In this document: positions 1-29,800 of the stretch, one piece after another
Numbering within the stretch: position 1 is the stretch's first letter
Layout of the letters: each line of letters starts with the position of its first letter
Source: an uncultured Clostridia bacterium
Lineage (GTDB): Bacteria; Bacillota; Clostridia; Oscillospirales; Acutalibacteraceae
Reading direction: 5' to 3'
Assembly (NCBI GenBank): GCA_947168785.1
Contig: CAMVNL010000001.1
Location: 1-29,800, forward strand
DNA: 29,800 nucleotides
Notes under the pieces: generated by a model
What the model saw: only the letters and a program-made list of their open reading frames with translations
Told to the model about the DNA's origin: nothing
Database searches by the model: none
Position numbers and translations under genes: made by a program

Positions 1-1
1 G

Positions 2-376
2 GTGGATATCGCGGGCACGCCGGACCTGGGTCCCGTGCTGTTTGCCGCCGCGGCGGCGCTCCACGGCGGACGGTTTACCGGCACCCGAAGGCTTGCCATC
101 AAAGAGAGCGACCGGGCTGCCGCTATGGCGCAGGAGCTGGGTAAGTTTGGCGTGAAAACGCAGATAGAAGAAAACGCCGTCACGGTGTTCCCGGGCGGGC
201 TGACGAAGCCCACTGAACCCCTCAGCGGCCACAACGACCACCGCATCGTCATGGCGCTGGCGGTCCTCCTCACCCAAACCGGCGGCGCCATCGAAGGCGC
301 CGAGGCGGTGAGAAAGAGCTTTCCGAGGTTTTGGGAGGCGCTGCGCGGGCTGGGGATCGCGGTGTGCGTATCGTAG
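2..376 (+). CDS. aroA: 3-phosphoshikimate 1-carboxyvinyltransferase (EPSP synthase), 3' part; 5'-truncated by window edge
   Basis: C-terminal EPSPS motifs PDL, KESDR, HNDHRIVMA and KSFPRFWE; lies upstream of tyrA and DAHP synthase. Confidence 0.96.
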   Translation: MDIAGTPDLGPVLFAAAAALHGGRFTGTRRLAIKESDRAAAMAQELGKFGVKTQIEENAVTVFPGGLTKPTEPLSGHNDHRIVMALAVLLTQTGGAIEGAEAVRKSFPRFWEALRGLGIAVCVS

Positions 377-384
377 TCGGGGTG

Positions 385-567
385 TATCAGTCGGAAGTTA
401 TCAGTCGGAAGTCGGAAGTCACAGTCGGCGGCGCCGACAGGCGCGCTTGCGCGCGTCGGTTTGCCGTCTGACGACGGCTGATCATATCACCGGATTGGTT
501 TGGAAACCTTCTGTATATGGCGGAGGCATCGGCTTCACGGGACTTCCGACTTCCCACTTCCCACTGA
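385..567. repeat. Intergenic element bounded by inverted heptamer arrays (CGGAAGT)n / (ACTTCC[G/C])n with several internal hairpins
   Basis: TATCAGTCGGAAGT twice in tandem (385-412). Perfect 14-bp inverted repeat 407-420 (GGAAGTCGGAAGTC) / 541-554 (GACTTCCGACTTCC). Internal stems GTCGGCG-G-CGCCGAC (424-438) and GCCGTC-TGAC-GACGGC. Confidence 0.8.
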
Positions 568-579
568 AAAGGAGAAAAC

Positions 580-1434
580 ATGGAAATCAATCATAACACA
601 AGAATTGTCATCGTCGGCACGGGGCTCATCGGCGGCAGCTACGCGCAGGGGCTGACCGAGGCGGGCTTTGAAGTCGGCGGCGTGGATAAAAAGGAAGAAA
701 ACCTGCGCTATTGTCTGGAACGGGGCTGGCTGGCCCACGGGGAGACCGACCCAACGCCGGACTATCTCTCGCAGTTCGATATTATCATTCTGGCGCTGTA
801 CCCCCAGCGGGTGTACGAGTGGATCCTCGCGCATATGGACGCGCTGAAGCCCGGGGCCCTGCTGACCGATACCGCCGGCGTCAAGGGCACCATCGTGGCC
901 TCCATTCAGGCCTCGCTCCGGCCGGATCTGGAATTCGTCGGGGCTCATCCCATGGCCGGGCGCGAGCGCGGCGGTATGGAATACGCCGGGGCGGCCATCT
1001 TCAAGGGAGCCAATTTCATCGTCACCCCTACGGAAAAGAATACCCCCGCCGGTATCGAACAGGCGGAGGCCATCGGGCGCGCGCTGGGCTTCAAGCAGAT
1101 CGTGACCCTCTCCCCGGCGGAGCACGACGAGATGATCGCCTTCCTCTCCCAGATGACCCACTGCGTGGCGGTGGCGCTGATGACCTGCAAGGAATGCGAC
1201 GGCTTTGAGAAGTATTCCGGCGACTCCTTCCGGGACCTGACCCGCATCGCCAAGATCGACGAAAAGATGTGGCCCAACCTCTTCGCCCTGAATAAGGAGG
1301 AGCTGGTGGCGCAGATGGACCTGTTCGAGGCCCAGTTCCGCCGCATGCGGGACTATATCCTGAACGACGAAAAGGACAAGCTGCGGGAAATGATGGTGCT
1401 GTCCACACAAAGGCGGGAGAAGTTTGACCGGTGA
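580..1434 (+). CDS. tyrA: Prephenate dehydrogenase (TyrA, no ACT domain)
   Basis: Rossmann motif IVGTGLIGGS, plus D-x-AGVK, HPMAGRE, HDEMIAFLSQ and FRDLTRIA; 284 aa; RBS AAGGAG just upstream; aro context. Confidence 0.93.
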   Translation: MEINHNTRIVIVGTGLIGGSYAQGLTEAGFEVGGVDKKEENLRYCLERGWLAHGETDPTPDYLSQFDIIILALYPQRVYEWILAHMDALKPGALLTDTAGVKGTIVASIQASLRPDLEFVGAHPMAGRERGGMEYAGAAIFKGANFIVTPTEKNTPAGIEQAEAIGRALGFKQIVTLSPAEHDEMIAFLSQMTHCVAVALMTCKECDGFEKYSGDSFRDLTRIAKIDEKMWPNLFALNKEELVAQMDLFEAQFRRMRDYILNDEKDKLREMMVLSTQRREKFDR

Positions 1435-1437
1435 ATC

Positions 1438-1465
1438 AGGCAGTAGGCAGTAGGCAATAGGTAGC
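1438..1465. repeat. Short tandem heptamer repeat (AGGCAGT)x2-AGGCAAT-AGGTAGC
   Basis: Read directly from the sequence right after the tyrA stop; the last unit overlaps the first GTAG REP. Confidence 0.8.
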
Positions 1466-1718
1466 GGAGCACCTCAGTGCTGCTTTTTGCGCAAACAACT
1501 ACCGTAGCACGGCGCATTGCGCCGTCTGGCGGCTCCCCACGATGATTTGCTTTCCTCGGCATGATACCCTATGGAACAAGTTCTCAGCTGCAATCCAGTT
1601 ATATGAATCTGATACGCCAGACGGCGTGATACGCCGTGCTACGTGATGTAACTTCTCCCTCACAGCGGCACTGAGGTGCCGCGCTACACGACTTAAACGG
1701 CGCAAGGCGCCGTGCTAC
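1461..1718. repeat. Cluster of five GTAG-footed REP-like palindromes in nested inverted pairs (REPIN/BIME-like)
   Basis: REP-A 1461-1484 and inverted copy 1664-1687 (21/24 identical). REP-B 1503-1531 and inverted copy 1615-1643 (26/29). Third REP-B 1697-1718 (21/22 to the core). Each is GTAG plus a short hairpin. Confidence 0.85.
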
Positions 1719-1742
1719 ATAAAGAAACAAGAGGTAACGACA

Positions 1743-2771
1743 ATGAACATGGAATTTAAACGGGAACTGCCCAACGCCCGGGTGGTGAAAGAGATGTACC
1801 CCGTCTCCGAAACGGCGGCGGCGCGGAAAAAGGAGAACGACGCGGAAATCCAGAAGGTCTTCCGCGGTGAAAGCGACAAATTTGTGCTGGTGATCGGCCC
1901 CTGCTCCGCCGACCGTGAGGACGCGGTGCTGGAATACATCGCCCGCCTGGCGGACCTGCGGGAAAAGGTGCAGGACAAGATCGTCATCATCCCCCGCATC
2001 TATACCAACAAGCCACGCACCACCGGCGACGGCTACAAGGGCATGCTCCACCAGCCGGACCCCAACGCCAATCCGGATATGCTCAAGGGCGTCATCGCCA
2101 TCCGCAAGCTGCACCTGCGGGCGCTGGAGGAAACCGGATTTTCCTGCGCGGATGAGATGCTCTATCCGGAAAACCATCCCTACCTGTCAGACGTGCTCTC
2201 CTACGTGGCCGTTGGCGCCCGGTCGGTGGAAAACCAGCAGCACCGGCTCACCGCCAGCGGGCTGGATATCCCCGTGGGCATGAAAAACCCCACCGGCGGC
2301 GATCTTTCCGTCATGATGAACGCCATCACCGCCGCCCAGCACCCCCACACCTTCGTCTACACCAACTGGGAGGTGACAAGCCGGGGCAACCCCCTGGCCC
2401 ACGCCATTCTGCGGGGCAGCACCGACCGCAACGGGCAGAACGCCTCCAACTACCACTACGAGGACCTGATGAAGCTGCACGAGCTGTATGAAAAGAGCGG
2501 CCTTATGAACCCCGGCGTCATCATCGACACCAACCACGCCAACTCCGGCAAAAAGTGGAACGAGCAGCCCCGCATCGCCAAGGAGATCCTCCACAGTATG
2601 CGCTTGTCCCCGGACCTGAAAAAACTGGTCCGCGGCCTGATGATCGAATCCTACCTCGAAGACGGCTGCCAGAAGCCCGCCGAGGGCGTCTACGGCAAAT
2701 CCATCACCGACCCGTGCCTGGGCTGGGAAAAGACCGAACGCCTGATCCTCGATATCGCGGAGCTGGTGTAA
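1743..2771 (+). CDS. aroF: 3-deoxy-7-phosphoheptulonate (DAHP) synthase, class I-alpha (AroF/G/H type)
   Basis: Motifs IGPCSAD, RIYTNKPRT, GARSVENQ, VGMKN, DTNHANS and KSITDPCLGW; 342 aa. The F/G/H isoform name cannot be resolved from sequence. Confidence 0.93.
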   Translation: MNMEFKRELPNARVVKEMYPVSETAAARKKENDAEIQKVFRGESDKFVLVIGPCSADREDAVLEYIARLADLREKVQDKIVIIPRIYTNKPRTTGDGYKGMLHQPDPNANPDMLKGVIAIRKLHLRALEETGFSCADEMLYPENHPYLSDVLSYVAVGARSVENQQHRLTASGLDIPVGMKNPTGGDLSVMMNAITAAQHPHTFVYTNWEVTSRGNPLAHAILRGSTDRNGQNASNYHYEDLMKLHELYEKSGLMNPGVIIDTNHANSGKKWNEQPRIAKEILHSMRLSPDLKKLVRGLMIESYLEDGCQKPAEGVYGKSITDPCLGWEKTERLILDIAELV

Positions 2772-2785
2772 GGATAAGGTATCAT

Positions 2786-2812
2786 AAACTGCCCTTTACA
2801 GGGCGGTTTTTT
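2786..2812 (+). terminator. Rho-independent terminator of the aro operon
   Basis: AAACTGCCCT-TTAC-AGGGCGGTTT stem (one G-U pair) followed by further Ts, 15 nt after the DAHP synthase stop. Confidence 0.8.
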
Positions 2813-2814
2813 GT

Positions 2815-3083
2815 TTATCACGGATAAATGTGGGATGCCGCCATCAGGTTTATAGGATTGTCCGGTGATATATCATTCCGTAGGGGAGGCATTCTGACGC
2901 CCCGCGTTTGGAAGTAAACAACCTTTCAGCGGTCGCCCTCCGGTAAATGCACGTCTTGGCGCAAAGGGAAAGGATTCCGATGGTGCAACGCGGTGAGGGG
3001 CGTCAGGATGCCCCCCTGCGGTTGAGGAATGGATGCAGAAAAAACCATTGGACATATTGTAACCCTATAATTATCCGTGATGA
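2815..3083. repeat. Long imperfect fold-back element with a GTAG/GCAG REP doublet at its core (2880-3019)
   Basis: GTAGGGGAGGCATTCTGACGCCCC (2880-2903) vs inverted GGGGCGTCAGGATGCCCCCCTGC (2997-3019). Further nested arms CCGCGTT/AACGCGG, CATTCC/GGAATG, TGTCC/GGACA, TATAGG/CCTATA and TTATCACGGATAA/TTATCCGTGATGA. Confidence 0.75.
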
Positions 3084-3144
3084 ACTATTTTGAGTTTTTT
3101 TGTGCATTATTTGTAAACAAACTATTAACATTTCTTTGTCTATA

Positions 3145-3173
3145 TTGCATTTTTTCTCTCTGTTCTATATGAT
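3145..3173 (+). promoter_or_regulatory. Sigma70/SigA-type promoter of the giant surface-protein gene
   Basis: TTGCAT (3145-3150), 17 nt, TATGAT (3168-3173) in an AT-rich region. Implies the ORF-track start at 3100 is too far upstream. Confidence 0.6.
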
Positions 3174-3184
3174 TAAAATGTTGA

Positions 3185-3203
3185 ATTGTCCCATAGGGAC
3201 AAT
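3185..3203. promoter_or_regulatory. Perfect palindrome just downstream of the predicted promoter (candidate operator or 5'UTR hairpin)
   Basis: ATTGTCCC-ATA-GGGACAAT, perfect 8-bp arms. Confidence 0.45.
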
Positions 3204-3252
3204 AGATTTGACCGTTTTTCAACAAATTTATTCAGAAAGGTCAGTGAGCAGA

Positions 3253-6200
3253 TTGAAGAGAACGAAGAGGATCCCCAACAGAAGAAAAGCGTTGTCGCTG
3301 TTTCTCACCATTGTGATGGTTGTCACCATGATCCCCATGGTCACCTTCATGAACAAGGAAGAAAACACCGCCAGCGCGTATTCCAGTTATTCAAAACCGT
3401 ACAGCACGGAGTATTACTATGCCTCCGGCACACAATTTATCTATCAGTTGATCCTTTACTTTTCCTCCAGCAGCAACGGCGATGCCGAAAACTGGTTAAG
3501 AAATAACGGCTGGACGCCTTGGGGGCATAACTTTAACGCCGGCGATGGTCACAAAAGTAAGTACATCCATTCCGGTTACAAAACGACGACCGATCCCACG
3601 GTTGCCATCAAGGGGATTCTGGTGGCCACCGGTCACCCTGACTCCGTCAGTTACGGTGGGGCGACTTATTACAGAGTCGGCGGCGGCTTCACTACCCAGA
3701 CGCCTACCGGCGGCGACGGCAGTGTTGACCTGAACAAGGGCAACGGCGGTGACGATCTGTACCTGATGGCCACGGCCGACCGCGCGGCCGGCCCTGCTCT
3801 GACCTCTCTCAGCATGGGGCAGAGCGGCAATTCCGGTACCGCGCAGAGCAATCTGACGAACAACGGGTATCGTGTTGTCACAAACCAGAGCGGCGGCGCG
3901 CAGGACACCAACGCGGGCGCGGGCGGCGACTACAACTACTGCGGTCAGAAATCCTCCTGCACCACGGTCGATTCCAATACCCTGCGCAGCAAATACGCCG
4001 AGCTACTGGCTAAATATAATCAGATAAGTTATTATAATTATCCCAGCACCACAAAAGCGAATATTGAAAACGCTTTGACTACCGCAAGCAACATTCTTTC
4101 CGACCTGAACGACGGCTATACCACATCCAGCCAGACTACCATCAACAACGCCGCGAATGCCTGCTCCACACAGAGCGGTTATATGACGCCCAAGGCGCCT
4201 GTCATCTCCCGTGCCACCACCGTGCGGGACGGCGTGGCCGGCTATTGGGCCTACGCCTATGTGGATACCAACGGCGGCGCGCCGATCAACCGGGTACAGT
4301 TCCCCACCTGGACGAACCTGAACGGTCAGGACGATATCCAGGCGAACTGGGTGACCAACTCCGCCGCCAGCGGCACTTCGGGCAGCTGGACTGTGAACGG
4401 CAGCACTTATAACTATCGCTACTATGTGGCGGTCAGCAGCCATAATAATGAATATGTTGGTTACAATACCCACATCTATGCCTACAACAACCTTGGCGCA
4501 CAAACGTCAAGCAGCGCCAACTTCGGCAGCTTTACCTACCCTGTGAAGTACAACGGCAACGGCGCCACCGGTGGGTCCACCTCCAATCAGACCGTCAACT
4601 ATGGCGCGCAGACGCAGATCAATAACAATGGTTTCACTCGCGCTTATACGATCAACTATAACGGCAACGGCGGCACCGCGGCCAAAACCAGCGATACGGA
4701 GACCTGGACCTTCAACGGATGGGCCGGTTCCACCACCACGCCCGGCTACCTTATCAACAACGCCGGCGAAAAGAGCGGCACGGGCGGCGCGAACGGCTAC
4801 ACGGATTTCGCCCAGTGGACCATTGCAAACCCGTTCTACGCGGGCGAGGAATACACGCTGGAATTTGACGCCTACGGCACCGGTACGCTGATCAACTATT
4901 TCTACGGCGCGTCCGGATATCTGAATGTTGCGAAGTCTGTCAGCTCCAACGGCAGGACCTCTACCGGCGGGGACGGCAATATTACCGCCACCATGACCGG
5001 CAGCTGGGTCCATTATAAGATCGTGTGGACGCTGGGCTCTTCCGGCAACGGTTCAGTCAACAAGTACGTGCTGTTCCGCGCACAACAGGGCACAAGCAAC
5101 GTGATCCACGCCAAGAATATCAAATTCTATCAGAGCAAGTTCGTCAACAATTCCCGGATGCTTAACCTTTCCACCAGCGGCGATTACAACATGACGGCGC
5201 AGTGGACGGCAGGCAAAGAGACCATGCCCAACGCTACCCGCAGCGGCTGGACCTTCCTCGGCTGGAACACGTCGAACAGCGCCACCACTTCAGCTTATAA
5301 TTATAATACCACCCAGACCTTCAGCGCCAACAAGATGCTGTACGCCATCTGGAGCAGGTCCATCACCAACACCTATCACTGGTACAAGGCGGACTGTGCC
5401 ACCGACGCCACCAAGACGTCCAGCGGTACTGCATACAACGCTGCCACCACGCTGGCGCTGACCTCGCCCAAGACCACGGACGTGGTGACCGGTCTCTCCA
5501 AGAACGACAAGACCTGGACCCTGAAGGGCTGGGCGGAGCAGAGCGCCGCTACCTGGGGCGGCCAGAGCGAGACGGCGGCCGTCGGCTTTAACGCCTCCCA
5601 CAACGTGGCTACCACTTCCTCCGCGCATACCTTCATGCCCGTCTACTCCCACGATACCACCAAGTTCTACGCCAACTTCAACTACTACGTAGACGACGCT
5701 ACGGCTTACAGCAAGAAGACGATGGATAAGACCGTGGGAGGCGACGCAACCACCGGCGCGATGCCCATAGCGGCCGTTACCGCAGATGGCGCGAATAACT
5801 CCATCAAGCGCACATATTCCAACGACGGCCGTATCTACGAGCTGCAGGGCTGGTCCCAGACGGAGGGCGCCGCAGAGGCTGAGATCGCATACAACGCTTC
5901 CACCGTCACGCTGACGGTGCCCGGCGGCGTCAACCACGTGCCGCAGGCGTCCGATACGCCCAACATGACGCCTATTGAGCTGTACCCTGTGTATAAGCAT
6001 ATCGGCACCACGATCTACGCGCGCTTTAACTACTACGACGCGTCCGGCAATCTGCAGCAAAAGACCGTGTCCGGTTCCGCTGCCGGTACCAACACCACCG
6101 GAACCGTGACCTTCCCGGATGCTTCACTGGTCAACACAACTTACACGGCTGACGGCGTCACCTACACGCTGGTGGGATGGAGCGCCGCTAACGACAGCGA

Positions 6201-9200
6201 AGCCTGCAATTCGTTTAACTATGAGGTGACGCTGGATGTGCTGCCTCACCCTGCAACCGATTACTATACCTTCTATCCGGTGTATAAGTGCACCACTACG
6301 GCCAGGTATTACACCTATACCTCCGCCGGCGCTCTGACGTCCTCCACCCAGGCCACTGCACTGCTGAAGACAGATACCTTTACCCCCGCTACGGCAGATG
6401 TGGCAGTGCCGCAGACAGGCTTCAACAAGACCATCACGCTGGACGGCAGAACCTTTACCTTCTGCGGCTGGCGGACGGATACGACCACCAACGCCGACGC
6501 GACGGTGGCGACGACGGTGACCGCGCAGAGCCACGCCGTCAGAGACGCGGAATACGTCTATTACGCAATTTACAAAAATGACGCCCTGACGCTAAGCTAT
6601 GACGCGGCCCACGACGGCGTTACGGCGACGCCCGTGCCCGCTTCTCAGACCGGCGTCCAGTATATCAGCACCGCCACCGGCAACGCCGATATCAACAACG
6701 TGGCGGAGGTGACCTTTGACGTCAATCCGGATAATGTGATCCCCGCCAAGGAGGGTTACACCTTCATCGGCTGGGGCAACGTGGATTCCGAGGAGGAGAC
6801 CTTCGACTACGCCCCCACCGGCGCCACCCTGCAGACCCGCATCGACAAGTCTCTCTTCGCCCGTTTCCGCGTCAACGACATGAACGTCACCTTCGTGTAC
6901 TATGACGGCGCCGACCTGGAAGGCGATTATAAACACGAAACAAAGACCGTTTCCTACGACGATCTGCAGCGCGACGATTCCGCTTCGAACAGCAGATACG
7001 TGGTCACCGCCCCCACGGTGAAGCTGGTGGGCGCGGACAACGTCATCAACATGACGAATATCGTCCATGCCAACGACAAATATCACTACGTCTTCCAGAA
7101 ATGGGAGCGCTCTGACGGCAAGGGCATCCATACCGCCTCCGTCAACGGCATTGATTACACCGTCACCTACAAAAACGTGGTGGATGACATCACCGTTCAG
7201 GGTATTTACGACGCCTTCCCGCACCACTATGCGACGCTGACGAGCGCCGAGGTACAGGCGCTTCCCGCCAAATTCAATCCCGACGGCGATACCACAGCCG
7301 CCAAGGACGCCACCTGCACCAAGGACGGTTATCAGTACCTGAAATGCACCGACTGCGGCCACGTTTACAAACAGATCATTTCCAAGCTCGATCACAAGAA
7401 TGAAAGCGGCGTGCCCGTGGTCACCTACAGCGGCTACAAAGCGCCCACCTGCACGGCGACCGGTAAGTACGCCACCGCCGTCTGCGCCCTCTGCGGCGAC
7501 CTTGTCAAAACCGAGGACGGCTCCCGCGCAAGATACTACGGCATCGAGGGCAACGCCTACGTGGAAGCGGATTCCGCCGACGGCGTGATCCCGGCCATGG
7601 GCCACAAGTATGAGTTCAGAGAGACGGTCGCCCCCACCTGCACGGAGAAGGGCTATGACCTGTACGTCTGCGCCAACAACGCGACCCATACGGAAAAGCG
7701 CAACGAAGTTGCCGAAACGAATCATACCGAAGTGACCACCCCCGGCACTCCCGCTACCTGCACCGAGCCCGGCAGATCCGACGGCGTCGTCTGCTCCGTC
7801 TGCAACCGTGTGATCGCGGCGTCCTACACGATCCCCGCCACCGGCCACAACATGGTCAAAACCGCGGCGAAGGCGGCGACCTGCACCGAAGACGGCAACG
7901 TTGAGTACTACACCTGTACCAACTGCGGCAAGCTGTTTGCCGATAAGAACGGCGCTGCGGAGCTGACGGCGGAAGCCGCCGTGATCGCCGCCCTGGGCCA
8001 CAATTACGTGGAAACCCCCGCGGAAGAAGCCACCTGCACCAAGGCCGGCCATACGGCAGGCAAGGTCTGCTCCCGCTGCGGCGAGATCGCCCCGGGCAGC
8101 ACGGCCTCCGAAACCCAGCCCGCCCTCGGCCATGACCTGGACGAAGGCACGCATACGGATTCCGACAAGCCCTGCCAGACCCCCGGCTATACCACTTACG
8201 CCTGCCGGCGCGAAGGCTGCGATTACACGGAAGTCGTGAACGACGAACTGGCGCCGCATACTGAAAAGACCCTGCCCGACCAGCCCGCCACCTGCACGGC
8301 CATGGGTAAATCCTCCTATAAGATCTGCGAGGTCTGCGGAAAGACCCTCACCAACTATAAGTGGCTGCCCATGAAGGCCCACACCTACACCGTCGTTCAG
8401 ACGGCTGAAACGCCCGCCACCTGCGAGACCGCCGGCACCTCCGCTGTAATGAAGTGCGCCAACTGCGACGCCGTCGTCGGCGGCGATGAGATCGCGGCCC
8501 TCGGTCACAACTACAGCGCCTGGATCGTCACCGAAGCCACCTGTGAGACTGACGGCGCCAGGACCAAATACTGCAAGCGCTGCGGCGCCACGGTCACCGA
8601 AACCATCCCGGCCTCCGGCCATACCCCGAAGGACGTGGCGGAAGTACCCGCCACCTGCTCCGCGGAAGGCGTTGCCGCCGGTAAGATCTGCGAAATCTGC
8701 GGCGACGTGCTGGAAGGCTGCGAAGCGATCCCGATGCTGCCTCACGCCATGGGCGAGCCCGCCATCGTGAGAGAGCCCACCTGCGCGCAGGAAGGCCTTG
8801 AAATCACCACTTGCGCCAACTGCGACTATCAGGTCATTGAGAAGATCGAAAAGCTTCCTCACACGGAAAAAACCGTGGAAGAGGCCGTGGCCCCCACCTG
8901 CAACACCGCCGGAACCAAGGCGAAGATCGTGTGTGAAGTCTGCGGCGAGCTGATCCAGGCCCCCACCGTCGTGGCAAAGCTGGATCACGTCTGGCAAACC
9001 ATCCCGGCCGTGGCCCCCACCTGCGCCGCAAAGGGCACGACCGCCTATGAGAAGTGCGTCAACTGCGGAATCAACCTGACCGAACCGAGAGACGTGCCCG
9101 CAAAGGGACACGTATGGGGCGAGTGGCAGCTGGTCAAAGCGGCCACCTGCCTGGAGGACGGCTCCAGAGTGCGTTACTGCACCGTAGAAGGCTGCGAAGC

Positions 9201-10044
9201 CGGAAGCGCTGTTGTGGATGCCGACCAGACGAAAACACTTGATAAGCTCGGGCACAATATGACCAGAGTGGCTGCCAAGGCGCCCACCTGCGGCGTTGCC
9301 GGCAACCCCGAATACTACGTCTGCTCCCGCTGCAGCGACGTCTACTACGCCGACGCCGCCGGCCTTGAGAAGTACACGGCGGAGGAGATCGTGATTCCCG
9401 CGCTGACCCACAACTGGAGCGTTCTCTCCGTTACCGAGCCCACCTGCACGGAAGCCGGCTTTACAACGGTCAAATGCGCCAACTGCAACGAAACGAAAAA
9501 GATTGATGAAGTGCCCGCCAACGGCCACCGTGGCGGCACGGCGACCTGTCAGGCCAAAGCCGTCTGCGAGGTCTGCGGCGAATCCTACGGCGAACTCGGC
9601 GAGCATCAGTACGTGACCATGGTCGACGAGGGCGACTGTCAGCGCAACGGCGTTTCCGTCAAGCTCTGCACGGTCTGCGGCGATGGAACGACCACCGAAC
9701 TGCCTCTTGGCACGCACAAGCCGGAATACATCGTTCTTACCGCGCCTACCTGCACTGAAACCGGCACCGCGCAGTGGATCTGCAAGGTCTGCGACGAAGT
9801 GATCGAGCAGGACACGCTGGAAGCCATCGGCCATCACGATGAAAACGGCGACGGAAAATGTGACGCCTGCGGCATGGACCTCAATTCTTCGACCGACGAT
9901 CCCGACAACGGTACAACCACCGGCATCTGCGAGAAGTGCGGCAGAAACCATGTTGGCAAGACCGGCGGCTTCTTCGGCTATGACGGCTTCGTCTGCAAGC
10001 TGATCTCCTTCTTCCGCATGATCAAGAATCTGTTCAGCAAATAA
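3253..10044 (+). CDS. Giant secreted/cell-surface modular protein: signal peptide, MABP-like beta-prism, FIVAR-like, GBS Bsp-like, InlB B-repeat-like modules with a CBM-like insert, and ~20 Cys/His-rich repeats
   Basis: Likely start TTG 3253 (or GTG 3244) after RBS AGAAAGG. Basic N-region, hydrophobic core and ASA cleavage site (~3378). Three (D/F)xNxGxG(G)-type motifs in the N-domain. YNGNG..GW..AQW/AIW B-repeat signatures. Repeated [AP]TC-x3-G-x5/6-CxxC..H units. Domain names are from recognition, not HMM hits. Confidence 0.85.
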   Translation: MKRTKRIPNRRKALSLFLTIVMVVTMIPMVTFMNKEENTASAYSSYSKPYSTEYYYASGTQFIYQLILYFSSSSNGDAENWLRNNGWTPWGHNFNAGDGHKSKYIHSGYKTTTDPTVAIKGILVATGHPDSVSYGGATYYRVGGGFTTQTPTGGDGSVDLNKGNGGDDLYLMATADRAAGPALTSLSMGQSGNSGTAQSNLTNNGYRVVTNQSGGAQDTNAGAGGDYNYCGQKSSCTTVDSNTLRSKYAELLAKYNQISYYNYPSTTKANIENALTTASNILSDLNDGYTTSSQTTINNAANACSTQSGYMTPKAPVISRATTVRDGVAGYWAYAYVDTNGGAPINRVQFPTWTNLNGQDDIQANWVTNSAASGTSGSWTVNGSTYNYRYYVAVSSHNNEYVGYNTHIYAYNNLGAQTSSSANFGSFTYPVKYNGNGATGGSTSNQTVNYGAQTQINNNGFTRAYTINYNGNGGTAAKTSDTETWTFNGWAGSTTTPGYLINNAGEKSGTGGANGYTDFAQWTIANPFYAGEEYTLEFDAYGTGTLINYFYGASGYLNVAKSVSSNGRTSTGGDGNITATMTGSWVHYKIVWTLGSSGNGSVNKYVLFRAQQGTSNVIHAKNIKFYQSKFVNNSRMLNLSTSGDYNMTAQWTAGKETMPNATRSGWTFLGWNTSNSATTSAYNYNTTQTFSANKMLYAIWSRSITNTYHWYKADCATDATKTSSGTAYNAATTLALTSPKTTDVVTGLSKNDKTWTLKGWAEQSAATWGGQSETAAVGFNASHNVATTSSAHTFMPVYSHDTTKFYANFNYYVDDATAYSKKTMDKTVGGDATTGAMPIAAVTADGANNSIKRTYSNDGRIYELQGWSQTEGAAEAEIAYNASTVTLTVPGGVNHVPQASDTPNMTPIELYPVYKHIGTTIYARFNYYDASGNLQQKTVSGSAAGTNTTGTVTFPDASLVNTTYTADGVTYTLVGWSAANDSEACNSFNYEVTLDVLPHPATDYYTFYPVYKCTTTARYYTYTSAGALTSSTQATALLKTDTFTPATADVAVPQTGFNKTITLDGRTFTFCGWRTDTTTNADATVATTVTAQSHAVRDAEYVYYAIYKNDALTLSYDAAHDGVTATPVPASQTGVQYISTATGNADINNVAEVTFDVNPDNVIPAKEGYTFIGWGNVDSEEETFDYAPTGATLQTRIDKSLFARFRVNDMNVTFVYYDGADLEGDYKHETKTVSYDDLQRDDSASNSRYVVTAPTVKLVGADNVINMTNIVHANDKYHYVFQKWERSDGKGIHTASVNGIDYTVTYKNVVDDITVQGIYDAFPHHYATLTSAEVQALPAKFNPDGDTTAAKDATCTKDGYQYLKCTDCGHVYKQIISKLDHKNESGVPVVTYSGYKAPTCTATGKYATAVCALCGDLVKTEDGSRARYYGIEGNAYVEADSADGVIPAMGHKYEFRETVAPTCTEKGYDLYVCANNATHTEKRNEVAETNHTEVTTPGTPATCTEPGRSDGVVCSVCNRVIAASYTIPATGHNMVKTAAKAATCTEDGNVEYYTCTNCGKLFADKNGAAELTAEAAVIAALGHNYVETPAEEATCTKAGHTAGKVCSRCGEIAPGSTASETQPALGHDLDEGTHTDSDKPCQTPGYTTYACRREGCDYTEVVNDELAPHTEKTLPDQPATCTAMGKSSYKICEVCGKTLTNYKWLPMKAHTYTVVQTAETPATCETAGTSAVMKCANCDAVVGGDEIAALGHNYSAWIVTEATCETDGARTKYCKRCGATVTETIPASGHTPKDVAEVPATCSAEGVAAGKICEICGDVLEGCEAIPMLPHAMGEPAIVREPTCAQEGLEITTCANCDYQVIEKIEKLPHTEKTVEEAVAPTCNTAGTKAKIVCEVCGELIQAPTVVAKLDHVWQTIPAVAPTCAAKGTTAYEKCVNCGINLTEPRDVPAKGHVWGEWQLVKAATCLEDGSRVRYCTVEGCEAGSAVVDADQTKTLDKLGHNMTRVAAKAPTCGVAGNPEYYVCSRCSDVYYADAAGLEKYTAEEIVIPALTHNWSVLSVTEPTCTEAGFTTVKCANCNETKKIDEVPANGHRGGTATCQAKAVCEVCGESYGELGEHQYVTMVDEGDCQRNGVSVKLCTVCGDGTTTELPLGTHKPEYIVLTAPTCTETGTAQWICKVCDEVIEQDTLEAIGHHDENGDGKCDACGMDLNSSTDDPDNGTTTGICEKCGRNHVGKTGGFFGYDGFVCKLISFFRMIKNLFSK
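7300..9850 (+). repeat. About 20 degenerate protein-level Cys/His-rich repeats within the surface protein
   Basis: Examples: KDATCTKDGYQYLKCTDCG, KAATCTEDGNVEYYTCTNCG, TEPTCTEAGFTTVKCANCN; most units are followed by ..(L/T)xH. Confidence 0.85.
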
Positions 10045-10090
10045 AGCCGATCAACCGGCGGATTGCTGAAACATTCGATACGTTCAATTT

Positions 10091-10130
10091 AAGCTGCTCC
10101 TCCGGATTCGTACCGGGGGAGCAGTTTTGT
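10091..10130 (+). terminator. Rho-independent terminator after the surface-protein gene
   Basis: GCTGCTCCTCCGG-ATTCGTA-CCGGGGGAGCAGT stem followed by TTT and a T-rich region. Confidence 0.8.
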
Positions 10131-10164
10131 CAGACTTGGGTTTGTCTTTTTTCGATTTTGTGTG

Positions 10165-10193
10165 TTGAGTTTTTGTTTCCGGTGTGTTACACT
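10165..10193 (+). promoter_or_regulatory. Sigma70/SigA-type promoter (with extended -10) for the + strand arm of the cluster
   Basis: TTGAGT (10165-10170), 17 nt, TACACT (10188-10193), preceded by TGn. Confidence 0.55.
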
Positions 10194-10226
10194 ATACTAT
10201 GAATAATTATTTCTGATGGGATAGAA

Positions 10227-12146
10227 ATGAAAAAAAAGATTTATTTCACACAGGTAGGATTCGACTTTGGCGGTTCCGTGTATCTGCCCTATGCGGCGGG
10301 TACGATGATTTCCTATGCCTTGGCGCAGGAGGATCTTGCGGCGGAATACGAATTTCCGACGATTGTTTTTCGTCGGGAGAAGATCGCGGCGGTGATGGAT
10401 AAAATTGAAAACCCGTATATCGCGGCTTTTTCGTGCAGCGTATGGAATATGGAATTCAACAAAACCATTGCGGCGCGGATCAAGGAACAATACCCAGATT
10501 GCTTAGTGGTTTTTGGCGGTCATTCGATCCGTGAAGACTCCCCAAAGCTGCTGGAGGAAGAGCCGTATGTCGATATCCTGATGTACGGGGAAGGAGAGCA
10601 GACGTTTGTCAATCTGCTGCGTGCCCTGCCCACCGGCGACCTGAGCGGCGTTCCCAATATTGCTTTCCGGCAGGGGGGAACGATCCATCTGACGGAACGG
10701 GCGTATTATTATGATCTTGCGAAGTATCCCTCCCCCTATTGCAGCGGCGTTCTTGACGCAATTGTCGACGCGGAGCCGGAGACGGATTTCCTTGCCGTTC
10801 TGGAAACGACCCGGGGCTGCCCCTATTCCTGCGCCTACTGCGACTGGTGCGCGGGGCACAAAATGCGGTTCTTCCCCATGGAAAAAGTGTTGGATGAGAT
10901 CCGTTGGCTGGCGGAGCACCGGGTGGAATATATCTTCTGCGGCGACTCCAACTTCGGTATGTTCGACCGGGACGTGGAGATCGCCAAAGCGCTGGTGGAA
11001 ACCAAACGGCAATACGGTTATCCCAAGGTTTTCCGCCCCTGTTATGAAAAAAACAGCGCGGACCGGGTGTTTGAAATCTGCCGGATCCTCAACTCCGAGG
11101 GGATGGACAAGGGCGCGACCATGGCCTATCAGACGCTCTCCCCGGAGGCGCTGAAAAATATCGGCAGAAAGAATCTGACGCTGGAGCACTTTTCCGATCT
11201 GGTCCGCCGCTACAATGAGGCGGGCATCCCCTGTTACTCTGAACTGATTCTCGGTCTGCCGGGGGAGACGAAGGAGAGCTTCTGCCGGGGTATCTGCCGT
11301 TTGTTGGAGAGCGGCCAGCACAACTCCCTGAGCGTTTACCACTGCGAGATGCTGCCAAACTCCGACATGTCGGATCCGGACTTTGTGCAAAAACACGGCA
11401 TTGAAGTAATCAAAGTACCGTTTAATCATATTCACAGCGCGATCAATCAGAGTGAAGAGATACAGGAATATTCCTACCTCGTCCGGGCAACCAACACCAT
11501 GAACCGGGACGACTGGGTGGGCGCCAATCTGTTCTCCGTCTGTATTCAGTGTTTCCACAGCCTCGGGCTGCTGCGGTGCTTTTCCATGTATCTGACGGCG
11601 GAGGGAATCGTCAGCTATTACGATTTCTTCCGGGACCTGCTGGAATATATTATGGTTTCGGACGGAAAAATCGGCTCTCTCTGGCGTTCCTTCCGAACAA
11701 AATATGAGAACTCTTTGACCGGCGACTGGAATTATCACCGTGACATTTTCGGGAACGTAACGTGGTTCTTTGAAGAGGGCGCCTTCTTGGAGTGTGTCTG
11801 TGATTTTGACGGTTTCTTTGCAGAGCTTGTTCCGTTTTTGCGCCGGTTTCCCATCAAACAGGATCTGTACGAAGAACTGGAGAGGTATCAGCGTACAATC
11901 GTGCGAAAGCCTCACGACAAAGAAACAACCTCGCAGTTTCGTTATGATTTTTATTCCTATTTTGAGAGGATTACCGACGGAGAAAGCGCGCTGCTGGAGC
12001 GGAAAGACATTGTGGTGACGGTCTGTCCGAATAAGGAATATGACGACGTTGCCGAATATGCCCGGGAAACGGTTTGGTATGGCCGACGTAAAGGCGCAAC
12101 TGTTTACCGGGGAAAGGAATTGTCGGTGCAGGGTTCTGATCTGTAG
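10227..12146 (+). CDS. Cobalamin (B12)-binding domain radical SAM protein, 'CDW' paralog family (639 aa)
   Basis: N-terminal B12-binding Rossmann features (YLPYAAG, FSCSVWN, VFGGH, GEGE), radical SAM motif TRGCPYSCAYCDWC, ELILGLPGET, and C-terminal YARETVWYGRR. Confidence 0.9.
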   Translation: MKKKIYFTQVGFDFGGSVYLPYAAGTMISYALAQEDLAAEYEFPTIVFRREKIAAVMDKIENPYIAAFSCSVWNMEFNKTIAARIKEQYPDCLVVFGGHSIREDSPKLLEEEPYVDILMYGEGEQTFVNLLRALPTGDLSGVPNIAFRQGGTIHLTERAYYYDLAKYPSPYCSGVLDAIVDAEPETDFLAVLETTRGCPYSCAYCDWCAGHKMRFFPMEKVLDEIRWLAEHRVEYIFCGDSNFGMFDRDVEIAKALVETKRQYGYPKVFRPCYEKNSADRVFEICRILNSEGMDKGATMAYQTLSPEALKNIGRKNLTLEHFSDLVRRYNEAGIPCYSELILGLPGETKESFCRGICRLLESGQHNSLSVYHCEMLPNSDMSDPDFVQKHGIEVIKVPFNHIHSAINQSEEIQEYSYLVRATNTMNRDDWVGANLFSVCIQCFHSLGLLRCFSMYLTAEGIVSYYDFFRDLLEYIMVSDGKIGSLWRSFRTKYENSLTGDWNYHRDIFGNVTWFFEEGAFLECVCDFDGFFAELVPFLRRFPIKQDLYEELERYQRTIVRKPHDKETTSQFRYDFYSYFERITDGESALLERKDIVVTVCPNKEYDDVAEYARETVWYGRRKGATVYRGKELSVQGSDL

Positions 12147-12229
12147 TATGAACAATGGCATGAGGAAAGCTCTTGTCAGGTTTTCTGTTCATGACAATTC
12201 CTGAAAAGAAAAAAGGAAAGGACATCGTT

Positions 12230-13330
12230 ATGGAACCGATCCCCATGTATGATTTTCCAAGAGAATACGCGATCAACCGGGAGAGTTATCTCGCCCTGTT
12301 CGATACCGTCTGCCGGACGGGACAGTTCTCCGACGGGCAGTTTTCCCATGCGTTTGAGCGGGATTTCGCGGCCTATACGGGCGCGCCCTTCGCCGCCTCC
12401 GTCAGCAACGGGACCGGCGCGCTGGTGCTGTCCCTCCGCGCCCTCGGGATCGGCCCCGGGGATGAGGTGATCGTCCCCTCCGCGACTTTTACAGCCACCC
12501 CCGGCGCGGTGCTGATGTGCGGCGCGAAGCCGGTGTTTGCGGATATCGAGCCGGACACCTGGCAGATCTCCGTGGCCGACGCGGAGAAACGGATCAACAA
12601 GAAAACGAAGGCCGTGATCGGCGTGCACCTCTACGGCGGCATGTTCGACGTGGAGGCGATGCGGCGCCTTTGCGACGCGTACGGCCTCCCCTTTATCGAG
12701 GATACCGCCCAGGCGGTCGGGTCGGAATGGAAGGGGCGGAAGGCCGGTACCTTCGGCAAAACCGGCTGTTTCAGCTTTTATCCCACCAAAAACCTGGGCG
12801 CCTTCGGCGAGGCGGGCTGTGTCGTCAGCGGGGATGAATCGCTGATTGCCCGGATCAACGCCCTGAAAGCGCATGACAGCCGCGACGGCTCGTTCCGTGA
12901 GCTGGGCTATAATATGCGCATGGACGGGCTGCAGGGCGCGGTGCTTTCTTTTAAATTGAAACAGCTTGACGCCTTCACGGAACGGAAAAACGCCATCGCA
13001 TCACTTTACCGGGAGAGTGTGAAGGAATCCGGGCGGCTGGTCTGTCAGTATGCGCCGCCCCACGTCAGGCATTCCTATCACCTGTTCGTGCTGAAAACGG
13101 ACGACCGGGAACGGTTTATCGCCGCTATGACGGAAAAGGGGATCGGGACCGGCGTACAGTACCGGACGCCCTGCCACCGGCAGAAGGTGTTTACGGACGC
13201 CGTGGGCGAAACGTCGCTGCCCGTGACGGAGGAACTGATGGCAAAATGCGTCTCCGTGCCCACGTATCCGTATCTCACGGATGAGGAGATCGCTTACGTC
13301 GCCGAACAGTTGAAACGGTACGCCCGGTGA
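12230..13330 (+). CDS. DegT/DnrJ/EryC1/StrS-family PLP-dependent sugar aminotransferase
   Basis: SNGTGAL, VHLYG, EDTAQAVG, SFYPTKNLGAFGEAG (PLP lysine), GYNMRMD. Start placed at ATG 12230 behind RBS AAGGAAAGGA rather than 12173. Confidence 0.93.
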   Translation: MEPIPMYDFPREYAINRESYLALFDTVCRTGQFSDGQFSHAFERDFAAYTGAPFAASVSNGTGALVLSLRALGIGPGDEVIVPSATFTATPGAVLMCGAKPVFADIEPDTWQISVADAEKRINKKTKAVIGVHLYGGMFDVEAMRRLCDAYGLPFIEDTAQAVGSEWKGRKAGTFGKTGCFSFYPTKNLGAFGEAGCVVSGDESLIARINALKAHDSRDGSFRELGYNMRMDGLQGAVLSFKLKQLDAFTERKNAIASLYRESVKESGRLVCQYAPPHVRHSYHLFVLKTDDRERFIAAMTEKGIGTGVQYRTPCHRQKVFTDAVGETSLPVTEELMAKCVSVPTYPYLTDEEIAYVAEQLKRYAR

Positions 13331-13417
13331 ACCGGATCATTTTCTGCTCCGGTGATGGGATCAGTTTGGCGATGACGTCGGTGTGTATCGGATTACAGCG
13401 GCTGCGGAGATGATAAA

Positions 13418-14980
13418 ATGAAAAAAAACAATTCTCATTCGCAAAGAAAACTGCGCATGCTGGCGGTCAGGAATCTCCTGATCGTGTTTGTTTCTCTGTG
13501 CGCTTTGATGGGCGTTGCGGAATTGGTACTGAATCTGCAGCTTCTTTCCGCGGGAGATGCGGATAACGAAAACGCGGTGCTGATGAGCTATGAAAAAACG
13601 CCGGTGCCCGCCCTGCTGACCACGGAGGAAAACTACGTTTACGCGAAACAGTTTTTCAGCAATCCGGACGATTATGACAGATTTGTGGAGGAAGAAGCCC
13701 CTTCCGCATTGCGCTATCCTTATATTGATAATCTGAAAACCACCGCGGACTATGACGACGATACGATCGATATCCTGGTCCTCGGCGATTCTTTTACCTG
13801 GGGCGAGGCTTCTCTCAACCGCAACGAGCTGTTCTGGCGACAGCTGGAGCGGATGCTGCGCGCGCAGGGATATAACGTGCGGGTCTCTGCGGTCGCGGCG
13901 GAGGGCGCCACCGGCTATGAAGAACTCCATTGGCTGGTGGACGGTGCGGCGGAGGATTTCTCCGCCGACCTGGTGATCTTCGGCTATGTGTTCAACGACG
14001 CCATGCGACCAGGCAACGGCTTCGGCGCGATGCCGCAGCGGCTGGTGATCCCGTCTCTTACCTGGCTGGAAAAGACGCTGCCGCGGTTCGCCCAGAAGGT
14101 TTACGCCTATGTGGACGCCAAAACGCTTTATACCAAAAAATACGGCGACCGTTATAAGGATTCCTATATTTCCGTGCTGGACGACGATCTGACGCCCTAT
14201 TATCGGGAGCATTTTGTGGAGCCGCTGGCGGCGTATTCAAAAGAACGTGATCTGCCCGCTGTGGTGGTGACGCTGCCCAACGAAACCAACAGCCTGCTGC
14301 TGGAAGAGCTTTATCGTCCGCTGGAGGATATTTTCGAAGGTACGGGCATTGGATATTACAACAGCTGCGAAGCGTTCAAAAAACAATACGGATCCAATCA
14401 GCACAAAAAAAATATTACGGTGAACGCCATGAACGTCCATCCCGGCAGCGCCGCGCACCGGTTCTACGCGGAATATATCTGCGACTTTTTGCTGCGGGAT
14501 TACGCGGACGTTCTTGGGCAGCCGAGCGGAACCGATCTCAACAGCCGGATCGTTTCCGTCAACGACCGTATGCCGGGGGATATTGATCTGCGGACCGTTT
14601 CCGAAAGTGAAACCGGATCCGTCTGTACGTTCGTTTACCCCGACGTTGCCGTCCCGCGTTATATGTATGAAGTTGAGATTGCGCCCTATTGCCTGCGCAA
14701 TCCGATCAAAGAGGGCTATATCAAGCTTTCGTTTGAAAATCCCGTCAATCTGTCCGAGGTTCGCATTGAAGGCGAAGCCGGACAGCAGGTCAGCCTGTGG
14801 TATACGACGGTGAATGAAAAGCTTGGTTATGACGACAATACCGTAACGCCGTGGGAGGCGACGCCGGAGGCTCCCTTCGTCTGGCGGTCGGAAAAAGAGG
14901 AACAGGTCACCTCGCTGTGTATCCATGCGGAGCGGCCCGGATTGCTGACGGTCACCGTTACGGGAAAGGTGGAGGCTTGA
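13418..14980 (+). CDS. Membrane-anchored SGNH/GDSL-family protein (hydrolase or acyltransferase)
   Basis: N-terminal TM helix; blocks LGDSFTWG (Ser), IFGYVFNDA, and NVHP (His); extra C-terminal beta-rich domain; directly upstream of the carbamoyltransferase. Confidence 0.8.
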   Translation: MKKNNSHSQRKLRMLAVRNLLIVFVSLCALMGVAELVLNLQLLSAGDADNENAVLMSYEKTPVPALLTTEENYVYAKQFFSNPDDYDRFVEEEAPSALRYPYIDNLKTTADYDDDTIDILVLGDSFTWGEASLNRNELFWRQLERMLRAQGYNVRVSAVAAEGATGYEELHWLVDGAAEDFSADLVIFGYVFNDAMRPGNGFGAMPQRLVIPSLTWLEKTLPRFAQKVYAYVDAKTLYTKKYGDRYKDSYISVLDDDLTPYYREHFVEPLAAYSKERDLPAVVVTLPNETNSLLLEELYRPLEDIFEGTGIGYYNSCEAFKKQYGSNQHKKNITVNAMNVHPGSAAHRFYAEYICDFLLRDYADVLGQPSGTDLNSRIVSVNDRMPGDIDLRTVSESETGSVCTFVYPDVAVPRYMYEVEIAPYCLRNPIKEGYIKLSFENPVNLSEVRIEGEAGQQVSLWYTTVNEKLGYDDNTVTPWEATPEAPFVWRSEKEEQVTSLCIHAERPGLLTVTVTGKVEA

Positions 14981-14983
14981 AGG

Positions 14984-16780
14984 ATGGAACAGTATATTCT
15001 CGGTATTTCCGCCCTTTACCATAACGCCGCCGCCGCGCTGACCTGCGACGGGGAGATTGTTGCTGCCGCAGAGGAGGAGCGGTTTACCCGCAAAAAGGGC
15101 GACGCCTCTTTCCCCATCAACGCGATCAAATTTTGTCTGGACTCCGCCGGCCTGATGCCGGAGGAGCTTTCCGCGGTGGCGTTCTATGAAAACGTCACCA
15201 CCAAATTCGAGCGGATCCAGACCGGTATTTTCCTCAACGTTCCAAAGAGCCTGCCGCAGTTCCTCACCGCCATGCCGGATTGGGTAACCAATAAACTGTG
15301 GATCGAAAACAAAATCCGGAAAGAGCTGGGCTGGCACGGGCCGTTTTATTACGTGCCGCATCACCTGGCGCACGCGGCATCCGCCTATTATCCCTCTCCC
15401 TTTGACGACGCCGCCATCCTCACGGTGGATGGGGTCGGGGAGTGGTCTTCCCTTACATGGGGAACCGGCGAGAGCGGCAATATCGCCATCAGGGAGTCAC
15501 TGGATTATCCGAACTCCCTCGGGCTGCTGTATTCCGCTTTTACGCTGTATACCGGGTTCAAAATCAACAACGGCGAGTATAAGATGATGGGGCTGGCCCC
15601 TTACGGCGAGCCCGTCTATGCAGATCTGATCAAAAAAGAGCTGGTCCGGATCGCGCCGGACGGCAGCTTTCTGTTGAATCAGAACTATTTTTCCTATACC
15701 TACGGATTGAAGACCTTCCGCCCGGAATTTGAAGCGCTGTTCTGCAGAAAGATGCGCGCCAAAACGGAACCCATCGAGTCTTTCCATGCGGACGTGTCCG
15801 CCAGCATCCAGCAGGTGACGAACGAGATCCTGCTGTTGACGGCGCGGCACGTGCGGGAAAAAACCGGCAAACGGCGTCTTGTGATGGCGGGTGGCGTGGC
15901 GCTGAACGTTACCGCCAACGGGTTGTTGCGTCAAAGCCGGATCTTTGACGATATCTGGATCCAGCCGGCCGCCGGAGACGCGGGCGGCGCGGTTGGCGCG
16001 GCGCTTTCCACGTATTATTCCACTGCCAAGGCGGAAAAACAGGCGTCCGCAAAAGACGGGATGAAGGGCTCTCTGCTGGGTTACCGGATCCCGGATACGA
16101 GCAAGGCGGACGACGAAGCGCTCCGGGCGCTTGGTGCCAAATGGACGACCATGTCCCGCAAAGCTTTGCAGGAAAAGGCGGCAAAGCTGCTGGCGGAAGG
16201 AAAGATCGTCGGCGTGGCCTGCGGCAGCGCGGAATTCGGCCCCCGGGCGCTGGGGAACCGCTCCATTCTGGCGGACGCCAGAGACCCCGCCATGCTGCAG
16301 CGGCTGAACAAAAAAATCAAATTCCGCGAGGGCTTCCGGCCGTTCGCCCCCATCGTCCTTGAAGAGGACGCAAAGGATTACTTTGAGATAGAGGGCACAT
16401 CGCCCTATATGCTTTTCACCTTCCCTGTCCGGCCGTCACGCAGGCTGCCCGTGGAGCGGGCGGAGCGGGTGGAGGATACCGCATCGCTGGCCCGTTCGGA
16501 TATCCCGTCGGTGACCCACGTCGATTATTCCGCCCGGATCCAGACGGTGAACGGGGAGGATGATCGTTTTGTGTACGGTGTTTTGCAGGCATTCAAACGG
16601 CTGACCGGTTACGGGATCCTGATCAACACCTCCTTCAATACGAACAACGAGCCCATCGTCAATACGGCTGTGGATGCGTATCGCTGTTTTATGCGCTCGC
16701 AGATCGATTACCTGATTGTTGGCGGCAGATTTTTTGAAAAATCGGCCCAAACGGCCGAGGCGCCGAAGGGAGGCTGGTGA
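14984..16780 (+). CDS. O-carbamoyltransferase, CmcH/NodU/TobZ family
   Basis: ILGISALYH, EEERFTRKK, HHLAHAASA, TVDGVGE, GEYKMMGLAPYG, GGVALN, QPAAGDAG, GPRALGNRS, KFREGFRPFAP, HVDYSARIQTV, NTSFN. Confidence 0.95.
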   Translation: MEQYILGISALYHNAAAALTCDGEIVAAAEEERFTRKKGDASFPINAIKFCLDSAGLMPEELSAVAFYENVTTKFERIQTGIFLNVPKSLPQFLTAMPDWVTNKLWIENKIRKELGWHGPFYYVPHHLAHAASAYYPSPFDDAAILTVDGVGEWSSLTWGTGESGNIAIRESLDYPNSLGLLYSAFTLYTGFKINNGEYKMMGLAPYGEPVYADLIKKELVRIAPDGSFLLNQNYFSYTYGLKTFRPEFEALFCRKMRAKTEPIESFHADVSASIQQVTNEILLLTARHVREKTGKRRLVMAGGVALNVTANGLLRQSRIFDDIWIQPAAGDAGGAVGAALSTYYSTAKAEKQASAKDGMKGSLLGYRIPDTSKADDEALRALGAKWTTMSRKALQEKAAKLLAEGKIVGVACGSAEFGPRALGNRSILADARDPAMLQRLNKKIKFREGFRPFAPIVLEEDAKDYFEIEGTSPYMLFTFPVRPSRRLPVERAERVEDTASLARSDIPSVTHVDYSARIQTVNGEDDRFVYGVLQAFKRLTGYGILINTSFNTNNEPIVNTAVDAYRCFMRSQIDYLIVGGRFFEKSAQTAEAPKGGW

Positions 16781-16784
16781 ATCG

Positions 16785-17405
16785 ATGAAAAAGCAAAAAC
16801 AAAGCTCCTCCGGATTCGCTTCTTTTTCTGAATACTATGACGAGCGGAAGCTGCGAAAGGAGGTCGGAACGACGGGATTGTTCCTGTGCCTGTTCTGTGT
16901 GGTGCTGGCCGCCGTCTTTTTTGTACGGGGATTGGCTGCCGTTGGGGTGCAGGAGGTGTTGTCCTACGCGGCAACTGGCTTCTTTTTGCTGATTCTTGTG
17001 ATCTATCTGCTGTTTCCCGCGTCGTTGTTCCGTTTTTTTTGGAAGCTGCGTCCCGTGACGGATTGCATCGGGAAGTACCTGCTCCGCCTGATTCTTCTTC
17101 CCGTTTATCTGGTATTGTGTCTGTTCAGCCTGCCGTTCGTGGGCCGGCAACGGAAAAAATATCAGTTCGCCTCCTGGAAGGAGCCGGCTGCTTCTGCGGA
17201 CACCTATTATTCCGCAGATACACAGAACGTTTTCCGGAACAGTTCCTCCGGACGGTTCCGGTTCCTGACCTCTCTGCTGGGCGTCATGGCGGAAAAACGG
17301 CAGTTTTTCCTTTTCCCGGTTTTTCTTGTGCTGCTGCTGTTGGGCCTCTTCTTCTATTTTATCTCCTCCAGCAGTATTCTCGGTTTTGTTTATACGCTTT
17401 TCTGA
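16785..17405 (+). CDS. SxtJ-family membrane protein fused to a C-terminal SxtK/DUF5989-like peptide
   Basis: ATG 16785 just after the carbamoyltransferase stop. SxtJ-like 'LRK..G' start and hydrophobic segments. C-terminal ~45 aa (LLGVMAEKRQFFLFPVFLVLLLLG...ILGFVYTLF) matches the recalled DUF5989 pattern ending FIYTLF. Typical carbamoyltransferase-SxtJ-SxtK-SGNH neighbourhood. Confidence 0.72.
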   Translation: MKKQKQSSSGFASFSEYYDERKLRKEVGTTGLFLCLFCVVLAAVFFVRGLAAVGVQEVLSYAATGFFLLILVIYLLFPASLFRFFWKLRPVTDCIGKYLLRLILLPVYLVLCLFSLPFVGRQRKKYQFASWKEPAASADTYYSADTQNVFRNSSSGRFRFLTSLLGVMAEKRQFFLFPVFLVLLLLGLFFYFISSSSILGFVYTLF

Positions 17406-17423
17406 CAAGAAGGTTTTTCGATC

Positions 17424-18773
17424 ATGCTTTTATCAAAGGAAAACGGATACGCGATCAAGCTGCGCCGGGCGACGGAGAAGATTCCGTCCGGGCTGCGTCG
17501 GCATATCCCGGCGCTTTGTATCTTTTTGTTCCTGCTGTTTTACGGTCTGGTGATCGTACGTCGCTGCGACCCGCCGGAAGTGAGCATCTTTGAATATTAT
17601 TTTTACGCAGTGGATTTCAGCATGGGCTTTGTGGGCCGGTTCCTGATAGGGGCCGTTTTCAATTTGTTCGTCAAAGAACCTACGCCCGCTGCAGCCACGG
17701 TTTATGTGTGCGTGCTGTTGCTGTTGTTTTGCGCGGCGCTTAGTTTTCTGCTGGAACGTTTCTGGCTGGCGCTGCCGGAGAACGGCCGCGGCATCGGGCT
17801 TTGTCTGCTGGCGTTTTACCTGACCGGGCCTGCCGCTTTCAGTATCTATTTCTTTCAGTTTGGCATGCTGGATACCCACTGGCTGTTGTTGGCGCTTCCC
17901 TTTGTGGTGCTGCTTCAGCATAAAAAAACGCAGTGGCTGCTGCCGCTGCTGTTTGTTCCTATGGTGATGATCCAATATGCCTCCCTGTTCAACTGGGTGC
18001 TGTTCGGCGGGTTGCTGATTCTTTATGAACTGACCCTTGCGACGGAAAAGGCGGACCGCCGCCGCTTGATTGCGCTGTTTCTGGCGAGCGTAACGCTGGC
18101 CTCCGGCACCTTTTTTTATTTTGAAATCAACGAAAAAAAGAACGTCGTCTATACTGTGGACGAATTTAACGAGATCCTGACCGAACGCGGTGTGGAGATG
18201 CTCTATTATTTCGACCATATGCTCTACGACGATTTCCTGCACGACACGCCGGCATTGGAAGAGCAATATGCGTACTATAAGGAGATTGATTTTATCGACC
18301 ACTTCCCGAACATGTCGGATAACGTGTTCAAGAGGACGGTCAACGAGCTGTCTTATATGCTCCGTACCCACGTCGGCTATTACCCGCAGAACAACTGGTA
18401 CGGGCTGAAAAAGACGGTGGGGCAGATGCTGCTGCTCACTGTGATCTTATCCCCCATGCTTGTGCTGTTCTATACCGTTTTCCACAGAAAATACAGGGCG
18501 GCCAAGGGGCGTTTCCTGTCGCGGTTCACCTATTTCTGCATGATGGCGCTGTATCCGGTCAGCGCCGTTGCCATCATCCCCATTTCCTCCGATTCGGTGA
18601 GGTGGATCGGACAGGGATTCCTGGTACTGTTCTCTCTGATATTATATATGGTCTATAAAGAAAATGAAGCGGTCCTCGGTATTTTGTCGGAAAAACTCGC
18701 GCACATCCCGCCGCCCGCAGCCGCGCTGTATTACGGTATCTGGTTCTTTACCGTGCTCAACCCATACGTGTGA
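17424..18773 (+). CDS. Polytopic membrane protein, putative GT-C-like transferase (paralog of 20374-21636)
   Basis: Many TM segments. Motifs shared with the paralog: D(F/Y)SMGF..R, FGMLD..W, EFNEIL..RGV, SSD..RW and terminal (N/D)PY. Confidence 0.6.
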   Translation: MLLSKENGYAIKLRRATEKIPSGLRRHIPALCIFLFLLFYGLVIVRRCDPPEVSIFEYYFYAVDFSMGFVGRFLIGAVFNLFVKEPTPAAATVYVCVLLLLFCAALSFLLERFWLALPENGRGIGLCLLAFYLTGPAAFSIYFFQFGMLDTHWLLLALPFVVLLQHKKTQWLLPLLFVPMVMIQYASLFNWVLFGGLLILYELTLATEKADRRRLIALFLASVTLASGTFFYFEINEKKNVVYTVDEFNEILTERGVEMLYYFDHMLYDDFLHDTPALEEQYAYYKEIDFIDHFPNMSDNVFKRTVNELSYMLRTHVGYYPQNNWYGLKKTVGQMLLLTVILSPMLVLFYTVFHRKYRAAKGRFLSRFTYFCMMALYPVSAVAIIPISSDSVRWIGQGFLVLFSLILYMVYKENEAVLGILSEKLAHIPPPAAALYYGIWFFTVLNPYV

Positions 18774-18787
18774 GAAAGGGAAAAAAG

Positions 18788-19546
18788 ATGGAAAAACAGG
18801 TTTACAGCAAAAAGACTGTCACGCTCTGCGGCGTCTGCCTTTTTATCATTGCGTCTGCTGCATTTTTTTCCATGAGCGCGTTTACAAGGCCGGTATTTGG
18901 AAATAACTGGCAATGGCAGCTTTCCTTTGCCGTGCTGGCGGTGTGTCTGATTCTATCCGCAGCTGTTAAGCGTTCGTTGATTTCGCTGTGTCTTGCCGCA
19001 GTGGTCACGGCGGCAATGTGGGCCGTTACGCCGTTTTACGGTGGGCTGTTTCTGCCTGTTTCTCTGCAGGCGGTTCTGTGGGAAGCGGCAAGGGAAGAAA
19101 GAAAAGAAAGCGGCCCGGTTTTTGTTGTCGCTTTGTTGGCGGTTTCGTTTACGGTGCCTTTGCATCTTCGGTTGTGGAAATTTTTGACGTTTAACGCACC
19201 GAGCAGCAGCGACCCTGTCGGTGAAGCCTACGCGTGTTTTGTCGGGCTGATTCTTCTGCTGGCGATTTGGACCGTGCTGCTTATCAGGGCGCTTCGCCGT
19301 GCAAAAAGCGAAAAAAAAGCGCCAGCGAAAAAACGCGGACGCCATTCCAAACCATCGACCGGAGAAAAGCTTTTTCCGGTAGTATATGCCGTTTGTGTAT
19401 TCAACACGGCGTTTTCCGTGGCGCACTGTTTTCAGTTTTTTTCCGGTGAATACGTGAAAACAATGCTTTTTGCCAACTGGTTGTTTTTCTTCTACCTGTT
19501 GTATCGGTGCGAGTTGTTTCCCTGTGTATGGCAGCAAAACGCATAA
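18788..19546 (+). CDS. Hypothetical polytopic membrane protein with Lys-rich loop (distant paralog of 19557-20354)
   Basis: ATG 18788 after a purine-rich RBS (alternative GTG 18770 overlaps the upstream stop). Multiple hydrophobic helices; loop KSEKKAPAKKRGRHSK. Confidence 0.7.
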   Translation: MEKQVYSKKTVTLCGVCLFIIASAAFFSMSAFTRPVFGNNWQWQLSFAVLAVCLILSAAVKRSLISLCLAAVVTAAMWAVTPFYGGLFLPVSLQAVLWEAAREERKESGPVFVVALLAVSFTVPLHLRLWKFLTFNAPSSSDPVGEAYACFVGLILLLAIWTVLLIRALRRAKSEKKAPAKKRGRHSKPSTGEKLFPVVYAVCVFNTAFSVAHCFQFFSGEYVKTMLFANWLFFFYLLYRCELFPCVWQQNA

Positions 19547-19556
19547 TGGGAATGTG

Positions 19557-20354
19557 TCATACGTCCGTTATGGGGAAATTGTACATGCCGAACAGCACAA
19601 ACAGGCCGCATAAATCAATCAGCAACGCATACGGCGCAGTCCAATCATTTGAAAGACAAGCGTAGGCATAAAACAGAGCGGCGCTTGTAAAAAAAAGCAG
19701 CGTCAACACGGTTGAAATGAAAAAGAACGAATCGCGGGAAAGCGCCTTTGCTTTTCCGCTCTTTTTCTTTTTGTGTTTTGCCTGCGCTTCTTTTTTGTCG
19801 TTATTCGTTTTCCGCATTGTCAGAATACTGACGGCAAACAGACAAAAAAGGAGTCCCAAAGGCCAAAAACCGAATAGTTGACTGTTGTGAGAGGGCGAAA
19901 AGAATTGAAAGGAAAAACCGAAGGGATGGATACACGTAATGAGAAAAATGATCACGCCAATCAGCAGCGCGGATAAAACGAGGGAGAACAGCCGAAACAG
20001 GTTGACTTGACGTTCATTCTTTGCCAAAAAACGCAGCAGCAGGAGCCATAGCAGCGCCGGGAGAAAAACGGCGCAGAAGAAAAGAATGAAAGAAGAGGCG
20101 AACACGCACACCAGTGCCGCGCCGCCGACCGTGACAGCCAGGGGGATCCATGGTCTTTCCATTGTAAAAATGCCCGCAACAGCGCCAAAGAAAACAAGGC
20201 AGCAAGCGGAAAACTGCCAAAACGCAGGTTCCCGGAACAGCGACTCCCCTTGGTTCTGAAATAAACAGACGGCGACGGATAATAAAAACGCCAGGGCGGC
20301 GCTTGTCCGCCACGCGCTTTTTTTACTGTTTCGCAGCGATAAGAGTAAATCCAT
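19557..20354 (-). CDS. Hypothetical polytopic membrane protein with Lys-rich loop
   Basis: Strong RBS AAGGAGG; multiple TM helices; WQFS and FLP..L segments, and loop KKEAQAKHKKKKSGK, placed as in 18788-19546. Confidence 0.75.
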   Translation of the reverse strand: MDLLLSLRNSKKSAWRTSAALAFLLSVAVCLFQNQGESLFREPAFWQFSACCLVFFGAVAGIFTMERPWIPLAVTVGGAALVCVFASSFILFFCAVFLPALLWLLLLRFLAKNERQVNLFRLFSLVLSALLIGVIIFLITCIHPFGFSFQFFSPSHNSQLFGFWPLGLLFCLFAVSILTMRKTNNDKKEAQAKHKKKKSGKAKALSRDSFFFISTVLTLLFFTSAALFYAYACLSNDWTAPYALLIDLCGLFVLFGMYNFPITDV

Positions 20355-20373
20355 TTTCGCACCTCCTTGCTTG

Positions 20374-21636
20374 TCAGGAATAGGGATCCATTGAAATCAG
20401 CGCGTAGACCAATCCGTAGACGGCAAGCGGCGGAATCCCGATGCGGGAAAAGAGTCGTTTTGCTTTTTGAAAGCCGTCCCGCCAATCAAAATAAAGTACC
20501 GCAAACGTACAGATGAACAGACCAATAACCGCGTGCGCCATCCAGCGGAAGTTATCGGAGGAAAAAAGGAAGCCCGATGCGGAGGTGCCGAAGCACAGCC
20601 AACGCATGACGATAATGACCAGCCGTTTCTCTTTATTGCCCCTTTTCTGGCGAAAATAGGAAATAAGAAGAGAAAACAGCAGCGTGACCACGGGGATCTC
20701 TAATAAAACAAGGAACCACAGTCTGCTGTATTCCTGTGAAAAGGAAATGGCGCCCCAGGCATAATACAGGATCCATTGCACAAACCGGATGATGCCGGTG
20801 GAATCAGGATCTACCGAATATCGCGCGTAATCATGGACCGGCGTGGCAATGCTGCTGTCTGTCATCCGGTACAGGGTGCTGTCCAGATATTCCGGGAAGG
20901 TAACGCCGCGGGACCGCAGAATCTCATTGAACTCCTCCACGGGATACACCGCGTTTTCACTTTCGAATTGGATAAAATAACCGGAAAGCCCCACCGTAAT
21001 CAAGCAGCAGACCGCAAACAAGGCGTAATACTGTCTTTTCTCGGTTTTATCGGTTGCTTTTGCCGCAAAGAACAGCAACAGTACCAGCAGTACCGCGGCA
21101 TAGCAAACCAGCGCAGCGAAATGGATGAAAATCATGCCGATCAAACAGAGCGGCAGCAGCCATCTCAGCCGTTTTTTTGGCAGCAACAGCAAGCCGACCG
21201 CAAAAAAGAGAATCCAATACAGATCCAGCATTCCGAATTCCCGGGTGAGGATGCCGAAGGTAAACGGCCCGGATAAAAAGAAAAACATCAATATGAGACA
21301 GGCCTTTTTCTCTTTGGGCCCTGCCGCGGCGAAAAACCGCTCCATAAAAAAGGCAATTGCTGCCAGCAGAAGCAGAAAGAATACTGTTACATACGCACTG
21401 ACCGGTTTATATTCATAATTCCCTATCAGCGCACCGTATATCGCACCGGGCAGAATGCGGGAACAGAAGCCCATGGAGTAATCCATCACATACAGTGAGT
21501 AGGTGACGGGGTTCACACTCCAATGAGCGCCGTTGTTGATATAGAGCCAATGGTACAAAACCAGGAACAAAAAACAGGCCAATCCGATTTTATGCCGCTT
21601 TAGCCGGCGTAAAACAACATTTCCCGTTGCGTGCAA
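20374..21636 (-). CDS. Polytopic membrane protein, putative GT-C-like transferase (paralog of 17424-18773)
   Basis: TTG start with RBS AAAGGAGGT. Motifs DYSMGFCSR, FGMLDLYW, EEFNEILRSRGV, SSDNFRW, MDPYS. Confidence 0.6.
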   Translation of the reverse strand: MHATGNVVLRRLKRHKIGLACFLFLVLYHWLYINNGAHWSVNPVTYSLYVMDYSMGFCSRILPGAIYGALIGNYEYKPVSAYVTVFFLLLLAAIAFFMERFFAAAGPKEKKACLILMFFFLSGPFTFGILTREFGMLDLYWILFFAVGLLLLPKKRLRWLLPLCLIGMIFIHFAALVCYAAVLLVLLLFFAAKATDKTEKRQYYALFAVCCLITVGLSGYFIQFESENAVYPVEEFNEILRSRGVTFPEYLDSTLYRMTDSSIATPVHDYARYSVDPDSTGIIRFVQWILYYAWGAISFSQEYSRLWFLVLLEIPVVTLLFSLLISYFRQKRGNKEKRLVIIVMRWLCFGTSASGFLFSSDNFRWMAHAVIGLFICTFAVLYFDWRDGFQKAKRLFSRIGIPPLAVYGLVYALISMDPYS

Positions 21637-21673
21637 TTTTCCTGTACCTCCTTTGTAGTGTTTTTTTTATACG

Positions 21674-23557
21674 TTATAAAAACCATCGTGTTACATGGAG
21701 GATGTATCCTGCTTCTCCCTGCGTCATCTCATACTCACAGATTTGCTTATAAAAGGTGAGTTTCTCTTTTGCCCATGCTGTTTTCACAGGGTCGTCCAAA
21801 TAGTTCTCGAATGTGTAATTATCGTACAGTGGGATGTAAATGTACTCAGGGCGCCTTTCCGGGAGAAGCTCCCAGTAACGAACCGCACGGGTTTCACTAT
21901 CCATCTCCACATACCAGGTGTCATAACAGCCGAAGGGAAGATCTGCGTATAGGTAACAGAAAGCAAATAGTTCTGAAACATAAAACGGGCCGGTGCAATC
22001 TGCCTTGATTTCATCGATGTCTTTCAAAATGAAGTTATAGATCTCCTTGATGTGCGCGGTGGTATGGATGCCTTTGAAGGGGCCGTGATCAACAACGGCG
22101 GAGAGAGATTCCTTTTTTGTTGGGTTGGCGTAATGCTCAACAATCTGATAAAAACCTAATGCATAGACTCCGTAGCTTTCCCATGCAAAAAAGCAAATCA
22201 GGCAAACGGCCGCAATGGCAGAGCTGAGTTTTTTTCTGTGATATTTCTGATGTTCTTCTGTGTTTTTTTCAGAACAACGCTGTTCCGCGCGGATTTCTTT
22301 TAACACAGTGAAAAACATCGGTATCAGCTCGAAACAGGCAATGACACCGCAAAAACCGATTACGTGTTCAGACACGGTATCTATCAGCACGCTTGAAACA
22401 GCGCTTACCAACCAGACGCAAAACAGGCGTGGTTTTTTTTGTTCGCAAAGCAAATAACAGTTCAGTCCGAGAAAAAAAACAGGCGCGGAATGGTAATTAT
22501 AGTAATAAAGGTATGTGGGTGTATATGATTTTGACAACATCGGTATGCGGAGAATGATGAAGGCAGCGCAGAGATAGGCAGCGGCAAAGCAAACGCATGC
22601 CGCAGTAAACAGTTGCGCTTTCCGGTTTTTGTCTTTTCTCAATTTCTTTCTGTAAACAAGCGACAGGATTAAAACCGTAATGCCGAGAACGGGCGGCACA
22701 ACGCCATAGAATCGGAATGCTTGCCAAAGCTTAAAAAAGCTAAAAAAACTTCTTCCGCTTCCGCTGAAAAAGGAATATTCTGAGTCCGAAAACAATTCAG
22801 GGAAGATACGAAAGATTTCCGACGGTGCACTGCGACTTAACAGAAAAGCAAAAAACGCTGCGGCGGTAAGAAAGATGCCGACCGTAACCCAAAACCAGAC
22901 CTTGGGAAGCAGAATAAAGGAAAAATCATTAAAAAAGGGCTTTCCCTTTTTTCGGAAAAATGAGCCGCAAAAAAAGAGAATGCTCCACACAAAATACAAT
23001 ATTGCCAAAACCGGTTCTGCGAGTACCGTGCAGGCCAATACAACACCCGACAGAAGAAGAACCGGAACGGAGTATTGTTTATCTTTGAAAAACAACAGCG
23101 CACATAGTACTGCAAGCCCATGCAGAGACATGGAGTAATAGTTCAAAGTAATAATCGCCATAGGCATATTGGCGACAAACAGCACAACGGGGATCAGTCC
23201 CCCGATGCCGTATGGACGCATCTTTGCATATAGGAACCAATAAAGAATCAGATTAACTGCCAAACAAAAGAACCGGAGAGATATAATAATCCCCTCGGAG
23301 GAACCTGTTACCGTTGTGATCAGCCAATAGGGAAAGATCAGCAACACGGAGGAGAGCTGTTCAACGTGCCATTCGTCAATCAGCAAACGATCCCCCTTCA
23401 GTAATCTCTGGGGAATCGTATAATAAACGCATTCATCTTCTGAATCAATGCCCTGTGTCGCGGCATATATCAAATAGGTAAACAACGCAATACAAATCAC
23501 GAGTGCAACCAAGTCTGTACTGCGAAAGCCTTTCTTTTCGGTAAGCTTGTTTCTCAT
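21674..23557 (-). CDS. Polytopic membrane protein, putative GT-C (ArnT/GT39-like) glycosyltransferase with C-terminal soluble domain
   Basis: Acidic first external loop after TM1 (IDSEDECVYY...DEW), many TM helices, and a ~130-aa hydrophilic C-terminal domain. Confidence 0.6.
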   Translation of the reverse strand: MRNKLTEKKGFRSTDLVALVICIALFTYLIYAATQGIDSEDECVYYTIPQRLLKGDRLLIDEWHVEQLSSVLLIFPYWLITTVTGSSEGIIISLRFFCLAVNLILYWFLYAKMRPYGIGGLIPVVLFVANMPMAIITLNYYSMSLHGLAVLCALLFFKDKQYSVPVLLLSGVVLACTVLAEPVLAILYFVWSILFFCGSFFRKKGKPFFNDFSFILLPKVWFWVTVGIFLTAAAFFAFLLSRSAPSEIFRIFPELFSDSEYSFFSGSGRSFFSFFKLWQAFRFYGVVPPVLGITVLILSLVYRKKLRKDKNRKAQLFTAACVCFAAAYLCAAFIILRIPMLSKSYTPTYLYYYNYHSAPVFFLGLNCYLLCEQKKPRLFCVWLVSAVSSVLIDTVSEHVIGFCGVIACFELIPMFFTVLKEIRAEQRCSEKNTEEHQKYHRKKLSSAIAAVCLICFFAWESYGVYALGFYQIVEHYANPTKKESLSAVVDHGPFKGIHTTAHIKEIYNFILKDIDEIKADCTGPFYVSELFAFCYLYADLPFGCYDTWYVEMDSETRAVRYWELLPERRPEYIYIPLYDNYTFENYLDDPVKTAWAKEKLTFYKQICEYEMTQGEAGYILHVTRWFL

Positions 23558-23591
23558 ATCCTACCCTTTATATTAAACAGTCTCAGGGAAG

Positions 23592-25094
23592 CTATTTCCT
23601 GAATTGAAAATGAAAACCGTATTTTTTGCGGATCCGTGGGAAAAACAAGGCGTTGGAAACGGTGATAACGGTGAATTTAGCGGAATAAAATACCCCACGC
23701 AGCCATTGGTTGAACTGCATGGTGCGGATATTCATCAGAATCGTCTTTAATGATTCAAGCGCAAAACTGGAACTTTTTTCTTTTTTCGTGCCCGGATTGC
23801 GGGAAAACAGATCCTGGAACAAAAAACAGGAACGGATTACGCGGTAATCCCGGTCCGGCACCTCGCTGAAGGAAGAGTAGATTTTTTCGATCAGCGCGCC
23901 ATCGCGCAGCGCTTCCAGCGTCTTCGGCGGATCGTAAAGTCCCTCGCGTACCACCTGATCGTACAGCACGCTTTTTTCAAACGGAGCAAAATAATGAATG
24001 CTCAAAAGGTTGGTCGGGAGCGACTGGATATACTGCACGGTATCTCTCAGATCCTGCTCTGTCTCATGCGGAAAGTTGAAAATGAAGGAGATATTGTAAA
24101 TCATGCCGACGTCGCGGCAATTCTGAAGCGTCGGCGCGACCAGATCATAGGGCAAATGCTTGTTCGCGATTTTCGCGAGATGCCCGGGCGGCGCCTCAAT
24201 GCCGAAGAAGACCCAGCGGCAGCCGTTATCGTACATCTCTTGGATGTCCTCTTTTTTCAGCACGCCGATGCGCGTCTGGCAGCCCCAGATGAAGGAGAGA
24301 TTCCGTTCCCTCATCTGCCTGTAAAAATCCTCTCGTTCGGATTTTGTTACGCCCCAAAGCTCATCCGCGAAATAGACCGTTTCCAGCCCGTGGTTTTTGA
24401 CCAGGTATTCCACCTCGTCCAAAAAGTCGGCTACTGGCCGTACGCGCCGTTTGCATTTGTGAAAATAGGGGTTGAAGCAGAAAGCGCAGTTGCCCGTACA
24501 CCCTTTGGACAGATACAGATACGCCATGTTCTCATAGCAGTAACAGGGCTGAAAATACGCTTTTATATCGGGCAGCAACGTAAAATCCGTCGGGCCCAAC
24601 AGCGAAAGATCCATAAAAGGCTCTTCCGGCGTCAGAACGATGTCTCCGTTTTCCGCGCGGTAAGCGATACCGTTGACCTGACGCGGGTCTTCGCCGTTTT
24701 CCATCGCGTTCATCAGATTCAGCCAGACCTGCTCCCCCTCGCCGATGGTGATGTAGTCTGCTTTCCCTTCTCCTAATATGATTTCCGGAACGGTAGAGGC
24801 GTACGTGCCTCCCACGATAACGGGGATGTTCTTTGTCCGGAAATAATCGCCGATAACGATCATGTCGGGGATCGTCATGTTGGAGATCAGTGAAATTCCT
24901 ATCACGTCCGGATGGTAGCGTTCATATACGGAATCCAGCGGTTCAGAATAAAGAATGCGGTCAACGATTGACACCTGATGTCCGTGCCGGTTCAGATAGG
25001 TCGCAATGGAGAGCTGCCCCAGAGGAAATCCGCTCATCCTTTGATAGGACAGGGATTTCGGATCGTAATTCGGATGAAACAATAAGGCTCTCAT
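23592..25094 (-). CDS. Cobalamin-dependent radical SAM protein (class B methyltransferase-like, distinct from the CDW paralogs)
   Basis: PLGQLSIATYL, VGGTYAS, GEGE, SKGCTGNCAFCFNP, YFADELW, VFFGIEA; 500 aa. Confidence 0.9.
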   Translation of the reverse strand: MRALLFHPNYDPKSLSYQRMSGFPLGQLSIATYLNRHGHQVSIVDRILYSEPLDSVYERYHPDVIGISLISNMTIPDMIVIGDYFRTKNIPVIVGGTYASTVPEIILGEGKADYITIGEGEQVWLNLMNAMENGEDPRQVNGIAYRAENGDIVLTPEEPFMDLSLLGPTDFTLLPDIKAYFQPCYCYENMAYLYLSKGCTGNCAFCFNPYFHKCKRRVRPVADFLDEVEYLVKNHGLETVYFADELWGVTKSEREDFYRQMRERNLSFIWGCQTRIGVLKKEDIQEMYDNGCRWVFFGIEAPPGHLAKIANKHLPYDLVAPTLQNCRDVGMIYNISFIFNFPHETEQDLRDTVQYIQSLPTNLLSIHYFAPFEKSVLYDQVVREGLYDPPKTLEALRDGALIEKIYSSFSEVPDRDYRVIRSCFLFQDLFSRNPGTKKEKSSSFALESLKTILMNIRTMQFNQWLRGVFYSAKFTVITVSNALFFPRIRKKYGFHFQFRK

Positions 25095-25139
25095 ACGTCG
25101 TATTTTCCTTTCAAAGGCAGGGGACTTCTTTTGCTGTTC

Positions 25140-28100
25140 TTATGAGCAGAATCGAAATTCAGATACAGGGGCGTAATGGTTGCTGGAGTAATCGGTTTCT
25201 CTCCGGTTTCGACCATACCACACGGTTTCACGCGCAAGCTGCGCGAACGAGGATACAGGTGCGGGATCCGTTACGGTAAGATTTATCCGCCTGTTTACAA
25301 GAGATGCAGGCTCATTTTTATAGATTTGGTTGAAATATGTGTAGAAATCATAATCGGAAACGATGGTAATTTGTTTCTGATTGATTTTTTTGATAATATC
25401 ATGCTGGTAATCGAATAGCGCAGTCAACACGGGAGATGGGCCGACACGGGCTTCAAGCCAACTCCGTATTTCCCGATAAAAACCGGGGAGATGTTGATAG
25501 GCTTCTAAAAATAGAATCTCGTCGAAGCCCCACAGCAGCCCATCGGTATTTGGCAGCGGCGCCACAAAGGAGTTTGTTTGTTGCAATACGCCGCAGCATA
25601 AGCCATATATCGTATCGTGCAACTGTCCTAACAAGCTATCGGGCGATTGCCTGGCGTAATCGATCAAGTCCCGGTAAAACGATACATAGGGATATCCGAG
25701 CTCATAACGGCAATAGATGGCAATTGCCCGTAAAAGGCCCAGGTTGTGCAATCCCTGTACATAGTTGGAGAACACGTTGGCGCGAACCCAGTCCGTTTCG
25801 TCCATGGAATAGGTGGCGACGATATAATCGCCGTATTCCGTAATTTCGCTTTCTTGATTCTGGGCGGAGGAGTGTATGACGTGAAACGGGATGCGGATGC
25901 TTTTGATTTGGTATTTATTGATATACCACGGCTGCCCCATTTCCGAATTCGGCAACAACTCACATGGATAAGCGTTTACCGCGAAATGCTGACCGTTTTC
26001 CAGCATAGCGCACAGACCGTCGCAGAAGCTGTCGTAGGTTTCGCCGGGCAGGCCGATGATCAGCTCGGAATAGGTGGAGATCCGGTTTTCGTTGTATCGG
26101 AGCATCAACCGGCGGAAATCCTCTGTGGAGATGTTCTTCCTGCCGACGTTGGCCAACACCTCAGGATTCATGCTCTGGAAGGAAACTGTCATCGCCTTGT
26201 CAAGACCGTTTTCCACCAGTTTCTTGCCGATGTCGAATACGAAATCGAATTTGTTTTTGGTAAAGAAGACCCGGAAGACCTTGGGGTATCCGTATCGCTT
26301 TTTGCTTTCGGCCACGTAATCCATGATCTCGGCGTCGCGGCTGAAGAGGCAGAAGTTGGCGTCCGCGCAGTAGACGAACTCGATTTTATGCCGGACGAAC
26401 CAGTCGATCTCCGCCTTGACCCGCTCCATCGGGAAGAGGCGCACCTTCGATTTCAGGGAGCTCCAGTCGCAGAAGGAGCAGGAGTTGGGGCAGCCCCGGT
26501 TGCTTTCCAGCAGCGCGGAAAAGGCAACGTCGTCCTGTAGCAGGTCGTCAAATACGCCGGTCAGGTAGGGGGAGGGATAATCCGTGCCCGTCTGGGGCGC
26601 GTAGGAGGTGGTTTGTACCGTACCGTTTTTGTCGCGGAAGGAGATATTGGGGATCTCCGCCAGCGGGCTGCCACTGTGCAGCGCACGCATCAGGTCTGCG
26701 GTGGGCTCTTCGCCGAAGCGGTGGATCAGGAAGTCGATATAGGGATAGCGCGTCAGGAACGCGCCGTCGGCGGAGATGCTGTGCCCGCCGAAGGCGACGT
26801 AGCAGTCCGGGTAGCGCGTCTTGACCGCGGCGGCCGCGGCCTTGTCGTACTCCGCGTTCCACACCGAGCATGAGAACATCACCATGTAAGGATCGACCAA
26901 CTCGTCCACCAGCTCCCGGATGGGTTTGCGGTAGTAGATGATCTTCTGAAACGCGTAGGCGTCCGCGATAGTCTTATCCTGCATACAGTAGGCCTGGATG
27001 CAGCCCACGGCGTAGGGGAAGTAGACGGTTTTTTTGTCGGAACCGTACATGCTGTTAGCTTGTATGAAGTAGACGTTTTTTTTGGCCGGGTACGTCACCG
27101 TTACGTTTTTTTTGTCCAGCAGCCGGATCGGCGCTCCTTTCTTTTTGCCGAAAAGGATGACTCGTTTTCCGTAATCGAACCAGTTGTCAACCGGGTCCGG
27201 GATCGCGACGGTCAGTTCTGTCGTCTTCTTTTCCAACGGCGAGTAACCGGTGGGGTCCGCCGTGGCGAAATAGGTATAAAAATCGTAAGCGAAGCGGGCG
27301 GTTTCCCGTTCCTGCCCCAGAAGGCGGATGGCGAACTTCTGATAGCGGCACAGCTCGTCGAACACCGCCGGGGCCACGTCGTACCCGGCGAGGAACGGAC
27401 GGATCTCCTCCCAGAAACGTTCGTAGTCAGCGGCGATCTCCATAAACAGGCCCTCGTCGAAATACCAGCCCACGTCGCCGAATTTTGCGTTGACGTAGGC
27501 CCACTCGCCCTTGGAAAGGTCGGCGCCCCAGGCCCGGAACCGATGGAGCATCTCGTGCAGGAAGGTCCCGTCGGCTTCCTCCGCAAAGCGGACCAGCGAC
27601 GAATAGAAATCGTAATAGGAGACGTGCAACTCCCGCCGCAGGTACACGGCAAAATACCGCAGCATGCCGATGTGGTGGAAGCACTGGACGAACATGACGA
27701 ACATCAGCGCGTCCAGCATCTCATCGTAGGTCATGGTGTTGGTCTGCACCACCATGTCCACGTATTCAAAAATCTCGTTTTCCACGTTGGGGGAAACGTG
27801 GATGCAGCTGAGCTTCACGTGCTCGGTTTTGATGCCGTGTTTGGCGATATAGGCAGGGTTGCCCATCAGGGCGTTGGGAAACACCTGACAGTCGTAGACC
27901 GTCATGGCGTTGTGCTGACCGGCCTCCACCAGTTGGCAGACGCCCCGGCAGAAGCTCTCCTTCGTCTCGCCGGGCAGGCCGAGAATCAGCTCCGTATAGG
28001 TGGGGATGCCCACGTCGTTGTACCGTTTGATCAGGTCGGAAAAGGCCTCCACCGTAAAGTTCTGGCGGCCGATGTTCTTCAGCGCCTCGTCGCAAAGCGT

Positions 28101-29000
28101 CTGGTAGGCCAGCGTGATGGCCTTGTTGAGGCCGTTTTCCACAAAGAGTTTGGAGATATAAAAGACGTTTTCGTTACTGTTCTTGGCGTAGCAGGCGTTG
28201 AAGATATGCGGGTAGCCGTATTTTTTCTTCAGCCCCACCACAAATTCCGCGATCTCCCTGTCCCGGGGCAGGATGCCGAAATTGCCGTCGGCGCAGTAGA
28301 CGTAGTCGATCTTGTGCTTCGCGCACCACTCGATCTCCGCAAAAACCTTTTCCAGCGGGAAGCAGCGAATCTTGCCGGTGAAGCACCAGTCGCAGTAGGC
28401 GCACTGGTAGGGGCAGCCCCGGTTGGTTTCGATGGTGATGCAGAAATCCACCCCGGGGGAGGCTTCCAGGATCTCGTCAAAATACCCCAGCAGATAGGGG
28501 GAGGGGTAATCCAGCTCCGGGTCGGGCTCTTTATGGGTAAAGCGCAGCGCGCCGTTTTCCCGGTAGGCGATATTGGGCACGCCGGAGAGATCCCCGTCCC
28601 GGTCCAGCGCCAGCAGCAGCTCCTTGAAGGGGCGCTCGCCTTCGCCCAGCATAAAGACGTCCGCGTAGGGGTAGCGCTCCGCCAGCGGCTGCTGCGCGGA
28701 GATGTCGTGGCCGCCGAAAACAATCAGGCAGTCGGGGTATTTTTCCCGCAGGGCGGCGGCCAGCAGGCGGTTGTATTCCGCCGTCCACATATAGCAGGTG
28801 AACGCCACAACGTCGGGATCGACCAGCTTGGCCAGCGCCTCGTCGATGGGGTCGCGTTTCCAGATCATGCCGGCGCAGCGGTAGGAAGACGCGATCCGTT
28901 CGTCCGCCCATGCGTACGCGGCCAGACAGCCGGATGCGTAAGGCAGATATTCTGATTTTCCGACCGATTTGTTCGCCAGAACAAAATACACGTTTTTCAC
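25140..29000 (-). CDS. Tandem fusion of two complete B12-binding/radical SAM 'CDW' modules (639 + 647 aa)
   Basis: Two B12 domains (MKNVYF..YLPYASG; KKNVYF..YFPYAVG), two intact motifs (RGCPYQCAYCDWC; RGCPNSCSFCDWS), two ELI(L/I)GLPGET. Junction at ~27083. GTG start overlaps the GT2 stop (GTGA). Confidence 0.9.
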   Translation of the reverse strand: MKNVYFVLANKSVGKSEYLPYASGCLAAYAWADERIASSYRCAGMIWKRDPIDEALAKLVDPDVVAFTCYMWTAEYNRLLAAALREKYPDCLIVFGGHDISAQQPLAERYPYADVFMLGEGERPFKELLLALDRDGDLSGVPNIAYRENGALRFTHKEPDPELDYPSPYLLGYFDEILEASPGVDFCITIETNRGCPYQCAYCDWCFTGKIRCFPLEKVFAEIEWCAKHKIDYVYCADGNFGILPRDREIAEFVVGLKKKYGYPHIFNACYAKNSNENVFYISKLFVENGLNKAITLAYQTLCDEALKNIGRQNFTVEAFSDLIKRYNDVGIPTYTELILGLPGETKESFCRGVCQLVEAGQHNAMTVYDCQVFPNALMGNPAYIAKHGIKTEHVKLSCIHVSPNVENEIFEYVDMVVQTNTMTYDEMLDALMFVMFVQCFHHIGMLRYFAVYLRRELHVSYYDFYSSLVRFAEEADGTFLHEMLHRFRAWGADLSKGEWAYVNAKFGDVGWYFDEGLFMEIAADYERFWEEIRPFLAGYDVAPAVFDELCRYQKFAIRLLGQERETARFAYDFYTYFATADPTGYSPLEKKTTELTVAIPDPVDNWFDYGKRVILFGKKKGAPIRLLDKKNVTVTYPAKKNVYFIQANSMYGSDKKTVYFPYAVGCIQAYCMQDKTIADAYAFQKIIYYRKPIRELVDELVDPYMVMFSCSVWNAEYDKAAAAAVKTRYPDCYVAFGGHSISADGAFLTRYPYIDFLIHRFGEEPTADLMRALHSGSPLAEIPNISFRDKNGTVQTTSYAPQTGTDYPSPYLTGVFDDLLQDDVAFSALLESNRGCPNSCSFCDWSSLKSKVRLFPMERVKAEIDWFVRHKIEFVYCADANFCLFSRDAEIMDYVAESKKRYGYPKVFRVFFTKNKFDFVFDIGKKLVENGLDKAMTVSFQSMNPEVLANVGRKNISTEDFRRLMLRYNENRISTYSELIIGLPGETYDSFCDGLCAMLENGQHFAVNAYPCELLPNSEMGQPWYINKYQIKSIRIPFHVIHSSAQNQESEITEYGDYIVATYSMDETDWVRANVFSNYVQGLHNLGLLRAIAIYCRYELGYPYVSFYRDLIDYARQSPDSLLGQLHDTIYGLCCGVLQQTNSFVAPLPNTDGLLWGFDEILFLEAYQHLPGFYREIRSWLEARVGPSPVLTALFDYQHDIIKKINQKQITIVSDYDFYTYFNQIYKNEPASLVNRRINLTVTDPAPVSSFAQLARETVWYGRNRRETDYSSNHYAPVSEFRFCS

Positions 29001-29722
29001 TGTGACGACTCCGTTGTGAGCTTTTTTGTATCCGTAAAACGGATTTTCAGGATCATATAATAGTAGAGCAGCGCCGCGCCGAAGGTCCGGTGAGAGCGCC
29101 CTTCTTCTCTTGCGACGTTTTTGGTGGGCACTTCATAGAATGGAACGCCCAGCCGCAGCGGCTTGAACACCATTTCCGTGGTGAACTCAAAACCGCTTCG
29201 CTCCCACCGGATGGAGCGGTAAAGTGCGACCGGCGCGATTTGCGTTGGGTTTGTAAATTCCGTCAGATCGGAACGGTACAACAATCCAAAGCAACGCTGG
29301 GATATCTTGTTGAGCAGCTTCTTCAGCTGACCGTAGTCGTCAAAGCCCTCCGGGTGCAAAAAACGGCTGATCTTCACAATTGCCTCCGGATGTACCTGCG
29401 ATAAACGCAGCATCTCCGGGAAGGAGGCGACGTCGGTTGCCTCGTCCGCGCTCCAGACCACCATGTGGGTGCCCTTGACCTCCCGGATCGCCGCCTGTAT
29501 CGCGTCACCGAAACCTTTGCCGGGCTGATACAGCCAGCGGTAGCCGGGGCGGGCGCAGAGCGTATCCACGGTTTTCAGGCAGGCGTCGGTACAATTCCGG
29601 GCCAGAACGAACAGGTATTCGCAGGCGGCGGAGTAAGCGTCGAGCTTATGAAAGGTCCTCTCCAGCGAGAAGGTCTCGTCGACGGCGCAGATGACGATGG
29701 AAAGGCGGTAGGTGTCAGGCAT
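28997..29722 (-). CDS. Glycosyltransferase family 2, DPM1/ArnC-like (putative polyprenol-phosphate sugar transferase)
   Basis: LSIVICAVDE, GKGFGDAI, VVWSADEATD (DxD-like), ISRF, GFEFTTEM, EVP...REEGRS; 241 aa with no TM. Confidence 0.85.
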   Translation of the reverse strand: MPDTYRLSIVICAVDETFSLERTFHKLDAYSAACEYLFVLARNCTDACLKTVDTLCARPGYRWLYQPGKGFGDAIQAAIREVKGTHMVVWSADEATDVASFPEMLRLSQVHPEAIVKISRFLHPEGFDDYGQLKKLLNKISQRCFGLLYRSDLTEFTNPTQIAPVALYRSIRWERSGFEFTTEMVFKPLRLGVPFYEVPTKNVAREEGRSHRTFGAALLYYYMILKIRFTDTKKLTTESSQ

Positions 29723-29800
29723 GGGCGTCCGCCTCCCGGATCTCGGAGGTATACAGGTATTTCCCGCCCCGCCGGCCGTACCAGACCAGTTCGCGGGCGT
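29715..29800 (-). CDS. C-terminal 27 aa of a further CDW-family B12 radical SAM gene (5'-truncated by window edge; missed by the ORF track)
   Basis: Minus frame 29798-29715 reads ARELVWYGRRGGKYLYTSEIREADAHA*, matching ARETVWYGRR(K/N) at the ends of the other paralogs. Stop overlaps the GT2 start by 8 nt. Confidence 0.8.
   Translation of the reverse strand, partial: ARELVWYGRRGGKYLYTSEIREADAHA

Follow-up and report, generated by a model that had tools for sequence, protein, structure and literature searches.

Introduction

TokK and ThnK, the sequential methylases of carbapenem C6, and CysS of the cystobactamid pathway are cobalamin-dependent radical SAM methylases. The B12 radical SAM C-methyltransferases GenK and GenD1 (gentamicin) and the enzyme TobZ (tobramycin) are the precedents for the C-methylation and O-carbamoylation of aminosugars. 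B12 radical SAM enzymes also methylate lipids and, in the case of the MCR methylases, proteins; non-methylating radical reactions are known from OxsB and other class B members and from relatives like AprD4. In the Arn (ArnB, ArnC, and ArnT) and Gtr/CsbB-YfhO systems, a DegT-type aminotransferase, a lipid-carrier GT2, and an outward-facing GT-C protein act on lipid-linked sugars, and the same combination is encoded in the locus described here.

The window, which is the whole stretch of DNA analysed, is an entire contig of 29,800 nucleotides from a metagenome-assembled genome (MAG) that is 58% complete. The source organism is an uncultured bacterium of the sheep and cattle gut. Positions 10227-29800 hold two convergent operons that encode five B12 radical SAM modules, a DegT aminotransferase, a GdmN/NovN/TobZ-type O-carbamoyltransferase, an SxtJ/SxtK-like fusion, an SGNH protein, a GT2, three GT-C-fold proteins, and two small membrane proteins. 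A preliminary description had proposed a pathway for an envelope aminosugar encoded in two tightly coupled operons; every component that it named was found among the ORFs at its position, and the gaps within the operons are -4 to 87 nt in the ORF list. No paper describing such a locus was found in the literature.

The locus differs from the known systems in several respects. Equivalents of ArnA and ArnD are absent from the window, as are a GtrA or ArnE/F flippase, and the Arn and Gtr systems have no counterpart of the five radical SAM modules and the carbamoyltransferase. GenK, which is likened to the enzymes here by function, GenD1, and TobZ tailor free pseudo-oligosaccharide antibiotics, whereas the context here is one of lipid-carrier glycosylation.

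The B12 Radical SAM Enzymes

The first gene of the plus-strand operon (10227..12146) encodes a TokK-like cobalamin-dependent radical SAM enzyme of 639 aa with Pfam B12-binding and Radical_SAM domains. In phmmer searches the protein matched TokK (7kdx) with E=2e-94 over residues 4-579 and CysS with 3e-57, and it carries CPYSCAYC at residue 198. Like TokK, ThnK, and CysS (PDB 7kdx, 9n1b), the window family combines a Rossmann B12 domain, a radical SAM core, and a TokK-type C-terminal domain, and it conserves CxxxCxxC and the equivalents of TokK Trp76 and Trp215. These equivalents, W73 and W207 in the 10227..12146 product, are invariant among 15 aligned members (W73 is at least 90% conserved in an 18-member alignment), and the TokK structure paper found the Trp pair to be common only to TokK, ThnK, and CysS. 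Across the window family there is no conserved counterpart of TokK Arg280, the residue that binds the carboxylate of the carbapenam.

On the minus strand, two complete TokK-like modules are fused head to tail in a protein of 1286 aa (25140..29000) with two B12-binding and two Radical_SAM stretches and CxxxCxxC at 196 and 837; this fusion is kept in the related loci L039 (92% identity) and L020 (58%). A further minus-strand TokK-like gene (29716..29800) is cut by the contig end. Its last 27 codons, translated as ARELVWYGRRGGKYLYTSEIREADAHA* (ARELVWYGR...), are identical to the C-terminus of a full-length TokK-like gene upstream of the GT2 gene in L039, and a sheep-gut DNA contig with matching sequence extends past 29789. 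The same strand encodes a class B (B12-binding) radical SAM enzyme of 500 aa that is not TokK-like (23592..25094; Pfam B12-binding 6e-13, Radical_SAM 8e-17). The best PDB matches of this enzyme are 9ccb (2e-15) and AprD4 (2e-10), and it reached no NCBIfam cut-off.

The earlier count of at least five B12-dependent modules holds, as four are complete with both Pfam domains above cut-off and CxxxCxxC intact, and the fifth is the 27-codon fragment. The "640-aa CDW" type that had been given to the modules fits the four TokK-like ones and does not fit the 500-aa enzyme. Judged by sequence (E=2e-94 to TokK, with the Trp pair aligned), four modules belong to the TokK class. The family is nevertheless ~33% identical or less to Streptomyces homologues, and the window modules do not reach the KedN5 subfamily cut-off. 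Its members are found in sugar-nucleotide/GT2/GT-C loci of gut Clostridia, in contrast to the beta-lactam or peptide antibiotic clusters of TokK, ThnK, and CysS, and they occur in arrays of 3-10 paralogues, some of them fused. Three of the window modules belong to different old clades and each has orthologues in other MAGs, so they are differentiated enzymes rather than recent copies. An even sample of 400 other genomes from across the phylum gave no TokK-like match at E<=1e-60, which argues that the array is not a chance occurrence.

The GT2 and the Membrane Proteins

An anchor-less GT2 of the polyprenyl-phosphate type (241 aa; 28997..29722, minus strand) lies between the fusion and the truncated gene. 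Its start and stop overlap the flanking TokK-like genes on either side, the stop of the 29716..29800 gene overlapping the GT2 start, which indicates translational coupling. The profile of the GT2 matched P. furiosus Dol-P-Man synthase (5mlz) over its full length with 5e-20, ArnC with 1.6e-9, and GtrB with 8e-5. Unlike ArnC and GtrB, it lacks C-terminal TM helices, and no TM helix was predicted anywhere in it. The protein fits the soluble DPM1/ArnC-like GT2 that had been described, and its profile matches make it a relative of the polyprenyl-phosphate glycosyltransferases.

Three membrane proteins had been called GT-C-like, and Foldseek and VIA-align comparisons of the models of MP627 and MP449 bear this out. 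MP627 (21674..23557, minus strand; AF2 model pTM 0.81) is a predicted ArnT/PMT-like glycosyltransferase with ~11 TM helices and a C-terminal outer domain. All 15 Foldseek matches of its model with E<1e-3 are GT-C enzymes, and the best structural match is ArnT (VIA-align Z 12.6, 419 residues aligned). In hhalign it aligned with PMT_2 at 95.9% (E=6.5e-9), including the loop-1 DE motif, and D41 and E42 are at least 90% conserved across 44 family members. MP449 (17424..18773, plus strand; pLDDT 83, pTM 0.83) is a polytopic protein of an Rv1490-like family that is present in 21 of 60 related loci. Its top Foldseek matches are all GT-C with weak E-values (0.05-0.9), and its top 30 VIA-align matches are all GT-C over the whole length (residues 15-446; STT3 12.9, ALG12 12.7, PglB 11.4), with Z scores up to 12.9 that fall within the range that unrelated helical bundles can also reach. 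The family gave no significant hhalign match to PMT_2 (31%), and D64 in the first outer loop is invariant. MP420 (20374..21636, minus strand), a 420-aa paralogue of MP449 (BLASTP 28% identity over the full length, E=6e-44), has orthologues of 75-79% identity in L001 and L039. A predicted model supports the GT-C assignment of MP449 and MP420 alike.

The two small membrane proteins gave no significant family match in Pfam or NCBIfam, and similarity between them was not detectable. One (18770..19546, plus strand; ~252-258 aa, 5 TM helices) is always encoded 3' of an MP449-type gene, and this pair recurs in L001, L004, L019, L020, and L023. The other (19557..20354, minus strand; 265 aa, ~7 TM helices) is encoded by the last gene of its operon.

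The Aminotransferase, the Carbamoyltransferase, and Associated Proteins

The gene at 12173..13330 (plus strand), whose true start is probably near 12230, encodes a DegT/DnrJ/EryC1-type PLP sugar aminotransferase, as had been proposed (PF01041, E=5e-112). The enzyme has a YPTK lysine motif, and its best NCBIfam matches, PseC and ArnB, are both far under cut-off (216 bits against 631 for ArnB). The O-carbamoyltransferase of the NodU/CmcH/TobZ family (14984..16780, plus strand; 598 aa) was likewise confirmed by both of its domains (Carbam_trans_N 3e-78, Carbam_trans_C 4e-66) and by matches to GdmN (2e-91), NovN (3e-89), and TobZ (5e-68). It is predicted to be soluble, with no TM helix. The SGNH/GDSL-like protein (13418..14980, plus strand; 520 aa) is the weakest call. 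A GDS motif at 123-125, the block-V His at 341, and a single predicted N-terminal TM helix (20-38) that would place the catalytic domain outside the cytoplasm agree with the call; the two Pfam GDSL matches are weak, both under gathering score, and so is the match to SGNH esterases in the PDB (1e-3).

Downstream of the carbamoyltransferase gene, a 206-aa membrane protein (16785..17405, plus strand; 4-5 predicted TM helices) fuses an SxtJ-like part to a C-terminal SxtK-like DUF5989 (33 bits against a cut-off of 27). The same fused gene was called in L001 and L004, and DUF5989 is over cut-off in only 2 of the 401 Bacillota genomes searched. This arrangement resembles SxtI-SxtJ-SxtK-SxtL of the saxitoxin cluster, where a carbamoyltransferase, a small SxtJ-like membrane protein, a DUF5989/SxtK unit, and a protein of the GDSL type are likewise encoded side by side. 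It differs in that no further sxt gene is found here, SxtJ and SxtK form a single ORF, and the GDSL/SGNH protein is anchored in the membrane by its N-terminus and extended by 150 aa at its C-terminus. Because the carbamoyl/SGNH/SxtJK module was seen only in the closest relatives, it is regarded as accessory and outside the conserved core.

Related Loci and Genomic Context

The radical SAM family occurs together with sugar-nucleotide, GT2, and GT-C genes in ~60 Acutalibacteraceae loci, and also in Patescibacteria and Planctomycetota. Genes in these relatives were counted with a crude ORF caller, and the numbers are minimum values: a DPMS-like small GT2 lies inside the TokK-like array in ~30 of 60 loci, and NDP-sugar genes (SDR epimerase/dehydratase, nucleotidyltransferase, Fkp-like, GHMP kinase, cupin, and DegT) lie within 10 kb in 23 of 60. 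GT-C-like proteins likewise accompany the homologous arrays, and the distant Patescibacteria and Planctomycetota homologues adjoin 4,6-dehydratases, a GDP-fucose-synthase-like gene, and GT2s. In L039, which is syntenic, one TokK-like gene, DegT, GT2, and GT-C genes follow past the right edge, with no PKS, NRPS, RiPP, or exporter genes in this extension. The tests set beforehand, on the fold, on co-occurrence with sugar and glycosyltransferase genes elsewhere, and on the right flank, gave nothing against the envelope-aminosugar reading and support it.

Contig C2 of the same MAG has a second such locus, with two TokK-like genes, a GT2, a bona fide YfhO GT-C (Pfam 9e-136), which recalls CsbB-YfhO, and another GT2. 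The window has no nucleotidyltransferase, dehydratase, or recognisable flippase; GtrA-like genes of the MAG are on other contigs. The MAG encodes CobS. Short contigs of 99-100% identity from both operons were found in a sheep-gut metatranscriptome, where DNA carry-over is possible. Beside the cluster, 3100..10044 (plus strand) encodes a giant secreted Ser/Thr- and Cys-repeat surface protein of 2314 aa (Ser+Thr 20-33% in the first 1100 residues), considered as context. Its homologues (57-62% identity) flank the TokK/GT2 locus of contig C2 and the G010 locus, and it is a possible glycosylation acceptor.

Proposed Pathway and Alternatives

The locus would tailor a cell-surface glycoconjugate by way of a cytoplasmic GT2, flipping, and outward-facing GT-C proteins, with a battery of B12 radical SAM enzymes. 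The DegT enzyme would transaminate an NDP-sugar whose synthesis would be encoded at another place in the genome or past the contig end and which is perhaps of the GDP-6-deoxyhexose or heptose type to which neighbouring genes in relatives point. The four diverged TokK-like methylases would then methylate it at unactivated carbons, possibly several times, and the 500-aa enzyme would modify it further. The NodU/TobZ-type enzyme, perhaps kept at the membrane by the SxtJ/K-like protein, would add an O-carbamoyl group. Tailoring could take place on either the nucleotide sugar or the lipid-linked sugar. The DPMS/ArnC-like GT2 would load the sugar on polyprenyl phosphate. Once flipped, it would be passed to envelope acceptors by the ArnT/PMT-like and the two Rv1490-like GT-C-fold proteins, and the SGNH protein might edit or complete an ester or carbamate decoration on the outside. 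Which sugar is made, where it is methylated, in what order the steps run, and what accepts the sugar are all inferred, as is methylation of the sugar, rather than of another substrate, by the radical SAM enzymes. On balance, we favor a sugar that is aminated, C-methylated, carbamoylated, attached to polyprenyl phosphate, and transferred on the outer side of the membrane.

It is unlikely that the TokK-like enzymes instead act on the polyprenyl carrier, a membrane lipid, or the giant protein before its export, with the sugar genes forming a separate module. HpnP, HpnR, and ladderane-type lipid families are among the weak NCBIfam matches, on the side of protein methylation (MCR methylases) 9ccb is the best PDB match of the 500-aa enzyme, and giant-protein homologues lie beside TokK-like loci at least 5 times. 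However, the GT2 gene overlaps TokK-like genes on both sides and sits within arrays in ~30 loci, the distant homologues in other phyla keep NDP-sugar dehydratase/epimerase neighbors without giant proteins, and the closest relative, L001, has no giant gene.

We give slightly less credence to a small molecule as the product, either secreted or bound to the membrane (an aminoglycoside-like or moenomycin-like glycolipid, for example), for which the polytopic proteins would serve in export, immunity, or lipid attachment. DegT enzymes are frequent in aminoglycoside clusters, and the characterised relatives of the soluble tailoring enzymes (TokK/ThnK, CysS, KedN5, GdmN, NovN, and TobZ) all belong to antibiotic pathways, as does AprD4, the distant match of the 500-aa enzyme; one Planctomycetales homologue adjoins an ABC exporter. 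Yet among the genes of the window and its syntenic extension there is none for an enzyme that would form a scaffold, for a GT-B glycosyltransferase, or for regulation, resistance, or export. The GT2 belongs to the lipid-carrier type, the membrane proteins have modelled GT-C folds and form tandem arrays with up to 8 paralogues, the sister locus has a YfhO gene, and the between-species variation of the locus resembles that of surface-glycan loci.

Least probable is a version of the proposed pathway in which the radical SAM enzymes do not methylate the sugar but epimerise it, dehydrate it, contract its ring, or rearrange its C-C bonds, to which the AprD4 match and the failure of the 500-aa enzyme to reach any family cut-off would point, because the four 640-aa modules align with TokK across all three domains and retain the Trp pair that has been reported for the TokK/ThnK/CysS methylase node alone.

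For the envelope pathway favored here, the cluster points to an undescribed cell-surface sugar that is heavily carbon-methylated and carbamoylated.

Organization and Occurrence of the Cluster

The window takes up all of contig C1 of the source metagenome-assembled genome (MAG), which is 58% complete, with 435 contigs and a GC content of 58%; the closest public relatives are Acutalibacteraceae/Oscillospiraceae MAGs from the guts of goat, sheep, buffalo, cattle, and termite. Positions 10227-29800 of the window are filled by two convergent operons with intergenic gaps of -4 to 87 nt, and to the left of these lie aromatic amino-acid genes and the gene for a giant protein. [quoted passage not shown] The reverse-strand operon starts with the end of a TokK-like gene cut at the contig edge (29716-29800, 27 codons, ARELVWYGR...), followed by genes encoding a GT2 glycosyltransferase of 241 amino acids, a 1286-amino-acid fusion of two TokK-like modules, a B12 radical SAM enzyme of a different type (500 amino acids), the 627-amino-acid membrane protein MP627, the MP449 paralogue MP420, and a membrane protein of 265 amino acids. 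The ORF content and the tight gaps therefore bear out the gene inventory of the preliminary description, including its count of at least five radical SAM modules, the fifth being the fragment at the contig edge. No cobalamin riboswitch is present in the window, as it has zero matches to Rfam families. One sheep-gut DNA contig lacks the 180 nt (10044-10225) that separate the giant gene from the first radical SAM gene, a strain variation in the promoter region.

The stretch recurs in sheep and cattle guts: at least 19 sequencing runs, drawn from 9 or more studies, contain it, and material for testing therefore exists. In a sheep-gut metatranscriptome, eleven contigs of 151-191 nt match the window with 99-100% identity at low depth; they are scattered over 10227-25984 and fall in both operons. 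These matches hint at expression in vivo, and DNA carry-over is also possible.

B12-Dependent Radical SAM Enzymes

Every complete B12 radical SAM module scores above the Pfam cut-off for both PF02310 and PF04055, and in the TokK-like proteins the CxxxCxxC motif lies at residue 198 of the single module and at residues 196 and 837 of the fused pair. In phmmer searches the 640-residue modules match TokK (PDB 7kdx) over all three domains (E=2e-94) and CysS at 3e-57. The TokK-type C-terminal substrate-binding domain is present, with the alignment reaching TokK residue 608. A study of TokK reported that Trp76, which lies below the corrin, and the active-site Trp215 are common to TokK, ThnK, and CysS only (bioRxiv 10.1101/2021.07.10.451909). 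The corresponding residues of the window module, W73 and W207, are invariant in 15 aligned family members, and in an alignment of 18 members this still holds for W207, with conservation of W73 at 90% or more. The NCBIfam model for KedN5 (NF033712) has a cut-off of 700 bits that is reached by neither the single module (270 bits) nor the fused pair (474 bits), and from these scores the TokK-like proteins are judged to be related to the KedN5 subfamily and not members of it. Arg280 of TokK is reported to bind the carbapenam carboxylate; the equivalent position varies across the family, and the substrate is therefore expected to differ from that of TokK.

In a FastTree phylogeny of 155 modules, the three complete window modules belong to three different clades, and orthologues from other MAGs are found in each; the double-module fusion is kept in two other genomes with 92% and 58% identity. 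It follows that the TokK-like paralogues of the window are old and differentiated. Relatives are encoded in 568 stretches of a species-level genome collection, mostly from Acutalibacteraceae, and no other TokK-like gene was found at E<=1e-60 in 400 genomes sampled evenly across the phylum. The 500-residue enzyme has 9ccb and AprD4 as its closest PDB matches and reaches no NCBIfam cut-off; on sequence it is classed as a generic class B radical SAM member. A role in the modification of a ribosomally synthesized peptide was considered for these enzymes and rejected: no gene of the precursor or leader type is present, families of RiPP-type radical SAM enzymes score far below TokK and KedN5, and the neighbors are sugar genes.

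Aminotransferase and GT2 Glycosyltransferase

The profile of the GT2 family (20 members) matches the dolichol-phosphate mannose synthase of P. furiosus (5mlz) with E=5e-20, positions 5-232 aligning with 23-246, and also matches ArnC (1.6e-9) and GtrB (8e-5). ArnC, GtrB, and the archaeal dolichol-phosphate mannose synthase have C-terminal transmembrane helices, whereas a hydropathy scan found no transmembrane segment in the 241 residues of the window GT2, which in this respect resembles the anchor-less DPM1-type enzymes. Structure prediction of a complex between the GT2 and the adjacent TokK-like module gave a score of 0.00, a "no answer" that carries no weight either way as to binding. The DegT protein clearly belongs to its family and has the PLP lysine motif; its 216 bits compare with an ArnB equivalog cut-off of 631, and it is also far from the cut-offs of PseC and the other equivalogs. 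Pfam and NCBIfam scans of the window found no ArnA-, ArnD-, or ArnE/F-like gene. The likeness to the Arn pathway (L-Ara4N modification of lipid A) that had been claimed for the cluster thus holds for its logic and not for membership in the pathway.

Membrane Proteins and Candidate Acceptors

The membrane proteins have no Pfam or NCBIfam matches, their profiles found nothing among PDB sequences, and word-indexed homologue searches returned unnamed proteins only. An AlphaFold2 model of MP627 (pTM 0.81) was compared with known structures using Foldseek, and the best 29 matches are all GT-C enzymes with E-values down to 1.5e-4; the 15 matches below 1e-3 include STT3, DPY19, AglB, PglB, ArnT, and AftA. 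With VIA-align the Z scores are 12.6 for ArnT (419 residues aligned, including the outer C-terminal domain), 12.3 for AglB, and 12.2 for AftA and Pmt4. In hhalign, MP627 matches a PMT_2 alignment built from 16 proteins of other Clostridia with 95.9% probability, and D41-E42 in its first extracytoplasmic loop, conserved at 90% or more among 44 family members, pairs with the PMT DE motif. PMT_2 itself (PF13231) has no hmmscan match in MP627, in any of the 44 family members, or in the whole MAG even at E<=10, and searches of the 44 relatives against Pfam gave single stray matches only (GtrII, DUF2142). The kinship with PMT_2 is visible only through profile-profile comparison and fold. The MP627 family has no name and is large, comprising 2809 representative clusters at E<=1e-3. 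Eight tandem MP627 paralogues, 27-32% identical to MP627 and followed by a B12 radical SAM gene, are found in one species (G010 contig C28, L017 630-15631).

MP449 shows no relation to MP627 in hhalign. When its model (pLDDT 83, pTM 0.83) is compared with VIA-align, all of the best 30 matches are GT-C enzymes and Z reaches 12.9 over residues 15-446; Foldseek gives weak E-values (0.05-0.9), and hhalign a probability of 31% for PMT_2. Among named fold families of the ESM Atlas, the closest is the uncharacterized Rv1490 (PF27463), and D64 in the first loop is invariant. Because of the fold matches of the models, the acidic residues of the first loop, and the weak E-values of MP449, MP627 is assigned as a GT-C enzyme on its predicted structure, and MP449 and MP420 as probable ones. 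The GT-C character proposed for the membrane proteins was thus recovered for MP627 by Foldseek, VIA-align, and hhalign. The paralogous pair of MP449 and MP420 is real (28% identity, E=6e-44); the earlier idea that the two small membrane proteins form a mirror-image pair of paralogues finds no backing in their sequences (BLASTP E=0.8). An MP449-type gene followed by the gene for a small membrane protein of 230-280 amino acids occurs in five loci.

The giant gene of the window (3100-10044) encodes a secreted protein of 2314 amino acids with Ser/Thr- and Cys-repeats. Giant Ser/Thr-rich proteins adjoin TokK-like/GT2 loci in the window, in a second contig of the same MAG (C2), in G010 (L018 10481-16735), and in loci L045, L075, and L084, and because of this repeated adjacency they are candidate glycan acceptors. 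Glycosylation of these proteins is possible. This MAG has many members of the family (on 12 or more contigs), and the closest relative, L001, has no giant gene at this site.

Carbamoylation Module

The carbamoyltransferase has a Kae1-like N-terminal and a YrdC-like C-terminal Pfam domain, both far above cut-off, its HHLAH sequence fits the HxxxH metal motif, and it aligns end to end with GdmN, NovN, and TobZ. NovN carbamoylates the sugar noviose. The SGNH-like protein scores under the Pfam gathering thresholds (23.3 vs 32.9 and 20.5 vs 23.6 bits); the GDS motif and the block-V His are present and the usual Asp three residues ahead of the His is absent. The catalytic domain should face outward, since a single N-terminal transmembrane helix follows basic residues. 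In the saxitoxin cluster, sxtI, sxtJ, sxtK, and sxtL form the same quartet as the carbamoyltransferase, SxtJ, SxtK, and SGNH components of the window; SxtL is a GDSL lipase and the function of sxtJ and sxtK is not known (PMC2679770, PMC2885083). DUF5989/SxtK is above cut-off in 2 of 401 Bacillota genomes, and the only other strong match is in a single contig (G231 contig C73, L107). The SGNH, carbamoyltransferase, SxtJ/K, and MP449 genes and the MP449 partner stay together in the two nearest relatives despite a shuffled gene order, and the carbamoyl module is absent from the wider family in the survey of related loci. The SGNH/carbamoyltransferase/SxtJK module is read as an accessory decoration system, in which the SGNH domain may act either in trimming or in transfer.

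Related Loci and the Right Edge

Across 60 related loci, for which crude ORF calling and many short contigs make the counts lower bounds, the radical SAM genes per locus have a median of 3 and a maximum of 10, a small GT2 gene lies inside the TokK-like array in ~30, NDP-sugar genes are present in 23, and MP449-family genes in 21. The NDP-sugar genes include SDR epimerases/dehydratases/reductases, sugar-1-phosphate nucleotidyltransferases, Fkp-like fucokinase/pyrophosphorylases, HddA-like GHMP kinases, cupins, and DegT proteins. Homologous radical SAM arrays do accompany sugar and glycosyltransferase genes in other genomes, as the reading of the preliminary description required. The largest arrays seen are those of L071 (a 186-kb contig of an uncultured Eubacteriales MAG) and L042, with 10 and 9 B12 radical SAM genes within 22 kb. 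A second locus in the source MAG (G000 contig C2; L114 7856-20000, L115) encodes a paralogue of the giant protein (62% identity), a 518-residue distant MP449 relative, a 232-residue GT2, two TokK-like proteins, a 290-residue radical SAM protein, a 344-residue GT2, and a 913-residue YfhO GT-C protein (Pfam 9e-136).

Similar company is kept outside the Clostridia, in loci of Planctomycetota and Patescibacteria (L081 7694-11992; L086 9995-14092; L064 6979-12915). In a Magasanikiibacteriota MAG, a TokK-like gene is flanked on both sides by GT2 genes, and two genes upstream is an SDR gene of the 4,6-dehydratase/epimerase type; in two Planctomycetota MAGs the homologues adjoin a GMD-like dehydratase and a GDP-L-fucose-synthase-like gene, or a LegB-like dehydratase and a GT2. 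The tie of this radical SAM clade to nucleotide-sugar metabolism is therefore older than the Clostridial radiation. An ABC exporter is encoded upstream in L086. The TokK-like enzymes might also act on a substrate that is not a sugar; next to the recurrent sugar genes, this is considered unlikely.

No other contig of the MAG shares the end of the window contig, and the rest of the fifth TokK-like gene is missing from the assembly. The DNA past the right edge was therefore judged by synteny with L039, a contig of another rumen MAG in which the fused enzyme is 92% and the GT2 85% identical. L039 has a complete TokK-like gene upstream of the GT2 gene, its last 27 residues identical to the window fragment, and divergent from it are genes for a second DegT, a 321-residue GT2, and another MP627-type GT-C. 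A sheep-gut DNA contig also continues past 29789 with matching sequence. A small-molecule product is also regarded as unlikely; neither the window nor the L039 continuation contains a precursor peptide, megasynthase, exporter, or resistance gene, as had been noted for the window itself (no PKS/NRPS, precursor peptide, or exporter). The window contig and the 35.5-kb L001 contig both break inside a TokK-like array. Paralogue repeats probably fragment short-read assemblies, and TokK-like loci may therefore be under-represented in MAGs.

Proposed Function and Significance

The best-supported reading, which we hold to be reasonably probable, is that of the preliminary description: an aminated, C-methylated, carbamoylated sugar destined for the cell envelope. 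We infer the chemical steps, the sugar, and its acceptor from the family and fold assignments, the gene coupling, and the conserved co-occurrence. The sugar would gain an amino group, C-methyl groups from the TokK-like battery, and a carbamoyl group; the GT2, which has no membrane anchor, would load it on polyprenyl phosphate, and after flipping, the GT-C enzymes would pass the lipid-linked sugar to envelope acceptors. Sequential methyl transfer from methylcobalamin to an unactivated carbon would be expected of the TokK-like modules from family likeness, and the least probable alternative, radical SAM chemistry on the sugar that is non-methylating, is set against that likeness and the matches over all three TokK domains.

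A bolder form of the envelope-sugar reading can be put as one joint claim, which is unlikely to be correct in full. The TokK-like battery would extend a lipid-linked amino/deoxy sugar with alkyl branches of several carbons (ethyl, isopropyl, or larger), PMT/ArnT-like and Rv1490-like GT-C enzymes would O-link the greasy carbamoylated sugar to the neighboring giant Ser/Thr-rich proteins, and the SxtI/J/K/L-like module would serve as a general device for carbamoylation coupled to the membrane, its SGNH domain lying outside the cell. If true, this would be a new class of protein/polymer glycan chemistry in gut anaerobes that depends on vitamin B12.

Radical B12-dependent C-methylation has precedents in antibiotics, cofactors, hopanoids, and a few proteins. 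Literature searches, targeted full-text searches among them, gave no report that places B12 radical SAM enzymes in a locus for lipid-carrier glycosylation or in the assembly of cell-envelope glycans, and a 2026 review of these enzymes leaves glycans, polysaccharides, and cell walls unmentioned. Three-component lipid-carrier glycosylation is of a known kind, and the tailoring chemistry of the window cluster would be new for glycans. The TokK-like family has diversified, with arrays of 3-10 genes throughout a whole family of Clostridia from ruminant and termite guts, and its tie to sugar genes spans phyla. If the envelope-sugar reading is right, the surface sugars of these bacteria would have carbon skeletons for which no known glycosidase or lectin has been selected, and the loci would be a source of new enzymes for the C-alkylation of sugars. 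The supply of cobalamin in the gut would then be linked to cell-surface structure and to phage and immune recognition.

Follow-up and report, generated by a model that had tools for sequence, protein, structure and literature searches.

Could a carbamoyl group activated in the cytoplasm be handed to a sugar polymer outside the cell by a membrane protein that ends in an acyl-shuttle motif? This question is raised by three linked genes in a 29,800-nt stretch of DNA from an uncultured Clostridia bacterium (the whole stretch is called the window here). The genes form a tight operon on the forward strand (positions 13418-14980, 14984-16780 and 16785-17405; intergenic gaps of 3 and 4 nt) and probably serve the carbamoylation of a cell-surface sugar polymer. 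An earlier note, made from the letters alone, had proposed a trans-membrane relay by way of a terminal tyrosine; its statements on the sequence, including the gene order, the intact GDS/HP residues and the terminal FVYTLF, were all correct. Our analysis leaves a putative MBOAT-free carbamoyl relay, with the three genes as a self-contained unit acting on an envelope polymer, as a plausible if still tentative reading.

Proteins encoded by the cassette

The first gene (13418-14980) encodes a membrane-anchored, outward-facing SGNH/GDSL enzyme of 520 aa, for which 51 homologues were aligned. Its basic N-terminus (MKKNNSHSQRKLR) lies ahead of a single hydrophobic helix, the TM anchor (residues 20-38; 13475-13531), and the adjoining Asn19 is kept in 46 of the 51 homologues. 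Ser125 in the G-D-S of block I (codon 13790-13792), the presumed nucleophile, and His341 in the H-P-G of block V (codon 14438-14440), the presumed general base, are both invariant (51/51); Gly163 and Asn193/Asp194 are likewise conserved, and the residue two before His341 is D in 27 homologues and N in 23, with N in the window. In the AF2 model (pLDDT 92.5), a TM helix (residues 6-43, with 20-38 as its hydrophobic core) leads through a helical stalk into the SGNH core (117-366), after which comes a beta-sandwich at the C-terminus (381-516). A structure search with this model matched SGNH folds at Z 14-17, the closest being CgnD and generic esterases; PatB, DltD and AlgX were absent from the top 50 fold matches, which counts against the relay.

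The product of the second gene (14984-16780; 598 aa) is a cytoplasmic O-carbamoyltransferase of the TobZ/NodU/GdmN type, dependent on ATP and carbamoyl phosphate, with matches to Carbam_trans_N (E 3e-78) and Carbam_trans_C (E 4e-66) and no hydrophobic segment in its 598 aa. It can be aligned over its full length with GdmN, NovN and TobZ (best match GdmN 7vyj, E 2e-91), keeps the HxxxH, D, GDAG and YrdC-like motifs, and has the two-domain architecture (YrdC-like plus Kae1-like) and catalytic motifs in common with TobZ, GdmN, NovN and NodU. These soluble enzymes act alone on soluble acceptors, whereas the window-type enzyme invariably occurs with SxtJ and DUF5989. As judged from sequence, the carbamoyltransferase and the SGNH protein both keep their catalytic residues, consistent with a relay.

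The third gene had been described as encoding a small membrane protein ending in FVYTLF; the terminus was right, and the protein is not simply small but an SxtJ-like::DUF5989 fusion with four hydrophobic segments (16785-17405; 206 aa plus stop). Its reading frame is open from 16716, and the real start was placed at the ATG at 16785 because GGGAGG precedes it and 19 homologues share the resulting length of 206 aa. The SxtJ-like body (residues 1-125; 16785-17159) begins with a basic N-terminus followed by TM1 and TM2; a loop, again basic, then leads into a third hydrophobic helix. This body matched 61 SxtJ proteins (hhalign 90.5%, E 1.4e-6), and the Pfam SxtJ profile gave no match to the fusion protein. 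A basic, poorly ordered linker (residues 126-158; 17160-17258; pLDDT 50-58) joins it to the DUF5989 (SxtK-like) unit (17259-17402; PF19451, 33-38 bits, cutoff 27), in which an amphipathic helix and a TM helix lead to an uncharged tail of 12 residues that closes with the hexapeptide F-V-Y-T-L-F (17385-17402; Tyr203 at 17391-17393; stop TGA at 17403-17405).

Conservation and predicted orientation of the terminal tyrosine

In a sample drawn independently of the motif (loci found via SxtJ, DUF5989 profile stripped of its last 8 residues), 41 of 41 DUF5989 proteins ended in PF[IL]Y[TAS][LI][FY]-stop. The terminus F[VI]YTLF was found in each of seven proteins from the source bacterium's phylum, and the motif was present in all of the best 150 of 2,604 representative DUF5989 clusters. 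The number of clusters and the literature (PMC2885083) also support the view that the SxtJ/SxtK-type module is widespread and unexplained; the function of SxtJ and SxtK is uncharacterised in published work (PMC2885083, PMC10157211, PMC12300590), and we found no published link between DUF5989 and the shuttle motif.

Among the 8,918 six-frame ORFs of at least 45 aa in this genome, three ended in F.Y..F (0.31 expected from position-specific composition), namely the fusion protein and two MBOATs. The MBOAT tails read NPF[LI]YFRF and the canonical DUF5989 tail APFIYTLF, so that P-F-[IL]-Y is common to both. The FXYXXF motif that the earlier note had invoked for DltX and PatA is correct (PMC12148441; DltX tails FIYNEF), and its known function is covalent acyl-Tyr transfer to an SGNH Ser (PMC12148441, PMC13653941). 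DltX and the DUF5989 unit, each ~48 residues long, share a layout: the N-terminus is basic or amphipathic, a single TM helix follows, and ~10 small or polar residues then separate it from the F-[IV]-Y-x-x-F at the extreme C-terminus. In PatA/PatB, AlgI/AlgJ/AlgX and other MBOAT-SGNH O-acetylation systems the motif follows the last TM of a larger membrane protein, as it does in the fusion. Comparison of DUF5989 with DltX yielded no Pfam or PDB cross-match and hhalign values of 26% (local) and 1.7% (global); homology between the two is not demonstrable by these searches.

The charge distribution predicts that the tail lies outside. Mean K+R counts over 22 fusions were 8.3 for the N-terminus, 0.4 for loop 1-2, 4.0 for loop 2-3, 8.8 for the linker segment 120-174 and 0 for the tail, and for stand-alone DUF5989 proteins the values were 4.3 (N-terminus) and 0 (tail); furthermore, a carbamoyltransferase::DUF5989 read-through exists, which places the DUF5989 N-terminus inside. 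This topology call follows the positive-inside rule and requires that the third hydrophobic helix of the SxtJ-like body does not span the membrane, as is probably the case. A spanning third helix would make the tail cytoplasmic, and the AF2 model of the fusion draws it as one long helix, which counts against an outside tail. Two further results count against the relay: a structure search with the SxtJ::DUF5989 model returned no structural relative, MBOAT-like or otherwise, and no invariant His that could correspond to that of the MBOATs occurs in SxtJ.

Gene linkage and the predicted SGNH-fusion complex

The proposed tie between the SGNH gene and its neighbours held across genomes. The order SGNH, carbamoyltransferase, fusion was found at 10 of 10 Clostridia loci (the window, five genus relatives and four distant homologues at 32-38% identity), with flanks that are mutually unrelated. 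In line with the MBOAT-free arrangement supposed in the earlier note, no MBOAT was linked to the cassette loci, and stand-alone cassettes within housekeeping flanks had no flippase or GT-C gene. Across phyla, an anchored SGNH-like gene lay within 8 kb at 43 of 77 DUF5989 loci, and such genes reached 47/Mb near DUF5989 relative to 0.65/Mb in five whole genomes (~70-fold). An SGNH-like gene was absent from the examined flank at the other 34 of the 77 loci, which counts against the relay; among five genomes without one in the flank, two have generic SGNH-core matches only, and a family-type SGNH partner is thus not universal (2/5 tested genomes without a clear one).

Prediction of the SGNH-fusion complex gave scores of 0.67, 0.67 and 0.63, and the best control 0.00, where the controls may not have been membrane proteins; the mark used for this score was attained by 58 of 80 solved complexes and 2 of 110 mismatched pairs, counts that are only a rough guide because our own alignments were used. 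The predicted interface sets the SGNH anchor and residues 211-241 against SxtJ TM1/TM2 and loop 1-2, and includes the conserved SGNH residues N19, P222 and Y238. The model thus supports binding through membrane helices, whereas fusion residues 201-206 were not placed confidently in the SGNH pocket. A TM-TM interface has likewise been modelled for DltD-DltX (PMC13653941).

A putative relay and its alternatives

In the proposed relay, the carbamoyltransferase would dock on the basic cytoplasmic parts of SxtJ::DUF5989 and produce carbamoyl-AMP, and Tyr203, on the outer side of the membrane, would come to carry the group as an O-carbamoyl ester. Helix-helix contacts would hold the SGNH protein beside the fusion, Ser125 would accept the carbamoyl from Tyr203 for transfer to a wall or surface glycan, on either a hydroxyl or an amino group, and the C-terminal beta-sandwich may bind the acceptor glycan. 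By analogy with DltB/DltX/DltD and PatA/PatB, we infer a tyrosine 'acyl shuttle' in which the carbamoyltransferase and SxtJ would stand in for the MBOAT. The weakest step is the crossing of the membrane, between a cytoplasmic active site and a tyrosine predicted to lie outside. Carbamoyl-serine enzymes, moreover, usually turn over very slowly, which counts against the relay. Of this reading, the conserved tyrosine, the predicted outside tail and the linkage and predicted binding of the SGNH protein were supported; a tail in the SGNH pocket, homology to DltX and a universal SGNH partner were not.

Similar parts are found in the Dlt system (DltA/DltC, the MBOAT DltB, the microprotein DltX and the SGNH-like DltD), where the SGNH-type partner is also outward-facing with a single N-terminal anchor helix. 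The window cassette differs in having neither an MBOAT nor a carrier protein, in an ATP-dependent carbamoyltransferase as donor enzyme with carbamoyl rather than D-alanyl as the putative group, in a DUF5989 unit fused to or accompanied by SxtJ, and in a tail without confident docking. In the MBOAT-SGNH O-acetylation systems the SGNH partner is extracytoplasmic as well, and AlgX and the window SGNH protein both carry an extra beta-sandwich, for which a carbohydrate-binding role is only a lead; the fusion body, in contrast, has four hydrophobic segments without MBOAT fold or catalytic His, and the donor is not acyl-CoA. The same four families (carbamoyltransferase, SxtJ, SxtK (DUF5989) and GDSL/SGNH) make up sxtI-sxtJ-sxtK-sxtL of the saxitoxin clusters, and occur also in the suomilide cluster. 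In the window, however, SxtJ and SxtK are a single polypeptide, the SGNH protein (520 aa) carries a TM anchor as well as an added C-terminal domain, the acceptor is presumably an envelope polymer instead of an alkaloid, and the Clostridia cassette stands alone off toxin pathways, often amid housekeeping genes. If the relay is true, the long-unexplained SxtJ/SxtK proteins gain a candidate, testable role.

The main rival, which we regard as doubtful, is that the fusion only tethers the carbamoyltransferase to the inner membrane face, where the acceptor would be a lipid-linked or nascent glycan, or a small molecule in toxin clusters, before export; the conserved tail would be a packing or interfacial element, and the SGNH protein would have a job of its own on the outer side, such as that of a de-O-acetylase or polymer-editing decarbamoylase. 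Such a division would suit a complete cytoplasmic enzyme that resembles the partnerless soluble TobZ, GdmN and NovN, and also the constant carbamoyltransferase-SxtJ-DUF5989 core (carbamoyltransferase at 77 of 80 loci), from which SGNH genes are missing in many flanks and in two of the five tested genomes. Hydrolases are the nearest folds to the SGNH protein, the structural comparisons of the fusion model revealed no membrane conduit, SxtL has been proposed as a decarbamoylase, and the same proteins are found alongside the carbamoylation of a small soluble molecule in the saxitoxin clusters, a point against the relay (PMC2885083). A tether nevertheless leaves unexplained the invariant tyrosine at precisely the fourth-last position of an outside tail that lacks charge, the match of that tail to the MBOAT/DltX catalytic motif down to P-F-I-Y, the enrichment of anchored SGNH genes, the fixed three-gene cassette amid unrelated flanks and the supported SGNH-SxtJ contact.

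A second alternative is a three-protein membrane complex whose F-x-Y-x-x-F gates, positions or regulates in or near the SGNH pocket and never carries the group, which would leave on the substrate itself, for instance a flipped lipid-linked sugar. The complex prediction supports binding, the DltX tail also makes non-covalent contacts with DltD and DltE, with affinities in the micromolar range (PMC13653941), and no loading route for the tyrosine is known; we nonetheless consider this unlikely, as the motif is a covalent carrier in every characterised system (PMC12148441) and the stand-alone cassettes among housekeeping genes lack a gene for flipping or GT-C transfer. Least probable, and very unlikely, is a tail resembling the shuttle motif by chance beside an SGNH gene that is a frequent glycan-locus neighbour: just three residues of the motif are fixed, homology to DltX was not demonstrable and one or two chance termini are possible among ~25,000 protein families (estimated from this genome's frequencies), but in this genome no proteins other than the MBOATs and the fusion end in the motif, the SGNH linkage persists in housekeeping flanks beyond glycan loci, and the complex prediction outscores its controls.

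Composition of the three-gene cassette

The cassette is made up of three genes lying in the same direction, with intergenic gaps of 3 nt and 4 nt. The first (13418-14980, + strand) encodes a 520-aa SGNH protein in which a single hydrophobic helix (residues 20-38) follows a basic N-terminus and the GDS...HP motifs are present; the second (14984-16780, +) encodes a 598-aa carbamoyltransferase without a hydrophobic segment; and the third (16785-17405, +) encodes a membrane protein whose last residues, F-V-Y-T-L-F, are followed by TGA. Re-examination confirmed the gene order, the SGNH catalytic residues and the terminal F-V-Y-T-L-F-stop as described in the earlier note, and revealed that the 'small membrane protein' named there is an SxtJ::SxtK fusion. 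By family, the cassette is a fused, three-gene version of the sxtI-J-K-L module, of which SxtJ and SxtK have been without known function since the description of the saxitoxin cluster (PMC2885083).

The carbamoyltransferase matched both Carbam_trans_N (E 3e-78) and Carbam_trans_C (E 4e-66) and its alignment to GdmN (E 2e-91), NovN and TobZ spans the full length and retains the catalytic motifs; HxxxH, D, GDAG, GPRALGNRS, RPFAP and NTSFN were all present in the alignment to GdmN. The 14984-16780 product has both domains and the metal/nucleotide motifs that characterize O-carbamoyltransferases of the TobZ/NodU/CmcH type. The reading frame of the fusion is open from 16716, and the ATG at 16785 was assigned as the true start because GGGAGG lies upstream and 19 homologues are 206 aa in length. 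Its C-terminal 48 residues matched DUF5989 (PF19451) above the Pfam cutoff of 27, with scores of 33.0 bits for the 229-aa open reading frame (ORF), 38.3 for the tail alone and 36.8 in the genome search; this unit consists of a single transmembrane (TM) helix and the tail GFVYTLF-stop, which fits the family pattern xF[IV]Y[TS][LI]F-stop. The Pfam SxtJ model (PF19588) gave no match to the fusion at E <= 0.01, and its first ~125 residues resemble SxtJ at the profile level alone (22 fusions against 61 SxtJ proteins; hhalign 90.5%, E 1.4e-6, 79 columns). SxtJ and the fusion body also share the order of their hydrophobic segments, the charge pattern and an adjoining carbamoyltransferase and DUF5989. 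Longer apparent fusions, namely those of 140-165 aa and the entries P0053 and P0096, were discarded as spurious upstream ORF extensions.

Conservation of the terminal tyrosine and likeness to acyl shuttles

All seven DUF5989 units found in the phylum of the window end in F[VI]YTLF. A search of 1.84 billion representatives with the DUF5989 profile matched 2,604 clusters, and F[IV]Y[TSP][LIVM][FI] was present in all of the best 150. Because the search profile itself includes the motif, a motif-independent sample was built from two other phyla, in which loci were located via SxtJ (PF19588) and DUF5989 was identified using the profile minus its last eight residues. SxtJ was detected in 50/251 sampled genomes of one phylum (Bacteroidota, from a Dyadobacter record) and 48/301 of the other (Pseudomonadota, from a Bradyrhizobium record); with the 2,604 clusters, these counts mark the DUF5989/SxtJ module as common. 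A DUF5989 gene lay within 1.5 kb in 41 of the 60 SxtJ-found loci, and every one of the 41 proteins ended in PF[IL]Y[TAS][LI][FY]-stop, bearing out the invariant terminal Tyr of DUF5989/SxtK C-termini that the earlier note's idea called for. A contig scan seeded with the motif itself was used for gene context alone and not for Tyr conservation, and the 51-aa tail, used as the sole query in a word-indexed search for homologues, returned zero candidates.

The sequence runs on beyond the motif in 12 of the best 150 representatives. Three such proteins were looked up, all of them from single contigs: two have 0.46x and 1.2x coverage, and the third is an additional copy next to a 49-aa gene of normal form. 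These extensions are probably assembly or gene-calling errors. One locus (L193:80-1713) carries SxtJ, DUF5989 (49 aa), a GDSL_2 protein (352 aa) and a second DUF5989 with a 21-residue post-motif extension.

FXYXXF is found in DltX and at the C-termini of bacterial MBOAT proteins, where the Tyr is acylated and the Ser of an SGNH partner receives the group (PMC12148441), and DltD has a pocket to which the tail of DltX binds (PMC13653941). The shuttle motif given in the earlier note agrees with this account, and the DltX proteins retrieved here end in FIYNEF. Among the 8,918 six-frame ORFs of at least 45 aa in the window's genome, F.Y..F ends three (0.31 expected), namely the fusion and two MBOAT proteins on other contigs (C75:1388-2803, - strand, ending NPFLYFRF; C154:1530-2975, - strand, ending NPFIYFRF). 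Canonical DUF5989 tails read APFIYTLF, and the pattern shared with these MBOAT tails (NPF[LI]YFRF) therefore reaches P-F-[IL]-Y. No cross-match between DUF5989 and DltX (PF12459) was obtained in Pfam or PDB at E <= 10, and hhalign gave 26% locally (E 7e-4) and 1.7% globally, with a DltX alignment that contained one wrongly picked row (L181). We therefore claim, from sequence comparison, a likeness of design between DUF5989 and DltX and not membership of one family. The C-terminal FXYXXF with an invariant, outside Tyr that marks DltX is found in the fusion, its outside location being predicted from charge counts; unlike the DltX gene, that of the fusion is not part of a dlt operon that includes the MBOAT DltB. 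Our literature search found no paper that mentions DUF5989 or connects SxtK to the FXYXXF motif.

MBOAT-SGNH acyl-shuttle systems have an MBOAT that loads the Tyr, whereas the cassette is without one. No MBOAT was linked to the cassette in the window or its relatives, and none lay next to DUF5989 in five genomes, one of which is without any MBOAT. The notion that the fusion is itself a cryptic MBOAT fragment was rejected, as its model (pLDDT 72) had no PDB match at E <= 0.001 and no MBOAT-like or other structural relative was found; the sole AFDB match, a protein of 202 aa without a name, is probably a fusion as well.

The SGNH partner, membrane topology and a possible carbamoyl relay

The AF2 model of the SGNH protein (pLDDT 92.5) opens with a long N-terminal helix, continues through a helical stalk to an SGNH core (117-366) and ends in a beta-sandwich (381-516); the N-terminal anchor carries a basic cytoplasmic end. 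The core has a flavodoxin-like fold (Z 14-17) in which superfamily blocks I (GDS), II (G), III (GxND) and V (H) are invariant, with Ser125, His341, Gly163 and Asn193/Asp194 conserved in homologues; residue 339, two positions ahead of the catalytic His, is D in 27 and N in 23 of 51 homologues. Pfam SGNH/GDSL scores fell under the cutoffs (23.3 vs 32.9; 20.5 vs 23.6). The protein thus matches the SGNH partner of the MBOAT-SGNH systems, which is extracytoplasmic and has its Ser/His centre intact. A special closeness of its SGNH domain to PatB, DltD or AlgX was rejected, none appearing in the top 50 (Foldseek, VIA-align). Among solved structures, the best-matching fold was that of CgnD from the crocagin cluster (8a2n, Z 16.9), with generic esterases next at Z 14-15; for the C-terminal domain, discoidin/CBM32 domains came up as a weak lead (score 0.87). 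CgnD is a 'protease' that works very slowly and has a Ser that PMSF could not label, and CgnI, a carbamoyltransferase, is encoded in its cluster too (PMC10070186), so that the pairing of SGNH and carbamoyltransferase may extend into the crocagin pathway.

The SGNH gene is closely linked to the other two. The order SGNH, carbamoyltransferase, fusion was identical in five same-genus relatives with differing flanks and in four distant SGNH homologues (32-38% identity) found from the SGNH side, giving 10/10 loci in total. In other phyla, an N-terminally anchored SGNH-like gene lay within 8 kb of DUF5989 at 43/77 loci (within 3 kb at 30), and the density of such genes near DUF5989 was 47 per Mb vs 0.65 per Mb in five whole genomes. 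A universal SGNH partner was rejected: of five genomes without a flanking SGNH-like gene, two showed generic SGNH-core matches alone; the other three encode a full-length SGNH family member elsewhere.

Membrane topology was assessed from the mean K+R content per segment in 22 fusions, which was 8.3 for the N-terminus, 0.4 for loop 1-2, 4.0 for loop 2-3, 8.8 for the linker and 0 for the tail. Stand-alone DUF5989 has 4.3 K+R ahead of its helix and none behind, and stand-alone SxtJ poses the same puzzle as the fusion, with three hydrophobic segments of which the third is flanked by basic regions on both sides. Because the two are joined in the fusion, the C-terminus of SxtJ and the N-terminus of DUF5989 must lie on one side of the membrane. 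The simplest reading of the charges would place the N-terminus inside, with TM1 leading out, TM2 leading in, a non-spanning third segment, the linker inside, the last helix leading out and the tail outside. The third segment holds a central Pro and is depicted by AF2 as a single long helix; if it spanned the membrane, the tail would be cytoplasmic and carbamoyl transfer through it, as proposed in the earlier note, would fail. The outside location of the tail is thus predicted by charge counts, but may be contradicted by the AF2 third helix. At one locus (L162:40-540), on a 1.6x-coverage contig, the carbamoyltransferase C-terminus runs directly into a DUF5989 unit, followed by SxtJ; this joining could reflect either a fusion that exists in nature or the loss of a stop codon, and the read-through, from its low-coverage source, is consistent with the inferred topology.

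One complex prediction of the SGNH protein with the fusion, made from our own alignments of their homologues, scored 0.67, 0.67 and 0.63 against 0.00 for the best control; these controls, natural proteins unrelated to the pair, may fail to probe non-specific helix packing. The score mark was attained by 58/80 solved complexes and 2/110 mismatched pairs, counts that apply to this prediction only roughly, since its alignments were our own. Confident contacts joined SGNH residues 8-27 (anchor) and 211-241 to fusion residues 20-53 and 71-79, which correspond to SxtJ TM1, loop 1-2 and the end of TM2. Three conserved SGNH residues fall within the surface predicted to touch the SxtJ helices: Asn19, polar and beside the TM anchor (kept in 46/51 homologues), and, in a helical insertion, Pro222 (51/51) and Tyr238 (48/51). 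The fusion tail is absent from the confident contacts, and the model therefore supports a membrane complex and not tail docking.

In its manner of working the cassette is like a Tyr-shuttle/SGNH system, yet it falls outside the Dlt and MBOAT-SGNH families. The observation from which the earlier note started is real, and the checks proposed there largely came out in its favour. We tentatively put forward an MBOAT-independent relay from the carbamoyltransferase via the SxtJ/DUF5989 C-terminal Tyr and the anchored SGNH transferase to a surface polymer, at somewhat short of even odds, and with that same reserve regard it as the best single explanation. The cytoplasmic, ATP-dependent carbamoyltransferase would load carbamoyl through the SxtJ/DUF5989 membrane module onto the invariant C-terminal Tyr, from which the anchored SGNH transferase would hand it to the surface polymer. 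Its main rival, to which we give a smaller chance, is a plain membrane tether, in which the fusion holds the carbamoyltransferase at the inner membrane face. If true, the relay would be the first case of a Tyr shuttle that carries carbamoyl, and SxtJ/SxtK would gain a function in thousands of genomes. With the tail as carbamoyl carrier, the tyrosine-shuttle principle would be independent of MBOAT/AT3 proteins and of acyl groups, and the carbamoylation of wall or surface glycans outside the cytoplasm would count as an envelope modification that is widespread but has been overlooked. The window offers the most compact form for testing, with three genes and SxtJ and SxtK already joined.

Spread and surroundings of the cassette

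The cassette occurs in just 6/37 genomes of the genus and is rare in the phylum. It lies within unrelated neighbourhoods at loci L165-L168 and L093-L097; the surroundings of the distant homologues' cassettes include a polysaccharide locus, genes for sporulation, dap genes and DNA that looks mobile. These unrelated neighbourhoods and the patchy occurrence within the genus suggest that the cassette moves as a unit. Two membrane proteins without a Pfam or NCBIfam match are encoded nearby, one of 449 aa with about ten hydrophobic segments (17424-18773, +) and one of 420 aa (20374-21636, -); both were placed outside the conserved cassette because the relatives have other flanks. The cassette is also surrounded by several B12-binding radical SAM genes (10227-12146, 23592-25094 and 25140-29000), one of them encoding a 1,286-aa double module, and by a DegT aminotransferase and a GT2, and upstream of it lies a gene (3100-10044) whose 2,314-aa product carries a Listeria-Bacteroides repeat.

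Follow-up and report, generated by a model that had tools for sequence, protein, structure and literature searches.

A single-chain fusion of two TokK/CysS-type cobalamin-dependent radical SAM enzymes, probable C-methylases, in a glycan-type locus of an uncultured Clostridia bacterium

Cobalamin-dependent radical SAM (B12-rSAM) methylases are difficult to express and to study, and the characterised members of the clade considered here, TokK, ThnK and CysS, belong to antibiotic pathways. TokK and ThnK (7kdx, 7kdy) are alkylating methylases of carbapenem C6, CysS (9n1b-d) is the iterative methylase that converts an O-methyl into a branched-alkyl group in cystobactamid, and KedN5 is a further member of the clade. 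In the literature that was searched, which gives partial coverage, we found no description of tandem or fused cobalamin-rSAM enzymes, or of B12-rSAM enzymes in surface-glycan pathways.

The stretch of DNA analysed in this study (29,800 nucleotides from a bacterium of the rumen, here called the window) carries on its reverse strand a gene in which two complete and related B12-rSAM units are joined in one chain, and this fusion is genuine. Its features are as follows:

25140..29000, reverse strand: fused gene of 1286 aa with a GTG start (open reading frame and translation; P0003 is the identical protein on record)
27084..29000, reverse strand: module 1, residues 1-639, with a cobalamin (Cbl)-binding Rossmann domain, a radical SAM barrel and a TokK-type C-terminal helical domain (domain, PDB and structure matches)
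25140..27083, reverse strand: module 2, residues 640-1286 plus the stop, with the three domains of module 1 (domain, PDB and structure matches)
27033..27140, reverse strand: junction, with the tail of module 1 (…FGKKKGAPIRLLDKKNVTVTYPA) in frame with KKNVYF of module 2
28392..28415, reverse strand: cluster motif of module 1, C196-x3-C200-x2-C203, then D-W205 at the TokK Trp215 position (motif alignment)
26469..26492, reverse strand: cluster motif of module 2, C837-x3-C841-x2-C844, then D-W846 (motif alignment)
28635..28646, reverse strand: GEGE of module 1, residues 119-122, the last GE being the family-invariant "GE motif" of the Cbl domain (alignment)
26709..26720, reverse strand: RFGE of module 2, residues 761-764, with the invariant GE kept (alignment)

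The GTG start has GGAG about 10 nt on its 5' side and shares a GTGA overlap with the stop of the upstream gene, while KKNVYF starts at residue 640 (nt 27083), giving modules of 639 and 647 aa. The preliminary description had already divided the protein in this way and had matched the length of module 1 to that of a stand-alone 639-aa paralog at 10227-12146; both points hold, as does its placing of the fusion at a former gene boundary, since unfused relatives stop and start exactly there, with an ATGA or a 14-nt overlap. The two modules are 41% identical over 628 columns (BLASTP, E 9e-165) and collinear from their N-termini through to the C-terminal tail. PF02310 and PF04055 of Pfam match both, which together with C196/C200/C203 and C837/C841/C844 confirms the earlier assignment of a B12 domain and an intact CxxxCxxC to each.

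A search for other tandem B12-rSAM fusions, which had been suggested along with that description, was successful: the junction is read through in 16 further full-length fused representatives (17 with the query) from independent assemblies, with 38-84% identity and a linker that varies from 0 to 30 aa, and each cluster of fused proteins is present in several independent assemblies. MAG RUG13427 has, as here, a 1286-aa fused gene starting with GTG. The architecture is not unique, as module trees and AU tests show that different paralog pairs were independently fused at least five or six times within the family; in the AU tests, neither the first modules (p 3.6e-6) nor the second modules (p 3e-33) can all be placed in a single clade. 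Two candidates were discarded, namely the 1311-aa "open frame" of G119, which is two same-frame ORFs with a stop between them, and P0123 (58% identical to module 2), which was considered as a split fragment and, having no module-1 gene alongside, is a solitary relative.

Taken alone, the fusing of adjacent paralogs is nothing unusual in evolution, and here it could be neutral or only stoichiometric, i.e., an accident of an overlapping stop and start without mechanistic meaning, joining independent enzymes with different intermediates or positions as their targets and no hand-over between them. We consider this explanation unlikely, yet it deserves serious weight. The paralogs are separate and tandem genes in most relatives, and the fused partner combinations differ by lineage. 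In MAG RUG12807, a close relative, the same two modules are two genes with a 14-nt stop/start overlap, and this is a secondary fission, because the split pair nests inside the fused clade. The covalent link is thus dispensable, and with the modules unlinked in so close a relative, fusing them may be close to neutral for selection. Against this, its recurrence in one family (at least five or six times) and the retention of the type seen here down to 55% identity suggest some benefit of linkage. A functional coupling of paralog pairs would also fit the overlaps of unfused ones, by 4 nt (ATGA) in a pair on another contig of the same genome (C2), the fused counterpart of which is P0124, and by 14 nt in RUG12807. 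Split and fused natural versions of one pair, with 75-95% identity, offer a ready-made experiment on the importance of this linkage.

In our reading, the gene is a fusion of two paralogous TokK/CysS-type enzymes, and it is probable that each module is a C-methylase and that the two share a carrier-linked cell-surface sugar intermediate. The best match in the PDB is TokK (7kdx; phmmer, about 320 bits for each module), with E 2.4e-96 for module 1 (query residues 5-579, extending to TokK residue 609) and E 3.4e-94 for module 2, and the second best is CysS (about 162 bits). An AF2 model of residues 1-1200, built on a 17-row alignment (mean pLDDT 87, pTM 0.56), has TokK 7kdx as its best Foldseek match (TM 0.86, over the whole 658-residue TokK chain), with CysS next. 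The features that define TokK/CysS-type class B rSAM enzymes, i.e., the N-terminal Rossmann Cbl domain, the barrel with SAM motifs, the Trp pair of the clade and the helical C-terminal domain, are all present. The best NCBIfam match is KedN5 (NF033712), which scores module 1 at 246.7 bits, module 2 at 230.7 and the whole protein at 473.7, all below the curated cut-off of 700 bits for KedN5 membership. As both modules are far below this cut-off, their chemistry is extrapolated from enzymes with approximately 30% identity, and on this analogy the most likely reaction of each module is methylation of an unactivated carbon, as in every characterised clade member. Radical chemistry other than methylation, such as epimerisation, dehydration, ring rearrangement or two-site carbon joining like that of GDGT-MAS, is in our opinion improbable: OxsB and BchE are class B rSAM enzymes that are not methylases, and GDGT-MAS (MJ0619) has two CxxxCxxC sites per chain, but the nearest enzymes by both sequence and fold, TokK and CysS, are methylases, and the two Trp that mark the clade, one beneath the cobalt (TokK Trp76; W72 and W714) and one after the Cys motif (W205 and W846), are retained and invariant across the fused family.

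One of the modules might instead be a non-catalytic partner, i.e., a scaffold, a substrate-holding or a regulatory pseudo-enzyme, which we regard as very improbable. Many other enzyme families have paralogous pseudo-enzyme partners, and PF02310 gives 43 bits for module 1 and a weaker 23.6 bits for module 2 scored alone (gathering cut-off 32.1), where RF also replaces the first GE. However, when motif positions are defined on the TokK structure, the equivalents of Trp76 and Trp215, GG, GE, NRGCP, CxxxCxxC, D-(A/G)-N, the ribose Gln and GLPGET are kept in both modules of all the fused proteins (17/17), in which FGGH and xxGE are likewise invariant. At the "GGE" position module 1 has D-G-N and module 2 has D-A-N, the ribose Gln is Gln300 and Gln942, respectively, and LGLPGET occurs in both. 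Purifying selection acts on both modules (dN/dS 0.09-0.12 per module), and the residue classes for cobalamin, [4Fe-4S] and SAM are all kept in each. The contrast between GEGERP in module 1 and RFGEEP in module 2, read earlier as a divergence of the modules, exists as such, but it does not amount to a meaningful divergence of the cofactor site, since only the final Gly-Glu is invariant among 84 aligned family members and the first two positions of GEGE vary in stand-alone members too; on this alignment, RFGE in module 2 is not degeneration. A "GE motif" was published for the Cbl domain, in agreement with the invariant Gly-Glu (PMC9204698).

That an indel in an A8 homopolymer falsely joined two genes during sequencing or assembly is hardly credible, for although two A8 runs flank the join (27033..27140 also contains one A7 run), the MAG is fragmented (58% complete, 435 contigs) and RUG12807 is split, the in-frame junction is found in many independent assemblies with differing linker sequence and length, and the split in RUG12807 comes from a 23-nt insertion with its own stop and ATG, not from a 1-nt homopolymer slip. 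The junction was also considered as a phase-variable switch acting through the A8 runs, an idea that was dropped because the runs are not kept in RUG13427 or RUG12807.

The genes that accompany the fused gene in the window, and its stand-alone paralog, are the following:

28997..29722, reverse strand: small GT2 of 241 aa, weakly AglJ-like or dolichyl-phosphate-hexose-transferase-like, upstream, its stop overlapping the fused-gene start (domain and neighbour analysis)
23592..25094, reverse strand: B12-rSAM of 500 aa from a different (MgmA/BchE-like) subgroup, downstream in the same operon (domain and neighbour analysis)
21674..23557, reverse strand: protein of 627 aa with no Pfam or NCBIfam match (domain search, language-model look-alikes)
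10227..12146, forward strand: stand-alone 639-aa paralog, 45% identical to module 1 (sequence comparison)

No PDB entry is related in sequence to the small GT2, and some clusters among the language-model look-alikes of the 627-aa protein have PMT_2 (GT-C) in a minority of members. Local neighbours further include GT-C-like membrane proteins, DegT and a carbamoyltransferase, while loci of fused homologs contain SIS, GHMP kinase, NTP-transferase/HAD, 4,6-dehydratase-like, cupin and reductase genes; fusions of rSAM with GT2 also exist. Genes of GDP-heptose type occur in homologous loci and are absent from the 29.8-kb contig, and an Rfam search of the window gave neither a cobalamin riboswitch nor any other RNA family. 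Loci with the fused gene or with a paralog pair hold four to eight further TokK-like paralogs. The intermediate is most likely a sugar linked to a carrier (polyprenyl phosphate or nucleotide) and bound for the cell surface, and the likely role of the fused enzyme is two C-methylations of one sugar-based envelope precursor.

Each module would have its own cobalamin site, [4Fe-4S]/SAM site and C-terminal substrate-side domain. One SAM would serve to form methylcobalamin, a second would give the 5'-deoxyadenosyl radical that takes a hydrogen off the substrate, and the substrate radical would then pick up the methyl group from cobalt. Residues on the substrate side differ, with the position of TokK Arg280 being Asn268 in module 1 and Arg910 in module 2, and therefore the modules probably serve distinct positions, or distinct stages, of one pathway intermediate. 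The fusion probably originated from a small indel at the overlapping stop and start of translationally coupled neighbours, which brought them into one frame; it fixes a 1:1 stoichiometry and proximity without being essential. Sequential steps on one substrate with channelling, as initially proposed, would be consistent with a family in which paralog pairs are repeatedly fused or translationally coupled. A bolder version, which we consider doubtful, is an obligate unit of two active sites (fused or a coupled pair) that passes the carrier-linked sugar between its cobalamin/[4Fe-4S] sites and, with the further TokK-like paralogs, builds a multi-carbon branched alkyl group on a cell-surface sugar. 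If true, this would add to envelope polymers a heavily C-methylated class of glycan, along with a role for iterative radical methylation, neither of which is yet described for them.

The present locus points to an expansion of the TokK/CysS clade, among rumen and gut Clostridia, in loci for cell-surface sugars, and the fusion is Rosetta-stone evidence that the many paralogs of such loci work in pairs; the locus also provides two such enzymes that are covalently paired by nature. In comparison with known systems, each module shares with TokK and ThnK the three-domain build, at about 30% identity to TokK, and keeps the equivalents of TokK Trp76, Arg204, CxxxCxxC-x-Trp215, the D-A-N "GGE", Gln312 and GxIxGxxE, with the substrate-binding Arg280 matched by Arg in module 2 and replaced by Asn in module 1. 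Nevertheless, TokK, from an actinomycete antibiotic cluster, is a single module that acts iteratively on a pantetheinylated carbapenam, whereas the present gene fuses two diverged modules and lies in a glycan-type locus of Clostridia. CysS and KedN5 share the clade and the Trp under cobalt, but are single-module proteins with another substrate context, and the modules score 247 and 231 bits against the KedN5 cut-off of 700. Cobalamin-dependent radical C-methylation of sugar carbons is known from GenK and GenD1 of gentamicin, which differ in being separate single-module enzymes of aminoglycoside clusters and are not among the close matches here. GDGT-MAS, with two radical SAM sites in one chain for one product, is a precedent as an architectural analogy only; it has no cobalamin domains and joins lipid tails by C-C coupling instead of methylating them.

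The gene at 25140-29000 on the minus strand is an open reading frame of 1286 codons from a GTG start, which has GGAG about 10 nt 5' of it and forms a GTGA overlap with the stop codon of the GT2 gene before it; the identical database protein (P0003) has Met at position 1. Since KKNVYF, with which module 2 starts, stands at residue 640 (nt 27083), the modules have 639 and 647 aa, and they are 41% identical end to end (E 9e-165). The stand-alone paralog at 10227-12146 also has 639 aa. All elements of the preliminary description (total and module lengths, paralog length, KKNVYF, and a B12 domain and CxxxCxxC in each module) were correct; the two-module fused gene is confirmed as an observation, and its interpretation is partly supported.

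Other tandem B12-rSAM fusions, a search for which had been proposed, do exist. Among proteins of 707-2251 aa, to which the search was limited, full-length fused relatives were the cluster representatives P0004 to P0007 (76-84% identity), P0009 to P0012 (55-57%) and P0014 to P0020 (38-45%), and P0124 came in addition from an exhaustive profile-free search over 1.84 billion representatives. The junction is in frame in all of them, the linker ranging from 0 to about 30 residues, the second module always begins (K/R)K(N/H/K)(V/I/L)Y, and several independent assemblies hold most of the fused clusters looked up. The closest genome matches are the rumen MAGs RUG13427, which has the same 1286-aa gene with a GTG start, and RUG12807, both labelled Ruminococcaceae bacterium (Oscillospiraceae in the taxonomy of the loci). 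Near the junction (27040-27115), homopolymer runs of A8, A8 and A7 code for Lys-Lys pairs, and these runs are not kept in two related MAGs. A homopolymer artefact at the two A8 runs was ruled out, as the fusion is kept across assemblies with differing linkers.

In Pfam, both modules match PF02310 (B12-binding) and PF04055 (radical SAM), the B12 match of module 2 taken alone (23.6 bits) being below the cut-off of 32.1, and there is one CxxxCxxC per module. NCBIfam KedN5 is the curated family that matches best, with 247 bits for module 1 and 231 for module 2 against a cut-off of 700, and therefore the modules are relatives of this family, not members. Among solved structures, each module matches TokK with about 320 bits (E 1e-94 to 1e-96), the score for CysS being about 162 bits; the alignment of module 1 to TokK extends through residue 609, covering the TokK-specific C-terminal domain. 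The AF2 model of residues 1-1200 (single chain; mean pLDDT 87, pTM 0.56) has TokK 7kdx as its best Foldseek match (TM 0.86 when normalised to the TokK chain of 658 residues), and CysS comes next.

Structural papers describe as clade features a Trp under the cobalt (TokK Trp76), GG and GE motifs in the cobalamin domain, Arg204 and the Cys loop with Trp215 after it, the D-A-N "GGE" motif, the ribose Gln312 and GxIxGxxE. In an alignment of 84 sequences (modules and stand-alone relatives), all of these are kept in both modules of the fused proteins (17/17). In the window protein, the equivalents in modules 1 and 2, respectively, are W72 and W714 under the cobalt, C196/200/203-D-W205 and C837/841/844-D-W846 at the cluster, D-G-N and D-A-N in the "GGE" motif, and Q300 and Q942 at the ribose, while FGGH, xxGE, NRGCP and LGLPGET are all found in its modules. 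The change from GEGE to RFGE in module 2, pointed out in the preliminary description, is real, but it is no mark of a failing cobalamin site, since the first two positions vary across the family (DEGE, NEGE, YEGE, NGGE, GSGE and LWGE in other members) and the sole invariant part is the last Gly-Glu. TokK Arg280 binds the substrate carboxylate; at this position on the substrate side, module 1 has Asn268, whereas module 2 has Arg910. Codon comparison with two related MAGs gave a dN/dS of 0.09-0.12 for each module, meaning that neither is decaying; with cofactor motifs intact in both, the sequences show no sign of the degeneration of one module that was considered earlier as a possible refutation.

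A maximum-likelihood tree was built from every first module, every second module and 44 stand-alone relatives; in it the modules do not cluster by position, and at least 5 or 6 distinct partner combinations are present. AU tests rejected monophyly of the first modules (p 3.6e-6) and of the second modules (p 3e-33).

Partner combinations of fused proteins
Type A: the window protein, P0004-7, P0009-12 (the window's own type)
Type B: P0014
Type C: P0015
Type D: P0017-20; second module in the clade of P0015's first module
Type E: P0016
Type F: P0124; fused counterpart of a gene pair on contig C2 of the window's genome

The halves of P0124 pair in the tree with two unfused adjacent paralogs on contig C2 (L020 8527-12377, minus strand), which overlap by 4 nt as ATGA; at the DNA level, a deletion of about 14 nt in P0124 takes out the stop and brings the frames into register. 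Very large ORFs (1486, 1157 and 913 aa) flank the C2 pair. In RUG12807, the type-A modules are separate genes (640 and 657 aa; identity to the window's modules 85% and 75%) with an overlap of 14 nt, the TAA stop and the ATG coming from a 23-nt insertion relative to the window. Both nest within the fused clade (SH-aLRT >=95), which indicates secondary fission; the covalent link between the modules is therefore dispensable, while tight translational coupling is retained. In a survey of 151 genomes from the window organism's family (one per genus, and a second genome of the window's genus), TokK-like matches at E <= 1e-100 occurred in 9, mostly as separate tandem genes. Fused is the minority state, and the tandem fusion arose by an ordinary, reversible evolutionary mechanism.

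The gene neighbourhood in the window is as follows, the minus-strand genes being in operon order.

Minus strand: small GT2, 241 aa, weakly AglJ/dolichyl-phosphate-hexose-transferase-like
25140-29000, minus strand: fused gene
Minus strand: 500-aa B12-rSAM of MgmA/BchE type
Minus strand: 627-aa protein, some look-alike clusters of which have PMT_2 (GT-C)
Minus strand: two more unassigned proteins
Plus strand, converging arm: 2314-aa surface protein, stand-alone paralog, DegT aminotransferase, SGNH protein, carbamoyltransferase

Nucleotide identity to RUG13427 (locus L009) is about 96% in module 1 and about 90% in most of module 2, and falls abruptly to 65-70% from ~25,860-25,660 through the next gene (to ~23500); GC drops from ~0.58 to ~0.47 at the same point. 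This looks like a recombination breakpoint in the C-terminal (substrate-side) domain of module 2, of the kind that a variable surface-glycan locus would be expected to show. In L009, the TokK-like gene 5' of the GT2 (8238-10149) is split into overlapping ORFs of 457 and 257 aa, the cause being a frameshift or a fault in the assembly, and a CotH-kinase gene lies further upstream.

Loci with fused homologs (P0009, P0015, P0019; L008) contain five to eight TokK-like rSAM genes, small GT2s, and SIS isomerase, GHMP kinase, NTP-transferase/HAD, 4,6-dehydratase-type, cupin and reductase genes. This set reads like a GDP-(6-deoxy)heptose-type pathway and suggests a heptose-derived substrate in the organisms of the P0009, P0015 and P0019 loci. 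The solitary relative P0123 adjoins a GT2, another rSAM and a DUF2142 membrane protein, and natural fusions of an N-terminal TokK-like B12-rSAM to a C-terminal small GT2 were found (P0023, 876 aa; P0031, 797 aa, 73 members). Taken with the window operon, these loci, neighbours and fusions suggest that the substrate is a carrier-attached sugar, on a polyprenyl phosphate or nucleotide carrier. In TokK and CysS, the cobalamin and C-terminal domains form a channel in which a long pantetheine tail with its small head group is bound, and a carrier-linked sugar would fit this logic. At the right edge of the window, an rSAM gene and then a GT2 gene stand in the same order as the domains of P0023 and P0031. 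Inserted intein/homing-endonuclease domains (PF14890, PF14528, PF13403) occur in many of the TokK-like relatives with 790-1430 aa, including P0021, P0022, P0025-P0030, P0032 and P0033. Another double B12-binding/radical SAM protein, P0222 (1173 aa), has a different make-up, its second unit alone (~residues 520-1000) aligning to module 2.

To hypothesize, each module would be an autonomous class B methylase, in which one SAM would methylate cob(I)alamin and a second, on the [4Fe-4S] cluster, would yield the 5'-deoxyadenosyl radical; this would take a hydrogen from the substrate, whose radical would then capture the methyl from methylcobalamin. One intermediate is probably methylated by both modules, either at different carbons or at successive stages, and fusion would provide fixed stoichiometry and proximity. 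Evidence relating to channelling was not found, and the pTM of the single-chain model is 0.56 although its local confidence is high.

The natural fused/split pairs are an experimental handle, and the other main interest is that the host loci are uncharacterised, paralog-rich radical-methylase glycan loci. A search of a partial literature library found no description of a tandem cobalamin-rSAM fusion, or of the TokK/CysS clade in envelope-glycan loci; the novelty is the tandem fusion, the enzyme kind being already known. The closest known enzymes, TokK/ThnK and CysS, are single-module iterative methylases, whereas the window protein has two modules. A single chain also carries two radical SAM sites in GDGT-MAS/MJ0619, but this enzyme works without cobalamin and by other chemistry.
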